The notes under the pieces: model-generated
What the model saw: only the letters and a program-made list of their open reading frames with translations
What the model was told of the DNA's origin: nothing
The model's database searches: none
In this document: in pieces, positions 1 through 64,000 of the stretch
Layout of the letters: each line of letters starts with the position of its first letter
How positions within the stretch are numbered: position 1 is the first letter of the stretch
Assembly (NCBI RefSeq): GCF_031769215.1
Contig: NW_026782588.1
Location: forward strand, 372,001-436,000
Direction: 5' to 3'
Source: Ylistrum balloti
Lineage: Eukaryota
DNA: 64,000 bases
Program-made: the position numbers and the translations under genes

Positions 1-3000
1 TAACTGAGATCAGCACTGTTGACCAGTTACGACAGTGAAGTGTAGCTGAGTTCAGCACTGTTGACCAGTTACGACAGTGAAGTAGAGTTCTGCACTGTTG
101 ACCAGTTACGACTGAGATCAGCAATGTTGACCAGTTACGACAGTGAAGTGTAGCTGAGTTCAGCACTGTTGACCAGTTACGACAGTGAAGTGTAGCTGAG
201 TTCAGCACTGTTGACCAGTTACGACAGTGAAGTGGAGTTCTGCACTGTTGACAAGTTACGACAGTGAAGTGTAGCTGAGTTCAGCACTGTTGACCAGTTA
301 CGACAGTGAAGTGTAGCTGAGTTCAGCACTGTTGACCAGTTACGACAGTGAAGTGTAGCTGAGTTCTGCACTGTTGACCAGTTACGACAGTGAAGTGTAG
401 CTGAGTTCAGCACTGTTGACCAGTTACGACAGTGAAGTGGAGTTCTGCACTGTTGACCAGTTACGACAGTGAAGTGTAGCTGAGTTCTGCACTGTTGACC
501 AGTTACGACAGTGAAGTGTAGCTGAGTTCAGCACTGTTGACCAGTTACGACAGTGAAGTGTAGCTGAGTTCAGCACTGTTGACCAGTTACGACAGTGAAG
601 TGTAGCTGAGTTCAGCACTGTTGACCAGTTACGACAGTGAAGTGTAGCTGAATTCAGCACTGTTGACCAGTTAGGGCAGTGAAGTGGAGTTGAGCAGTTT
701 TGGCCAGTTACGACAGTGAAGTGTAGCTGAGTTCAGCACTGTTGACCAGTTACGACAGTGAAGTGTAGCTGAATTCAGCACTGTTGACCAGTTACGACAG
801 TAAAGTTTAGCTGAGTTCAGCACTGTTGACCAGTTACGACAGTGAAGTGTAGCTGAGTTCAACACTTTTGACCAGTTACGACAGTGAAGTGTAGCTGAGT
901 TCAGCACTGTTGACCAGTTACGACAGTGAAGTGTAGCTGAGTTCAGCACTGTTGACCAGTTACGACAGTGAAGTGTAGCTGAGTTCAGCACTGTTGACCA
1001 GTTACGACAGTGAAGTGTAGCTGAGTTCAGCACTGTTGACCAATTACGACAGTGAAGTGGAGTTCTGCACTGTTGACCAGTTAAGACAGTGAAGTGGAGT
1101 TCTGCACTGTTGACCAGTTACGACAGTGAAGTGGAGTTCTGCACTGTTGACCAGTTACGACAGTAAATTGTAGCTGTGTTCAGCACTGTTGACCAGTTAC
1201 GAAAGTGAAGTGTAGCTGAGTTCAGCACTGTTGACCAGTTACGACAGTGAAGTGTAGCTGAGTTCTGCACTGTTGACCAGTTACGACAGTGAAGTGTAGC
1301 TGAGTTCAGCACTGTTGACCAGTTACGACAGTGAAGTGTAGCTGATTTCTGCACTGTTGACCAGTTACGACAGTGAAGTGTAGCTGAGTTCTGCACTGTA
1401 GACCAGTTACGACAGTGAAGTGTAGCTTAGTTCAGCACTGTTGACCAGTGACGACAGTAAGGTGTAGCTGAGTTTAGCACTGTTGACCAATTACGCCAGT
1501 GTAGTGGAGTTCTGCACCATTGACCAGTTAGGACAGTGAAGTGGAGTTCTGCACTGCTGACCAGTTACGACAGTGAAGTGGAGTTGTGCAGTGTTGACCA
1601 GTTACGACAGTGACGTGTAGCTGAGTTCAGCAATGTAGACCAGTTACGACAGTGAAGTGGAGTTCTGCACTGTTGACAAGTTACGACAGTGAAGTGTAGC
1701 TGAGTTCAGCACTGTTGACCAGTTACGACAGTGAAGTGTAGCTGAGTTCAGCACTGTTGACCAGTTACGACAGTGAAGTGTAGCTGATTTCAGCACTGTT
1801 GACCAGTTACGACAGTGAAGTGTAGCTGAGTTCAGCACTGTTGACCAGTTACGACAGTGAAGTGTAGCTGAGTTCAGCACTGTTGACCAGTTACGAAAGT
1901 GAAGTGTAGCTGAGTTCAGCACTTTTGACCAGTTACGACAGTGAAGTGTAGCTGAGTTCCGCACTGTTGACCAGTTAGGACACTGAAGTGTAGCTGAGTT
2001 CTGCACTGTTGACCAGTTACGACAGTGAAGTGGAGTTCTGCACCATTGACCAGTTACGACAGTGAAGTGTAGCTTAGTTCAGCACTGTTGACCAGTTACG
2101 ACAGTGAAGTGTAGCTGAGTTCTGCACTGTTGACCAGTTACGACAGTGAAGTGTAGCTGATTTCTGCACTGTTGACCAGTTACGACAGTGAAGTGCACTG
2201 TTGACCAGTTACGACAGTGAAGTGCACTGTTGACCAGTTACGACAGTGAAGTGTAGCTGAGTTCAGCACTTTTGACCAGTTACGACAGTGAAGTGTAGCT
2301 GAGTTCTGCACTGTTGACCAGTTACGACAGTGAAGTGTAGCTGAGTTCAGCACTGTTGACCAGTTACGACAGTGAAGTGTAGCTGAGTTCAGCACTGTTG
2401 ACCAGTTACGACAGTGAAGTGGAGTTCTGCACTGTTGACCAGTTACGACAGTGAAGTGAAGTTCTGGACTGTTGACCAGTTACGACAGTGAAGTGTAGCT
2501 GAGTTCAGCAATGTTGACCAGTTACGACAGTGAAGTGTAGCTGAGTTCTGCACTGTTGACCAGTTACGACAGTGAAGTGTAGCTGAGTTCAGCACTGTTG
2601 ACCAGTTACGACAGTGAAGTGTAGCTGAGTTCAGCACTGTTGACCAGTTACGACAGTGAAGTGGAGTTCTGCACTGTTGACCAGTTACGACAGTGAAGTG
2701 TAGCTGAGTTCAGCACTGTTGACCAGTTACGACAGTGAAGTGGAGTTCTGCACTGTTGACCAGTTACGACAGTGAAGTGTAAGTGAGTTCTGCACTGTTG
2801 ACCAGTTACGACAGTGAAGTGTAAGTGAGTTCTGCACTGTTGACCAGTTACGACAGTAAAGTGTAGCTGAGTTTAGCACTGTTGACCAGTTACGACAGTG
2901 AATTGGAGTTCAGCACTGTTGACGAATTACGACAGTGAAGTGGAGTTCAGCACTGTTGACCAGTTACGACAGTGAATTGGAGTTCTGCACCGTTGACCAG

Positions 3001-6000
3001 TTACGACAGTGAAGTGTAGCTGAGTTCAGCACTGTTGACCAGTTACGAGAGTGAAGTGTAGCTGAGTTCAGCACTGTTGACCAGTTACGACAGTGAAGTG
3101 TAGCTGAGTTCAGCACTGTTGACCAGTTACGACACTAAAGTGTAGCTGAGTTCAGCACTGTTGACCAGTTACGACAGTGAAGTGTAGCTGAGTTCAGCAC
3201 TGTTGACCAGTTACGACAGTGAAGTGTAGCTGAGTTCAGCACTGTTGACCAGTTACGACAGTGAAGTGTAGCTGAGTTCAGCACTGTTGACCAGTTACGA
3301 CAGTGAAGTGTAGCTGAGTTCAGCACTGTTGACCAGTTACGACAGTGAAGTGTAGCTGAGTTCAGCACTGTTGACCAGTTACGACAGTGAAGTGTAGCTG
3401 AGTTCAGCACTGTTGACCAGTTACGACAGTGAAGTGTAGCTGAGTTCTGCACTGTTGACCAGTTACGACAGTGAAGTGTAGCTGAGTTCTGCACTGTTGA
3501 CCAGTTACGACAGTGAAGTGTAGCTGAATTCTGCACTGTTGACCAGTTACGACAGTGAAGTGTAGTTCTGCACTGTTGAGTTCAGCACAGCACTGTTGAC
3601 CAGTTACGACAGTGAAGTGGAGTTCTGCAGTGTTGACCAGTTACGACAGTAAAGTGTAGCTGAGTTCAGCACTGTTGACCAGTTACGACAGTGAAGTGGA
3701 GTTCTGCACTGTTGACCAGTTACGACAGTGAAGTGGAGTTCTGCACTGTTGACAAGTTCGGACAGTGAAGTGGAGTTTTGCAGTGTTGACAAGTTACGAC
3801 AGTGAAGTGTAGCTGAGTTCTGCACTGTAGACCAGTTACGACAGTGAAGTGTAGCTGAGTTCAGCACTGTTGACCAGTTACGACACTAAAGTGTAGCTGA
3901 CTTCTGCACTGTAGACCAGTTACGACAGTAAAGTGTAGGTAAGTTTAGCACAGTTGACCAGTTACGACAGTGAAGTGTAGCTGAGTTCAGCACTGTTGAC
4001 GAGTTACGACAGTGAAGTGGAGTTCTGCACTGTTGACCAGTTACGACAGTGAAGTGTAGCTGAGTTCAGCACTGTTGACCAGTTACGACAGTGAAGTTGA
4101 GTTCTGCACTGTTGACCAGTTACGACAGTGAAGTGGAGTTCTGCACTGTTGACCAGTTCGGACAGTGAAGTGGAGTTCTGCACTGTTGACCAGTTACGAC
4201 AGTGAAGTGTAGCTGAGTTCAGCACTGTTGACCAGTTACGACAGTGAAGTGTAGCTGAGTTCAGCACTGTTGACCAGTTACGACAGTGAAGTGTAGCTGA
4301 GTTCTGCACTGTTGACCAGTTACGACAGTGAAGTGTAGCTGAGTTCAGCACTGTTGACCAGTTACGACAGTGAAGTGTAGCTGAGTTCAGCACTGTTGAC
4401 CAGTTACGACAGTGAAGTGTAGCTGAGTTCAGCACTGTTGACCAGTTACGACAGTGAAGTGTAGCTGAGTTCAGCACTGTTGACCAGTTACGACAGTGAA
4501 GTGTAGCTGAGTTCAGCACTGTTGACCAGTTACGACACTAAAGTGTAGCTGAATTCAGCACTGTTGACCAGTTACGACAGTGAAGTGTAGCTGAGTTCAG
4601 CACTGTTGACCAGTTACGACAGTGAAGTGTAGCTGAGTTCAGCACTGTTGACCAGTTACGACAGTGAAGTGTAGCTGAGTTCAGCACTGTTGACCAGTTA
4701 CGACAGTGAAGTGGAGTTCTGCACTGTTGACCAGTTACGACAGTGAAGTGTAGCTGAGTTCAGCACTGTTGACCAGTTACGACAGTGAAGTGTAGCTGAG
4801 TTCAGCACTGTTGACCAGTTACGACAGTGAAGTGTAGCTGAGTTCTGCACTGTTGACCAGTTACGACAGTGAAGTGAGTTAGCACTGTTGACCAGTTACG
4901 ACAGTGAAGTTCAGCACTGTTGACCAGTTACGACAGTGAAGTGTAGCTGAGTTCAGCACTGTTGACCAGTTACGACAGTGACCAGTTGACAGTGAAGTGA
5001 GTTCTGCACTGTTGACCAGTTACGACAGTGAAGTGGAGTTCTGCACTGTTGACCAGTTACGACAGTGAAGTGTAGCTTAGTTCAGCACTGTTGACCAGTT
5101 ACGACAGTGAAGTGTAGCTGATTTCTGCACTGTTGACCAGTTACGACAGTGAAGTGTAGCTGAGTTCAGCACTGTTTACCAGTTACGACAGTGAAGTGTA
5201 GCTGAGTTCAGCACTGTTGACCAGTTACGACAGTGAAGTGTAGCTAAGTTCAGCACTGTTGACCAATTACGACAGTGAAGTGTAGCTGAGTTCAGCACTG
5301 TTGACCAGTTACGACAGTGAAGTGTAGCTGAGTTCAGCACTGTTGACCAGTTACGACAGTGAAGTGTAGCTGAGTTCAGCACTGTTGACCAGTTACGACA
5401 GTGAAGTGTAGCTGAGTTCAGCACTGTTGACCAGTTACGACAGTGAAGTGTAGCTGTGTTCAGCACTGTTGACCAGTTACGAAAGTGAAGTGTAGCTGAG
5501 TTCAGCACTGTTGACCAGTTACGACAGTGAAGTGTAGGTGAGTTCTGCACTGTTGACCAGTTACGACAGTGAAGTGGAGTTCTGCAGTGTCGACCAGTTA
5601 CGACAGTGAAGTGTAGCTGAGTTCAGCACTGTTGACCAGTTACGACACTAAAGTGTAGCTGACTTCTGCACTGTAGACCAGTTACGACAGTGAAGTGTAG
5701 CTGAGTTCAAAACTGTTGACCAGTTACGACAGTGAAGTTGAGTTCTGCACTGTTGAACAGTTACGACAGTGAAGTAGAGTTCTGCAGTGTTGACCAGTTA
5801 CGACAGTGAAGTGGAGTTCTGCACTGTTGACCAGTTACGACAGTGAAGTGTAGCTGAGTTCAGCACTGTTGACCAGTTACGACAGTGAAGTGTAGCTGAG
5901 TTCAGCACTGTTGACCAGTTACGACAGTGAAGTGTAGCTGAGTTCTGCACTGTTGACCAGTTACGACAGTGAAGTGTAGCTGAGTTCAGCACTGTTGACC

Positions 6001-9000
6001 AGTTACGACAGTGAAGTGTAGCTGAGTTCAGCACTGTTTACCAGTTACGACAGTGAAGTGTAGCTGAGTTCTGCACTGTAGACCAGTTACGACAGTGAAG
6101 TGTAGTTGAGTTCAGCACAGTTGACGAGTTACGACAGTGAAGTGTAGCTGAGTTTAGCACTAGTTCAGCACTTTTGACCAGTTACGACAGTGAAGTGTAG
6201 CTGAGTTCAGAACTGTTGACCAGTTACGACAGTGAAGTGTAGCTGAGTTCAGTTGCAGTGAAGTGTAGCTGACTGTTGACCAGTTACGACAGTGAAGTGT
6301 AGCTGAGTTCAGCACTGTTGACCAGTTACGACAGTGAAGTGTAGCTGAGTTCTGCACTGTTGACCAGTTACGACAGTGAAGTGTAGCTGAGTTCAGCACT
6401 GTTGACCAGTTACGACAGTGAAGTGTAGCTGAGTTCAGCACTGTTGACCAGTTACGACAGCAGTGTTGACAGCAGTTACGACAGTGAAAGTGACCAGTTA
6501 CGAGTTCTGCACTGTTGACCAGTTACGACAGTGAAGTGTAGCTGAGTTCAGCACTGTTGACCAGTTACGACAGTGAAGTGTAGCTGAGTTCAGCACTGTT
6601 GACCAGTTACGACAGTGAAGTGTAGCTGAGTTCAGCACTGTTGACCAGTTACGACAGTGAAGTGGAGTTCTGCACTGTTGACCAGTTACGACAGTGAAGT
6701 GTAGCTGAGTTCAGCACTGTTGACCAGTTACGACAGTGAAGTGTAGCTGAGTTCAGCACTGTTGACCAGTTACGACAGTGAAGTGTAGCTGAGTTCAGCA
6801 CTGTTGACCAGTTACGACACTAAAGTGTAGCTGACTTCTGCACTGTAGACCAGTTACGACAGTAAATTGTAGCTGTGTTCAGCACTGTTGACCAGTTACG
6901 ACAGTGAAGTGTAGCTGAGTTCTGCACTGTTGACCAGTTACGACAGTGACGACAGTGAAGTGTAGCTGAGTTCAGCACTGTTTACCAGTTACGACAGTGA
7001 AGTGTAGATGAGTTCTGCACTGTAGACCAGTTACGACAGTGAAGTGTAGCTGAGTTCAGCACTGTTGACCAGTTACGACAGTAAATTGTAGCCGTGTTCA
7101 GCACTGTTGACCAGTTACGAAAGTGAAGTGTAGCTGAGTTCAGCACTTGTGACCAGTTACGACAGTGAAGTGGAGTTCTGCACTGTTGACCAGTTACGAC
7201 AGTGAAGTGTAGCTGAGTTCAGCACTGTTGACCAGTTACGACAGTGAAGTGGATGGAGTTCAGTTACGACAGTATATTGTAGCTGTGTTCAGCACTGTTG
7301 ACAAGTTACGACAGTGAAGTGTAGCTGAGTTCTGCACTGTACACCAGTTACGACACTGAAGTGTAGCTGAGTTCAGCACTGTTGACCAGTTACGACAGTG
7401 AAGATGAGTTCTGCACTGTTGACCAGTAACGACAGTGAAGTGGAGTTCCGCAGTGTTGACATGTTAAGACAGTGAAGTGTAGCTGAGTTCTGCACTGTTG
7501 ACCAGTTACGACAGTGAAGTGTAGCTGAGTTCAGCACTGTTGACCAGTTACGACAGTGAACTGTAGCTGAATTAAGCACTGTTGACCAGTTAAGACAGTG
7601 AAGTGTAGCTGAGTTCAGCACTGTTGACCAGTTACGACAGTAAAGTGTAGCTGAGTTCAGCACTGTTGACCAGTTACGACAGTAAATTGTAGCTGTGTTC
7701 ACCACTGTTGACCAGTTATGAAAGTGAAGTGTAGCTGAGTTATGCATTGTTGACCAGTTACGACAGTGAAGTGGAGTTTTGCACCATTGACCAGTTACGA
7801 CAGTGAAGTGTAGCTAAGTTTAGCACTGTTGACCAATTACGACAGTGTAGTGGAGTTCTGCACTGTTGAAGTTACGACAGTGAGTGTAGTGTTCAGCAAG
7901 ACCAGTTACGACAGTGCACTGTTGACCAGTTACGACAGTAAAGTGGAGTTCTGCACTGTTGACCAGTTACGACAGTGAAGTGTAGCTGAGTTCAGCACTG
8001 TTTACCAGTTACGACAGTGAAGTGTAGCTGAGTTCTGCACTGTAGACCAGTTACGACAGTGAAGTGTAGCTGAGTTCAGCACTGTTGACCAGTTACGACA
8101 GTGAAGTGTAGCTGAGTTCAGCACTGTTGACCAGTTACGACAGTGAAGTTGAGTTCTGCACTGTTGACCAGTTACGACAGTGAAGTGGAGTTCTGCACTG
8201 TTGACCAGTTACGACAGTGAAGTGGAGTTCTGCACTGTTGACCAGTTACGACAGTGAAGTGTAGCTGAGTTCAGCACTGTTGACCAGTTACGACAGTGAA
8301 GTTGAGTTCTGCACTGTTGACCAGTTAAGACAGTGAAGTGTAGCTGAGTTCAGCACTGTTGACTAGTTACGACAGTGCAGTGGAGTTCTGCAATGTTGAC
8401 CAGTTACGACAGTGAAGTGAGGTTCTGGACTGTTGACCAGTAACGACAGTGAAGTTGAGTTCTGCACTGTTGACCAGTTAAGACAGTGAAGTGGAGTTCT
8501 GCAGTGTTGACCAGTTACGACAGTGAAGTGTAGCTGAGTTCAGCACTGTTGACCAGTTACGACAGTGAAGTGTAGCTGAGTTCAGCACTGTTGACCAGTT
8601 ACGACAGTGAAGTGTAGCTGAGTTCAGCACTGTTGACCAGTTACGACAGTGAAGTGTAGCTGAGTTCTGCACTGTTGACCAGTTACGACAGTGAAGTGTA
8701 GCTGAGTTCAGCACTGTTGACCAGTTACGACAGTGAAGTGTAGCTGAGTTCTGCACTGTTGACCAGTTACGACAGTAAAGTGTAGCTGAGTTCAGCACTG
8801 TTGACCAGTTACGAAAGTGAAGTGTAGCTGAGTTCAGCACTGTTGAAAAGTTACGACAGTGAAGTGTAGCTGAGTTCTGCACCATTGACCAGTTACGAGA
8901 GTGAAGTGTAGCTTAGTTCAGCACTGTTGACCAGTGACGACAGTAAGGTGTAGCTGAGTTTAGCACTGTAGACCAATTACGAGAGTGTAATTGAGTTCTG

Positions 9001-9334
9001 CACTGTTGATCAGGTTCGACAGTAAAGTGTAGCTGAGTTTAGCACTGTTGACCAGTTACGACAGTGAAGTGTAGCTGACTTCTGCACTGTAGACCAGTTA
9101 CGACAGTAAAGTGTAGCTGAGTTCAGCACTGTTGACCAGTTACGAAAGTGAAGTGTAGCTGAGTTCAGCACTGTTGAAAAGTTACGACAGTGAAGTGTAG
9201 CTGAGTTCTGCACTGTTGACCAGTTACGACAGTGAAGTGTAGCTGAGTTCTGCACCATTGACCAGTTACGAGAGTGAAGTGTAGCTTAGTTCAGCACTGT
9301 TGACCAGTGACGACAGTAAGGTGTAGCTGAGTTT
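1..9334. repeat. Tandem satellite of 42-bp units (GCACTGTTGACCAGTTACGACAGTGAAGTGTAGCTGAGTTCA) mixed with 37-bp variants (...GAAGTGGAGTTCT); runs off the left edge of the window
   Basis: Continuous periodicity read directly. The 14-aa period (LNSATLHCRNWSTV) of the ORF-track hits equals 42 bp. The array ends abruptly at ~9334 in a T-run. Confidence 0.98.
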
Positions 9335-11429
9335 TTTTATTCGAAATTTGAACCATACCGAAAACCAAAAGTTGACATTTTCAAAAAAAAAAAAAAAAAA
9401 AAGTAATGATAAAAAAGCAGATAATAAAATGTGTGACTTTTGACCCAACAACGAGCTTTTTAATTTGACATATTAAGTATTATATGTAACGGACAAAAGT
9501 TAGATATGGAAAGTATCTACAAATAATACAAATGCACGAACTCTGTACAATCAACGATTTTCGAGATACGGCTATTTTAAAGTTGTTAACGTATGAAGTC
9601 ATGGCGGCCATATTGGATTTTTTTTTTTTGGATTTGGACTGAAAAGGCATTGACACCTTCAGATACATACCTACAATATACTGGATATGCTATAAATGTT
9701 TATCTTAACAATAAAAAGATTTGGAGTTCACAAATTTCGGAATAATAATAAGAAGAATAAGAAACATAACAATAACAATAAGTCTTTTCTCCAGATGTTT
9801 AATTCTACCATGCCTAGCGGCCAGAATGTTGATAACGACATGTTTGATGTTCGATTGAAAACTAGGTTGAAAATATTGATAATGTTTTAGAAAATTATGT
9901 ACATTGCACACGTACGGTCTTGATAAATTTTGTCTTTCCAGTAGGAAAGCATCTAACTGTTCATAAACCGGAACCAACCATTTTGTACTGCATTTGAATT
10001 ATTTAAGGGTTGTGTTACATCGATACGCATCGATAACATTTTGGTATGAACAATTACCATTAAGTGAAAGAATATATTTTGCATGTAAAAACGTGGTAGA
10101 AACAGAGAGTCATGTTATGATTGATTACTAATGAAATATCAGATTAATCCACAAATAAAAATGTTTACGTAAAACACTGTAGCTTATTAATATCTAGCCA
10201 TGTATTGACTTACGAGACATGGTAAGAACCAGCATTATATACTATATAATTCACCTCAACAGTATCGGTTTAAATCGAAAAATATAAAGTGATGTTTCAG
10301 AATCATCGCCTAATTATGTACATGAAACGACAACTTCCATGATAATATCCTCATGGACATGATAAACACCGATTTGTCTTCACTGTAACAATACTAAAAT
10401 ATACAAATTATTCTTAGAGTATGTAAAAATAGCTGATAATTTAAATCAGATTAAAGTTCTCGTTCAAATATAAGTTTATATTTCAACAGACAGGTTACCA
10501 CAACGAAATGAACTAAGGGTTCTGCGATGTCTTCTAGAAATAAAGAGGGACATATGAAGTTGTGATTTATATAATCTTCAAGTATGTAATTTATTTTCTC
10601 AGTACCATTCTGTTTCATCACGACTGTTTCAAAGATTTTAAATGCACTGGTTGACGGTATACATTATATATTAAGTCTGTCACTTTGTGTCTTTACGACC
10701 TTGTCAAACTTTGTGTCCATCACAATATTGGTTATTTGTTCACAAGACCAGTTAAACATAATTGAATGTGTTCCATGGACAACTGAAAAACCAGATTGCC
10801 ACTTGTCGGTTTCAGCATGATATGTTCAACATATCATTGAAAACTCAGTCTCTACTTTTAGGAGCCAGCAAATCTGACATTAGATGCTGATTGACGAAGA
10901 GTGCTCTACGTGTCTTTTATGTGATCTCGAAGTATTGCAGAAACGGCAACATATATGATTGTCCTAATTATGCATTTCTTGGAAATAAAAAGTTATTCGT
11001 TCCGTTCACTGGTTCCACCATGCAAATTACAAGGGTAAAGCAGTTAAAACACATCATACTGTAAACGTACTGATTCTGGCGCAATCAAATTCTTATTCTA
11101 AGCGTACCGCCATAATATGTACGTTTACACTTATCAAGGAGATAAAATTATTGATATGAAAAACATTTTAATATCTAACCAAGCAGCAACTCTGTGTTTA
11201 AAAGATAATAAATCAAACCGAAAATTTGAACAAACGGGCCCGTCACAATTCAAACGGATATATATAGTGTCACAGAGTGAATGGAGAGGCTCAGAGAGCA
11301 TACATGACAGGTAAGCAGTAACGATATTCTATAGTGGTGAGTGGGAGAGAGCTTCTAGTTAATCCTGATGCGACAAATCGTGTGTCGATGATGTTTGCTA
11401 CATTCTCAATCTTAATTCAAAATCTCAAA

Positions 11430-11862
11430 AAATAGGATAACTGTTACGTTTTCCTGACCAATCAATCAATTAATTATTGTTTGATTTTTGTAAACATAAA
11501 ATATTTAGATACTTTAAGTCTGGTTATGTTTACATTGTTGAATGGCAGCGATCCAAACATGCAAGTTGTATGTGTATTGTAAACAGAAATTCAGTTAATT
11601 AAACGTGAAATCCGACAGACGTCAGGTGGTGCTTCAAATCATTATCAAGTGATCAAAGCAATATGCATAAAAAAATAAGAGAAAAATATCTATATGAATG
11701 GATATGTCTGATGAAGAATTTATATACAATTTCTACAGCATATTACAGGTACGTGTACTAATTGTACCGCAGTACCGAAACATTCCTAGTATTGGTAGAG
11801 AACCTATCCTGTGTTACTCTATGAATACAAAACGCAATGATGTTATCAGTAAATATGTACCT
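11430..11862 (-). pseudogene. Empty, diverged paralogous unit of the galactosyltransferase locus: 3' flank joined directly to 5' flank with no CDS
   Basis: 11430-11778 aligns, visibly diverged, to the 3' flank of copy 1 (~12730-13078). It then continues at ~11783 into the 5'-flank block (ATTGGTAGAGAACCTATCCTGTG), skipping the ~1.38 kb equivalent to 13079-14462. Confidence 0.8.
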
Positions 11863-13174
11863 GAAAACACATTTTTCAAATTTTCAACTATCTTAGCCCT
11901 ATCAAGTCAACTGAAATATTCACAGAAGACAGATTAAACTGATAATGGGACGTTTCAGGTGTTGACAGCGTTGATCCTCTATCAATCTTGCGATGAAAAG
12001 AAATAACTTCAGCAAACATGTGTTTGTATGTGTTTGTATGTGAGGTTATATTAGAGACGGTATGTATTTTAATGCATGGCATGCAAATACATGTTCAAAT
12101 ATATTCCATGTCGTTTTCATTATTACAATCATTGCATCTATGTTCAATGTAATCAAAATATCATTTTTTCGATGTAATTTAATGAAATACACATTAATTT
12201 CACCCTGTTAAATAATTCATTCAATACCGCAAACATTCTTACTTCTATGCAATGAAATTTCATCACTTTGTCTGTGCGTTTGGAAAATAAGCGCAACGAT
12301 GAAATAGCACATCTACAACGATTGCTATCAACAAGATATTTCTAGAAATACTTTCAGCGGGAAAAGCGCAAAAGAAACTACCACTGAAATATGCATGTTC
12401 ACGTAATAGGTTTGAAAAGTAAACATGCCACATTAGGTGACAAGAAATATTCATGTCTGATGACACAATGTATTTTTTCACCCCGAGTGACAAAGGTGTC
12501 CTTCATCGTATAATAATTAATCGATATATGTAAGTTGTATATTTTCCCTATTTTATATTCATTTTTTAAATTACCATTATCTGATTAATGTAAGGCTAGT
12601 TAACCTTTTCATCTAGATTCTAAGATTCCTGTCGACCAATTTTAAATGTCTTCGGTCCCCTCCTCAGTATCAATATTTTTAGGCACTAAGTATCATCGAA
12701 GAATTCTAAAGGACAACACAATAGCAGTTTACTTCATATTTATTGTTTCATTTTTGTATATATTGCAAGATATTTAGATTCTTTATGTTGGTGAAGTCTG
12801 GTTATATTCACATTGTTGAATGACAGCGATCCACACAGGCAAGTTGTATATATAATCGTAAACAGAAATTAAATTACTAATAAGTGAATCCCGACAGACG
12901 CGCCATAAGATGGCGCTTCCAATCATTATCAAGTGGTCAAAGCTAGATGGATATATATATTTGCATCGAGAAATGAAGAGAAAACAATCTATATAAATGG
13001 ATATGTCTGATGAAGAAATTTTATACAATTTCTACTGTATATCACCAGTACTTACAGTAATGGAACCGCAGTACCGAAGTCAAAGCAGCGAATCACAAAG
13101 TTGTCATTTCAAAATGCATTGCAACTTAAAAAAATAAGATGAACTCCGGCTATTTGTGGAAGGATCAACTCTAT

Positions 13175-14395
13175 TCAAATGTTATCATTTCTATTAGTGT
13201 TTTCTGTTATGCAATCCTGTGTAAACATAGACACAATGTTTTCTGGAGTCAGACCATGCGAGGTTACCATATGTGGTCCCTTATATACACAGCTTTCTAA
13301 TGGCACAAGAACAGGGTTAAATCCCTGTAGACTCGTCAATGTATAACCAAGCTGTTCAATACATAACGATATATATACATCCTCAAGGTAAAAAAATGGC
13401 ACGTCTTTTGATATAGTATAGACTTTTCTCATTGTAGTCATACTAGTAACGTACCCTGTTCCTGAACAGTATCCTGGGTACACCGACCTCGGGTACTGAC
13501 GAAATGACGCATACCATTTAAATCTGCTATCTCGGACAGGTAACGCAACGTGTTTACAATATCCTCCAACAGAATTCTCAAGTTGTTTTTCATGATTTTT
13601 CACGCTTTCTAACAAATTCCGAACATTGACATATACGTCGTCATCAGTTTTCATCACAAATTTGGCAGAAGAACAAAACAAATTAGCCCACTTAAATCCC
13701 ATTAATGTTTTTAGTGTCAGATTATTGTAGCTGTCGATGAAATCCTCTTGCACGATATCCTTATATTTAGCAAACTCTCGAGTTATATCCTGTTTCAATG
13801 GCTTGTTAGACTGGGAACCCAGCAGGAAGACGTACCTTACGTTTGATGTATTGTTTTTAGAAATGTTTAGCCATGTCCTTCGAATTACCTCTCTTTTGTG
13901 TCGATTACCAGGTGTTGTCGAGATTAAAATAACAACGTCTATGTCGGAAGTTTGTTTCACACTGCATATGTCTTTGTTGACATGAATAAAGTTAAAGTTA
14001 TGCAGGAAACAGTTTGAGCAGTTATCAAGACGGGCGAGAGGGTCGAAGGTAGTTGTTGGCTCGGCACTCGTGCTCGGTGTTGTTGTTGCTGTCAAATTTG
14101 CTGTTAAAGAAGACATCGGTGTTTGTTTTTCTGATGATGACGATGGCGACGGCAACGCTGACGATTCTATCGAAGTTGTTCTTGCGTTGTTAAAATTCAT
14201 GTGACCAATAAGGTTTAACTCGGTTGTATTCCTCATATTGAATAACATCCTAGAGTTATCCCTCAGTCGGGTTTTTGTGCTATGTCTTAAGAGGAGTTCC
14301 GAGTGTTTCTTCTTGTTCGTTCTATTTAACCAAATATACACCAGCACACATGCGAACAATGGTAGTATCATCTTTAGTAGATATCTCTTAGCCAT
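13175..14395 (-). CDS. B3GALT: Beta-1,3-galactosyltransferase-like (GT31), copy 1, 406 aa, most divergent C-terminus
   Basis: Type II TM (ILPLFACVLVYIWL), Ser/Thr-rich stem, and GT31 motifs IRRTW, FVMKTDDDVYVN (DxD), YPGYCSGTGYV and LEDVY. Intact intronless ORF. The family call is firm; the exact orthologue and acceptor specificity are not. Confidence 0.93.
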   Translation of the reverse strand: MAKRYLLKMILPLFACVLVYIWLNRTNKKKHSELLLRHSTKTRLRDNSRMLFNMRNTTELNLIGHMNFNNARTTSIESSALPSPSSSSEKQTPMSSLTANLTATTTPSTSAEPTTTFDPLARLDNCSNCFLHNFNFIHVNKDICSVKQTSDIDVVILISTTPGNRHKREVIRRTWLNISKNNTSNVRYVFLLGSQSNKPLKQDITREFAKYKDIVQEDFIDSYNNLTLKTLMGFKWANLFCSSAKFVMKTDDDVYVNVRNLLESVKNHEKQLENSVGGYCKHVALPVRDSRFKWYASFRQYPRSVYPGYCSGTGYVTSMTTMRKVYTISKDVPFFYLEDVYISLCIEQLGYTLTSLQGFNPVLVPLESCVYKGPHMVTSHGLTPENIVSMFTQDCITENTNRNDNI

Positions 14396-15460
14396 GATGT
14401 GAAGTGAACTTATGATTTATGTTTAAAAGCAGTCAGCTCTAGGTTTTTCCGTCATCTACCTGAATCCGAGCATTGGTATAGAACCTATCCTGTGTTACTC
14501 TATGAATACAAAACGCAATAACGTTATCAATAAATATGTACCTGAAAACACATTTTTCAAATTTTCAACTATCTTAGCCCTATCAAGTCAACTGAAATAT
14601 TCGCAGAAGACAGATTAAACTGATAAGGGGACGTTTCAGGTGTTGACAGCGTTGATCCGTTATCAACCCTGCGATGAAAATAAATTACTTTAGCAAACAC
14701 GTGTTTGTGTGTGTTTGTATGTGAGGTTATATTAGAGACGGTATGTATATTAATGCATGGCATGCACATACATGTTCAAATATATTCCATGTCGTTTTCA
14801 TTATTACAATCATTGCATCTATGTTCAATGTAATCAAAATATCATTTTTTCGATGTAACTTAATGAAAATACACATTAATTTCACCCTGTTTAATAATTC
14901 ATTCAATACCGCAAACATTCTTACTTCTATGCAATGAAATTTCATCACTTTGTCTGTGCGTTTGGAAAATAAGCGCAATGATGAAATAGCACATCTACAA
15001 TGATTGCTATCAACAAGATAATATTTTCTGGAAATACTTTCAGCGGGAAAAGCGCTAAAGAAACTACCACTGAAATATGCATGTTCACATAATAGGTTTG
15101 AAACGTAAACATGCCACATTAGGTGACAAGAAATATTCATGTCTGATGACACAATGTATTTTTCATTTGTTAAATTTTAAAATTTTCAACTATCTTAGCC
15201 CTATCAAGTCATTATCAAGTGGTTAAAGCTAGATGGATATATACATTTGCATCGAGAAATGAAGAGAAAACAATCTGCATAAATGGATATGTCTGATGAA
15301 GAAATTTTATACAATTTCTACTGTATATTACCAGTACTTACAGTAATGGAACCGCAGTACCGAAGTCAAAGCAGCGAATCACAAAGTTGTCATTTCAAAA
15401 TGCTTTGCAACCAAAAAAAATAAGATAAACTCCGGCTATTTGTGGAAGGATCAACTCTAT

Positions 15461-16669
15461 TCAAATGTTATCAATTCTAGTAGTGTTTTCTGTTATGCAA
15501 TCCTGTGTAAACATAGACACCATGTTTTCTGGAGTCAGACCATGCGAGGTTACCATATATGGTCCCTTATATACACAGCTGTCTAATGGCACAAGAACAG
15601 GGTTAAATCCCTGTAGACTCGTCAGTGTATCACTAAGCTGTTCAATACATAACGATATATATACATCCTCAAGGTAAAAAAATGGCACGTCTTTTGATAT
15701 AGTATAGACTTTTCTCATTGTAGTCATACTAGTAACGTACCCTGTTCCTGAACAGTATCCTGGGTACACCGACCTCGGGTACTGACGAAGTGACGCGTAC
15801 CATTTAAATCTGCTATCTCGGACAGGTAACGCAACGTGTTTACAATATCCTCCAACAGAATTCTCAAGTTGTTTTTCATGATTTTTCACGCTTTCTAACA
15901 AATTCCGAACATTGACATATACGTCGTCATCAGTTTTCATCACAAATTTGGCAGAAGAACAAAACAAATTAGCCCACTTAAATCCCATTAATGTTTTTAA
16001 TGTCAGATTATTGTAGCTGTCGATGAAATCCTCTTGCACGATATCCTTATATTTAGCAAACTCTCGAGTTATATCCTGTTTCAATGGCTTGTTAGACTGG
16101 GAACCCAGCAGGAAGACGTACCTTACGTTTGATGTATTGTTTTTAGAAATGTTTAGCCATGTCCTTCGAATTACCTCTCTTTTGTGTCGATTACCAGGTG
16201 TTGTCGAGATTAAAATAACAACGTCTATGTTGGAAGTTTGTTTCACACTGCATATGTCTTTGTTGACATGAATAAAGTTAAAGTTATGTAGGAAACAGTT
16301 TGAACAGTTGTCAAGACGTGCGAGAGGGTCGATGGTAGTTGTTGGCTTGGTGCTCGTGCTCGGTGTTGTTGTTGCTGTCAAAGAAGTCATCGGTGTTCGT
16401 TTTTCTGATAATGACGATGGCGACGGCAACGCTGACGATTCTATCGATGTTGTTCGTGCGTTGTTAAAATTCATGTGACCAATAAGGTTTAACTCGGTTG
16501 TATTCCTCATATTGAATAACATCCTAGAGTTATCCCTCAGTCGGGTTTTTGTGCTATGTCTTAAGAGGAGTTCCGAGTGTTTCTTCTTGTTCGTTCTATT
16601 TAACCAAATATACACCAGCACACATGCGAACAATGGTAGTATCATCTTTAGTAGATATCTCTTAGCCAT
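15461..16669 (-). CDS. B3GALT: Beta-1,3-galactosyltransferase-like (GT31), copy 2, 402 aa
   Basis: Same motifs as copy 1, with a 12-bp shorter stem. Confidence 0.93.
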   Translation of the reverse strand: MAKRYLLKMILPLFACVLVYIWLNRTNKKKHSELLLRHSTKTRLRDNSRMLFNMRNTTELNLIGHMNFNNARTTSIESSALPSPSSLSEKRTPMTSLTATTTPSTSTKPTTTIDPLARLDNCSNCFLHNFNFIHVNKDICSVKQTSNIDVVILISTTPGNRHKREVIRRTWLNISKNNTSNVRYVFLLGSQSNKPLKQDITREFAKYKDIVQEDFIDSYNNLTLKTLMGFKWANLFCSSAKFVMKTDDDVYVNVRNLLESVKNHEKQLENSVGGYCKHVALPVRDSRFKWYASLRQYPRSVYPGYCSGTGYVTSMTTMRKVYTISKDVPFFYLEDVYISLCIEQLSDTLTSLQGFNPVLVPLDSCVYKGPYMVTSHGLTPENMVSMFTQDCITENTTRIDNI

Positions 16670-17734
16670 GATGTGAAGTGAACTTATGATTTATGTTTAA
16701 AAGCAGTCAGCTCTAGGTTTTTCCGTAATCTACATGAATCCGAGCATTGGTATAGAACCTATCCTGTGTTACTCTATGAATACAAAACGCAATAACGTTA
16801 TCAATAAATATGTACCTGAAAACACATTTTTCAAATTTTCAACTATCTTAGCCCTATCAAGTCAACTGAAATATTCGCAGAAGACAGATTAAACTGATAA
16901 GGGGACGTTTCAGGTGTTGACAGCGTTGATCCGTTATCAACCCTGCGATGAAAATAAATTACTTTAGCAAACACGTGTTTGTGTGTGTTTGTATGTGAGG
17001 TTATATTAGAGACGGTATGTATATTAATGCATGGCATGCAAATACATGTTCAAATATATTCCATGTCGTTTTCATTATTACAATCATTGCATCTATGTTC
17101 AATGTAATCAAAATATCATTTTTTCGATGTAACTTAATGAAAATACACATTAATTTCACCCTGTTTAATAATTCATTCAATACCGCAAACATTCTTACTT
17201 CTATGCAATGAAATTTCATCACTTTGTCTGTGCGTTTGGAAAATAAGCGCAATGATGAAATAGCACATCTACAATGATTGCTATCAACAAGATGATATTT
17301 TCTGGAAATACTTTCAGCGGGAAAAGCGCTAAAGAAACTACCACTGAAATATGCATGTTCACATAATAGGTTTGAAACGTAAACATGCCACATTAGGTGA
17401 CAAGAAATATTCATGTCTGATGACACAATGTATTTTTCATTTGTTAAATTTTAAAATTTTCAACTATCTTAGCCCTATCAAGTCATTATCAAGTGGTTAA
17501 AGCTAGATGGATATATACATTTGCATCGAGAAATGAAGAGAAAACAATCTGCATAAATGGATATGTCTGATGAAGAAATTTTATACAATTTCTACTGTAT
17601 ATTACCAGTACTTACAGTAATGGAACCGCAGTACCGAAGTCAAAGCAGCGAATCACAAAGTTGTCATTTCAAAATGCTTTGCAACCAAAAAAAATAAGAT
17701 AAACTCCGGCTATTTGTGGAAGGATCAACTCTAT

Positions 17735-18943
17735 TCAAATGTTATCAATTCTAGTAGTGTTTTCTGTTATGCAATCCTGTGTAAACATAGACACCATGTT
17801 TTCTGGAGTCAGACCATGCGAGGTTACCATATATGGTCCCTTATATACACAGCTGTCTAATGGCACAAGAACAGGGTTAAATCCCTGTAGACTCGTCAGT
17901 GTATCACTAAGCTGTTCAATACATAACGATATATATACATCCTCAAGGTAAAAAAATGGCACGTCTTTTGATATAGTATAGACTTTTCTCATTGTAGTCA
18001 TACTAGTAACGTACCCTGTTCCTGAACAGTATCCTGGGTACACCGACCTCGGGTACTGACGAAGTGACGCGTACCATTTAAATCTGCTATCTCGGACAGG
18101 TAACGCAACGTGTTTACAATATCCTCCAACAGAATTCTCAAGTTGTTTTTCATGATTTTTCACGCTTTCTAACAAATTCCGAACATTGACATATACGTCG
18201 TCATCAGTTTTCATCACAAATTTGGCAGAAGAACAAAACAAATTAGCCCACTTAAATCCCATTAATGTTTTTAATGTCAGATTATTGTAGCTGTCGATGA
18301 AATCCTCTTGCACGATATCCTTATATTTAGCAAACTCTCGAGTTATATCCTGTTTCAATGGCTTGTTAGACTGGGAACCCAGCAGGAAGACGTACCTTAC
18401 GTTTGATGTATTGTTTTTAGAAATGTTTAGCCATGTCCTTCGAATTACCTCTCTTTTGTGTCGATTACCAGGTGTTGTCGAGATTAAAATAACAACGTCT
18501 ATGTTGGAAGTTTGTTTCACACTGCATATGTCTTTGTTGACATGAATAAAGTTAAAGTTATGTAGGAAACAGTTTGAACAGTTGTCAAGACGTGCGAGAG
18601 GGTCGATGGTAGTTGTTGGCTTGGTGCTCGTGCTCGGTGTTGTTGTTGCTGTCAAAGAAGTCATCGGTGTTCGTTTTTCTGATAATGACGATGGCGACGG
18701 CAACGCTGACGATTCTATCGATGTTGTTCGTGCGTTGTTAAAATTCATGTGACCAATAAGGTTTAACTCGGTTGTATTCCTCATATTGAATAACATCCTA
18801 GAGTTATCCCTCAGTCGGGTTTTTGTGCTATGTCTTAAGAGGAGTTCCGAGTGTTTCTTCTTGTTCGTTCTATTTAACCAAATATACACCAGCACACATG
18901 CGAACAATGGTAGTATCATCTTTAGTAGATATCTCTTAGCCAT
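17735..18943 (-). CDS. B3GALT: Beta-1,3-galactosyltransferase-like (GT31), copy 3, 402 aa (protein identical to copy 2)
   Basis: Same GT31 motifs; the ORF-track translation is identical to copy 2. Confidence 0.92.
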   Translation of the reverse strand: MAKRYLLKMILPLFACVLVYIWLNRTNKKKHSELLLRHSTKTRLRDNSRMLFNMRNTTELNLIGHMNFNNARTTSIESSALPSPSSLSEKRTPMTSLTATTTPSTSTKPTTTIDPLARLDNCSNCFLHNFNFIHVNKDICSVKQTSNIDVVILISTTPGNRHKREVIRRTWLNISKNNTSNVRYVFLLGSQSNKPLKQDITREFAKYKDIVQEDFIDSYNNLTLKTLMGFKWANLFCSSAKFVMKTDDDVYVNVRNLLESVKNHEKQLENSVGGYCKHVALPVRDSRFKWYASLRQYPRSVYPGYCSGTGYVTSMTTMRKVYTISKDVPFFYLEDVYISLCIEQLSDTLTSLQGFNPVLVPLDSCVYKGPYMVTSHGLTPENMVSMFTQDCITENTTRIDNI

Positions 18944-20006
18944 GATGTGAAGTGAACTTATGATTTATGTTTAAAAGCAGTCAGCTCTAGGTTTTTCCGT
19001 AATCTACATGAATCCGAGCATTGGTATAGAACCTATCCTGTGTTACTCTATGAATACAAAACGCAATAACGTTATCAATAAATATGTACCTGAAAACACA
19101 TTTTTCAAATTTTCAACTATCTTAGCCCTATCAAGTCAACTGAAATATTCACAGAAGACAGATTAAACTGATAAGGGGACGTTTCAGGTGTTGACAGCGT
19201 TGATCCTCTATCAACCCTGCGATGAAAATAAATTACTTTAGCAAACGTGTTTGTGTGTGTTTGTATGTGAGGTTATATTAGAGACGGTATGTATATTAAT
19301 GCATGGCATGCAAATACATGTTCAAATATATTCCATGTCGTTTTCATTATTACAATCATTGCATCTATGTTCAATGTAATCAAAATATCATTTTTTCGAT
19401 GTAACTTAATGAAAATACACATTAATTTCACCCTGTTTAATTATTAATTCAATACCGCAAACATTCTTACTTCTGTGCAATGAAATGTCATCACTTTGTC
19501 TGTGCGTTTGGAAAATAAGCGCAATGATGAAATAGCACATCTACAATGATTGATATCAACAAGATGATATTTTCTAGAAATACTTTCAGCGGGAAAAACG
19601 CTAAAGAAACTACCACTGAAATATGCATGTTCACATAATAGGTTTGAAACGTAAACATGCCACATTAGGTGACAAGAAATATTCATGTCTGATGACACAA
19701 TGTATTTTTCATTTGTTAAATTTTAAAATTTTCAACTATCTTAGCCCTATCAAGTCATTATCAAGTGGTTAAAGCTAGATGGATATATACATTTGCATCG
19801 AGAAATGAAGAGAAAACAATCTGCATAAATGGATATGTCTGATGAAGAAATTTTATACAATTTCTACTGTATATTACCAGTACTTACAGTAATGGAACCG
19901 CAGTACCGAAGTCAAAGCAGCGAATCACAAAGTTGTCATTTCAAAATGCTTTGCAACCAAAAAAAATAAGATAAACTCCGGCTATTTGTGGAAGGATCAA
20001 CTCTAT

Positions 20007-21215
20007 TCAAATGTTATCAATTCTAGTAGTGTTTTCTGTTATGCAATCCTGTGTAAACATAGACACCATGTTTTCTGGAGTCAGACCATGCGAGGTTACC
20101 ATATATGGTCCCTTATATACACAGCTGTCTAATGGCACAAGAACAGGGTTAAATCCCTGTAGACTCGTCAGTGTATAACTAAGCTGTTCAATACATAACG
20201 ATATATATACATCCTCAAGGTAAAAAAATGGCACGTCTTTTGATATAGTATAGACTTTTCTCATTGTAGTCATACTAGTAACGTACCCTGTTCCTGAACA
20301 GTATCCTGGGTACACCGACCTCGGGTACTGACGAAGTGACGCGTACCATTTAAATCTGCTATCTCGGACAGGTAACGCAACGTGTTTACAATATCCTCCA
20401 ACAGAATTCTCAAGTTGTTTTTCATGATTTTTCACGCTTTCTAACAAATTCCGAACATTGACATATACGTCGTCATCAGTTTTCATCACAAATTTGGCAG
20501 AAGAACAAAACAAATTAGCCCACTTAAATCCCATTAATGTTTTTAATGTCAGATTATTGTAGCTGTCGATGAAATCCTCTTGCACGATATCCTTATATTT
20601 AGCAAACTCTCGAGTTATATCCTGTTTCAATGGCTTGTTAGACTGGGAACCCAGCAGGAAGACGTACCTTACGTTTGATGTATTGTTTTTAGAAATGTTT
20701 AGCCATGTCCTTCGAATTACCTCTCTTTTGTGTCGATTACCAGGTGTTGTCGAGATTAAAATAACAACGTCTATGTTGGAAGTTTGTTTCACACTGCATA
20801 TGTCTTTGTTGACATGAATAAAGTTAAAGTTATGTAGGAAACAGTTTGAACAGTTGTCAAGACGTGCGAGAGGGTCGATGGTAGTTGTTGGCTTGGTGCT
20901 CGTGCTCGGTGTTGTTGTTGCTGTCAAAGAAGTCATCGGTGTTCGTTTTTCTGATAATGACGATGGCGACGGCAACGCTGACGATTCTATCGATGTTGTT
21001 CGTGCGTTGTTAAAATTCATGTGACCAATAAGGTTTAACTCGGTTGTATTCCTCATATTGAATAACATCCTAGAGTTATCCCTCAGTCGGGTTTTTGTGC
21101 TATGTCTTAAGAGGAGTTCCGAGTGTTTCTTCTTGTTCGTTCTATTTAACCAAATATACACCAGCACACATGCGAACAATGGTAGTATCATCTTTAGTAG
21201 ATATCTCTTAGCCAT
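20007..21215 (-). CDS. B3GALT: Beta-1,3-galactosyltransferase-like (GT31), copy 4, 402 aa
   Basis: Same GT31 motifs; differs from copies 2/3 by QLSYT versus QLSDT. Confidence 0.93.
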   Translation of the reverse strand: MAKRYLLKMILPLFACVLVYIWLNRTNKKKHSELLLRHSTKTRLRDNSRMLFNMRNTTELNLIGHMNFNNARTTSIESSALPSPSSLSEKRTPMTSLTATTTPSTSTKPTTTIDPLARLDNCSNCFLHNFNFIHVNKDICSVKQTSNIDVVILISTTPGNRHKREVIRRTWLNISKNNTSNVRYVFLLGSQSNKPLKQDITREFAKYKDIVQEDFIDSYNNLTLKTLMGFKWANLFCSSAKFVMKTDDDVYVNVRNLLESVKNHEKQLENSVGGYCKHVALPVRDSRFKWYASLRQYPRSVYPGYCSGTGYVTSMTTMRKVYTISKDVPFFYLEDVYISLCIEQLSYTLTSLQGFNPVLVPLDSCVYKGPYMVTSHGLTPENMVSMFTQDCITENTTRIDNI

Positions 21216-22808
21216 GATGTGAAGTGAACTTATGATTTATGTTTAAAAGCAGTCAGCTCTAGGTTTTTCCGTAATCTACATGAATCCGAGCATTGGTATA
21301 GAACCTATCCTGTGTTACTCTATGAATACAAAACGCAATAACGTTATCAATAAATATGTACCTGAAAACACATTTTTCAAATTTTCAACTATCTTAGCCC
21401 TATCAAGTCAACTGAAATATTCACAGAAGACAGATTAAACTGATAAGGGGACGTTTCAGGTGTTGACAGCGTTGATCCTCTATCAACCCTGCGATGAAAA
21501 TAAATTACTTTAGCAAACGTGTTTGTGTGTGTTTGTATGTGAGGTTATATTAGAGACGGTATGTATATTAATGCATGGCATGCACATACATGTTCAAATA
21601 TATTCCATGTCGTTTTCATTATTACAATCATTGCATCTATGTTCAATGTAATCAAAATATCATTTTTTCGATGTAACTTAATGAAAATACACATTAATTT
21701 CACCCTGTTTAATAATTCATTCAATACCGCAAACATTCTTACTTCTATGCAATGAAATTTCATCACTTTGTCTGTGCGTTTGGAAAATAAGCGCAATGAT
21801 GAAATAGCACATCTACAATGATTGCTATCAACAAGATGATATTTTCTGGAAATACTTTCAGCGGGAAAAGCGCTAAAGAAACTACCACTGAAATATGCAT
21901 GTTCACATAATAGGTTTGAAACGTAAACATGCCACATTAGGTGACAAGAAATATTCATGTCTGATGACACAATGTATTTTTCACTCCGAGCGATCAAGGT
22001 GCCCTTCATCGCATGATAATTAATCGATATATGCAAGCCAAATATTTCCCCATTTTTTTATAGTTATTGTGTTAAATTACCATTAGTTTGAAGTATTATT
22101 CATATGTTAACGTACTTAAAACATTGGAATAATTGCACAGTTCAGCGTATACGCATTTAATCGTCGTTCTTTTCAAATTGATCGGATACGACAAAAAAAA
22201 TGTTATCTGATTAATGTAAGGCTAGTTAACCTTTTCATCTAGTCATCTAGATTCTAAGATTCCTGTCGACCAATATTAATTGTCTTCGGTCCCCTCCTCA
22301 GTATCAATATTTTTAGGCACTAAGTACCATCGAAGAATTCTAAAGGACAACACAATGGCAGTTTACTTCATATTTATTGTTTCATTTTTGTATATATTGT
22401 AAGATATTTAGATTCTTTATGTTGGTGAAGTCTGGTTATATTCACATTGTTGAATGACAGCGATCCACACAGGCAAGTTGTATATATAATGGTAAACAGA
22501 AATTAAATTACTAAAAAGTGAATCCCGACAGACGCGCCGTAAGATGGCGCTTCCAATCATTATCAAGTGGTCAAAGATAGATGGATATATATATTTGCAT
22601 CGAGAAATGAAGAGAAAACAATCTGTATAAATGGATATGTCTGATGAAGAAATTTTATACAATTTCTACTGTATATCACCAGTACTTACAGTAATGGAAC
22701 CGCAGTACCGAAGTCAAAGCAGCGAATCACAAAGTTGTCATTTCAAAATGCATTGCAACTTAAAAAAATAAGATGAACTCCGGCTATTTGTGGAAGGATC
22801 AACTCTAT

Positions 22809-24029
22809 TCAAATGTTATCAATTCTAGTAGTGTTTTCTGTTATGCAATCCTGTGTAAACATAGACACCATGTTTTCTGGAGTCAGACCATGCGAGGTTA
22901 CCATATGTGGTCCCTTATATACACAGCTGTCTAATGGCACAAGAACAGGGTTAAATCCCTGTAGACTCGTCAGTGTATAACCAAGCTGTTCAATACATAA
23001 CGATATATATACATCCTCAAGGTAAAAAAATGGCACGTCTTTTGATATAGTATAGACTTTTCTCATTGTAGTCATACTAGTAACGTACCCTGTTCCTGAA
23101 CAGTATCCTGGGTACACCGACCTCGGGTACTGACGAAATGACGCATACCATTTAAATCTGCTATCTCGGACAGGTAACGCAACGTGTTTACAATATCCTC
23201 CAACAGAATTCTCAAGTTGTTTTTCATGATTTTTCACGCTTTCTAACAAATTCCGAACATTGACATATACGTCGTCATCAGTTTTCATCACAAATTTGGC
23301 AGAAGAACAAAACAAATTAGCCCACTTAAATCCCATTAATGTTTTTAATGTCAGATTATTGTAGCTGTCGATGAAATCCTCTTGCACGATATCCTTATAT
23401 TTAGCAAACTCTCGAGTTATATCCTGTTTCAATGGCTTGTTAGACTGGGAACCCAGCAGGAAGACGTACCTTACGTTTGATGTATTGTTTTTAGAAATGT
23501 TTAGCCATGTCCTTCGAATTACCTCTCTTTTGTGTCGATTACCAGGTGTTGTCGAGATTAAAATAACAACGTCTATGTCGGAAGTTTGTTTCACACTGCA
23601 TATGTCTTTGTTGACATGAATAAAGTTAAAGTTATGAAGGAAACAGTTTGAGCAGTTATCAAGACGGGCGAGAGGGTCGAAGGTAGTTGTTGGCTCGGCA
23701 CTCGTGCTCGGTGTTGTTGTTGCTGTCAAATTTGCTGTTAAAGAAGACATCGGTGTTTGTTTTTCTGATGATGACGATGGCGACGGCAACGCTGACGATT
23801 CTATCGATGTTGTTCGTGCGTTGTTAAAATTCATGTGACCAATAAGGTTTAACTCGGTTGTATTCCTCATATTGAATAACATCCTAGAGTTATCCCTCAG
23901 TCGGGTTTTTGTGCTATGTCTTAAGAGGAGTTCCGAGTGTTTCTTCTTGTTCGTTCTATTTAACCAAATATACACCAGCACACATGCGAACAATGGTAGT
24001 ATCATCTTTAGTAGATATCTCTTAGCCAT
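22809..24029 (-). CDS. B3GALT: Beta-1,3-galactosyltransferase-like (GT31), copy 5, 406 aa
   Basis: Same GT31 motifs, long stem. Confidence 0.93.
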   Translation of the reverse strand: MAKRYLLKMILPLFACVLVYIWLNRTNKKKHSELLLRHSTKTRLRDNSRMLFNMRNTTELNLIGHMNFNNARTTSIESSALPSPSSSSEKQTPMSSLTANLTATTTPSTSAEPTTTFDPLARLDNCSNCFLHNFNFIHVNKDICSVKQTSDIDVVILISTTPGNRHKREVIRRTWLNISKNNTSNVRYVFLLGSQSNKPLKQDITREFAKYKDIVQEDFIDSYNNLTLKTLMGFKWANLFCSSAKFVMKTDDDVYVNVRNLLESVKNHEKQLENSVGGYCKHVALPVRDSRFKWYASFRQYPRSVYPGYCSGTGYVTSMTTMRKVYTISKDVPFFYLEDVYISLCIEQLGYTLTSLQGFNPVLVPLDSCVYKGPHMVTSHGLTPENMVSMFTQDCITENTTRIDNI

Positions 24030-25625
24030 GATGTGAAGTGAACTTATGATTTATGTTTAAAAGCAGTCAGCTCTAGGTTTTTCCGTCATCTACATGAATC
24101 CGAGCATTGGTATAGAACCTATCCTGTGTTACTCTATGAATACAAAACGCAATAACGTTATCAATAAATATGTACCTGAAAACACATTTTTCAAATTTTC
24201 AACTATCTTAGCCCTATCAAGTCAACTGAAATATTCACAGAAGACAGATTAAACTGATAAGGGGACGTTTCAGGTGTTGACAGCGTTGATCCTCTATCAA
24301 CCCTGCGATGAAAATAAATTACTTTAGCAAACGTGTTTGTGTGTGTTTGTATGTGAGGTTATATTAGAGACGGTATGTATATTAATGCATGGCATGCACA
24401 TACATGTTCAAATATATTCCATGTCGTTTTCATTATTACAATCATTGCATCTATGTTCAATGTAATCAAAATATCATTTTTTCGATGTAACTTAATGAAA
24501 ATACACATTAATTTCACCCTGTTTAATAATTCATTCAATACCGCAAACATTCTTACTTCTATGCAATGAAATTTCATCACTTTGTCTGTGCGTTTGGAAA
24601 ATAAGCGCAATGATGAAATAGCACATCTACAATGATTGCTATCAACAAGATGATATTTTCTGGAAATACTTTCAGCGGGAAAAGCGCTAAAGAAACTACC
24701 ACTGAAATATGCATGTTCACGTAATAGGTTTGAAACGTAAACATGCCACATTAGGTGACAAGAAATATTCATGTCTGATGACACAATGTATTTTTCACTC
24801 CGAACGATCAAGGTGCCCTTCATCGCATGATAATTAATCGATATATGCAAGCCAAATATTTCCCCATTTTTTTATAGTTATTGTTTTAAATTACCATTAG
24901 TTTGAAGTATTATTCATATGTTAACGTACTTAAAACATTGGAATAATTGCACAGTTCAGCGTATACGCATTTAATCGTCGTTCTTTTCAAATTGATCGGA
25001 TACGACAAAAAAAATGTTATCTGATTAATGTAAGGCTAGTTAACCTTTTCATCTAGTCATCTAGATTCTAAGATTCCTGTCGACCAATATTAATTGTCTT
25101 CGGTCCCCTCCTCAGTATCAATATTTTTAGGCACTAAGTACCATCGAAGAATTCTAAAGGACAACACAATGGCAGTTTACTTTATATTTATTGTTTCATT
25201 TTTGTATATATTGTAAGATATTTAGATTCTTTATGTTGGTGAAGTCTGGTTATATTCACATTGTTGAATGACAGCGATCCACACAGGCCAGTTGTATATA
25301 TATAATCGTAAACAGAAATTAAATTACTAAAAAGTGAATCCCGACAGACTCGCCATAAGATGGCGCTTCCAATCATTATCAAGTGGTCAAAGCTAGATGG
25401 ATATATATATATTTGCATCGAGAAATGGAGAGAAAACAATCTGCATAAATGGATATGTCTGATGAAGAAATTTTATACAATTTCTACTGTATATTACCAG
25501 TACTTACAGTAATGGAACCACAGTACCGAAGTCAAAGCAGCGAATCACAAAGTTGTCATTTCAAAATGCTTTGCAACTTAAAAAATAACATGAACTTCGG
25601 CTATTTGTGGAAGGATCAACTCTAT

Positions 25626-26846
25626 TCAAATGTTATCAATTCTAGTAGTGTTTTCTGTTATGCAATCCTGTGTAAACATAGACACCATGTTTTCTGGAGT
25701 CAGACCATGCGAGGTTACCATATATGGTCCCTTATATACACAGCTGTCTAATGGCACAAGAACAGGGTTAAATCCCTGTAGACTCGTCAGTGTATAACTA
25801 AGCTGTTCAATACATAACGATATATATACATCCTCAAGGTAAAAAAATGGCACGTCTTTTGATATAGTATAGACTTTTCTCATTGTAGTCATACTAGTAA
25901 CGTACCCTGTTCCTGAACAGTATCCTGGGTACACCGACCTCGGGTACTGACGAAATGACGCATACCATTTAAATCTGCTATCTCGGACAGGTAACGCAAC
26001 GTGTTTACAATATCCTCCAACAGAATTCTCAAGTTGTTTTTCATGATTTTTCACGCTTTCTAACAAATTCCGAACATTGACATATACGTCGTCATCAGTT
26101 TTCATCACAAATTTGGCAGAAGAACAAAACAAATTAGCCCACTTAAATCCCATTAATGTTTTTAGTGTCAGATTATTGTAGCTGTCGATGAAATCCTCTT
26201 GCACGATATCCTTATATTTAGCAAACTCTCGAGTTATATCCTGTTTCAATGGCTTGTTAGACTGGGAACCCAGCAGGAAGACGTACCTTACGTTTGATGT
26301 ATTGTTTTTAGAAATGTTTAGCCATGTCCTTCGAATTACCTCTCTTTTGTGTCGATTACCAGGTGTTGTCGAGATTAAAATAACAACGTCTATGTCGGAA
26401 GTTTGTTTCACACTGCATATGTCTTTGTTGACATGAATAAAGTTAAAGTTATGAAGGAAACAGTTTGAGCAGTTATCAAGACGGGCGAGAGGGTCGAAGG
26501 TAGTTGTTGGCTCGGCACTCGTGCTCGGTGTTGTTGTTGCTGTCAAATTTGCTGTTAAAGAAGACATCGGTGTTTGTTTTTCTGATGATGACGATGGCGA
26601 CGGCAACGCTGACGATTCTATCGATGTTGTTCGTGCGTTGTTAAAATTCATGTGACCAATAAGGTTTAACTCGGTTGTATTCCTCATATTGAATAACATC
26701 CTAGAGTTATCCCTCAGTCGGGTTTTTGTGCTATGTCTTAAGAGGAGTTCCGAGTGTTTCTTCTTGTTCGTTCTATTTAACCAAATATACACCAGCACAC
26801 ATGCGAACAATGGTAGTATCATCTTTAGTAGATATCTCTTAGCCAT
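25626..26846 (-). CDS. B3GALT: Beta-1,3-galactosyltransferase-like (GT31), copy 6, 406 aa (5'-most copy)
   Basis: Same GT31 motifs. Long stem, with C-terminal residues shared with copy 4. Confidence 0.93.
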   Translation of the reverse strand: MAKRYLLKMILPLFACVLVYIWLNRTNKKKHSELLLRHSTKTRLRDNSRMLFNMRNTTELNLIGHMNFNNARTTSIESSALPSPSSSSEKQTPMSSLTANLTATTTPSTSAEPTTTFDPLARLDNCSNCFLHNFNFIHVNKDICSVKQTSDIDVVILISTTPGNRHKREVIRRTWLNISKNNTSNVRYVFLLGSQSNKPLKQDITREFAKYKDIVQEDFIDSYNNLTLKTLMGFKWANLFCSSAKFVMKTDDDVYVNVRNLLESVKNHEKQLENSVGGYCKHVALPVRDSRFKWYASFRQYPRSVYPGYCSGTGYVTSMTTMRKVYTISKDVPFFYLEDVYISLCIEQLSYTLTSLQGFNPVLVPLDSCVYKGPYMVTSHGLTPENMVSMFTQDCITENTTRIDNI

Positions 26847-26992
26847 GATGTGAAGTGAACTTATGATTTATGTTTAAAAGCAGTCAGCTCTAGGTTTTTC
26901 CGTCATCTACATGAATCCGAGCATTGGTATAGAACCTATCCTGTGTTACTCTATGAATACAAAGCGCAATAACGTTATCAGTAAATATGTAC

Positions 26993-27405
26993 ACACGTTT
27001 TTTAATCAAGTTTCTTTATCTAATCAAGTGAAATATGAACAGGAAAAAAAATCACTGATAAGGGGACATGTCAGGTTGTGGGTGTTCATCCTCTATTTTT
27101 ATTGCAATTTGTTTGGGTGTGATTGCATGTGAATTCATTGCAAGTATATACATGTTCATAATGCACATGTTTTCAATGTCATCAATATATAATATTTTAC
27201 AAAGTAACTAAGTTAGAATACACATTAATTTCCCACTGTTAAATATTCCATTTATTACCGCAAACCTCTTTATTATGTGTAATTAAATTTCAACACTTCG
27301 TCAGTGCATTTGACAAATTAGCTCAATGATGAAATAACGCATTCACAATGCTATCAACACAAATATATTTTTTATCAAAATTTTCAGCGGGAAAATCGCT
27401 AATTA
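26993..27405. other. Diverged paralog of the array spacer (upstream region of copy 6)
   Basis: Colinear, diverged match to 14545-15060, with shared blocks CTGATAAGGGGAC, ATACACATTAATTTC, ATACCGCAAAC/TTACCGCAAAC, CAATGATGAAATA and TTTCAGCGGGAAAA. Confidence 0.8.
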
Positions 27406-30400
27406 ATGTTCGAAATGAAGATGAAGACCATTGTCGTTTTATCAATATATTCAAGGAGCGGAAAGAGAGTTTACGACTTCACTCCGACTAAGTTTAAACG
27501 AATATGTCCGATGTTGAACGTAGAAATCTGACCAATCTGATTTAGTTATTTTAGACTTTTGGCATCACCCATCGTGCAACCAGAAACACAAGGAAGAATA
27601 AAAAAAAATCATAACTGAAAAAAAGTCCTTCAACGTTAGGATTTACCAATAAATCACTAATGACGAGATGGTCATTTAACAGTTGTGGGATTTGTCAAAA
27701 TAAAAATCAATTTTCACGAATATCCAAGTGAAATTTTTTTTAATTGCGTATTCCTATTATCAAAGTAATCGTTAGCTCTCGATGATCAATTATATCCTTC
27801 TGTAGTAGACGACGTTGTAATTGAAACAGTCATCGCCGGACGCTTTTTATCTACACAGACAGATACGGCCTTTTGTAATTGATAATCAGAATTATTTACT
27901 CGAAAAATGTGGTGGGATCGTGAAGTCTTCCATTATGATAATGGCAAAATTATGAAGGATATATACGATAAGAGATACACTGATTTCAGGCTTGAATTAT
28001 TCCGTAACTTGGTTTTATTTCAGAATGTAATTTATTTTCATTTTCTCTTATCATTTCTGGTTTTTGTCGAGACCGGTTTTTGTGTTCCTCGGTTACCGTC
28101 TTCGTTTCTGAAATTTCACTTTCGGACGTGGTGGTTGTACATGGTGCAGATTGATACATTATTTGGCAGAGCTATTCACTTGTGTGTCTCTCGAACAATC
28201 GTACAATACCAAAGTCGTTTCCCAAGGAAATCTTTTTTTATTGTTTTTGTGAAGTTTCTTATTCTTCTTCTTTTATTTCCGTATTTTGTGGCGTCTCTAC
28301 TTTTAGATGAGTGAAAGAAAGGTTTACGGTTTTGTTAGTATGTTTTAATGAAGGCCTGAAGGTGCTACAGGAACATTTTCAAATAGGTTAAACATCCAAC
28401 ATGACGTCACAAACTAAAATAATATTAAAACAGCTGTAAATTAAAAATCATTCGTTGTAGAGAGTTTGTGCAATTAAATTATTTGTAGAGAATTTCCTTA
28501 TTTATTTTTTTGTCATGACATGTTATTAGAAAATATGCTGAACAAAAATGTTCGCTGTTGGGTCAAAGGTCACAAATTTTTGAAAATTTTCATTTTTCAA
28601 GATTTTTGAAAAATTCTTCCATCAATCAATGCACAATGATTATCTTATGAATTTGATGTCTCCACTTTTTCCGTAACCGTTTTACGCCATTTTGAAGATT
28701 TCCGTTGATCTTTTAAAAATGCCGACAAAAAGTTCGAATTAAAATTATTCCAAGATCTTAAATAAAAATCTTATTTAATTGGTATGAAAAAGTTTCCCCA
28801 TGTGTATTTTACCAATTGAGGAAATTTTGAACCCGGTTTGAAAAACAAAATTACCGCCATGACCGGCTTAATGTATTGAATTTAACTTTGGATATGTGAT
28901 GTAGAATTAAATATCAATAACATTTCTCTTGAAACTTATTTCTATAAAATGACAACTTCCGGTTTCGGTTAAAGGTCAAAGATCGAATGTGCAATTTTCA
29001 GAGCTAAATTTTGAAAAAACTTCTTAATAACCAAATGACCCAGGGTTTCGTTGTTGTGTCTGCAGCATGCCAGGATAAAGGACCAAGTTTGTTAATATGA
29101 TTGACTTTGACCTACTTTTAAGGTCACTGAGGTCAAATATGTTAAAGATTTTATAAGACATTTTCGTATTAAATGAAATGTTCAAAGTATTGATATTTGT
29201 CAAGCAACTTGCTGAAAAGCTACTAAATGCATGCATTAGAATTGCCGTACTGGCTGAACTTCCGGTTTTTCGAAGAGGTCAAATTTCAGAAGTGCTATTT
29301 TTGGTAACAAAAAAAAATTCTTCTCAATAACCAAATGGCCCTGACCCAATTTCAATGTCACTGGGGTCAATTATGTTAAGATTGTAAAAAGGCTTTTTCT
29401 CAATAAAGTAACCACCAGAGCGTTGACATTTGGAAACAATTTAGGTGAAAAGCCCGTTAAATGGTTTCAAACAATTTCTAGTTTTTATTATCATTTTTTT
29501 TTTTTTTTTTTTTGTTAAATTATAATTATGCTGTTTGGTTTTACACTGGGTAACGTTCTATAAAAAGTTATGGCCATTTAAGAACGGCTTTTCCATATAT
29601 GTGGGGTGCAAACACATGTTTATTGGATGATGCAATATGTTCGTGTATGTCGCATCCCTGCGATGGCGGGGAACTGCATGATGCCGACATTATAGTAGTA
29701 CCACGTGTATACTGCAAAAGGTACCTAGCATACCAGTCTGTAGGGTTACATTACACAGATAACAGGCAAACCAGTCTTAGAAGTAAAATATGGCTGAGAG
29801 TAAGCAGTGAGTTGTAACTACCATCGTTATGTGTTGGGAACAAAAAGCCTTTCTCAACAGGGGCAAACGCTCAAATAAAGGCTAAAACTGGGGAAGTCTC
29901 AAGGGAGACATCGGATAGAAAATTGTTCTTTGAAAACAAACCAAAGATCACAGAACTCAAATTCAGTCACCATTTACAAATCGTGCAATGAGGACATGTA
30001 AAGTTTGAACAATTTGTCCGCCTTTACATTTATGTCACTGGAAAATTATGATAGACTGCTATATTCTACTGTAGCTGTATTCAAGGCTTTCTTTGATATG
30101 ATGCCGGATTTTATGCCATGCATGGTATGTCAGCTTCATAAAGATTTAATTTATTTATCTATGCTCATAGTGTTCAGTTTAAGGAAGATCCAGAATGTAT
30201 ACCTTTTTGATGAACACAATACGATCCCTGTCTAGAAGAATAAACACAGTTATTAGATAAACATCCTACTATCAGTGTACCTAGTAATAAAATCCATTTC
30301 ACCATTTGTTGATGTAAAAGTTTATATGGCCTAGCGGAACTGGCTGAAAGTTCCCATCGTGACTTCAACAAATCCATAGTGTCATATGCGACGTCAACAA

Positions 30401-31066
30401 GTGATGAAAAGTGAGGATTGTCATAGTACCAATCAGCGTAATAAATACAATCACGAATGTTACTACAATGTCTAAGTTATGAGATTAAACAATATCCTGC
30501 ATTCGTTTCCATTTGAGAATAGAAAAAGAACCAAATGGAGGTTTATACTTATACTCCAGTCACATATGGCTTACGGCGAGTTTAAGGCGCCTTTGCGGCG
30601 ACCGTAAGCCCCAAATCTTACGATGGCCGTACGGTCACCTTACGGTAAACTCACGATTTTTGCTCGCCGCAAACTCACCGGAAATTCGCCGTAATGCTTG
30701 CGATTTTATTCAACTCCGCGTTAATTTTTTCCCCAAAAACCCTAACGCCGCAAAGACGCCGTAGACCGCAAAGACGCCGCGTCTACAACCCAATGTCACC
30801 GTACGGTGTCCATAAAGTGACTTACGGTTTTTCACCCGTCCCTGGTTCTTATAAATCGTACGATCATTGCACGGTCACCGTACGGCCACCGTACGATTTT
30901 TAAAAACTCGTACGGTTACCTTACGTTGATCTTGCGGTATCCGTATGGTGGCCGTACGATGTTAAAGATATCGTGCGGCGACAGTACGGCGACCGTGCGG
31001 TCACCGTAAGGCACAGTTAGAATATTAGCGATAAGAATTCGATTTGTTTCTGGAATCTTCTGGAAA

Positions 31067-31984
31067 ATGGCGTTGATGCTACCACAGCGGCTACAACTGG
31101 AGCGCTTGAGGTAACAACTGAGGCAGAACCAACGGCAACGGTAAACTGTTATTGCAGCTATAGTTGTATTGGAACACCAGCGGGTCCGTCGGGAAGACGA
31201 ACGGTTTGGGTAAAACCCTGGCGTACCACCCTAGGACACTATGATACGTTAATGCAGGAGCTCATGAGGGAATCTCGGGAGATTTCATGTCCTACCCTCA
31301 TTGCTAAGGAGCCATAGACGGCAAACACATCGCCATCAAGAAGCCACGACATTCCGGTACCGCATATGGTAACTAAGGGTTTTTTCTCCATTGTGCTCTT
31401 GGGGCTTGTCGACGCAGACTATAAGTTTTTGTGGGTGAACGTTGGTGCGAAATAATCCATGTCTGATGCTGGTGTCTTCAATGAGTCAACCCTGGAACCT
31501 GCTCTTCGACAGAAAACCCTTGGCCTTCCACCCCCAGAGCGTCTACCCAATGATAACGATATTTCACCATATTTTATTGTTGGAGATGACGCCTTTCCTC
31601 TGCGTACATACCTCATGAAACCATACTCCCACCATTACCTTGAGCACGACGAAAGAGTCTTCAATTATCGTACATCCCGTGGCAGGAGGGTGGTCGAAAA
31701 CCCATTTGGGATACCTGCCATGCGCTTCCGATGTCTGTTGACGCATTTGCAGACCACACCCGAGAACGCTATTTTGATTACGAAAGCATGCGTCGTTCTA
31801 CATCAGATAATGTGACAGAGATTCCCAAACCTCCAGAATGCATACCTAGACCAAGAAGCAATCGACGGGCAGATAACACCAGGTGCATTGAGAGACCAAG
31901 CGATGATGCAAGAAATGGAAATCGGACGTGCTCCCCGTGAAACCCGAGAAGGAAAGCTCCTCCGTACAGCACTCAAGTACTACA
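31067..31984 (+). pseudogene. Harbinger (HARBI1-like DDE) transposase remnant with stops, frameshifts and a large internal deletion
   Basis: Recognisable segments RRTVWVKPW..LGHYDTLMQEL, GFFSIVLLGLVDADYKFLWVNVG, SDAGVF, FIVGDDAFPLRTYLMKPY, ERVFNYRTSRGRRVVENPFGI and KACVVLH. Confidence 0.9.
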
Positions 31985-32085
31985 ATTGCTTTGTCTTCTC
32001 TAAAAGCATCCCGGTCTTCAGTCTGTCTCGGCTCTGTCACAACAACCTTTTTCGTTTTCTTTGCTTCGGATCCTTTAGGTGGCAT
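31985..32085 (-). pseudogene. Probable N-terminal stub of the Harbinger second (Myb/SANT-type) ORF, convergent with the transposase
   Basis: Lys-rich start MPPKGSEAKKTKKVVVTEPRQ. Position and orientation match the two-ORF Harbinger layout, but the Myb domain itself is absent. Confidence 0.5.
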
Positions 32086-32571
32086 CTTTAAGCTAAGGAC
32101 GATAATGGTCTATAAACACAGAGACAATGATATATAACCATAATGCCATAAACAACGCTAGACTTACGGCGATCATACGGCGACCGTACGGCGATCTTAC
32201 GGTGCCCTTATGTAGAACAAAAAACCGTGAGGGAACCTTACGATTGCCTTACGGTCACCGTAATGTCTCCTTGCGGTCACCGTAAGGTCACCTATTGGTA
32301 CCGTAACGGTAACCTAACGGGACTTCATACCATGACTTTTACGATTGCCGTACGGTCTCCGCAACATTTGTGAACCCATCGCAAGCCCGCAACGCCGTAC
32401 GATTTGCAAAAATCGCATCTACAAACCGCTTACCGCAAAACCGTACGGCGACCACATCATATGTGACTCAGGCATTAGGTTGAACAAAAGATACACAGTG
32501 TATAGTGCCATATGATACAAACTTAGAATTCGATACAATACAACTGAACAATGAATTTTACTGCATCATGT

Positions 32572-33152
32572 ATCTGTTTCGTCCTTCAAGGACTCGTCAG
32601 TGATTCTACAATATACTGTTCCGTCCTTCTAGGACTCGTCTGTGATTCTACATCATACTTCTGTTCCGTCCTTCTAGGACTCGTCAGTGATGCTACATCA
32701 TACATCTGTTTCGTCCTTCTAGGACTCGTTAGTGATTCTACATCATACATCTGTTTCGTCCTTCTAGAACTCGTCAGTGATTCTACATCATACATCTGTT
32801 GCGTCCCTCTAGGACTCGTTAATGATTCTACATCATACATCTGTTTCGTCCTTCTGGGACTCGTCAGTAATTCTACATCATACATCTGTTCCGTCCTTCT
32901 AGAACTCGTCAGTGATTCTACATCATACATCTGTTTCGTCCTTCTAGGACTCGTCAGTGTTGCTACATCATACAGCTGTTTCATCCTTCTAGGACTCGTC
33001 AGTGTTGCTACATCATACATCTGTTCCGTCCTTCTAGGACTCGTTAGTGATTCTACATCATACATCTGTTCCGTCCTTCTAGGACTCGTCAGTGATTCTA
33101 CATCATACATCTGTTCCGTCCTTCTAGGACTCGTCAGTGATTCTACATCATA
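32572..33152. repeat. 45-bp minisatellite (CTGTTTCGTCCTTCTAGGACTCGTCAGTGATTCTACATCATACAT), ~13 copies
   Basis: Direct periodicity; 15-aa period in both repeat-derived ORFs. Confidence 0.95.
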
Positions 33153-34800
33153 CAGAAGTAGATGAAGTAAATATTTTAACGGTCAGATCCAATCTTGTTT
33201 ACTTGAGGCTGCAGAGAGGTCGATTAAAAGAAGTTCATTTAAGAAATATTTGAAACCATACTGGAACAAAGAATTATCACTTCTCCATAGTGAGAGGGTT
33301 TCCGAAAGGTCAACTTGAACCGCATCGGGTCGACCAAGAGGCGAAAGTAATTTGCTTAAAAGTTACAAGTCTATCAAAACCATATTTAGATGATTTCTTC
33401 GTCGCGCATTTGATGTTTATTTGAAGGAACAATTCGACCAAGAATTCTTATGGAAACTTTTTACAGAATCTTTCTCGAAACGCTGGGTATTGCCAAACAG
33501 AGATGACGTATAATGGTATTACTATACATGAACCAGGGCAAATTGTGGAAGCCCGAGGTAAACACTTCAGTACATTTTTTGATAATGATAACTCTTTTGC
33601 GTCATTTGACGACAATTTTGCTCAAAATGTATTTCTCGAGATTAGTGAAATCCAAAATGGTATTCATATAGAAAAAGATACGTTTTTATCTGATATTTTT
33701 AGTGTTGATGAAATATGACGTGTTTGTAAGAAACTTAAAAGCAACAAAGCTGTTGGTTGTGATAATTTGGTTTATGAACATATCAGATATGGAGGAGATA
33801 ACTTACTCACTTACGTAACTAAATTATTCAATTTAATTATTAAGTATGAACAAATACCAAAAGCTTGGAATACGGGTACAAGTTTTACTTTGTATAACGG
33901 TAATGGGAAACCCAGAAATGACCCCAACAGTTATAGAGGTATAACTTTGATACCAGTTTTCTTCAAAATTTTCGAGTCAGTTCTTCTGGCTCAAAGAATG
34001 GATTCCTTGTTACACTCTAATACGTTTCCTATTAGACAACAATCTACATACCAGAAGAACATATGTAGTATGTGTACTTCTTTTAATCTTCAAGAATGTG
34101 ACAGATATAATTTAGTGTACAATTCTAATTCATGTGTTGCTTTTCTGGACAGCAATAAAGCCTTTGATACCGTTTGGCAGAACAGGTTGCTTCTTAAGTT
34201 GTATAACATTGGGTTTAGAGGTAAAATCTGGACTATATTAAAGAACATGTACACTGGCTTCGTTAGCCATGTTACTTTTAAAGGTCATCTGTCATCTCCT
34301 GTAATATGAAACGGGAAACCTTACAAGGTGGATCATTATCTGCTAAAATGTATTTGGTCTTCATCAATGACTTATTGAACGATGTAGAATCATTATGGTA
34401 CAATTGTGGTTAATTCTTAATTTAACATCCCAACACAGGCTGATGACATATGCTTAGTGTATGGGATTACAGCATATGGTTTCAGTTTGCAAAAAATATA
34501 ATTATAAATGGAAATTTTCATTTTCTGTTAATAAAAGTAAAATTGTTGTACTTACCAATAGCAGGAAACAAGCTTTGCCGAAAAATGTGTTTTATATGGA
34601 AAAGCATTGCCAGTTGTTGAAAACATTACTCATGTTGGAGTTTTACTGAATTTCAAGTTTTGTTCATATGACAAGACTGATATCGCTTGTAAAAGGACAA
34701 GTATACTAACCTTGTCAATTGATACTTGATACTTTACGGTAACAAATTCGCTACTTAATTTGCGTCAATCAATTGTACATATGGACTTTATGAATCTTCA
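33153..34800 (+). mobile_element. Decayed non-LTR retrotransposon (LINE) ORF2 / reverse transcriptase fragment
   Basis: KSNKAVGCDNLVYEHI, DPNSYRGITLIPVFFKIFESV, AFLDSNKAFDTVW, LQGGSLSAKMYLVFINDL and QADDICL (YADD-equivalent), broken by stops and frameshifts. Clade not assignable by eye. Confidence 0.88.
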
Positions 34801-36079
34801 TTTTGGAGGAAATAAAGGAATAAAAATGTGCTAAATCTGACTACTCGTGAGCGTGTATTAGATAGCATGGATAGAATAGCGAGACGATGATTGAAATGAT
34901 TACAGGTTTAAAGCATGTACTTTCTTTTGTATTTAACAATTTTCATCAACATATTAGACGAAACACACACTCGTACGCATCCATATATACACTCAGATAC
35001 ATTAATTCATCCATATATACACTCAGATATATTAAATCATCATCATTTTATGAATTATTATCATCATTATTAAGGCATTAATACGACATCAATCCTCCTC
35101 CTGATTATCATCATTAAAACACACACATTCACACTGACGTTCGTCGGCGAGATGATACCCGGCAACGGAAGGAGTCGTGGAGACGGAAAACCTGTAACTA
35201 TCTAATGAATTAATTAATGATGAAAGAAGAAAAGAAATAATTGGGCTAAGAAAGTGGATAGGGGTTGACGAAGAAGGCATATCTTAGAAATAGGAGGGAG
35301 ACAAATGGATGAAAGATAAAATAGTTAGAAACCAAGTGAAGTATATGCCTGACGACCCTGTCAGAGACTGAGAACTTGTCTGATGAGAAATATAATCTTT
35401 CATTGGGTGGAGTCGTATATGTATGGGTTGGTCTAGAATTTGGAGACTATGGTTCCTATCTCCGTCTCTGGTGTTGAGTGTCTGGACATCCGGTAGTGGA
35501 GGTAGTCCTATCTATGGTGTACTGTCCAAACATCCAGGCTGCTCTAATGCCGGGTCCTAATTTTTAGATTGGGAAATATAGAAGTCCATGGCTAATATGT
35601 TATAATTATATTATCAAGGCCGAATAAAGTTAGGAATTCTTTGGGCTCCTGGGCGCCGTTAAGCGCCTACTCTAATTATCGATAACCGCAAGAGGATCTT
35701 TCATGTGCGAGATTAGACAGTCCTCACACGAGCCACCATTTAGAGTCCCATCCGCCGAACTATTGTTAGTAGTTTGTGGTTAGATAAGTGCATGTGCAGT
35801 TTTAACTAATATGTTGGGGTATTTTTATTCCATCTGGAAACCTTTTCAATCGTGCTGACTAAGTTACTTTGTCACTTTGCAGATGACTAATGTTCTTTTT
35901 GTGATTTGTGTGCACGAGCTGGTTTAAAAGTGTTATGAAGTGTTGCGGTCAAATGAGTTACGTAGAATAAGTAATTGTTATGATAGGTCGGGACTATTTA
36001 AGATAGGTTTAAGTTTTGAAATTGTGAGAGTCTCTACGCCGGAATGATGGTTGGGTTATGTTTAGGGCTATGTGTTTAG

Positions 36080-36960
36080 AAGGAGGAGCTGGATATTAAT
36101 AAAGCTGTTGCTAATGTTGATATTGAGGTTATTGAATATCACAAACATCTTAGTATATTCCTGAGTGCAATCTGTAAATGGACTTTTCGTATTGGTGACA
36201 TTTCTAAAAGTGTTAGTAAGCAAATAGGAATACTTCGAAAGTTAAAATTTAACTTAAATCGCAAAACTTTAACAGTACCGTTGCAAATTATGCGCGTATA
36301 GTTACTGATCTACCTTCACTCAGTAGTCGGGAATCTCTCTATTTTTGAAACTGGTTGGGAAACTTCATCTCAACGACGTACCCACCGCTGACTTCAGCTC
36401 TTCTATAAAATACATAACTACATGACCACTTCTTACCTAAAAGACATTCTCCCTCTAGTATCTAACTCCTTATAAATTAAGAAACTCTGAGAACTATTCA
36501 ATTCAAATCAAATTTTCGTTTACAGTCATCGCTGAACTCATTAATCCCTTCACCATCAGGTCATGGAATTCACTTAACTCAAATACAAAAAATGCAACTT
36601 CCTACACAAGTTTGAAAAAAAAATGCCTTCAAAACCAAAACGAATTTTCTAAAGTACTGGATTATTACATAACCGGCGAACGAAAGATCAATATTTACTA
36701 ACCAGATTTCGTCAACATTGTGGCGCTTCACATGATGATCTCTTTAGTATCAATACTATTAATTCTCCAAATTGTGCATACAGTTAATCACATGAAAATG
36801 CTCATGATTTCTTATTCAAATATGACCAAATATTACAGATATTCTGAAACCTTTATAGAGTTTTACCCCTAACTTTACAGAAATTACTATTTGGTAATGA
36901 AACTTACTCGAGTGAAGAATATCAAGAGTCATTTATAAATGCTCAGCAGTCCTGACGCTT
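36080..36960 (+). mobile_element. Degenerate 3' fragment of a CR1/L2-type LINE
   Basis: SKSVSKQIGILRKLKFNLNRKTL, then PFTIRSWNSL and a C-terminal Cys/His-type tail typical of invertebrate CR1-like ORF2; heavily interrupted. Confidence 0.6.
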
Positions 36961-37837
36961 TATACACTGTACGTAAATAGCTTAAAACTGTATAAAATTA
37001 GATACAAAACTACTGTGCAATGCACGGGTGCACTGGCCTTAAGCGTGAGTTCAGTGAAGAAGTCAGGTTAGATGACAGCACCCTGAGGCAGTCGACGCTA
37101 AACAGAAAGTTACTTCCTTGTGGTAGGGTGGAAACGCCAGGTATATTGAGTGGTGAGCATTACCACTCTATATCTACCCTCGAGTTAAGAATTTATAAAT
37201 TGGACTTAACGCAAGTGAACTTTTTTTTTTTAAGGTGAGTAAATACCTTAATTTTCACGATACCTCCCGCCATCTGCGGTTCATGTATGGTATGTTTACA
37301 CTATAGAGACAAGTGTTGTAACTGCCGAGAAAGGAAAATGAGCATGTTTTAAAACTTAATTTATTTATTTATCTATTTTTATTTTAAGGGCCATAGATCT
37401 TAGTCACATATACATTATCTTTAAGAGAAATATCACATTTTTCCAATGAGTGTTAATGAAGGAAATTAGCCAAGTGTTGACCAAGTTATGACCTGAACAA
37501 TTTGGAAATACAGGTAGAAATTGCTACGTAGACATGTCCCTGTCCGGTTGAAACACGTTCTCGTATCGAATGGGTACCTCTTTAAGGCTACGCCGAGATA
37601 AAAAAAATCTATGCGTGGAAGTATACAGTATCCATGACCTTGTGCACACAGAATGTCCTTTAATTTTGGAGCAATTCCATCTTAACATCACGATGCTCTC
37701 TTTCTTCAACAACAACAGTCTTATGTTCTTTTGTGTCGCCGATTATTGATGTCCGCCGTACCCAGTTTCGACTCCGAAACCCAAGCCAGGATAACTGTAA
37801 GTAATTTAAATTTCAAATTTCGATAGAAAATAGAAAA

Positions 37838-38445
37838 TTGAACTTGATCAGAATGATTAAATCAGTATATCGCGTTGAACTTGATCACAATGATTAAATC
37901 GGTATATCGCGTTGAACTTGATCACAATGATTAAATCAGTATATCGCGTTGAACTTGATCAGAATGATTAAATCAGTATATCGCGTTGAACTTGATCAGA
38001 ATGATTAAATCAGTATATCGCGTTGAACTTGGTCATAATGGTTAAATCAGTATATCGCGTTGAACTTGATCACAATGGTTAAATCAGTATATCGCGTTGG
38101 ACTTGATCACAATGATTAAATCATTATATCGCGTTGAACTTGATCACAATGATTAAATCAGTATATCGCTTTGAACTTGATCACAATGATTAAATCAGTA
38201 TATCGCGTTGGACTTGATCACAATGATTAAATCATTATATCGCGTTGAACTTGATCACAATGATTAAATCAGTATATCGCTTTGAACTTGATCACAATGA
38301 TTAAATCAGTATATCGCGTTGGACTTGATCAGAATGATTAAATCATTATATCGCGTTGAACTTGATCACAATGATTAAATCAGTATATCGCGTTGAACTT
38401 GATCAGAATGATTAAATCAGTATATCGCGTTGAACTTGATCAGAT
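37838..38445. repeat. 37-bp minisatellite (GTTGAACTTGATCACAATGATTAAATCAGTATATCGC), ~16 copies
   Basis: Direct periodicity. Confidence 0.95.
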
Positions 38446-40639
38446 GAACCAGTCAGATGGTTTTGGAAATCAGTTTTACACGCGTGAAGATTTGTTTTTA
38501 TGTTATGACTGTAACTCATCAATCCTCTGATCAATCTTATTGACAACTGGTAAAGTGATGTAGCTTACGCTGTATCAATGGCTGTAATTGGACACAGAAC
38601 CGTTACTATGGAAACATGATTGGTCGAAATTGAGATGGAGCTGATAATTAATAGATACAGGTTTTAAGGGAAGGCATTTACAATGGCACCATTTTTTAAA
38701 AAATGATGTCATTTGGTTGCTATGGTAACCACATCAGACCTATGATTAGACAGACCTTTTCCAAACTTATCCTCCTTAAGGTTTTGGTCCAATTTCAACG
38801 AAACTACACCGGGATGTTAGGGACTATATGTAGATATGCAAACGAGCATACGTTTTTTTCGGAGAATTTGGATATCCATAATAAGCAAGCCCCTATACAA
38901 ATATTTTCACACAAATTTCCGTAACACTTTGCCCTTTCAGTGATTCTTATTAAACTTGATCAAATTCTATAGCTAATTACATCCTATAAATTGACTTATT
39001 AGGTGTTCCATACCCGTTACCATGGAAAGTCCTATTAGACTTCTGGTTGGTCGAGATAAAGATATTATCTGATTAAGTCAAAAGTTGATATCAAACGGTT
39101 TAGAAGATGACAAAGACAATGGTACCATTTTCAAAAAGAAAAGAAAATGAAAAGAAAAGAAAGCGGTTGCCACTTGGTTGCTGTTGGCCTGTGGGAAGCA
39201 TTTTTTTCAAGACAACCTTAAACTATTGTTGATTATTGAGCGTGTATAATTCAGCCATCCTGGCGACATTCCTTATTCATTCTGTTGTTTTTGTTTGTGA
39301 AATGTCCGCAGAAAATACTTGTTTTTGTTCTAGTCACTTTTGAATTATCAGGCTTAGACAACTGTAGTGAAGCATTGAGTTGCAGTCAGAGTAAAAGATG
39401 TTATTACAGTGGAGACTCGAGTACTTGATTGGCGGCTAACTGTAGGAAACTCTTTGGTAGATCACGATGCCGTAATGATTAGGGGGACATCGGAGCTTCC
39501 AAGAATGGGGTCTGCTGTATTCCGCAGCATGATCAGTCGTAATGGGCTACTAAGCTAGAATCAGGGGATTTCTACGATTAGATGTCTCCTTTCGAAGAGA
39601 CCACAATAGATGTTCTGCCCCATTGAAACACTTGGGATATAATTCTTTATTTATCTTTCCGGTCTGCTGTTTCTTTGTGTGTTTTATTTTCCATTTTGGT
39701 TTTCCCGGTTCTCAGCGACACCTGTCCTTACATGGCCCTAGTTGTTGAGAGGACATTAAACCTTTTGAGTAAAGTATTGAGTAAAATGTTGCTGCAGTCG
39801 GTTGGAGAGTATTTTTTTTCAATATCTGGCTATTATCAGTGTAATAAACCCATCAACCAACTCGTTGATTTTACAGAAAGAATTCTCTGTTCCGTGACTG
39901 TACTGTATAGACACACTGTAACGAAGCGTATACACATGTTGCAAGGAAGGGAGATAAATCGTATTACTTATCACATGGAAAAAAATAAACTTTGCAATAA
40001 TCATTTTACTATATAGTTTCTTAGCCCATTTCGTCTGTAGTAGTTTCATTCATGCACGTTAATCTATGGCGTCCCCGGATGGGCCAATGTAGTGCTGATA
40101 GGGACTGGCCCAACCGCATAATTATATAGGTTATCATTAACATGAGCCGATACCTGTGAAGGTGCAGAAACTGGTTCTCTGACTTGCCGTAGTGTCTGGA
40201 AAATGTAAGGAGTGTTGTGATTGGCTGAAAGAGTGAGCGGATGAGGGTGTGAGCATGCAAGTCACCTGTTAATACCCTGCACACCTATTTCCCTGGATCA
40301 TTTCTATTTACGACACTCGGTAGGGAGGGTTCATCCCTCATAGCCACATCCCTGGTAAGTGACTTTTATTCTTTTTTTAAGTTTTGATTTATAACCGTTT
40401 CTTACAATTGTACATTTATTCGATTTTGCTGAATATATTTTGTTCATTATGAAGTTCATGTCCTAATAATTGTACATTGTAGGTCTTAATAAATATTATA
40501 ACCAACCCAGCACATGAATTGAGGTTATTTGTTCAACCCAATGCTACACTTAGTTAATGCTCACATAATATATAGTTATATGTAAATTATTCATGATGGA
40601 TCTGCTATTAAACAATACAGTCTGAAGCATATCTTTTCG

Positions 40640-41680
40640 CAGATGACACTAAATTGTTCAGAAGCATAACAGAAAATACCGATGTGAATATGCTTCAAGA
40701 TGATCTGGATCGCCTTTCAGCTTGGAGTGAAAAATGATAATTGAAATTTCAACCTCAAAAATGTATTTTTTGCGCATTGGCAGGCAAAGTGGAGACAGAA
40801 AATATTATTTAAACAACGAAGAATTACAGGAAGTCTACCAAGAAAAAGATATAGGGGTAACTATAGACAATTCTTTATCATTCGATGAACACATAAGTAC
40901 ACAGGTCAAAAAAAGCAAACTCTATGTTTGCACTCATAAGGAGAACGTTTCAATTTCTCAATGAACACAACTTCCCATTATTGTACAAAATAATAGTTAG
41001 GGTTCATCTGGAACATTCTATTACTGTATGGCATCCATATAAAGTCAAACATATAGATAAGATCGAGGCAGTGAAACGGAGAGCAACAAAACAATTATCA
41101 GGATTTAAGGAACTGACTTATTCGGAAAGACTGAAACGTCTAAAATTACTAACATTGGCTTTCAGGAGGATTCGTGGGGATATGAATGAAGTCTTCAAAA
41201 TTACGAACTATTTTTGTGATAGTAACGCTGCTGGTTTCCTTAAATTTTGGATCAACAATGTTAAAATTCAGAGGACAAGGGGTCACTCCAAAAAACTTTA
41301 CATGCAGCACTGTAAACTTGACATCAGGAAACATTATTTTGTGTTGTGTGTGGTCAAAATATGGAATAATCTCCGGAGTATATTGTATCGCCACCAACAG
41401 TTAACTCTTTCAAAAATAGATTAAATGAACACTGGGCAAATCAAGAACTGGTATATAATTATGAATCAGAAATTCTGTAGTTCCTGGATCTGACGTCTCA
41501 AATGACAATAATTATAAACATTATCATTGTATCACTGAGACCCGTATAGAGGATCGTAACGATCCTGCACTGGTAATAAACTAAACTAAACTAAATTAAA
41601 TTAAACTGAACTAAACTATTAACTAACTAACTTACTAACTAACTTACTAACTAACTTACTAACTTACTTACTTACTACTA
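40640..41680 (+). mobile_element. 5'-truncated CR1 LINE: RT C-terminus, 3' UTR and (TAAAC/TAAC)n microsatellite tail
   Basis: LQDDLDRLSAWS, EKDIGVTIDNSLSFDEHI, VRVHLEHSITVWHPY, IEAVKRRATK, YSERLKRLKLLTL..RRIRGDM, RTRGHSKKL and VVKIWNNL. Tail repeats at ~41576-41680. Confidence 0.9.
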
Positions 41681-43856
41681 TTCTCCAAAGGATATGAAAA
41701 TTTCTACAATATCACAAATGTAGATACTCTGGGTCCTCACATTGATGAAAACTGTTATAAGCATACGATAGCAAAGAGACGTAGAAATGGTTCCCGCGCA
41801 CCGGTAGTCCATCTTAAATAGCAACTGTTAAAAAATGATTAAAAAAAATCAAACTTCTATTATCAAAAATATAGGTAATATAAATAACGGAATAATTCAA
41901 CCATTGCACATTTATATTGTACCAAAAACCGAAAAAAAATACTTCTATTTATACTATCCAAAGTTATAACTTACAATGGGAGAGTGATTTAATTCAGTGC
42001 TGAACTATTAAAGCGGAATTTCACACTCTCAATAGTGATATGAACAAATGATAATTACTGACACATTTGCATATCTTTTAGTTCATTTTTGTATGTCTGG
42101 TTTGTGGTTATTTTTATCTATTGAAAAATCATGCATTTTATAAAGTTGTTTAATCTAGTATTTCTTTTTTATTTTCACGGGTTTTTAGATTAATTTTCCG
42201 GAATACTCCACATCCAAATCTAAATTTAGTATTTACATCAAGCGCACCAGACGCTTTGATCAACGTCAGGAGGAAGTATTCTGACAAAAAGAACGTAATG
42301 TTTTTTTCGTCTGAAAATGTGTAGTAAGAATTTCAAAGGTATGTAGTTCTGTTTTGATTACATGTTAGATGATCAATTAAGCTCTTATTGTTTGCACAAG
42401 TATTTACAAGTCGAATAAATAACAGCTAGAAAGATGACAGCTTATAAAAGGAATAAGCACAGTTACACTTGAGTGAACTGCAGCCATGTCAACAAGTCCA
42501 ATCAATGGTGCCGGCGACCCAAAACAACAGAACAAAATGTCTAAATTATATGAAGTGGAACGTAGTTTAATTGAAAACAACCGATGTTTTCAAAGTGGAG
42601 AGGCCTTATATTACAGTGTATAGAGGATTAATGAATCATCATACAACTGCAAAAATATAATTCATTTGCGTGTAGGAAACTACTGGAAATAGGTCCAGTG
42701 CTTCTGGCCTATAGAGCCTACATGTGTACATAAATCATGTTACGATAGTACAGTTACTATGGTGGCAACCGTTACATCAAGTTTCTCAGTAGCCAGAACT
42801 TAATGCGACTTTTAATAGTATATTGCAAAAGTTAATGTTGAAAATCGCATCCCTGCAAAAACATTAATTTTAAAATTAATCTAATTGTTATATTAAACAC
42901 CAAATCATTAACCATTAATACAAAGGAACCTTGACACTTTTTAGACAAGTATTTCAAATTCAGTTGAATCAAGCACATTTTAAAATTAAAGTATTTAATA
43001 CTGATGACAGAATAATAGAATACAATGCTTTCATCAATAACTTTGTTCAGAAGTTATTGAAAATCTATAAAAATCCTCTAATTTGACATGTTTGCAGTAT
43101 TGTATCTTTTCAGAAATCTTGAAATTTAAATTTTTTGTTTTGAAATTGAAATTTAGAACAATTTCCACAAAAGAAATGCTTTTGAATAACTTGTCTAATT
43201 GTTTATGTAAATTGAAAATAACATATTTAAGCATTATATAAAATTGGGCCCTCCCTTGACCCTCTCTTATTTTGAGGATTCAAAGCCTTTTTTCAATTCT
43301 GATTCACAAATTAATTACATTATGATTTTCAAGAAATTGCAATAGTTTTAATCTTCTTTAGTTTGCTATACAAACTAGTTGAGTAATTTATCATTTTTGT
43401 TTTAATGGCAGTATAAATAAGATATTTCTACCGTAGAGTCAATAAAAGTTATTAATGGTGGGCACGATGGACCCCCATGGATCCTCTTTCTTCTTTGTCT
43501 TCTGAGCAACTATACTTTGATATATGTATGTCTAGATAAATGTTTATATTGTATTGACGTTAGTGATAATATTGGATGATGCATGTGGACTCATACAAAA
43601 TAATGACAGTTTGTTTAATTACATTGAAGATGGCTTAATATAAGATTTATAATCTTGTTGCCAGATCCATTTTCAATTTTATAATTTGTGTATGTGTATG
43701 TTGTTTAATGAAAATATGAAAATAAAATATTGTTTAAACCAATTACAATGAAATGTTGACAAGAGATCTAAAGATTTCTGTTTTGTTTACTTTTTAATTT
43801 CATTTGGCTTCTGATTTTCTTCTTCACAGTAAGAATAGCATCTTAACAAAGCAAGG

Positions 43857-43866
43857 ATGAGACGAG
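43857..43866 (+). CDS. Predicted first coding segment (ATG AGA CGA G) of the alpha-1,2-fucosyltransferase, within a 37-nt exon at 43830-43866
   Basis: Acceptor TTCTTCTTCACAG at 43817-43829 and donor G|GTAATC at 43867. The phase-1 junction joins exactly to the phase required at the 46166 acceptor, giving MRRG-LLTSTKCWILGLLAVV. Confidence 0.72.
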
Positions 43867-46165
43867 GTAATCATAAATGCTGTATTGGAAATGTGTGTAG
43901 TTGGCAGACTTTCTCTGCATATGGTATATCATACTGTTACTGTTGATTTTTGGGACTCAAATATTGAAGTCCGGGCTTCTTGCTTTTTCTGTGAGACTTG
44001 AATCAGATTTTGAGAACCACTTTATCTCTTTGTATCTGAACTCATCAAAATTTTTAAAGTTGTGCTTTGGACCCACCAGAAAATATTGTATAATAATTAC
44101 TGATTTACTAACTAGTATCATATATCTTTTGAGCTTGCCCATTGATATATCCATCTTACAGTTGCTAGCACTACACACATTTATTGGGTGTTGGAGAAAA
44201 TTCAGTTTCTTACACATAGCTTTTTGAATTTAATCACCTCTAATGATGATGCCAATTTCTGAAGCTGAAAGATTTATTTGTATGTAAATTTTTTCACTGG
44301 AATAGCCCTTATGTGTGAAAATTTAATTTGCATGATTTTTAACTACAATGTTTATCAAACAATATCCCCAGACATGTGTATCTACATTGAGACTAAATTT
44401 CATATTTATTTAATCCTGTCAACAGTGAAATTAAAAGATTGAGTCCTGATGAAATTTAGATAAAAGTCTGCTGTCATAGAAAATTACAAACAAATCTTAC
44501 TTCATTGACCTTTTCACTTCTTGTGATGAGCACCACTGATTTTTTGGTGTAGGTACAGTTAATGTGTTGGTGCCAGAACTTATAACAGGATACATGTTTA
44601 GTAAATTTACATCTATCGGTATGATCATTATGCACACAGTGTCAACATAAAACTTCTGACACAAAGTCAGGGATAAATTTATTTAAGAACAAATGATTTA
44701 ACATCCGTAAGTAATTCTATGGCACATCAGTAGATATATATCATTAGATGGGCTTATTACTAGACATGGGCTTATTGTTGGATATTATTTATATATTATA
44801 TTATTTAGTATTCAGTGTTTATACTTTGTATTAGATTATAAGTGATAATAGTTCATAAAATATTTTGTTCTTGAACTTGAAAATGCTGATTTGGAGAATC
44901 TAAATTGTACAAGATTTCACTGTTACTTAAGGTAAATCCAGGTGTAACATGTGTTCTGCTTTAGATGCTTTACATTATGGAGGATGACCAATACTTCAAA
45001 GTTACCTAGTTGTATAGACTTTTAAAGCCATACAATTCAAGCCTTCAATATGATCAAAAGTCTAGATATGTGGCAGGTGTTGCTCATGTCTATATATCTC
45101 ATACAAAGGAATCTTTATCAAGTATCCTATAGAGACTTTTAAAATCATATTGAAGACTTGAATTATATTACTTTAAAGTCTATATAAAGAGATTATACTG
45201 AAGTATCAGTCCGTAGACAGCTTGATTACGAGTGTGAGTGTATTGTGTGTAATTTTTAACTTGGAAATATGGTGAAATGTCCCTGGTATTTCAGCTTTGT
45301 ATCATGTAGAGTTTCATCAAAGAGTTGGACCAGAATGTCTGAGTTTTATTGATCATTGTATTAATTCAGTTTTATTTGAATGCTAATAATTTTCACTAAC
45401 TCTTTACACTCATGAATTTATGAAAAAGTTCGGTAATTTATAAATCTTTTCAACAGCTCATGAAATTTGATTGATTACAGGAAAGACAACAATTTCTTGG
45501 TGTGGTTTGATTTCTTGTGGAATTAATTTTATTTTTACTTTCTGTTGTATTTAGATACATGTTAATATATATGTATATATAATACATTCATACTTTACAT
45601 ATTTGCAACAACATTTGCATGCATTTTAGTAACGTATTGAATCATTGTTTTAATAGCATGTGTATTTATTTTATCTCACAAAGTTGCATGTTTGTAGTGG
45701 CAGTGTATTATATACATATATCAGCCATATTTGATGTGATACAAGTACTGCAGTGATTATGATGAAGCATTCCATGACCTGCTTTCAAGGTCACACTGGT
45801 CAAATAAGTTAAAACCCTTAAAGGACTTCTTCTCAATAATCAAAAGGCCAAGGCTGCTGATATTGGGTCTATAGCATGATGGAATGAAGGGCTACCAACT
45901 TTATTAAAATGATTGCATTTGACCTTGACTTACTTCCCAAGGTCACATGATTTTACTATTTTCAACAAGCAGTATGTCCAGAGTAATCACATTTGTGTAA
46001 TGCATGTATAAAGGATATATTTTCAAGTTTGCAGAAAATGTCTTTATGAACAAACCAATGTCTTTTATGTAAGATGTAGTGTAGTTGACCGATTTATTTC
46101 AGGCCTATTTGGCCTCTATTTATGCTAAATACAAAATAAATCTTTATGAATTTGTATCATTACAG

Positions 46166-47346
46166 GACTTTTAACCAGCACAAAGTGCTGGATTCTTGGG
46201 CTCCTGGCAGTAGTCACTGTCATCATCATTCACCTGTCAAACATCGGCAGCAAAACTGACCACAGTAGTGGAATATCTGTCATCGACACCTATGGCTCCA
46301 CACATGGTATCATGTCAAAGTTCTTCTCTGGTGAAAGAAATTTTGAGAAGAAAAGCAGTCATGACATACCCCCTCTCAAAAGGGGTGAAATGGAATCCAA
46401 ATTAACGAATACCTATACACGCAAAGAAAATGTGTTGATTGAAGAACAGCTCATGCCTAAAGTTAGTCAGAATATAACCAAAAAGGTTGGTTTTACTTTA
46501 GAAACAAAACGTGCCCCACCAAAACATTATATTACCATTCATTTCAAAGGAAGACTGGGAAATCTGCTTTTCCAGTATGCATCCTTATTCGGAATAGCTA
46601 ATAAAAACAACCTGATCCCAGTGATTTCTGAAAATAGTGAGTTGCGGAGAATTTTCAAAATAACATCCCTGTCCACAGAGAGTAACAATGTGAGATATGG
46701 CCGAGTTTTCAAAGAGAAAATTGGATGTGCATTTGAACCAGAAGCAATGAAACTCGGATCAGAAACAAATACAAAGCTGGATGGTTACTTTCAAAGTTTC
46801 AAGTACTTTCAAGAGCATGATGCACTACTGCGTCAACAATTCCAATTTAAAGATGACATACAAAAAAGAGCAGCTTCTGTATTTTCTGAACTTGTTGACC
46901 AAAAATCTAAAAACAAAAATGGTCCTGTGACATATATTGCAGTCCATGTGCGCAGGGGTGATTTTATTCATAATAAAGGTTTTAGTAGGTATGGTTATGT
47001 GTCCCCAGGCCCCGAATATCTAGAAAAAGGATTGAACTTGTTTAGAGCTAATTTCACTAACTGCATATTTGTGATTGCCTCAGATGACTTAAACTGGTGT
47101 AAAGAAAACATGCACGGAAATGATTTGGTTTTCATGAACCCTGGTAACACCCGTGAACTTGACTTCGCAGTGATGACACAATGTAGTCATATGCTTATGA
47201 CTGTCGGCAGCTTTGGCTGGTGGACAGCATGGCTGATCAACGGCAAAACTGTTTACTACACAGGCTATCCCCGTCCTGGATCTGAGCTTGCAAAACAGAT
47301 TGTATTAGAGGACTATAGACCTCCTCATTGGATTGGTCTGTCGTAA
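46166..47346 (+). CDS. FUT1/2-like: Galactoside alpha-1,2-fucosyltransferase (GT11), main coding exon; predicted full protein ~396 aa
   Basis: GT11 motifs GRLGNLLFQYA, DGYFQSFKYF, AVHVRRGDF, ASDDLNWCKEN and GSFGWWTAWL. The frame is open upstream of the ORF-track ATG (46312) back to acceptor TACAG|46166 and encodes the type II TM CWILGLLAVVTVIIIHL. Confidence 0.92.
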
Positions 47347-47595
47347 TGTATTAATCACCAAACTTTCTCTACACCTAGTATCACAGGGGTCAGACACATT
47401 GGCCTGTAGAAATTAGACACTGAAGAGCAGTTGTGTCAATCAATATACCAGTTTCTAGTCCCTGTGTTTACAGAAATCCAGTGTTTTTTTATGTGACAAA
47501 GTATCGCCATTTCTAAATTAGAATGACTTTATTGATCAGTACAGAAATAACTTTAATATCATGACGGTATCAGCCTCCTGGGTTTACTGCAGATA

Positions 47596-47601
47596 AATAA
47601 A
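47596..47601 (+). promoter_or_regulatory. Candidate poly(A) signal of the FUT gene
   Basis: First AATAAA seen ~250 nt after the stop codon; usage unverified. Confidence 0.4.
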
Positions 47602-48506
47602 GAAGAGATGTGAGTTTTCAGTTATGCCTCAACTGAACTTTGTTAAATCTAGTCCTGGATTATTGTAGGACAAATATGGTAGTATGATTAACTGCATGAA
47701 ACAAGAACTGAACCAATTTTAATGAAATTTTGCAGAAACCTTTCCTGGCATGATATGAACCAAAGTAGTGAATTATACAGTCCCCACCCCACAGGGACCC
47801 GAGGAGTCTGAAGGGTGGGGACAAAAAGGGTCAAATTAACCCAAATTTCAAAAATCTTCTCAACTCCCAGATATTTTTTAAAAACTACTTGCCAAAATAT
47901 TGTATAAAATTATCTGTACATGCATGTTCATATAATGTATATTTTCTATTGCAGTATACATGTCAACATGTAATGATATATTTATGAATCAATGCTATCA
48001 ACATTTATATCTGCAAGTTTACACTGGGTTGAAAACTAAATTCTTCCACTAAAATTCCATTCCAGACTGCTGATAGACATTCCAGATTTTTAACTTTTTA
48101 AAAATATATTTATATTTCAATTTCATTTTTTTGTGAATATTTGCAATTTAAGGAGGTCTGAAAATTGAAGGGAAAAAAAGTGTTTGGTGTGTCACAGATA
48201 GGAGATAAAGAACACATATTTTAATATATTAATCAGTATTTAAAATTGTATGGGTATACCATAAAGTAGAACTGTTGTCCATGATGTAAGTTTACAATAA
48301 TTTTGAAATATTCCAAACTATATTTATTAGTTTGTATACAGGTTACAGTCAGAATTAAGATTGAAGAAATTTCTAGAGCAGCAACTACCAATATTTGCTA
48401 TTTTGAAATTTTATTTTGCGTAAGATTTTTTTCTTTAAAATATTTGTTACATATTACATTAATTTCGTATTGTAAAAATTAGTGTTAAGTTAATGATCAA
48501 AGGAAA

Positions 48507-48652
48507 TTCTTATAATTGAAATGTAAGGCTTGCTTTGTAGGAGATATTTTTGATAGAAAAATATAATTGAAATGTAAGGCTTGCTTTGTAGGAGATATTT
48601 TTGATAGAAAAATATAATTGAAATGTAAGGCTTGCTTTGTGGGAGATATTTT
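48507..48652. repeat. 51-bp tandem repeat, ~3 copies
   Basis: TATAATTGAAATGTAAGGCTTGCTTTGTAGGAGATATTTTT repeated; 17-aa period in ORF 48490..48711. Confidence 0.9.
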
Positions 48653-51600
48653 ATATAGTGATGGTGACTGCAGAAATTACAAGTGGGGAAATTGGCTGAA
48701 GGGAATCTCATGTTACTATGTATTGAATTGTATTTCTACAAGTTTACAGTGAGGATAATTATGTCTGTTTTTTTATACCTGATATGTAGTATAGTTTCTA
48801 AGATATTCATAAGCATTCTTTGTCTAATTATCTTTCCCTTTTATCCATGTTTAAGATGGAGACTGAAAGATGGGTTCATATATATTTTCAAATCATCCAA
48901 CGTGACGGCTTGAAACTTGATGTTTGATCAATACATTCCAACATTTAACTTATAGAAGCCTATTTTTTCTGCAGTTTGGTTGTATCATCAGTCAAAACAC
49001 TATTCCTCTTGCTCTGGTTGTGATGTGATGGGCCTCCCTTATTTTGTTCTGTGAAGTTGCCACCAGATTATTTAATTTATGTAAACCCTGCCTCAGAATG
49101 ACTTTGGCAGTTCATGTGATGATCATAACCCCAGCAAAATTATTTCTATAACATTGTTTTTAAAAGATTGTCTGATCCCCACCTCTACTCCCTAAATATA
49201 CTGAACTAAAAACCTTGAGTTAAATTTGACATGTTTACACAGACAATCATTCATTATGTGATTTAAGTCAACTTTGACGCTGAGTTATTAATATTATTAT
49301 TATTATTACATTCTTAACAGGCCGTCATCCATAAAAAGTAAAAGGCCATCAACTGGTGAAAGACACAGCGATCTTTCAAACATCAAACAAAATTTAAAGG
49401 TAAAAGACAAAGGTTAAAAATCTCACATAGTTATATCTTACAAAAAATCAAGATGATAAATTATACCCTATAATACAGACCAATATCTTTCAGATAACCT
49501 AGAATTTTATAAATCTGAACAGTTTCATAAAGGGTCTTTAGACTTATAACATTATGATAAAAAAATTCTGGAGTAGACAGAAGGTCAATGTTGTCAAATA
49601 GAAGATATATAACAGTGAATGGCTTATCACATTTTATACACCTTTTTTCACTCTAGTGACCATTTCTAGACTAACTCCTGGGAGATTAAAAACTTGCAAC
49701 AGTCCCAACAAAGTTAAGTTCCTAGATCCTTTGACATGAAGGAAAAAGTCTACTATTTTTGTTTTGTTTGTGTGTTTTTTGTTTGTTTTTATTTTCTTTT
49801 GAAAATTTTCAGAATTGAAATTTTAAATGCCAATAATAGTTTATGTACATGTGTGGATATGAGTGAGGTTGAAATGATCTCTTTTTTTTCTTGTTATTTT
49901 GTACAAGGGTAAGACTAAAAAGTAATTGTTCACTTTGTTCACATCTGATTTTACCTGGTAATATTCATATTTTAAATGCCTTGTTGTTTTTGTTTACAAT
50001 ATTATCATGTGTTCCAATTCTGTTTGCTGCAAATTAATGAAGAAAGATTTACAAAAGGTATATGATTACAAATCACAATTTGAAAGTATTTTGTCATACA
50101 TCATTATTACATTGTCAAACATCATTAATACATTGTCATACATCATTAAAACATGGTATTAATATCATCAGTTGTGAAAGCATATAAAAAGGTTCAGTAT
50201 TAAAATTAAATATCATTTTTATAATACTTCATGACCATGTACCTGGTACATGACAAATAGATACATATTCCAGAATTCTTTTCTTTTATTGTGTTAGTTC
50301 ATATCGTACAGAAAAGGATTTCCTTGGTATCTGATTAAATTGTGATGATTTTATTATGAACAGTATAAAATTCCTGCTCGGAAAAGTCTTGATAAAAGTT
50401 TGATTCATTCAGTACAACATAGAATTAGAAATATGTAAAAAAAAAAGTATGTTTTCAGGGAAAATTCAAAGAAATCCATTACTTATTAAGTTCAGAAATC
50501 ATTTACATGAAAAGTGTTCGTTTGTTTTCGTGGAGTGGTTTTTGTTTGATGGAAAATTGTTTTTATACACAGTTGCCCAGTGAATTTTGATGAACGTATG
50601 GCAGACTGCTGATTAAATGTCTGTTTGCCTTGGTGATGTGATATATATAAAATGGAATGGTCTTCTTGTGATATTCTACTTATACTGTAAAAAGACAATG
50701 ACTGAAATCTTTTTTTTTTCTAAAAAGATACACTTTTACAATTTGCTCAAAAGTTACATTGCAGAGCCACATTTTCTTAATGTGTTTTGGGGGAAAAAAA
50801 AGATTTATAAGAGATAGAATTTTTTAAAATTTGAAAATCAGTAAATATTTTATGCCTGGTAATGTCATACATTCTATTGTATTATTATAATGAAAAGAAT
50901 AAACAGACATCTCGAAAGTATATTATATTATATATGACAAGTATATAATTGTTTTAGCCTGGTTTAGACAAGTGTACAATATACTCCTCCATTTATATAT
51001 AAAGTCTGCTTATCTATCTTACATGCTTACAGGCGTTCAATTAAATCCACTGTGCTGTATGTATAACAGTATTTTGTTGTTTTTTTGGGTTCTCTTCGTA
51101 TTCCTTTTGATCAGGAAAGTATTTTTCATTAATAATTGCATTATCATTTCGATGTAATGAATTATGTATGGCAATCATTTTGTATTCAATGCATCTTTTA
51201 CTGTAAGAGTTATCGCCCTTTTATCACTACGCCGCTTAACTCAGCTGATCAACGTTTGCATTCAATGCATTAATTCGATGTATTTTTCAATGGTATGGAA
51301 TAAAGTTTGATAATTTATTCTCAAGAGGGTTTTGTGTATTTAGTTTAAGATATTCTGGTTTATAAAATGCAGGAATTTCAGAGATTTATTATTAGTTTGA
51401 TGTCAAGAGTTTTAATAAAACAAGAACATCAGAAAGGTGTCAAGGGCTTGATAACACAAGAACATCAGTAAGATGTCAAGAGTTTTAATAAAACAAGAAA
51501 ATCGGTAAGATGTCCTGAAGCTTGAAGAGGAATAACTCCGTTGGTATTAATCACCATATTTCAATTCAGAATCCTATTTCTGGTTATTTTGGGGTGGATT

Positions 51601-52047
51601 TCTCCCATGAAGTTGGTGACTGATGGAGGCTAAGGGTAGTGTCATACAATACCTTCCTATAATAATCTTATCTCTAATGAGAAATGTGTTCCCCACATCT
51701 GATAGTTCTTGTTCTCTATACACAGAGAAAGTAATAATAAATTCAATTGTAACAAGAAATATGGACAAAAACTGTAATTTAATGACATCATTTAATAAAG
51801 TTGATTTAAAATAAACAATTCTATTATTACAAATCTGGTTGGAAAGAATACAATTCAATAATAAAAGGTATGGTAGTTTCACTCACACACATATCTCAGT
51901 ATCTAATTTACCATGTTCAATATTTAGTGTTGGGCTACATCAAGTTCACATGAGTGTGTGGCTGTCCTCTCTGTCAGTGAAATAACATCTTGTACTTAAC
52001 AAAATATGGAGTTCCGACCCCAAGAAGCTATAACTTCAAACATATTG

Positions 52048-52053
52048 TTTATT
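52048..52053 (-). promoter_or_regulatory. Candidate poly(A) signal of RBIS
   Basis: AATAAA on the minus strand ~295 nt past the stop codon. Confidence 0.45.
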
Positions 52054-52345
52054 GAAAACGCATTTACTTTAAAGAAATTTTATTCTAGATCCAGTCTATT
52101 ATTGTGTTGTGTATTTCACTCATTCAGCATCCCGATATATCGAGTTAGCATGAAGACATGGCTGCTCTTCTGTAATTGAAATACAATTGTAATCTGGTGT
52201 TCCCGCCACCGTAATGACCAGAATTCAGATATTACGTCTTGTTGTGTCTAAAAGTTAAAGTTTCGATATTAGTATCCTATGGTCGTCCGACTCCAGGACC
52301 TGGCAAACAGACCCGCATGGTTTTGTCAATGCCTCTGAAGTTTGT

Positions 52346-52414
52346 TTATAGCTTTGCAAATTCCTCTGCTGCTTTGCTGACATCGGGGGGTGGTCCCTTC
52401 GTTTCCAATTTTAC
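52346..52414 (-). CDS. RBIS: RBIS last coding exon (VKLETKGPPPDVSKAAEEFAKL*)
   Basis: Acceptor TATTTCTAG|52414, phase 0, stop TAA at 52346-52348. Resembles the C-terminus of human RBIS as I recall it (KPVNVDEATRLMALL). Confidence 0.82.
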   Translation of the reverse strand, partial: VKLETKGPPPDVSKAAEEFAKL

Positions 52415-54773
52415 CTAGAAATATACGAACAAGTCAGGATAACAATGAAAATTATAAAATAAACTAGAAAATGTCTGTAAGACAATACATGCCCCCGCTG
52501 CCAAGGGCTTGATCTGGACCCCCGAAACATAACAATGTCTTAGCATTAAGTTTGACTAACTTCTAAAAAAACCAATGAAGTTTCTACGTGTTTAAATGGA
52601 ATCAGTTGATGATTGTCTAGTTATAACAAGGGTAACCTTAGCCGTGACCTTTGGCCCCTGAACTACAACGATGTCCAAAATACACTTAAACTTGATCGTT
52701 CCGTAAATTTTGACCGAATTCCATGAAAGAATAAAGTTGCTAAGTGTTTAAAGAGAATCGGTTGATAATTGTCTCTATACAACAAGGGTGACCTTGGATC
52801 CCCGAAACACTTCGCTATTATATCTGCAACCCCCAATATTACGGCAAGGGCATAAAAATGTAAATATATCAAAACTAATGAAAGTCTTGTTTCCTCAGCT
52901 TCGACGCTGACTCTTCGCCTCATGGCTATTGAGAAGAAGACTTCTAAGGAAGAGGTCGACAACATGTGTCGCACCGTAGCATAACCTCACGTGGCCCTTC
53001 AGGCAAGGTGAGCTAAAACGTTGGAATATTTAACTCGATGATGAACGACTATAAAACAAGTCTTATGGAAAGATCTAAATTACGTTTCTCGACTGATATA
53101 ATGTTGTCTGCAGTATTTCATAACCGTCAAACAGTGACCACGTGCAGTAAAGACGTATGATAACGTAACGTCGATTAAACACGTGATAACATGGTATTAA
53201 CATACAAAGATATGTATTTCTTCAACCTAGGAGTTTACAACAGAATCTCGTATAGTTTAAACTTCCTCACACACTACCACTGACAATAGGTGACATGTTA
53301 TGTATGACACGCTATAGATGGCCCAGCCGAGGCTGCCACAATGCCTCATTAAATCAAAACGTATATTGAAAAAAGCAGGCGACATATCTTGTCAAATAGG
53401 CAAAAAAACCAGATTGGCGTTGTTAACACTCACACGGATTCGTGGAGATGTATCTTTTTCAGTTATCTGAGACGTAAAGAACCAGATGTGAATATGAACT
53501 ATGGGACTCTACCTATACATTTCTATCGCTATTTTCAAACTGTTTTTTTTTCTTCTACTAAATGTTAAAGCTTGTCAAATATTTCATACACATATATAAT
53601 ACACCACAATATTACTCATTATACCCAGAGTCATTTTCAAAACTTAGTTTCCAGTATCCTGTTTGACAAGTATAAATCATGTTATACTAATTCAGATTGT
53701 GTTACTAACGTTACATTTACGCATTCATATAAATGTATGCAAATAAGGGAGTTACAATTTTAGTGTTTTGTCTTTAAACTTGCGAGCATTACAAAATGTA
53801 CCTAGTAGCTATATCGCGTCTGGTGCCCTTCGCCTAAAACATTAAAGTCAAATGTGATGAAATCTGTTTTACACCTGACCTAATGCATTAGATTTTAGGC
53901 AAATTTCTTTCTTGTCATCGCAGGTGTGAATGTATACAGTTTCATCCCAGTGGTAAGGCTATCTTTCATGAAAAGCGACTGTTCATGCAGGCTTGTTTCC
54001 CGAATTTTAAAAACAAAACGTTATACACCTATTGTGTTACACAATGATGAATGAAATCGCAAGGGAAAAAAGTGTTCAAAAGAAATGATTATGGTAAGAA
54101 CGAAATCTTTCGACCACAAAAGTTAACGTGATCCTCTCCTCAACTACAGTTAACTTAGAGCTGTATAAGTATTGATATGTCGTGCAAACATGCTATATGA
54201 TGTACTAGAAAACACTGCAGTGTGTTTTCGGGGTCGCAGGGAATACCTTATATTCCGTTACATTAAATGTTGACTATATTCTTTATTATTACAATGTCTG
54301 GGTAAATACAAAATATCATTGCGTGTAAATTCAACACATTACATATTTAACACGTCTGTGTTATCGTTTATTATAAAGACTAGAGTCTCACGTATATCAA
54401 ATATCGCATTTTTCCAGACATTACATATTATATACATCTCCTGAGGCATGGAGAGGTCTCAGACACTACTAATTAAGTGTTGAGGTAACAATAACTTTAC
54501 GTGAAAGAGTGTAAACAATGGCGTGAATATAGAGAAATTACCAACATATAAAGATAATCTTAATTTATACTCAATCCGATCAAAAAAAAGATTTATGAAA
54601 TAAACGACCAGGTATTCAACAAGGGTAAGCGTCTCTTGCTTAACTCGCACTTCAAATCTAGAACTAATTGTTATACCTGACCTCTGACATTTAATTAGGT
54701 AGTGTATGATACATAAGGACTGTATTAAAACAGAAATTCTAAATATTGTATACAGAAAAAAGGCCTCGTTTAC

Positions 54774-54875
54774 CTTCTTGGATGGCGTTGTAACTTTTGA
54801 TGAAGCTAACGTTTCCTTGAGTCTATCGAACTTTTTATTGGCTTCCTCTGTCTTCGACTTTGTTTGTACATTTAA
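54774..54875 (-). CDS. RBIS: RBIS middle coding exon (LNVQTKSKTEEANKKFDRLKETLASSKVTTPSKK)
   Basis: Acceptor ATATTTTTCTTTCAG, donor AAG|GTAAAC, 102 nt, phase 0/0. Matches the INIMNEEKVNRVNKAFVNVQKELA region of RBIS as recalled. Confidence 0.85.
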
Positions 54876-57800
54876 CTGAAAGAAAAATATTGCACCAGAA
54901 TTACACTTTAGTCAACACATTGTTGAAATAACTACATATATGTATACTCAAAACATGTTGATGATGTATGGTAAAATGTCTCTTTCGGGTTAGCAAGAGC
55001 GAAAAAGAAACGACTAGAGATTTGTTTCTTGTGAACAAAAATATATTTCTCCCCTCCTCCCTTAACATACTTTGAATATTTCTGCACTTAATTGACCTTT
55101 AACTTGAAAATTAAGATTGAAGTGACCTAATTATAGTACACAGCGTAACGTCAGAGTGCGGGTGATGTATATATGTCTTCATAATTGTTCAGAACAAAAT
55201 CATTGCCAGGATAAGAACTCATTGAAAAAAATGCGCTTATTTGACATTTTCCCTTGAGGTCATAGTAGCAATGATCATATGACAAAGAAAAGCATTTCAT
55301 CAGTTGGTGATAAAGGTATACAGCTTTCATTAAGATATCTTTTACGGTTTAAAAGTTATCACCCGGACAATAACTTACTGGAAAATTTCGCGCTTATTTG
55401 ACCTTTGACCTTGAGGTATGGGCCAAAGTGACCTAAAGGCAGTGCACTTCACAACAGCTTCACGTGATGTAAGTGTACTGTAAGTTTCGATGGTTAAAGT
55501 TATGACCCAGGCAAGACATAATTAGAAGAACCAGTGCTAGAAGGACCGGTACGAAGACAACATGTGTCCTTTATTCGATGTTGAGAAATGATAAACTGAG
55601 TCGGTACCAGTAAATTAAGTTCAGATATGAAATATCCCGTTACCAGCGTTTTCTGATCTATTGAGTCACTTTCAAAGAATATGGATCCACGCAAGATATT
55701 AGATCCGGACATATGTGTTTGTATCTGTTTGTTGAAAGACAAACTTGCAACTAAGAAATTGTCATGAAGAGATTTAAATCAAAGTCACCATTGTTATCCA
55801 GTCGGTAAATATTAATTTTGAAGGCTGACCTTGACCTTCTTGTTTGTTGTTACTATCTTTAGTCGCATTTTGGGGGCATGATATGGCATAGATTTTTTGT
55901 AGATTTACAAGGAGAAATTAAGACAGGTTTATAATCATGAGGTGTCCTCTTGTTGTTATCAACCATCGAATATCTATAAGAACTTAAATACATACACAGA
56001 CAATTTCGTGAAATCTTTGGGAGACTAGACGTATCCAATAATATAGGTAGATTATGCAACAGGTTTTCGATTTAATAAAAATGTCACATCATTGTGAATC
56101 GTTAAATCCAGATTCGAATAACCATGGCAAAAGTTGCGACAAGATCTCAATCTTACAATGAATAAGTTGTTTGATAAAAGATAATGACAATACTCTATCA
56201 GGGAGAACACATCAATAAATGCTTTAACTTTCTATCACTGAATTCAAATTGTACGAGATAAAAAGACGAAGAAAAGGTGCAGGATGCAAGTGGAGTCATA
56301 ATTAATAACGTCTTAATTATCCTAGATATAATTTCGGCCATATAATTTAAATATTTTTGCTATATTACATGTCTTTATCATAAAAGAAAATACTTATGAA
56401 TGATTTTCTACATTTAAATTGTAAAAATGAAAAAAAACTGAAAACAATTTGACTCCGAATTCATTTGATAAAAAATTAAAATACGCGATAGAAAAAAAGT
56501 ATAAAAATCACAAGTCGTGACAATTTTACACCTTGATAATATGATAATTTCATTATACTATTATCAATACTTCTGAGCAAAATCTGAATGAGAGCAATTA
56601 TGTTTTCATCATGCCGCTTGAACGGGCATGCAGCGCATGCAGACACTGTAGTTTCTTGTTTCATCTAGTAATATGTATTTATATATAAGATAGATATCAG
56701 ACTCAGCGGAGACTTTCATTCACATCACGAGTCTATACATCAGCAACACAAACCAGATAAGAAAGACCTTACACACTGAGATAGAGCCTGATACGGACAT
56801 CAAAGGCTGGACCCAAAACACAGGTAAAAACACAGGTAATAGCATAGCCAGACATGCTAATTAGCCGAACAAGACAAGCATAACACGGAAATACGACAGA
56901 CAGGCATCAATAACGGTCCAACGGAACACAAAATTGACCGGGCGATAGAAGCAGAAAGTTTTGTTGACAAACGTTATCTATTTCTTATCTGTTTCAATTG
57001 TTTGAGCGACTGAGGTTTTAAACCCAAGCAAAAGCGAAGGTCATATTGAGGTCATAGATGATGGCCCGACAGAAGGGTCACTTCAAAGTTTCTGACATAG
57101 TTTTCTTGCAACAGCTTAAGACCTTGTACACACGAAGTCTTTTTTTTTCTTAGTCATATTTCAAGCCGGGACATCGTAGGAAAACAAAATAACGACACAC
57201 ACGTTACGCATTCTTGAAATAAAAGACTTGAAAGTTACTCATTATATAATACGCCACTATACCTATGTGATCCTAAAATCACTTCCCCTTTCTCCCTAAT
57301 CCCAAAATATTTCTCCCTACCCCCAGGATATGTGCGACCAATGGAATGAATTCCTTTATACGCTTTATATGTCTTACTAACTGCTATATTCGATCGCATT
57401 AAGTGGTGTAGTTACATTAAAACTTCGATGAGTCGAACTTCGATGATTCGAATTTCTCGATGTTTCGAATTTTTTGCCCCTATATAATGCTACTAATTTC
57501 ACATTTATGACTCGAACTTTTTTACTGTATATTATAAAGTTTTGATCTTCGTTGAATCATAAACTGTTCTGATTGTTTTTTTCCGCTGGACTAAATTTTC
57601 GCGTTGCAGTATATTTGAAAATTTCTCAGGATCGAATTTTAGCATTATCGATAGAAATATGAAGTAATACAAAATTAGCTATATGATTCCATATTGTCTG
57701 GGGAAGTCATAACTCAAAGAGATAATTCTGTTTCTATGGTAACATTTGCAGGTTTTAATTAAACTATAAAAAATTCAATGTCGTTACCTCACTTGGATGG

Positions 57801-57978
57801 CCCTAAGGATCAGTACGTATAAGCACATACAATCTGTTAATGTGGTAAATATCTTATCTACATTGGACCGAACTTTCAGTGGTACTATGTTTTGAGGTTG
57901 AAATACAACTGCTAAAATTAGAAACAAATATACTTAATAAGAAATTGAGATCTACAACATTACATCATTCTATGTAGT

Positions 57979-60900
57979 AAAGAGATCAGTCTGATCAGGT
58001 AGAGGTAAGAGATCGGTCTGATCAGGTAGAGGTAAGAGATCAGTCTGATCAGGTAGAGGTAAGAGATCGGCCTGATCAGGTAGAGGTAAGAGATCTGTCT
58101 GATCAGGTAGAGGTAAGGGATCTGTCTGATCAGGTAGAGGTAAGAGATCAGTCTGATCATGTGGAGGTAAGAGATCAGTCTGATCAGGTAGAGGTAAGAG
58201 ATCGGTCTGATCAGGTAGAGGTAAGAGATCGGTCTGATCAGGTAGAGGTAAGGGATCTGTCTGATCAGGTAGAGGTAAGAGATCAGTCTGATCAGGTAGA
58301 GGTAAGAGATCAGTCTGATCAGGTAGAGGTAAGAGATCTGTCTGATCAGGTAGAGGTAAGAGATCTGTCTGATCAGGTAGAGGTAAGAGATCAGTCTGAT
58401 CAGGTAGAGGTAAGAGATCAGTCTGATCAGGTAGAGGTAAGAGATCAGTCTGATCAGGTAGAGGTAAGAGATCAGTCTGATCAGGTAGAGGTAAGAGATC
58501 GGTCTGATCAGGTAGAGGTAAGAGATCGGTCTGATCAGGTAGAGGTAAGAGATCTGTCTGATCAGGTAGAGGTAAGAGATCTGTCTGATCAGGTAGAGGT
58601 AAGAGATCAGTCTGATCAGGTAGAGGTAAGAGATCAGAGGTAGAGGTAAGAGATCAGTCTGATCAGGTAGAGGTAAGAGATCTGTCTGATCAGGTAGAGG
58701 TAAGAGATCGGTCTGATCAGGTAGAGGTAAGAGATCTGTCTGATCAGGTAGAGGTAAGGGATCTGTCTGATCAGGTAGAGGTAAGAGATCAGTCTGATCA
58801 GGTAGAGGTAAGAGATCGGTCTGATCAGGTAGAGGTAAGAGATCAGTCTGATCAGGTAGAGGTAAGAGATCGGTCTGATCAGGTAGAGGTAAGAGATCTG
58901 TCTGATCAGGTAGAGGTAAGAGATCTGTCTGATCAGGTAGAGGTAAGAGATCAGTCTGATCAGGTAGAGGTAAGAGATCGGTCTGATCAGGTAGAGGTAA
59001 GAGATCGGTCTGATCAGGTAGAAGTAAGAGATCGGTCTGATCAGGTAGAGGAACGAGATCGGTTTGATCAGGTAGAGGTAAGAGATCAGTCTGATCAGGT
59101 AGAGGTAAGAGATCAGTCTGATCAGGTAGAGGTAAGAGATCAGTCTGATCAGGTAGAGGTAAGAGATCAGTCTGGTCAGGTAGAGGTAAGAGATCAGTCT
59201 GATCAGGTAGAGGTAAGAGATCGGTCTGATCAGGTAGAGGTAAGAGATCTGTCTGATCAGGTAGAGGTAAGAGATCTGTCTGATCAGGTAGAGGTAAGAG
59301 ATCGGTCTGATCAGGTAGAGGTAAGAGATCTGTCTGATCAGGTAGAGGTAAGAGATCGGTCTGATCAGGTAGAGGTAAGAGATCGGTCTGATCAGGTAGA
59401 GGTATGAGATCGGTCTGATCAGGTAGAGGTAAGAAATCGGTCTGATCAGGTAGAGGTAAGAGATCGGTCTGATCAGGTAGAGGTAAGAGATCGGTCTGAT
59501 CAGGTAGAGGTAAGAGATCGGTCTGATCAGGTAGAGGTAAGAGATCTGTCTGATCAGGTAGAGGTAAGAGATCAGTCTGATCAGGTAGAGGTAAGAGATC
59601 GGTCTGATCAGGTAGAGGTAAGAGATCGGTCTGATCAGGTAGAGGTAAGAGATCGGTCTGATCAGGTAGAGGTAAGAGATCGGTCTGATCAGGTAGAGGT
59701 AAGAGATCGGTCTGATCAGGTAGAGGTAAGAGATCTGTCTGATCAGGTAGAGGTAAGAGATCTGTCTGATCAGGTAGAGGTAAGAGATCTGTCTGATCAG
59801 GTAGAGGTAAGAGATCTGTCTGATCAGGTAGAGGTAAGAGATCAGTCTGATCAGGTAGAGGTAAGAGATCTGTCTGATCAGGTAGAGGTAAGAGATCGGT
59901 CTGATCAGGTAGAGGAACGAGATCGGTCTGATCAGGTAGAGGTAAGAGATCGGTCTGATCAGGTAGAGGTAAGAGATCGGTCTGATCAGGTAGAGGTAAG
60001 AGATCGGTCTGATCAGGTAGAGGTAAGAGATCGGTCTGATCAGGTAGAGGTAAGGGATCTGTCTGATCAGGTAGAGGTAAGAGATCGGTCTGATCAGGTA
60101 GAGGTAAGAGATCGGTCTGATCAGGTAGAGGTAAGAGATCGGTCTGATCAGGTAGAGGTAAGGAATCTGTCTGATCAGGAAGAGGTAAGAGATCAGTCTG
60201 ATCAGGTAGAGGTAAGAGATCGGCCTGATCAGGTAGAGGTAAGAGATCTGTCTGATCAGGTAGAGGTAAGGGATCTGTCTGATCAGGTAGAGGTAAGAGA
60301 TCGGTCTGATCAGGTAGAGGTAAGACATCTGTCTGATCAGGTAGAGGTAAGAGATCAGTCTGATCAGGTAGAGGAACGAGATCGGTCTGATCAGGTAGAG
60401 GTAAGAGATCAGTCTGATCAGGTAGAGGTAAGAGATCGGTCTGATCAGGTAGAGGTAAGAGATCTGTCTGATCAGGTAAAGGTAAAGGATCTGTCTGATC
60501 AGGTAGAGGTAAGGGATCTGTCTGATCAGGTAGAGGTAAAAGATCTGTCTGATCAGGTAGAGGTAAGAGATCTGTCTGATCAGTTAGAGGTAAGAGATCG
60601 GTCTGATCAGGCAGAGGTAAGAGATCAGTCTGATCAGGTAGAGGTAAGGGATCTGTCTGATCAGGTAGAGGTAAGAGATCTGTCTGATCAGGTAGAGGTA
60701 AGAGATCAGTCTGATCAGGTAGAGGTAAGAGATCGGTCTGATCAGGTAGAGGTAAGAGATCGGTCTGATCAGGTAGAGGTAAGAGATCGGTCTGATCAGG
60801 TAGAGGTAAGAGATCAGTCTGATCAGGTAGAGGTAAGAGATCTGTCTGATCAGGTAGAGGTAAGAGATCGGTCTGATCAGGTAGAGGTAAGAGATCAGTC

Positions 60901-62243
60901 TGATCAGGTAGAGGTAAGAGATCAGTCTGATCAGGTAGAGGTAAGAGATCAGTCTGATCAGGTAGAGGTAAGAGATCAGTCTCATCAGGTAGAGGTAAGA
61001 GATCGGTCTGATCAGGTAGAGGTAAGAGATCTGTCTGATCAGGTAGAGGTAAGAGATCAGAGGTAGAGGTAAGAGATCTGTCTGATCAGGTAGAGGTAAG
61101 AGATCAGTCTGATCAGGTAGAGGTAAGAGATCGGTCTGATCAGGTAGAGGTAAGAGATCTGTCTGATCAGGTAGAGGTAAGAGATCTGTCTGATCAGGTA
61201 GAGGTAAGAGATCAGTCTGATCAGGTAGAGGTAAGAGATCTGTCTGATCAGGTAGAGGTAAGAGATCGGTCTGATCAGGTAGAGGAACGAGATCGGTTTG
61301 ATCAGGTAGAGGTAAGAGATCGGTCTGATCAGGTAGAGGTAAGAGATCGGTCTGATCAGGTAGAGGTAAGAGATCAGAGGTAGAGGTAAGAGATCGGTCT
61401 GATCAGGTAGAGGTAAGAGATCTGTCTGATCAGGTAGAGGTAAGAGATCTGTCTGGTCAGGTAGAGGTAAGAGATCAGTCTGATCAGGTAGAGGTAAGAG
61501 ATCTGTCTGATCAGGTAGAGGTAAGAGATCTGTCTGATCGGGTGGAGGTAAGAAATCAGTCTGATCAGGTAGAGGTAAGACATCTGTCTGATCAGGTAGA
61601 GGTAAGAGATCTGTCTGATCAGGTAGAGGTAAGAGATCAGTCTGATCAGGTAGAGGTAAGAGATCAGTCTGATCAGGTAGAGGTAAGAGATCAGTCTGAT
61701 CAGGTAGAGGTAAGGGATCTGTCTGATCAGGTAGAGGTAAGAGATCGGTCTGATCAGGTAGAGGTAAGAGATCAGTCTGATCAGGTAGAGGTAAGAGATC
61801 TGTCTGATCAGGTAGAGGTAAGAGATCTGTCTGATCAGGTAGAGGTAAGAGATCTGTCTGATCAGGTAGAGGTAAGAGATCTGTCTGATCAGGTAGAGGT
61901 AAGAGATCTGTCTGATCAGGTAGAGGTAAGAGATCTGTCTGATCTGGTAGAGGTAAGAGATCTGTCTGATCAGGTAGAGGTAAGGGATCGGTCTGATCAG
62001 GTAGAGGAACGAGATCGGTCTGATCAGGTAGAGGTAAGAGATCAGTCTGATTAGGTAGAGGTAAGAGATCGGCCTGATCAGATAGAGGTAAGAGATCTGT
62101 CTGATCAGGTAGAGGTAAGAGATCTGTCTATTCAGGTTAAGGTACGAGATCGGTCTGATCAGGTAGAGGTAAGAGATCTGTCTGATCAGGTAGAGGTAAG
62201 AGATCGGTCTGATCAGGTAGAGGTAAGAGACAAGTCTGACCAG
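57979..62243. repeat. 27-bp satellite (GTCTGATCAGGTAGAGGTAAGAGATC[A/G/T]), ~155-160 copies, intronic in RBIS
   Basis: Direct periodicity; 9-aa period in the repeat ORFs. On the gene's strand it starts within ~10 nt of the donor at 62250. Confidence 0.98.
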
Positions 62244-62250
62244 GACTTAC

Positions 62251-62403
62251 CTTTTTAAGACTAGTGTTAACCATCTTTGTTTTAGTCTTTCTCACACCTG
62301 CCACCTTAAACACAGCTGTTTCTTTTTTGGTCTTGCTCTTGGACTGACCGACGATCGACTGTCCAGCCTGTTTTTGTGCCTTAGTGCGCCCCTGTTTACC
62401 CAT
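62251..62403 (-). CDS. RBIS: RBIS (ribosomal biogenesis factor, C8orf59) first coding exon; spliced protein 107 aa
   Basis: MGKQGRTK...AVFKVAGVRKTKTKMVNTSLKK followed by donor AAG|GTAAGT. Resembles RBIS NVFHIA..KAKPVTTNLKK as recalled. Preceded by acceptor CTTCTTGTTCAG|62426, and the three exons splice in frame. Confidence 0.87.
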
Positions 62404-62623
62404 ATGGATGGTTATCGTTTCACGTTCTGAACAAGAAGGCGTTATTTATCACACAATCCAAAGATTTACGTTCTGGCGTCAATCTTGTTGCCTTGGCAAT
62501 GACATTAGGCAGGCTTTTTCCTACAAAGATGAAATAACACAAGTTAAAATCTTGCGAAGGTCGATACCAATCCTGAGTCGGTTATTTTCGGCTCACCATT
62601 TTCTCAATTTCCAGGCAGCTTTT

Positions 62624-63619
62624 ACTTCCGTTTTACTCATTATTCTATATATATTGTAACACTTCCGATTTACTCGTTATTCTATATACATTGTAGCACT
62701 TCCGTTTTACTCATTATTCTATATATATTGTAACACTTCCGTTTTACTCATTATTCTATATATATTGTAACACTTCCGATTTACTCGTTATTCTATATAT
62801 ATTGTAGCACTTCCGTTTTACTCGTTATTCTATATACATTGTAGCACTTCCGTTTTACTCATTATTCTATATATATTGTAACACTTCCGTTTTACTCGTT
62901 ATTCTATATATATTGTAACACTTCCGATTTACTCGTTATTCTATATATATTGTAACACTTCCGTTTTACTCGTTATTCTATATACATTTTAGCACTTCCG
63001 TTTTACTCGTTATTCTATATACATTGAAGCACTTCCGTTTTACTCGTTATTCTATATACATTTTAGCACTTCCGTTTTACGTTCCGTTTTACTCGTTTAT
63101 TCTATGTACATTGTAGCACTTCCGTTTTACTCGTTATTCTATATACATTGTAGCACTTCCGTTTTACTCGTTATTCTATATATATTGTAGCAATTCTGTT
63201 TTACTCGTTATTCTATGTACATTGTAGCACTTCCGTTTTACTCGTTATTCTATATACATTTTAGCACTTCCGTTTTACTCGTTATTCTATATACATTGAA
63301 GCACTTCCGTTTTACTCGTTATTCTATATATATTGTAGCACTTCCGTTTTACTCGTTATTCTATATACATTGAAGCACTTCCGTTTTACTCGTTATTCTA
63401 TATATATTGTAAGCACTTCCGTTTTACTCGTTATTCTATATACATTGTAGCACTTCCGTTTTACTCGTTATTCTATATACATTGTAGCACTTCCGTTTTA
63501 CTCATTATTCTATATATATTGTAGCACTTCCGTTTTACTCGTTATTCTATATACATTGAAGCACTTCCGTTTTACTCGTTATTCTATATACATTGTAGCA
63601 CTTCCGTTTTACTCGTTAT
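62624..63619. repeat. 37-bp minisatellite (ACTTCCGTTTTACTCGTTATTCTATATACATTGTAGC), ~27 copies, at the likely 5' end/promoter of RBIS
   Basis: Direct periodicity. Each unit carries CGGAAGT on the minus strand. It lies immediately upstream of a candidate donor (AAAATG|GTGAGC at 62596). Confidence 0.93.
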
Positions 63620-64000
63620 CCTACATTGTTGTATGGTGTTACTTCCTATACTTATCTTAACCGCTTTTGAAAATATAGGTTAATTTTAGAAATTTCGAGA
63701 CGATTTCATTTCGCGTTGAACTAGATTCCGATCCCAGAACTCTCCGTTTCCAACTCAAAATCTCGCGGCTATGATGTTTGAATAATGGATATTGACGCGA
63801 AGGACGCGAAGGACGCGCATTGACGCAAAGTCTAACGGCACGTCATTATTTGGCGGTTTCCAATAAACTTTTACCGCCATAAATATGAAGAGGAATGAAA
63901 ATGATCGTTTTTGTATGTAAGTCGCGCAGATGGATAATGTTTGTAGACGACACTATGTGTTGCTACATGTATTGTTTTATTCTGCATTTTTAAACACTAC

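Follow-up and report, generated by a model that had tools for sequence, protein, structure and literature searches.

A six-copy galactosyltransferase gene array in Ylistrum balloti, probably founded by unequal crossover in a 61-bp block and variable among individuals

What founded a tandem array of six galactosyltransferase genes in Ylistrum balloti, and is the array the same in every individual? The question arises from a region of only 15.2 kb in the window, by which we mean the whole 64,000-nucleotide stretch analyzed (assembly GCF_031769215.1, contig NW_026782588.1, positions 372,001 to 436,000 of the forward strand); coordinates count from its first letter. Our answer, which we consider probable, is that the array was founded by unequal crossover within a short block, was then reshuffled, and differs among individuals.

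The array (11800-26992), as assembled, is composed of six tandem units, all read on the minus strand and bounded by a 61-bp block that occurs seven times. Exactly seven matches to its 14-nt head were found, starting at 11800, 14481, 16755, 19029, 21301, 24115, and 26932, where 0.03 would be expected by chance; n units thus go with n+1 blocks, and each outer end of the array has one. Three structural types occur in the order alpha, beta-beta-beta, gamma-gamma. Unit 1 (11800-14480, 2681 bp; ORF 13175-14395, 406 aa) is of the alpha type; units 2 (14481-16754, 2274 bp; ORF 15461-16669, 402 aa), 3 (16755-19028, 2274 bp; ORF 17735-18943), and 4 (19029-21300, 2272 bp; ORF 20007-21215) are of the beta type; units 5 (21301-24114, 2814 bp; ORF 22809-24029, 406 aa) and 6 (24115-26931, 2817 bp; ORF 25626-26846, 406 aa) are of the gamma type. 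Unit 1 lacks 117-120 bp found in the gamma units, and its spacer A stands out as the most diverged in the array. Beta units carry a 575-bp spacer deletion patched by templated filler (ca. 15165-15208 in unit 2), together with a 12-bp in-frame deletion in the stem-coding part of the ORF; deletions with templated filler or microhomology are present in both beta and alpha spacers. Within the beta triplet there are 0-2 differences in 2274 bp (unit 3 differs from unit 2 at two sites). Unit 4 has private variants in spacer A and a 2-bp gap in common with the gamma units; its states form a mosaic, some beta and some gamma. All six units can be told apart by sequence. Spacer A sets unit 1 apart from the others, in conflict with the 5' half of the ORF, which groups units 1, 5, and 6 against units 2-4. 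Such changes in grouping between segments point to repeated rounds of unequal exchange or gene conversion; because there are three structural types and a mosaic of variants, amplification cannot have been a single step. The initial annotation had a newly created unit simply amplify: amplification stands, a one-step history does not. The spacers also contain ORFs of 141-163 aa, which we rejected as genes (non-ATG starts, no Pfam match, absent from the flanking spacer copy A' described below), and a search for ncRNA and tRNA in the units found none.

The six ORFs are intact, as first described, with lengths of 402-406 aa and 96-99% identity to each other. Alpha, beta, and gamma copies match the Pfam Galactosyl_T profile (PF01762) with a score of 173 bits (E ~9e-51), where the curated cut-off is 23. 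A DxD metal/nucleotide-sugar motif with a downstream EDV motif defines the GT31/Galactosyl_T family; all six copies have the corresponding D251-D252-D253 and E338-D339-V340 without variation. Type II membrane topology calls for a short N-terminal tail, one hydrophobic anchor, and then a stem; by eye, residues ca. 8-23 are hydrophobic and residues ca. 75-117 form a putative stem rich in Ser, Thr, and Pro, whereas public gene models of the alpha and gamma copies begin at M54 and lack the putative anchor. The best solved relative is vertebrate beta-1,3-galactosyltransferase 5 (B3GALT5, PDB 8zwp; E 5.5e-46), of the B3GALT1/2/5 group of CAZy GT31, which shares the DDD and EDV motifs and, as judged by eye, may share the N-terminal hydrophobic anchor and the Ser/Thr/Pro-rich stem; the match is confined to the catalytic domain (residues 144-387). 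The single hint toward beta-1,3-galactosyl over GlcNAc or GalNAc transfer is the score of 161 bits for B3GALT5 against 94 bits for B3GNT2. Judged on these features, the gene is a predicted single-exon, Golgi-type GT31 beta-1,3-galactosyltransferase in a real tandem array. At least 85 GT31 loci exist in this genome, the nearest paralog being 46-50% identical in protein, and the assembly contains no second copy of the array locus. An intact gene of the GT11 (alpha-1,2-fucosyltransferase) family lies 19 kb from the array. Among the copies dN/dS is 0.2-0.56, on very few changes, and the 14 changes that cluster with the 12-bp deletion in the beta-copy stem are both synonymous and non-synonymous; we therefore rejected positive selection. 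Selected dosage had also been suggested, which dN/dS of 0.2-0.5 does not demonstrate.

Both outer boundaries of the array fall at the same 61-bp block within a unit of ca. 2.8 kb, as unequal crossing-over predicts. At the left end (11780-11860), 20 nt of weaker homology precede the block, which has private G and T at block positions 40 and 42. The right-end copy (26932-26992) shares G at position 50 with the left end and has G at position 33 as a private base. These two copies agree at 58 of 61 positions, with 79-84% identity around the block; if sites match at a background rate of 77-80%, the binomial tail for such agreement comes to 1e-4 to 8e-4 per window of this size. The left end reads AATGATGTT, TCAGTAAAT, and GTAC, followed by CCTGAAAAC; the right end reads AATAACGTT, TCAGTAAAT, and GTAC, followed by ACACGTTTT; and the five internal copies all read AATAACGTT, TCAATAAAT, and GTAC, followed by CCTGAAAAC. 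The internal junctions are identical over the block, with a private A at position 50 in all five, and each corresponds to the right-end copy through position 42 and to the left-end copy from position 61 onward. Both the near-identical block of about 60 bp at the array ends and the hybrid junctions with a shared diagnostic base, which the initial annotation had reported, are thus confirmed, the latter letter for letter. The sites that give the junction its polarity are few: two linked ones on the right-end side and, on the left-end side, a 6-bp indel with the sequence that follows. If the junction is a hybrid, position 33 of the right-end copy must have changed to its private G afterward. We rejected later gene conversion as the source of the high block identity, since the left end has retained its own states at three sites (positions 40, 42, and 50) situated between spacer A and the portion of the block that is shared; for the same reason the island would predate the founding event. 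The block is situated 86-146 bp upstream of the ATG and may be promoter or 5'UTR sequence. Neither it nor the spacers A and A' have a match elsewhere in the 648-Mb genome.

Outside the block, the array is flanked by two old paralogous segments, ca. 79-84% identical over aligned bases, in agreement with the diverged flanks first noted. On the left, C' (11471-11779) is a diverged copy of the 3'-flank segment C of the unit (unit positions 1071-1416, directly 3' of the ORF), with 84% identity over aligned bases and 74% counting gaps. On the right, A' (26993-27402) is an old copy of spacer A, which matches the first ca. 580 bp of the unit at 79-80% over aligned bases and 62-63% counting gaps and is found only at this locus. 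The left part of both C and C' belongs to a dispersed repeat family, which reaches farther left in C' than in C, and the right 120 bp of each match only at the array locus, at 80% identity. In C', homology breaks off precisely at the base that begins the gene-bearing 1377 bp of the units and is followed immediately by pre-block homology. Because C' directly adjoins this pre-block homology, we read the left segment as an "empty" copy that has no gene. The idea that C' is a mere transposon copy is weakened by its locus-specific right 120 bp, its exact homology end, and its longer leftward repeat part. Retroposition of the gene into an empty site is unsupported, as the boundaries of the 1377-bp segment have no poly(A) remnant or target-site duplication. 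Deletion of the gene from the left paralog would be a simpler reading than insertion. A seventh, decayed gene copy past either array end was sought by tblastn (E up to 10) and word-7 blastn and rejected, and tblastn found no galactosyltransferase traces to the right of A'.

To compare other individuals, we used Logan contigs from four runs (X1, X2, X4, and X5, the last under another organism label), with depth taken as one mean per contig, a rough proxy. In that order, left-flank contigs had depths of 13.9, 15.5, 15.7, and 10, gene contigs 80, 70, 61, and 17.6, and internal-junction contigs 77, 65, 44, and 19; right-end contigs had 16, 13, and 14.8 in X1, X2, and X4. The unit-to-flank ratios of 5.8, 4.5, 3.9, and 1.8, at similar flank depths, are equally rough, and copies per haplotype halve if flank contigs represent one haplotype; the value for X5 is compatible with one or two copies per haplotype. 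All four runs contain the hybrid junction. In X1, for which all differences within the junction block are listed (in the other three runs, some of them), the junction contig has zero differences within the block, private base included, at ca. 5.6-fold the flank depth (77 versus 13.9). Depths of alpha-type to gamma-type spacer are 60:42, 0:65, 30:35, and 11:6. Thus, unit composition differs between individuals, and both multi-copy status and polymorphism of the array are supported. The copy-number polymorphism that the initial annotation thought probable holds for composition; for number, the depth ratios are a rough proxy.

Beta units make up three of six in the assembly, yet they are absent from all four runs: in each, contig depth is zero over the beta-specific stretches (ca. 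15164-15244 and 15600-16599). The assembled array could therefore join units of two haplotypes. If so, six would be a product of assembly, the true count per haplotype would be lower, and the contig would have brought together beta units from one haplotype and alpha and gamma units from another. The clean division into alpha, beta-beta-beta, and gamma-gamma blocks suits this explanation, as does the absence of a separate haplotig of the locus from the assembly. We nevertheless think it unlikely. The six units are distinguishable, which disfavors simple over-expansion by the assembler, and the beta/gamma mosaic in unit 4 is what natural exchange would yield; moreover, the junctions are seamless, an array of 15.2 kb fits within single long reads, and other individuals reach four to six times the flank depth even without beta units.

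A second alternative dispenses with a new birth. An old array of the same ca. 2.8-kb period could have kept its inner units alike by concerted evolution while its edge units decayed, the left one losing its gene and the right one becoming truncated, so that the "hybrid" junction would simply be ancestral continuous sequence. C' and A' do resemble decayed edge units of such an array, and the greater divergence of the outermost spacer, that of unit 1, is a classic edge effect. At both ends, however, the switch from diverged to near-identical sequence occurs within the same ca. 80 bp of unit phase, a coincidence that we estimate at ca. 6% by chance for a 2.8-kb unit, and the private base of the internal junctions is missing from both ends; we regard this history as distinctly improbable. 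It differs from the reading we favor in effect only by the age of the array. Very remote is a first duplication by replicative template switch, end joining, or recombination between dispersed transposon copies: the filler and microhomology deletions at the locus and the repeat-derived part of C point that way, but the 61-bp island that holds the breakpoint is 95% identical, far beyond the homology that a template switch needs, and the transposon version was rejected because neither the block nor A/A' is a dispersed repeat or matches anything outside the locus, and because the dispersed part of C lies away from the breakpoint.

Founding by unequal crossover would have proceeded as follows, the order of steps being our reconstruction. 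Before the array, a single gene would have stood between two old direct paralogous segments, C'-block-A on the left, without a gene, and C-gene-block-A' on the right, and homologous exchange would have had one good substrate only, the ca. 95% identical 61-bp island. A single unequal crossover within block positions 43-61, presumably by homologous recombination, would have produced a duplicated unit, block-A-C-gene, and the hybrid junction, in which position 50 would then have changed from G to A before the junction spread. Later rounds of unequal exchange and gene conversion between units would have altered copy number, shuffled variants, and given rise to the alpha, beta, and gamma types, while the outermost spacer remained the most diverged. 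The outcome would be a dosage array that varies in copy number and composition among individuals, and extra dosage of the gene may be of benefit. The initial proposal that one NAHR event in the block created the unit is largely supported by the n+1 blocks, the single junction type, the local substrates, and the shared boundaries. It had also taken the expansion to be very recent, which fits the beta triplet, with its 0-2 differences, and no other part; by divergence, the first duplication appears to be ca. 3% old.

Arrays formed by unequal crossover (NAHR) include Drosophila Bar, human AMY1, and the red/green opsin array. In these, direct repeats flank an ancestral single gene, n units come with n+1 repeats, internal junctions are chimeric, and later unequal exchange leads to copy-number polymorphism and unit mosaics. 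The present array is like them in its flanking direct repeats, n+1 repeats, chimeric junction, and unit mosaics, and probably in later copy-number polymorphism. It differs in its substrate, neither a pair of transposons nor a large segmental duplication but a high-identity island of 61 bp shared by two old paralogous segments at the locus, of which one is gene-less, and in its small unit (2.3-2.8 kb) with one intronless gene. Haplotype copy-number and presence/absence diversity has been surveyed genome-wide in the pearl oyster (PMC9646362), a mussel (PMC10514466), and corals (PMC12314368). The likeness is that of highly heterozygous marine invertebrates in which the content of tandem clusters varies by haplotype or individual, and the difference is that here the putative founding junction of a galactosyltransferase array can be read base by base. 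A literature search for this array, or for any GT31 array in scallops or oysters, found no paper.

It is conceivable, though highly doubtful, that the array and the GT11 gene form a polymorphic glycan-synthesis locus, in which dosage and the beta stem variants are kept variable by pathogen or symbiont selection. If true, addition of beta-1,3-Gal and then of alpha-1,2-Fuc would yield H-type-1-like structures, and the locus would be a bivalve counterpart of secretor/ABO-type polymorphism. As it stands, the array is a clean but ordinary tandem gene amplification that changes no concept. Its value is that the start and evolution of a tandem array, from the probable founding junction and its substrates to the edge effect and the filler deletions, can be read in 16 kb, and that bivalves, already known for large haplotype diversity, gain a concrete copy-number locus that can be genotyped in a glycosylation gene.

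The head of a 61-bp block recurs seven times in the AT-rich window (contig C731:372001-436000; GC ca. 34% in the region), at 11800, 14481, 16755, 19029, 21301, 24115, and 26932, against a chance expectation of 0.03. In the assembly, these copies bound six tandem units, U1 to U6, of 2681, 2274, 2274, 2272, 2814, and 2817 bp, each consisting of the block, a spacer (A), a segment 3' of the ORF (C), and the gene, with the block situated 86-146 bp upstream of the ATG. Direct read-out of all seven blocks gave exactly the letters described in the initial annotation. The left-end block reads AATGATGTT and TCAGTAAAT and continues into CCTGAAAAC; the right-end block reads AATAACGTT and TCAGTAAAT, with a private G at block position 33, and continues into ACACGTTTT. 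The proposal that the internal junctions are hybrids sharing a private base was borne out, with 5/5 internal copies carrying AATAACGTT and TCAATAAAT before CCTGAAAAC. The units are of three structural types: gamma (U5, U6), the longest; alpha (U1), which lacks 117-120 bp at a deletion with 3-4 bp of microhomology; and beta (U2-U4), which lacks 575 bp, the gap being filled by about 45 nt.

The ORFs are intact in all six units, as first reported: each unit contains one, on the minus strand, 402 or 406 aa long. The six are 96-99% identical, and no stops were seen in them in a whole-genome scan. Each copy matches Pfam Galactosyl_T (E about 9e-51), with a weaker match to Fringe, and the closest solved relative is human B3GALT5 (E 5.5e-46, residues 144-387), followed by B3GNT2. 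The DDD (251-253) and EDV (338-340) motifs are invariant in 6/6 copies, and the proteins carry a hydrophobic stretch at the N-terminus, with a stem rich in Ser, Thr, and Pro. The genome contains at least 85 GT31-like loci, several in clusters far more diverged than the array (C893:115451-152001; C146:4063890-4078962; C595:595233-608554). Outside the array, the nearest such locus reaches only 46-50% identity, and the 648.5-Mb assembly has no second copy of the array locus. The array genes are already in the public annotation of the contig, where the beta copies are full-length (402 aa) and the alpha and gamma copies (ORFs 13175-14395, 22809-24029, and 25626-26846) are modeled as 353-aa proteins that start at M54 and lack the putative membrane anchor; this reflects either a quirk of the annotation or, possibly, differing transcript starts.

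Five public sequencing runs, none of them RNA, contain 62-70% of sampled 31-mers of U6 and the right flank in their Logan contigs; thus, they represent other individuals, by our estimate about 1.2-1.5% diverged. The contigs of four runs (X1, X2, X4, and X5, depths in that order) were compared with 11000-16999 of the window. A 1.5-kb left-flank contig (depths 13.9, 15.5, 15.7, and 10) ends at 11828, the exact point at which it and the internal junctions come to share k-mers. A 1.45-kb contig of the right-end type, which begins inside the block, shows two differences there as the right end does, and then departs from the stretch, has depths of 16, 13, and 14.8 in X1, X2, and X4; none was seen in X5. 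Gene contigs have depths of 80, 70, 61, and 17.6, and those leading from the internal junction into spacer A have depths of 77, 65, 44, and 19. The resulting unit/flank ratios are 5.8, 4.5, 3.9, and 1.8; if only one haplotype is represented by the flank contigs, the per-haplotype values are half of these. In X1, 8/8 differences in the junction contig lie outside the block; thus, the hybrid junction and its private base are present in this individual, at about 5.6x flank depth. Spacer depths, alpha-like to gamma-like, are 60:42, 0:65, 30:35, and 11:6. Contig depth is only a rough proxy for copy number. Together, the range of ratios (1.8-5.8) and the differing spacer types support a multi-copy locus that varies in composition and probably in number between individuals, in line with the predicted copy-number polymorphism. 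The assembled array may possibly join units of two haplotypes, since beta units were unseen in the other individuals: no contig covered the beta-specific stretches in 4/4 runs, although gaps in contig coverage are little proof.

Both flanks contain old copies of unit segments. In the right flank, A' (26993-27402) corresponds to the first ca. 580 bp of the unit (spacer A), with 79-80% identity over aligned bases; in the left flank, C' (11471-11779) corresponds to C, just 3' of the ORF, with 84% identity over aligned bases, or 74% when gaps are counted. Neither the block nor A or A' has a match elsewhere in the genome. The left two-thirds of C belongs to a dispersed repeat family with copies 66-80% identical on many contigs, which raised the idea that C' is an unrelated transposon copy; weighing against it, over their right 120 bp, C and C' match nothing but each other, at 80%, and C' homology stops at the exact base where the gene-bearing 1377 bp begin in the units, directly followed by ca. 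20 nt homologous to the unit's 5' region and then the block. The left flank is thus a unit-like segment without the gene, owing either to a deletion at this site or to an insertion into the other copy. Neither a poly(A) remnant nor a target-site duplication is present at the boundaries of the 1377-bp segment, and no trace of a further gene copy was found beyond either array end. In all four runs, contigs join 11053 straight to 11614, skipping 560 bp (11054-11613); this indel polymorphism lies immediately left of the array and cuts into C'.

The pre-array locus would have been C'-block-A ... C-gene-block-A', that is, two direct old paralogous segments. These are ca. 79-84% identical, and the block stands out at 58/61 (binomial tail 1e-4 to 8e-4 per window). 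Most likely, the array started by unequal exchange inside the block: internal junctions carry the right-end letters at positions 40 and 42 and, from position 61 onward, those of the left end, which would place the exchange between positions 43 and 61, with the polarity that unequal exchange should give. Only the internal junctions have an A at position 50, a change that would have arisen after this event and before the spread, and the right-end G at position 33 has to be of later date. As the source of block identity, conversion that entered through spacer A from an internal copy was rejected, because it would have overwritten positions 40, 42, and 50 before the shared part, and the left end keeps its own letters at all three. 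This persistence suggests that the identity island predates the exchange and explains its position; promoter or 5'UTR constraint is one possible reason for the island. Both outer boundaries lie at the same unit phase to within about 80 bp; were the array ends nothing more than decayed units of an old array, this would be a coincidence, for which we estimate a chance of roughly 6%. Founding by unequal exchange in the block, as originally proposed, is thus supported by the 58/61 island, the correct junction polarity, and substrates confined to this locus.

The amplification that followed is more layered than the single event and subsequent copying first envisaged. The beta filler, common to the three beta units (about 15165-15208, 17439-17482, and 19711-19754), includes 33-37 nt copied from unit positions 74-110, about 600 bp distant, and is a templated-filler repair scar. 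Beta units also have a 12-bp in-frame deletion and about 14 substitutions, which cluster where the stem is encoded. Grouping of the units changes by segment: spacer A sets U1 apart (17-22 differences in about 620) from the closely similar U2-U6; the 5' half of the ORF unites U1, U5, and U6 (0-3 differences) and separates them from the beta units (12-14 in 600); and in the 3'UTR segment, U1 groups with U5, and U6 is alone. This mosaic points to repeated unequal exchange or gene conversion rather than one unit copied five times, and the outermost spacer being the most diverged is the usual edge effect. Parts of the array differ in age: U2 and U3 differ at 2/2274 sites and U5 and U6 by 0.85%, whereas the U1 copy of spacer A shows about 3% substitutions relative to the others and the old paralogous segments are 16-21% different. 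There is no sign of positive selection among the copies (dN/dS 0.2-0.56, on few changes). Over-expansion by the assembler is argued against by the distinguishability of 6/6 units, the natural-looking beta/gamma mosaic of U4, and an array length of only 15.2 kb.

Five satellite arrays lie in the window, at 112-9333 (42-bp unit, about 224 times), 32564-33154 (45-bp unit, 13 times), 37838-38442 (37-bp unit, 16 times), 57980-62244 (27-bp unit, about 159 times, strong GC skew), and 62624-63623 (37-bp units), together with plus-strand fragments of DDE_Tnp_4 (31459-31815, E 3.5e-13) and a reverse transcriptase (33767-34309, E 2.6e-8). About 19 kb right of the array is an intact plus-strand GT11 ORF (46312-47346, 344 aa; Pfam Glyco_transf_11, the alpha-1,2-fucosyltransferase family, E 5.5e-43). 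H-type-1-like glycans would result if a beta-1,3-Gal step preceded an alpha-1,2-Fuc step, a hypothetical functional link between GT31 and GT11. Literature searches turned up broader studies of copy-number diversity among haplotypes in bivalves and corals and nothing on this array. With the observation confirmed and its initial reading supported apart from the more layered amplification, the GT31 array is a well-resolved example of an already known type of structure.

What the first reader, a model, noticed from the sequence alone, without database searches (positions are those of the whole stretch)
13175..47346. Candidate histo-blood-group (H type 1) glycan locus: amplified beta-1,3-GalT array head-to-head with an alpha-1,2-FucT
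Seen: six GT31 genes (minus strand) and one GT11 gene (plus strand) are divergently oriented. Only repeats and TE remnants were recognised in the ~17 kb between copy 6 and the FUT start exon. Established: in mammals, H type 1 (Fuc-a1,2-Gal-b1,3-GlcNAc) is made sequentially by a beta-1,3-GalT (e.g. B3GALT5) and FUT2. HBGA-like glycans in bivalve digestive tissue are implicated in norovirus binding. Inference: this may be a physically linked two-step glycan pathway in which copy number of the first enzyme tunes a surface or mucus epitope relevant to microbes, viruses or self-recognition. Caveats: GT31 also contains GlcNAc- and GalNAc-transferases, and both families are often expanded, so the adjacency could be chance.
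Basis: partly seen in the sequence, partly recalled or inferred. Interest (0 to 1): 0.8.

Follow-up and report, generated by a model that had tools for sequence, protein, structure and literature searches.

The report
Scallop galactosyltransferase gene array beside fucosyltransferase
A saucer scallop carries six nearly identical, freshly duplicated copies of a B3GALT5-like sugar-adding enzyme gene about 15-17 kb from an alpha-1,2-fucosyltransferase gene, but nothing yet shows that the two work as one blood-group-like glycan pathway, so this looks like an ordinary lineage-specific gene amplification.

Summary
The window is Ylistrum balloti JAUZWB010001017.1:372001-436000. It holds six intact minus-strand GT31 (PF01762) genes of 402-406 aa, 96-99% identical, in whole-unit tandem repeats. 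A plus-strand GT11 (PF01531) FUT gene has start exons 15.5 and 17.0 kb from copy 6, with only TE debris and minisatellites between.

The GT31 copies are B3GALT1/2/5-type: 160 bits to human B3GALT5 against 94 to B3GNT2. Fourteen of 19 B3GALT5 functional residues are identical in all six copies.

The array belongs to a pectinid-only clade. Pecten maximus has two linked copies, also near-identical to each other, head-to-head with its FUT orthologue about 37 kb away, with a DAGK-domain gene in between. No GT31 lies within 10 kb of the FUT orthologue in Mizuhopecten, an oyster or an abalone.

Functional coupling is not shown. The distance rules out a shared promoter. Two small runs that hold the FUT exon gave no GT31 contig. 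The one oyster alpha-1,2-FucT tested on type 1 rejected it, though it is probably a paralogue. Oyster N-glycans do carry type-1 H/A epitopes whose enzymes are unknown, so the idea stays plausible but untested.

Verdict: a new member of a known kind, of modest interest. The scan had already noted this array (s1-262850).

The parts
11516..11779 (-). Old diverged remnant resembling the 3' flank of a GT31 unit (77-79% identical). It abuts the next feature with no CDS between them, forming an 'empty unit' junction.
11784..12579 (-). Terminal partial unit of the array: spacer / 5'-flank sequence, 94-96% identical to the other spacers.
13175..14395 (-). GT31 copy 1, 406 aa (type A), intact. It has an N-terminal signal anchor, a Ser/Thr/Pro-rich stem and a PF01762 catalytic domain.
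15461..16669 (-). GT31 copy 2, 402 aa (type B), intact. Its CDS is identical to copy 3.
17735..18943 (-). GT31 copy 3, 402 aa (type B), intact.
20007..21215 (-). GT31 copy 4, 402 aa (type B), intact.
22809..24029 (-). GT31 copy 5, 406 aa (type A), intact. It is flanked on both sides by the long (~1.6 kb) spacers.
25626..26846 (-). GT31 copy 6, 406 aa (type A), intact. The array ends at about 26992.
27172..27402 (.). Diverged (78% identical) spacer-like remnant just outside the array.
31459..31815 (+). Fragment of a DDE_Tnp_4 (Harbinger-type) transposase.
33767..34309 (+). Reverse-transcriptase (RVT_1) fragment.
42317..42338 (+). FUT isoform X1 first coding exon (MCSKNFK + 1 nt, donor gt at 42339).
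43857..43866 (+). FUT isoform X2 first coding exon (MRR + 1 nt, donor gt).
46166..47346 (+). FUT main coding exon (acceptor AG at 46164-46165). It encodes the TM anchor, the PF01531 domain and the HVRRGD motif, and is 100% identical to XP_060081107/8.
52346..56978 (-). DUF4665 gene exons. This is the conserved tail-to-tail neighbour of FUT in Pecten, Mizuhopecten and Saccostrea.

Best explanation
This is a very recent tandem amplification, specific to the Ylistrum lineage, of a Golgi type II beta-1,3-glycosyltransferase gene. It arose by whole-unit unequal crossing-over. The enzyme belongs to the B3GALT1/2/5 (BGRb1) subcluster and most likely transfers Gal from UDP-Gal in beta-1,3 linkage to a terminal HexNAc. 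All six copies are intact, and each carries at least 1 kb of its own upstream spacer, so dosage probably scales with copy number. The gene belongs to a fast-evolving clade found only in pectinids. That clade has been under long-term purifying selection and has been duplicated or homogenised independently in Ylistrum and Pecten. Its position head-to-head with the conserved FUT(GT11)-DUF4665 gene pair is inherited scallop synteny. It is not a demonstrated co-regulated pathway unit. Both enzymes could contribute to bivalve type-1 H/A-like glycans, but that part is inference only. Shown here: gene structure, family and subfamily, conserved catalytic residues, duplication pattern, selection and synteny. 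Inferred: donor and acceptor specificity, expression, dosage effect and any link to fucosylation.
For: All six ORFs are intact, match PF01762 and are 96-99% identical. Spacers are as similar as the coding sequence (98.5-99.6%), so whole units were duplicated. Within the array dS is 0-0.039. Against Pecten dS is 1.3-1.4 with dN/dS 0.12-0.18. The two Pecten copies differ by dS 0.025. In the tree the array plus the Pecten A/B genes form a 100/100 clade with species-specific subclades and no 1:1 orthologue outside Pectinidae. In PDB searches B3GALT5 scores 160 bits, B3GNT2 94 and B3GALT6 34. Fourteen of 19 B3GALT5 functional residues are identical in all copies, including DxD, E-D, the Trp lid, the acetamido-binding Ser and the Mn-binding His. 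A signal anchor lies at residues 5-23 and the stem is 61% Ser/Thr/Pro. In Pecten the order is GT31x2, then a DAGK-domain gene, then FUT, then DUF4665, in the same orientation as here. Independent DNA runs hold the unit. The BGRb1 context comes from PMC8022947.
Against: Enzyme activity was not tested, and B3GALNT1 in the same subcluster uses UDP-GalNAc (PMC8022947). Glu188, which contacts the acceptor in human B3GALT5, is Ala here. Expression of the array was not shown. The public annotation starts three copies at Met54, which removes the membrane anchor. The copy number rests on one assembly, and contig depth cannot serve as a copy number. Linkage conserved in Pecten is also what a functional cluster would predict.
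Confidence: 0.65

Rival explanations
1. One reading: the array and FUT form a functionally coupled, physically linked two-step H type 1 pathway. The GT31 makes Gal-beta1,3-GlcNAc and the GT11 adds alpha1,2-Fuc. GT31 copy number tunes the level of the epitope.
For: The GT31 is B3GALT5-like and its acceptor-binding residues are conserved. Head-to-head linkage is also present in Pecten maximus. Oyster N-glycan antennae are mainly type 1 and carry A, ALe-b and H type 1 epitopes, and the enzymes responsible are unidentified (PMC10301044). The two characterised oyster FUTs are 318 and 350 aa and are probably paralogues of this 396-400 aa gene (PMC10217650, PMC11522050).
Against: The start codons are 15.5-17 kb apart with TE debris between them. 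A DAGK-domain gene intervenes in Pecten. There is no GT31 within 10 kb of the FUT orthologue in Mizuhopecten, oyster or abalone, and no orthologue of the array clade outside scallops, whereas FUT-DUF4665 is conserved. Runs X1 and X3 hold 95-97% of the FUT exon but gave no GT31 contig. CgFUT2 has no activity on type 1 disaccharide (PMC11522050). Scallop synteny is expected to be conserved anyway. Several other 'glyco-module' adjacencies were flagged in this genome, so there is a look-elsewhere effect.
Confidence: 0.15
2. The GT31 copies have a different specificity and are unrelated to H type 1. They might use UDP-GalNAc or UDP-GlcNAc as donor, or act on a glycolipid, O-glycan or galactan acceptor.
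For: The BGRb1 subcluster contains B3GALNT1, where the donor switched to UDP-GalNAc (PMC8022947). The clade sits on a long stem of 0.94 substitutions per site. Three changes relative to human B3GALT5 are Glu188 to Ala, Phe213 to Tyr and DSD to DDD. Human B3GALT5 is itself promiscuous, using GalNAc, GlcNAc and Man acceptors.
Against: The residues that hydrogen-bond the donor Gal in B3GALT5 (Tyr128, Lys154, Asp156, Glu242) are all identical. B3GALT5 is by far the best solved match.
Confidence: 0.15
3. The array is partly an assembly artefact, or the copies are transcriptionally silent young duplicates on the way to becoming pseudogenes.
For: Summed contig word depth in the unit is only about twice that of the unique flank in two DNA runs. 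No GT31 contig appeared in the two small runs. Pecten copy A is split by a frameshift.
Against: The copies carry distinct substitutions, a 12-bp indel and two spacer lengths, so they are not simple collapsed or duplicated haplotigs. All six ORFs are intact. Long-term dN/dS is 0.12-0.18. The tool itself states that depth is not a copy number.
Confidence: 0.07

Closest known systems
Human beta-1,3-galactosyltransferase 5 (B3GALT5; PDB 8zwp; GT31 subcluster BGRb1 with B3GALT1/2/8 and B3GALNT1)
   Same: Both have a PF01762 GT-A catalytic domain, type II topology and a single coding exon. Fourteen of 19 donor, metal and acceptor residues are identical: Asp126, Tyr128, Lys134, Lys154, Asp156, Asp158, Lys185, Lys197, Trp198, Tyr210, Ser215, Glu242, Asp243 and His285. 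The phmmer score is 160 bits (PMC11969544).
   Different: The scallop protein has a ~100-residue mucin-like stem. Its DxD motif is DDD rather than DSD. Glu188 is Ala, Phe213 is Tyr, Thr64 is Ser and Gln69 is Asn. It belongs to a pectinid-only, long-branched clade that is not a 1:1 orthologue of any vertebrate gene. Activity is untested.
Vertebrate FUT1/FUT2 and oyster CgFUT1/CgFUT2 (GT11 alpha-1,2-fucosyltransferases)
   Same: It has the PF01531 domain over its full length, the HVRRGD GDP-fucose motif and an N-terminal membrane anchor.
   Different: At 396-400 aa it is longer than CgFUT1 (318 aa) and CgFUT2 (350 aa), so it is probably a different paralogue. Its oyster orthologue, identified by the DUF4665 neighbour, is uncharacterised. 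No solved structure matches it by sequence. Acceptor preference is unknown, and CgFUT2 rejects type 1 (PMC11522050).
Lineage-specific tandem glycosyltransferase arrays homogenised by unequal crossing-over or gene conversion (birth-and-death / concerted evolution)
   Same: Whole units are 97-99% identical. Paralogues within a species are closer than orthologues in both Ylistrum and Pecten. One Pecten copy is broken. Diverged unit remnants lie at both array edges.
   Different: Nothing unusual for the class. The only particular feature is its conserved position near a GT11 gene.

Membership tests
GT31 (Pfam PF01762 Galactosyl_T) | Domain match above the Pfam gathering score | tested here: met
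   All six copies score 172-173 bits against a cut-off of 23.
GT31 (Pfam PF01762 Galactosyl_T) | DxD metal/donor motif and (E/D)D catalytic motif V | tested here: met
   KTDDD at residues 249-253 and ED at 338-339 are invariant in the six copies.
GT31 (Pfam PF01762 Galactosyl_T) | Type II Golgi topology with an N-terminal signal anchor | tested here: met
   The best 19-residue Kyte-Doolittle window scores 2.12 at residues 5-23, and it is the only hydrophobic segment.
B3GALT1/2/5 subcluster (BGRb1) rather than B3GNT or B3GALT6 | Closer in sequence to B3GALT5 than to B3GNT2 or B3GALT6 | tested here: met
   Scores are 160 bits against 94 and 34. Public names are 'B3GALT1-like' or 'B3GALT5-like'. 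No tree with the characterised vertebrate or fly enzymes could be built.
B3GALT1/2/5 subcluster (BGRb1) rather than B3GNT or B3GALT6 | B3GALT5 residues that contact the donor Gal and the acceptor HexNAc | tested here: met
   Fourteen of 19 are identical, four are conservative changes and Glu188 is Ala.
B3GALT1/2/5 subcluster (BGRb1) rather than B3GNT or B3GALT6 | Transfers Gal from UDP-Gal in beta-1,3 linkage to GlcNAc or GalNAc | not testable with these tools
   This needs a recombinant enzyme assay.
GT11 alpha-1,2-fucosyltransferase | PF01531 domain above the gathering score, plus the HxRRxD GDP-fucose motif | tested here: met
   The score is 147.7 bits against a cut-off of 23.9, covering profile positions 4-297 of 298. 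HVRRGD is at residue 268.
GT11 alpha-1,2-fucosyltransferase | Fucosylates type 1 (Gal-beta1,3-GlcNAc) acceptors | not testable with these tools
   CgFUT2, the one mollusc enzyme tested on type 1, does not use it (PMC11522050). That enzyme is probably a paralogue.
Co-regulated two-step pathway gene cluster | Shared or bidirectional regulatory region | tested here: not met
   The start codons are 15.5-17.0 kb apart, with TE fragments and minisatellites between them.
Co-regulated two-step pathway gene cluster | Linkage conserved across related species | tested here: inconclusive
   It is present in Pecten maximus at about 37 kb, with a DAGK-domain gene between. No GT31 lies within 10 kb of FUT in Mizuhopecten, Saccostrea or Haliotis. 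The array clade is absent outside scallops.
Co-regulated two-step pathway gene cluster | Co-expression of the two genes | tested here: inconclusive
   Runs X1 and X3 hold 95-97% of the FUT exon but gave no contig on 24001-30000. The kind of run is only guessed, and a filter can drop contigs.

The most novel reading that the evidence does not exclude
The pectinid GT31 array and the conserved FUT next to DUF4665 are the still-unidentified enzymes that build type-1 H/A histo-blood-group-like antennae in bivalves. Their linkage has been retained in scallops, and rapid copy-number turnover of the first step varies the amount of epitope available to lectins, parasites or noroviruses.
Probability: 0.1. 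Interest if true: 0.6.

Novelty: new member of a known kind. Interest (0 to 1): 0.3.

Why it matters
Bivalve digestive and haemocyte glycans carry type-1 H/A-like epitopes. These epitopes bind the animals' own galectins and human noroviruses. The beta-1,3-GalT and the type-1-acting alpha-1,2-FucT that build them have not been identified, and the oyster FUTs characterised so far make H type 2. This locus offers concrete candidates for assay: an intact B3GALT5-like gene in six copies, and the uncharacterised FUT that is conserved beside DUF4665 from scallops to oysters. On present evidence, though, it is an ordinary recent tandem amplification in a gene family that expands lineage by lineage in molluscs, and the adjacency to FUT is explained by inherited synteny.

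Tried and rejected
1. I looked for DAGK exons in the window, because a DAGK-domain gene sits between GT31 and FUT in Pecten. tblastx found none.
2. Contig word depth cannot serve as a copy number. The unit-to-flank ratio is about 2, but depth does not differ between segments present three times and six times in the array, and the tool warns against this use.
3. Look-ups of FUT isoforms P0123 and P0122 failed because only the longest isoform is indexed. I solved this through the cluster members.
4. A PDB sequence search for the FUT gave no hit.
5. Rfam gave no hit on 9-58 kb.
6. The 163-aa ORFs in the long spacers and the other intergenic ORFs have no Pfam family, apart from the TE fragments.
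7. The literature search found no paper on this locus, on Y. balloti glycans or on scallop N-glycomes.
9. I rejected the idea that the type A and type B units are 'ancient paralogs'. They differ by dS of 0.039 or less, against 1.3-1.4 to Pecten.
10. I considered structure prediction unnecessary given the 160-bit match to B3GALT5.


Full report
**Identity of the window.** The plus-strand ORF is 100% identical to Ylistrum balloti 'galactoside alpha-(1,2)-fucosyltransferase 2-like' isoforms X1 and X2 (XP_060081107 and XP_060081108) on contig JAUZWB010001017.1, which is 662,765 bp long. Aligning locus L004 fixes the window at contig positions 372001-436000. The window has no N runs.

**Observation.** Six minus-strand ORFs of 402-406 aa and one plus-strand ORF of 344 aa lie at the stated coordinates.
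- All six ORFs match PF01762 Galactosyl_T (172-173 bits), and the seventh matches PF01531 Glyco_transf_11 over the whole profile.
- The GT31 proteins are 96-99% identical.
- The repeat is a whole-unit repeat. Self-BLAST gives 97-99% identity over units of about 2.27 kb (copies 1-4) and about 2.81 kb (copies 4-6). The spacers are 98.5-99.6% identical, as similar as the coding sequence.
- There are two unit types. Type A is 406 aa (copies 1, 5, 6). Type B is 402 aa (copies 2, 3, 4) and has a 12-bp deletion in the stem.
- At the left edge (11779/11784), an old 78%-identical 3'-flank remnant abuts a 95%-identical 5'-flank with no CDS between them. A 78%-identical spacer remnant lies just outside the right edge.
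- The public annotation calls exactly six genes here and nothing else between window positions 10007 and 31215.

**The FUT gene.** Its main exon is 46166-47346, with the acceptor AG at 46164-46165. The first 7 or 3 residues come from alternative mini-exons at 42317-42338 (X1) and 43857-43866 (X2). These lie 15.5 and 17.0 kb from the copy 6 ATG. The protein has an N-terminal anchor and the HVRRGD motif. Between the array and FUT I found only a DDE_Tnp_4 fragment, an RVT_1 fragment, two minisatellites and no Rfam family.

**What the GT31 enzyme is.**
- Among solved structures, the best match by far is human B3GALT5 (8zwp, 160 bits). B3GNT2 scores 94 bits and B3GALT6 scores 34.
- I used the residue list from the B3GALT5 structure paper (PMC11969544) and the HMMER alignment (chain index + 30 gives the residue number, checked on KTDSD and eight other landmarks).
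- Fourteen of 19 functional residues are identical in all six copies. These include the DxD aspartates, the Glu-Asp catalytic pair, the Lys197/Trp198 lid, Ser215 (which binds the acceptor acetamide) and the Mn-binding His285.
- Four residues are conservative changes (T64S, Q69N, S157D, F213Y). One is changed (E188A).
- The full ORF has a signal anchor at residues 5-23 and a stem that is 61% Ser/Thr/Pro.
- Petit et al. (PMC8022947) place B3GALT1/2/5/8 with B3GALNT1 in subcluster BGRb1. They propose that its invertebrate members make the type 1 disaccharide. B3GALNT1 shows, however, that the donor can change within this cluster.
- A beta-1,3-GalT acting on a terminal HexNAc is therefore the most likely activity, but it is inferred.

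**Evolution.**
- Within the array dS is 0-0.039, and copies 2 and 3 are identical.
- Against the Pecten maximus genes dS is 1.3-1.4 with dN/dS 0.12-0.18.
- The two Pecten tandem copies differ from each other by dS 0.025.
- In an IQ-TREE analysis of 61 sequences, the array plus the two Pecten genes form a 100/100 clade on a long stem (0.94). Each species forms its own subclade, and there is no 1:1 orthologue in oysters, mussels, clams or gastropods.
- Pecten copy A is split by a frameshift in its stem, whereas copy B is intact.
- This is the classic pattern of a multi-copy locus that is re-duplicated or homogenised in each lineage while the protein stays under purifying selection.
The empty-unit junction noted in s1-262961 is real.

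**Synteny.**
- In P. maximus chromosome LR736848.1, the FUT orthologue (71% identity) spans 26,677,167-26,697,904 on the minus strand. The two GT31 genes start at 26,734,875 on the plus strand. This is the same head-to-head orientation as in the window, about 37 kb apart.
- A DAGK_cat gene lies upstream of FUT in Pecten, between FUT and the GT31 genes. Mizuhopecten also has a DAGK_cat gene upstream of its FUT. Exons of this gene are absent from the window.
- The tail-to-tail FUT-DUF4665 pair is conserved in Ylistrum, Pecten, Mizuhopecten and the oyster Saccostrea echinata.
- No GT31 sequence occurs within 10 kb of the FUT orthologue in Mizuhopecten, Saccostrea or Haliotis.
- The best GT31 hits of Saccostrea, Ostrea and Gigantopelta lie on contigs of different length from those carrying their FUT genes.
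- Linkage therefore holds in two of the three scallops examined and is absent in the oyster and abalone. This is what ordinary conserved synteny would give.

**Expression.** Only Logan contigs were available.
- Three small runs of one study (about 50 M letters each) hold 95-97% of the FUT exon plus its 3' flank. For a genome-scale DNA sample that would be very unlikely, so I infer that these runs are cDNA-derived. Their kind is only guessed by the tool.
- Two of them gave no contig anywhere on 24001-30000, although any of the six copies would have been laid there.
- Two large DNA runs from different studies cover that stretch fully, and their contigs break at 25017 and about 26955, which are the unit borders.
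- This is weak evidence against co-expression in those samples. It supports a repeated structure in other individuals. It is not a copy-number measurement.

**Literature context.**
- Oyster N-glycan antennae are mostly type 1 and carry A and ALe-b epitopes. Ostrea edulis also carries H type 1 (PMC10301044). Beta-1,3-Gal is also reported in C. virginica (PMC6935376).
- CgFUT1 makes H type 2 (PMC10217650).
- CgFUT2 fucosylates type 2 and galactans but has no activity on type 1 or type 3 disaccharides (PMC11522050). By length both are probably paralogues of the gene here.
- One oyster transcriptome study lists a B3GALT1 and a FUT2-like gene among norovirus-responsive genes, without any linkage claim (PMC9431538).
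- I found no paper that describes this locus.

**Chance.** Earlier notes on this same genome flag a GT10+GT11 island and a B3GALT next to galectins. I did not check those notes, but they suggest that glycan-gene neighbourhoods are common here, so a look-elsewhere effect applies. I did not compute a formal probability, because genome-wide counts of GT31 and GT11 genes were not available.

**Verdict.** The 'linked two-step H type 1 pathway with tunable first step' remains an untested hypothesis, and several observations weigh mildly against it. The best-supported reading is a recent, ordinary tandem amplification in a rapidly turning-over pectinid GT31 lineage that sits near FUT by descent.

Noticed in passing
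window 13175-14395, 22809-24029, 25626-26846: The public gene models for copies 1, 5 and 6 are 353 aa and start at Met54. The upstream 53 codons, including the only membrane anchor, are intact and identical to those of copies 2-4, which are modelled at 402 aa. The start codons are probably mis-called.
   Followed up: partly
window 112-9333: A 9.2-kb satellite has a 42-bp unit (about 224 copies, 84% matches), 47% GC and a strong GC skew of +0.2. It lies about 2.4 kb from the left edge of the GT31 array (11784).
   Followed up: no
window 57980-62244 and 62624-63623: There is a 27-bp satellite (about 159 copies, GC skew +0.5) and an adjacent 37/111-bp satellite. The 564-aa ORF at 58634-60328 lies wholly inside the 27-bp repeat, has no Pfam family and is an artefact of the repeat.
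   Followed up: partly
window 11516-11860: This is an 'empty unit' junction. A 78%-identical 3'-flank remnant directly abuts a 95%-identical 5'-flank with no coding sequence between. A similar 78% spacer remnant lies at 27172-27402. Both suggest older rounds of duplication and deletion around the young array.
   Followed up: partly
L001:9652-10936 (Pecten maximus LR736848.1): Pecten copy A is split by a frameshift in its Ser/Thr-rich stem. The TM+stem ORF at 9652-10083 overlaps the catalytic ORF at 10001-10936 in another frame. This may be a pseudogene or a sequencing error. Copy B (12980-14257) is intact.
   Followed up: partly
window 52346-56978; L002, L003, L005: A small DUF4665 gene (96-107 aa) lies tail-to-tail with this FUT in Ylistrum, Pecten, Mizuhopecten and the oyster Saccostrea. 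This microsynteny is much older than the GT31-FUT linkage.
   Followed up: partly
L002:1-4181 and L003:1-4210 versus window 27000-46000: A DAGK_cat-domain gene lies directly upstream of FUT in Pecten and Mizuhopecten but is absent from the corresponding interval in Ylistrum.
   Followed up: partly
window 21545-22036 and 24359-24850: A 163-aa TTG-start ORF occurs in each long spacer. Part of it lies in the ~530-bp segment that distinguishes long from short spacers. It has no Pfam family and is probably not a gene.
   Followed up: partly
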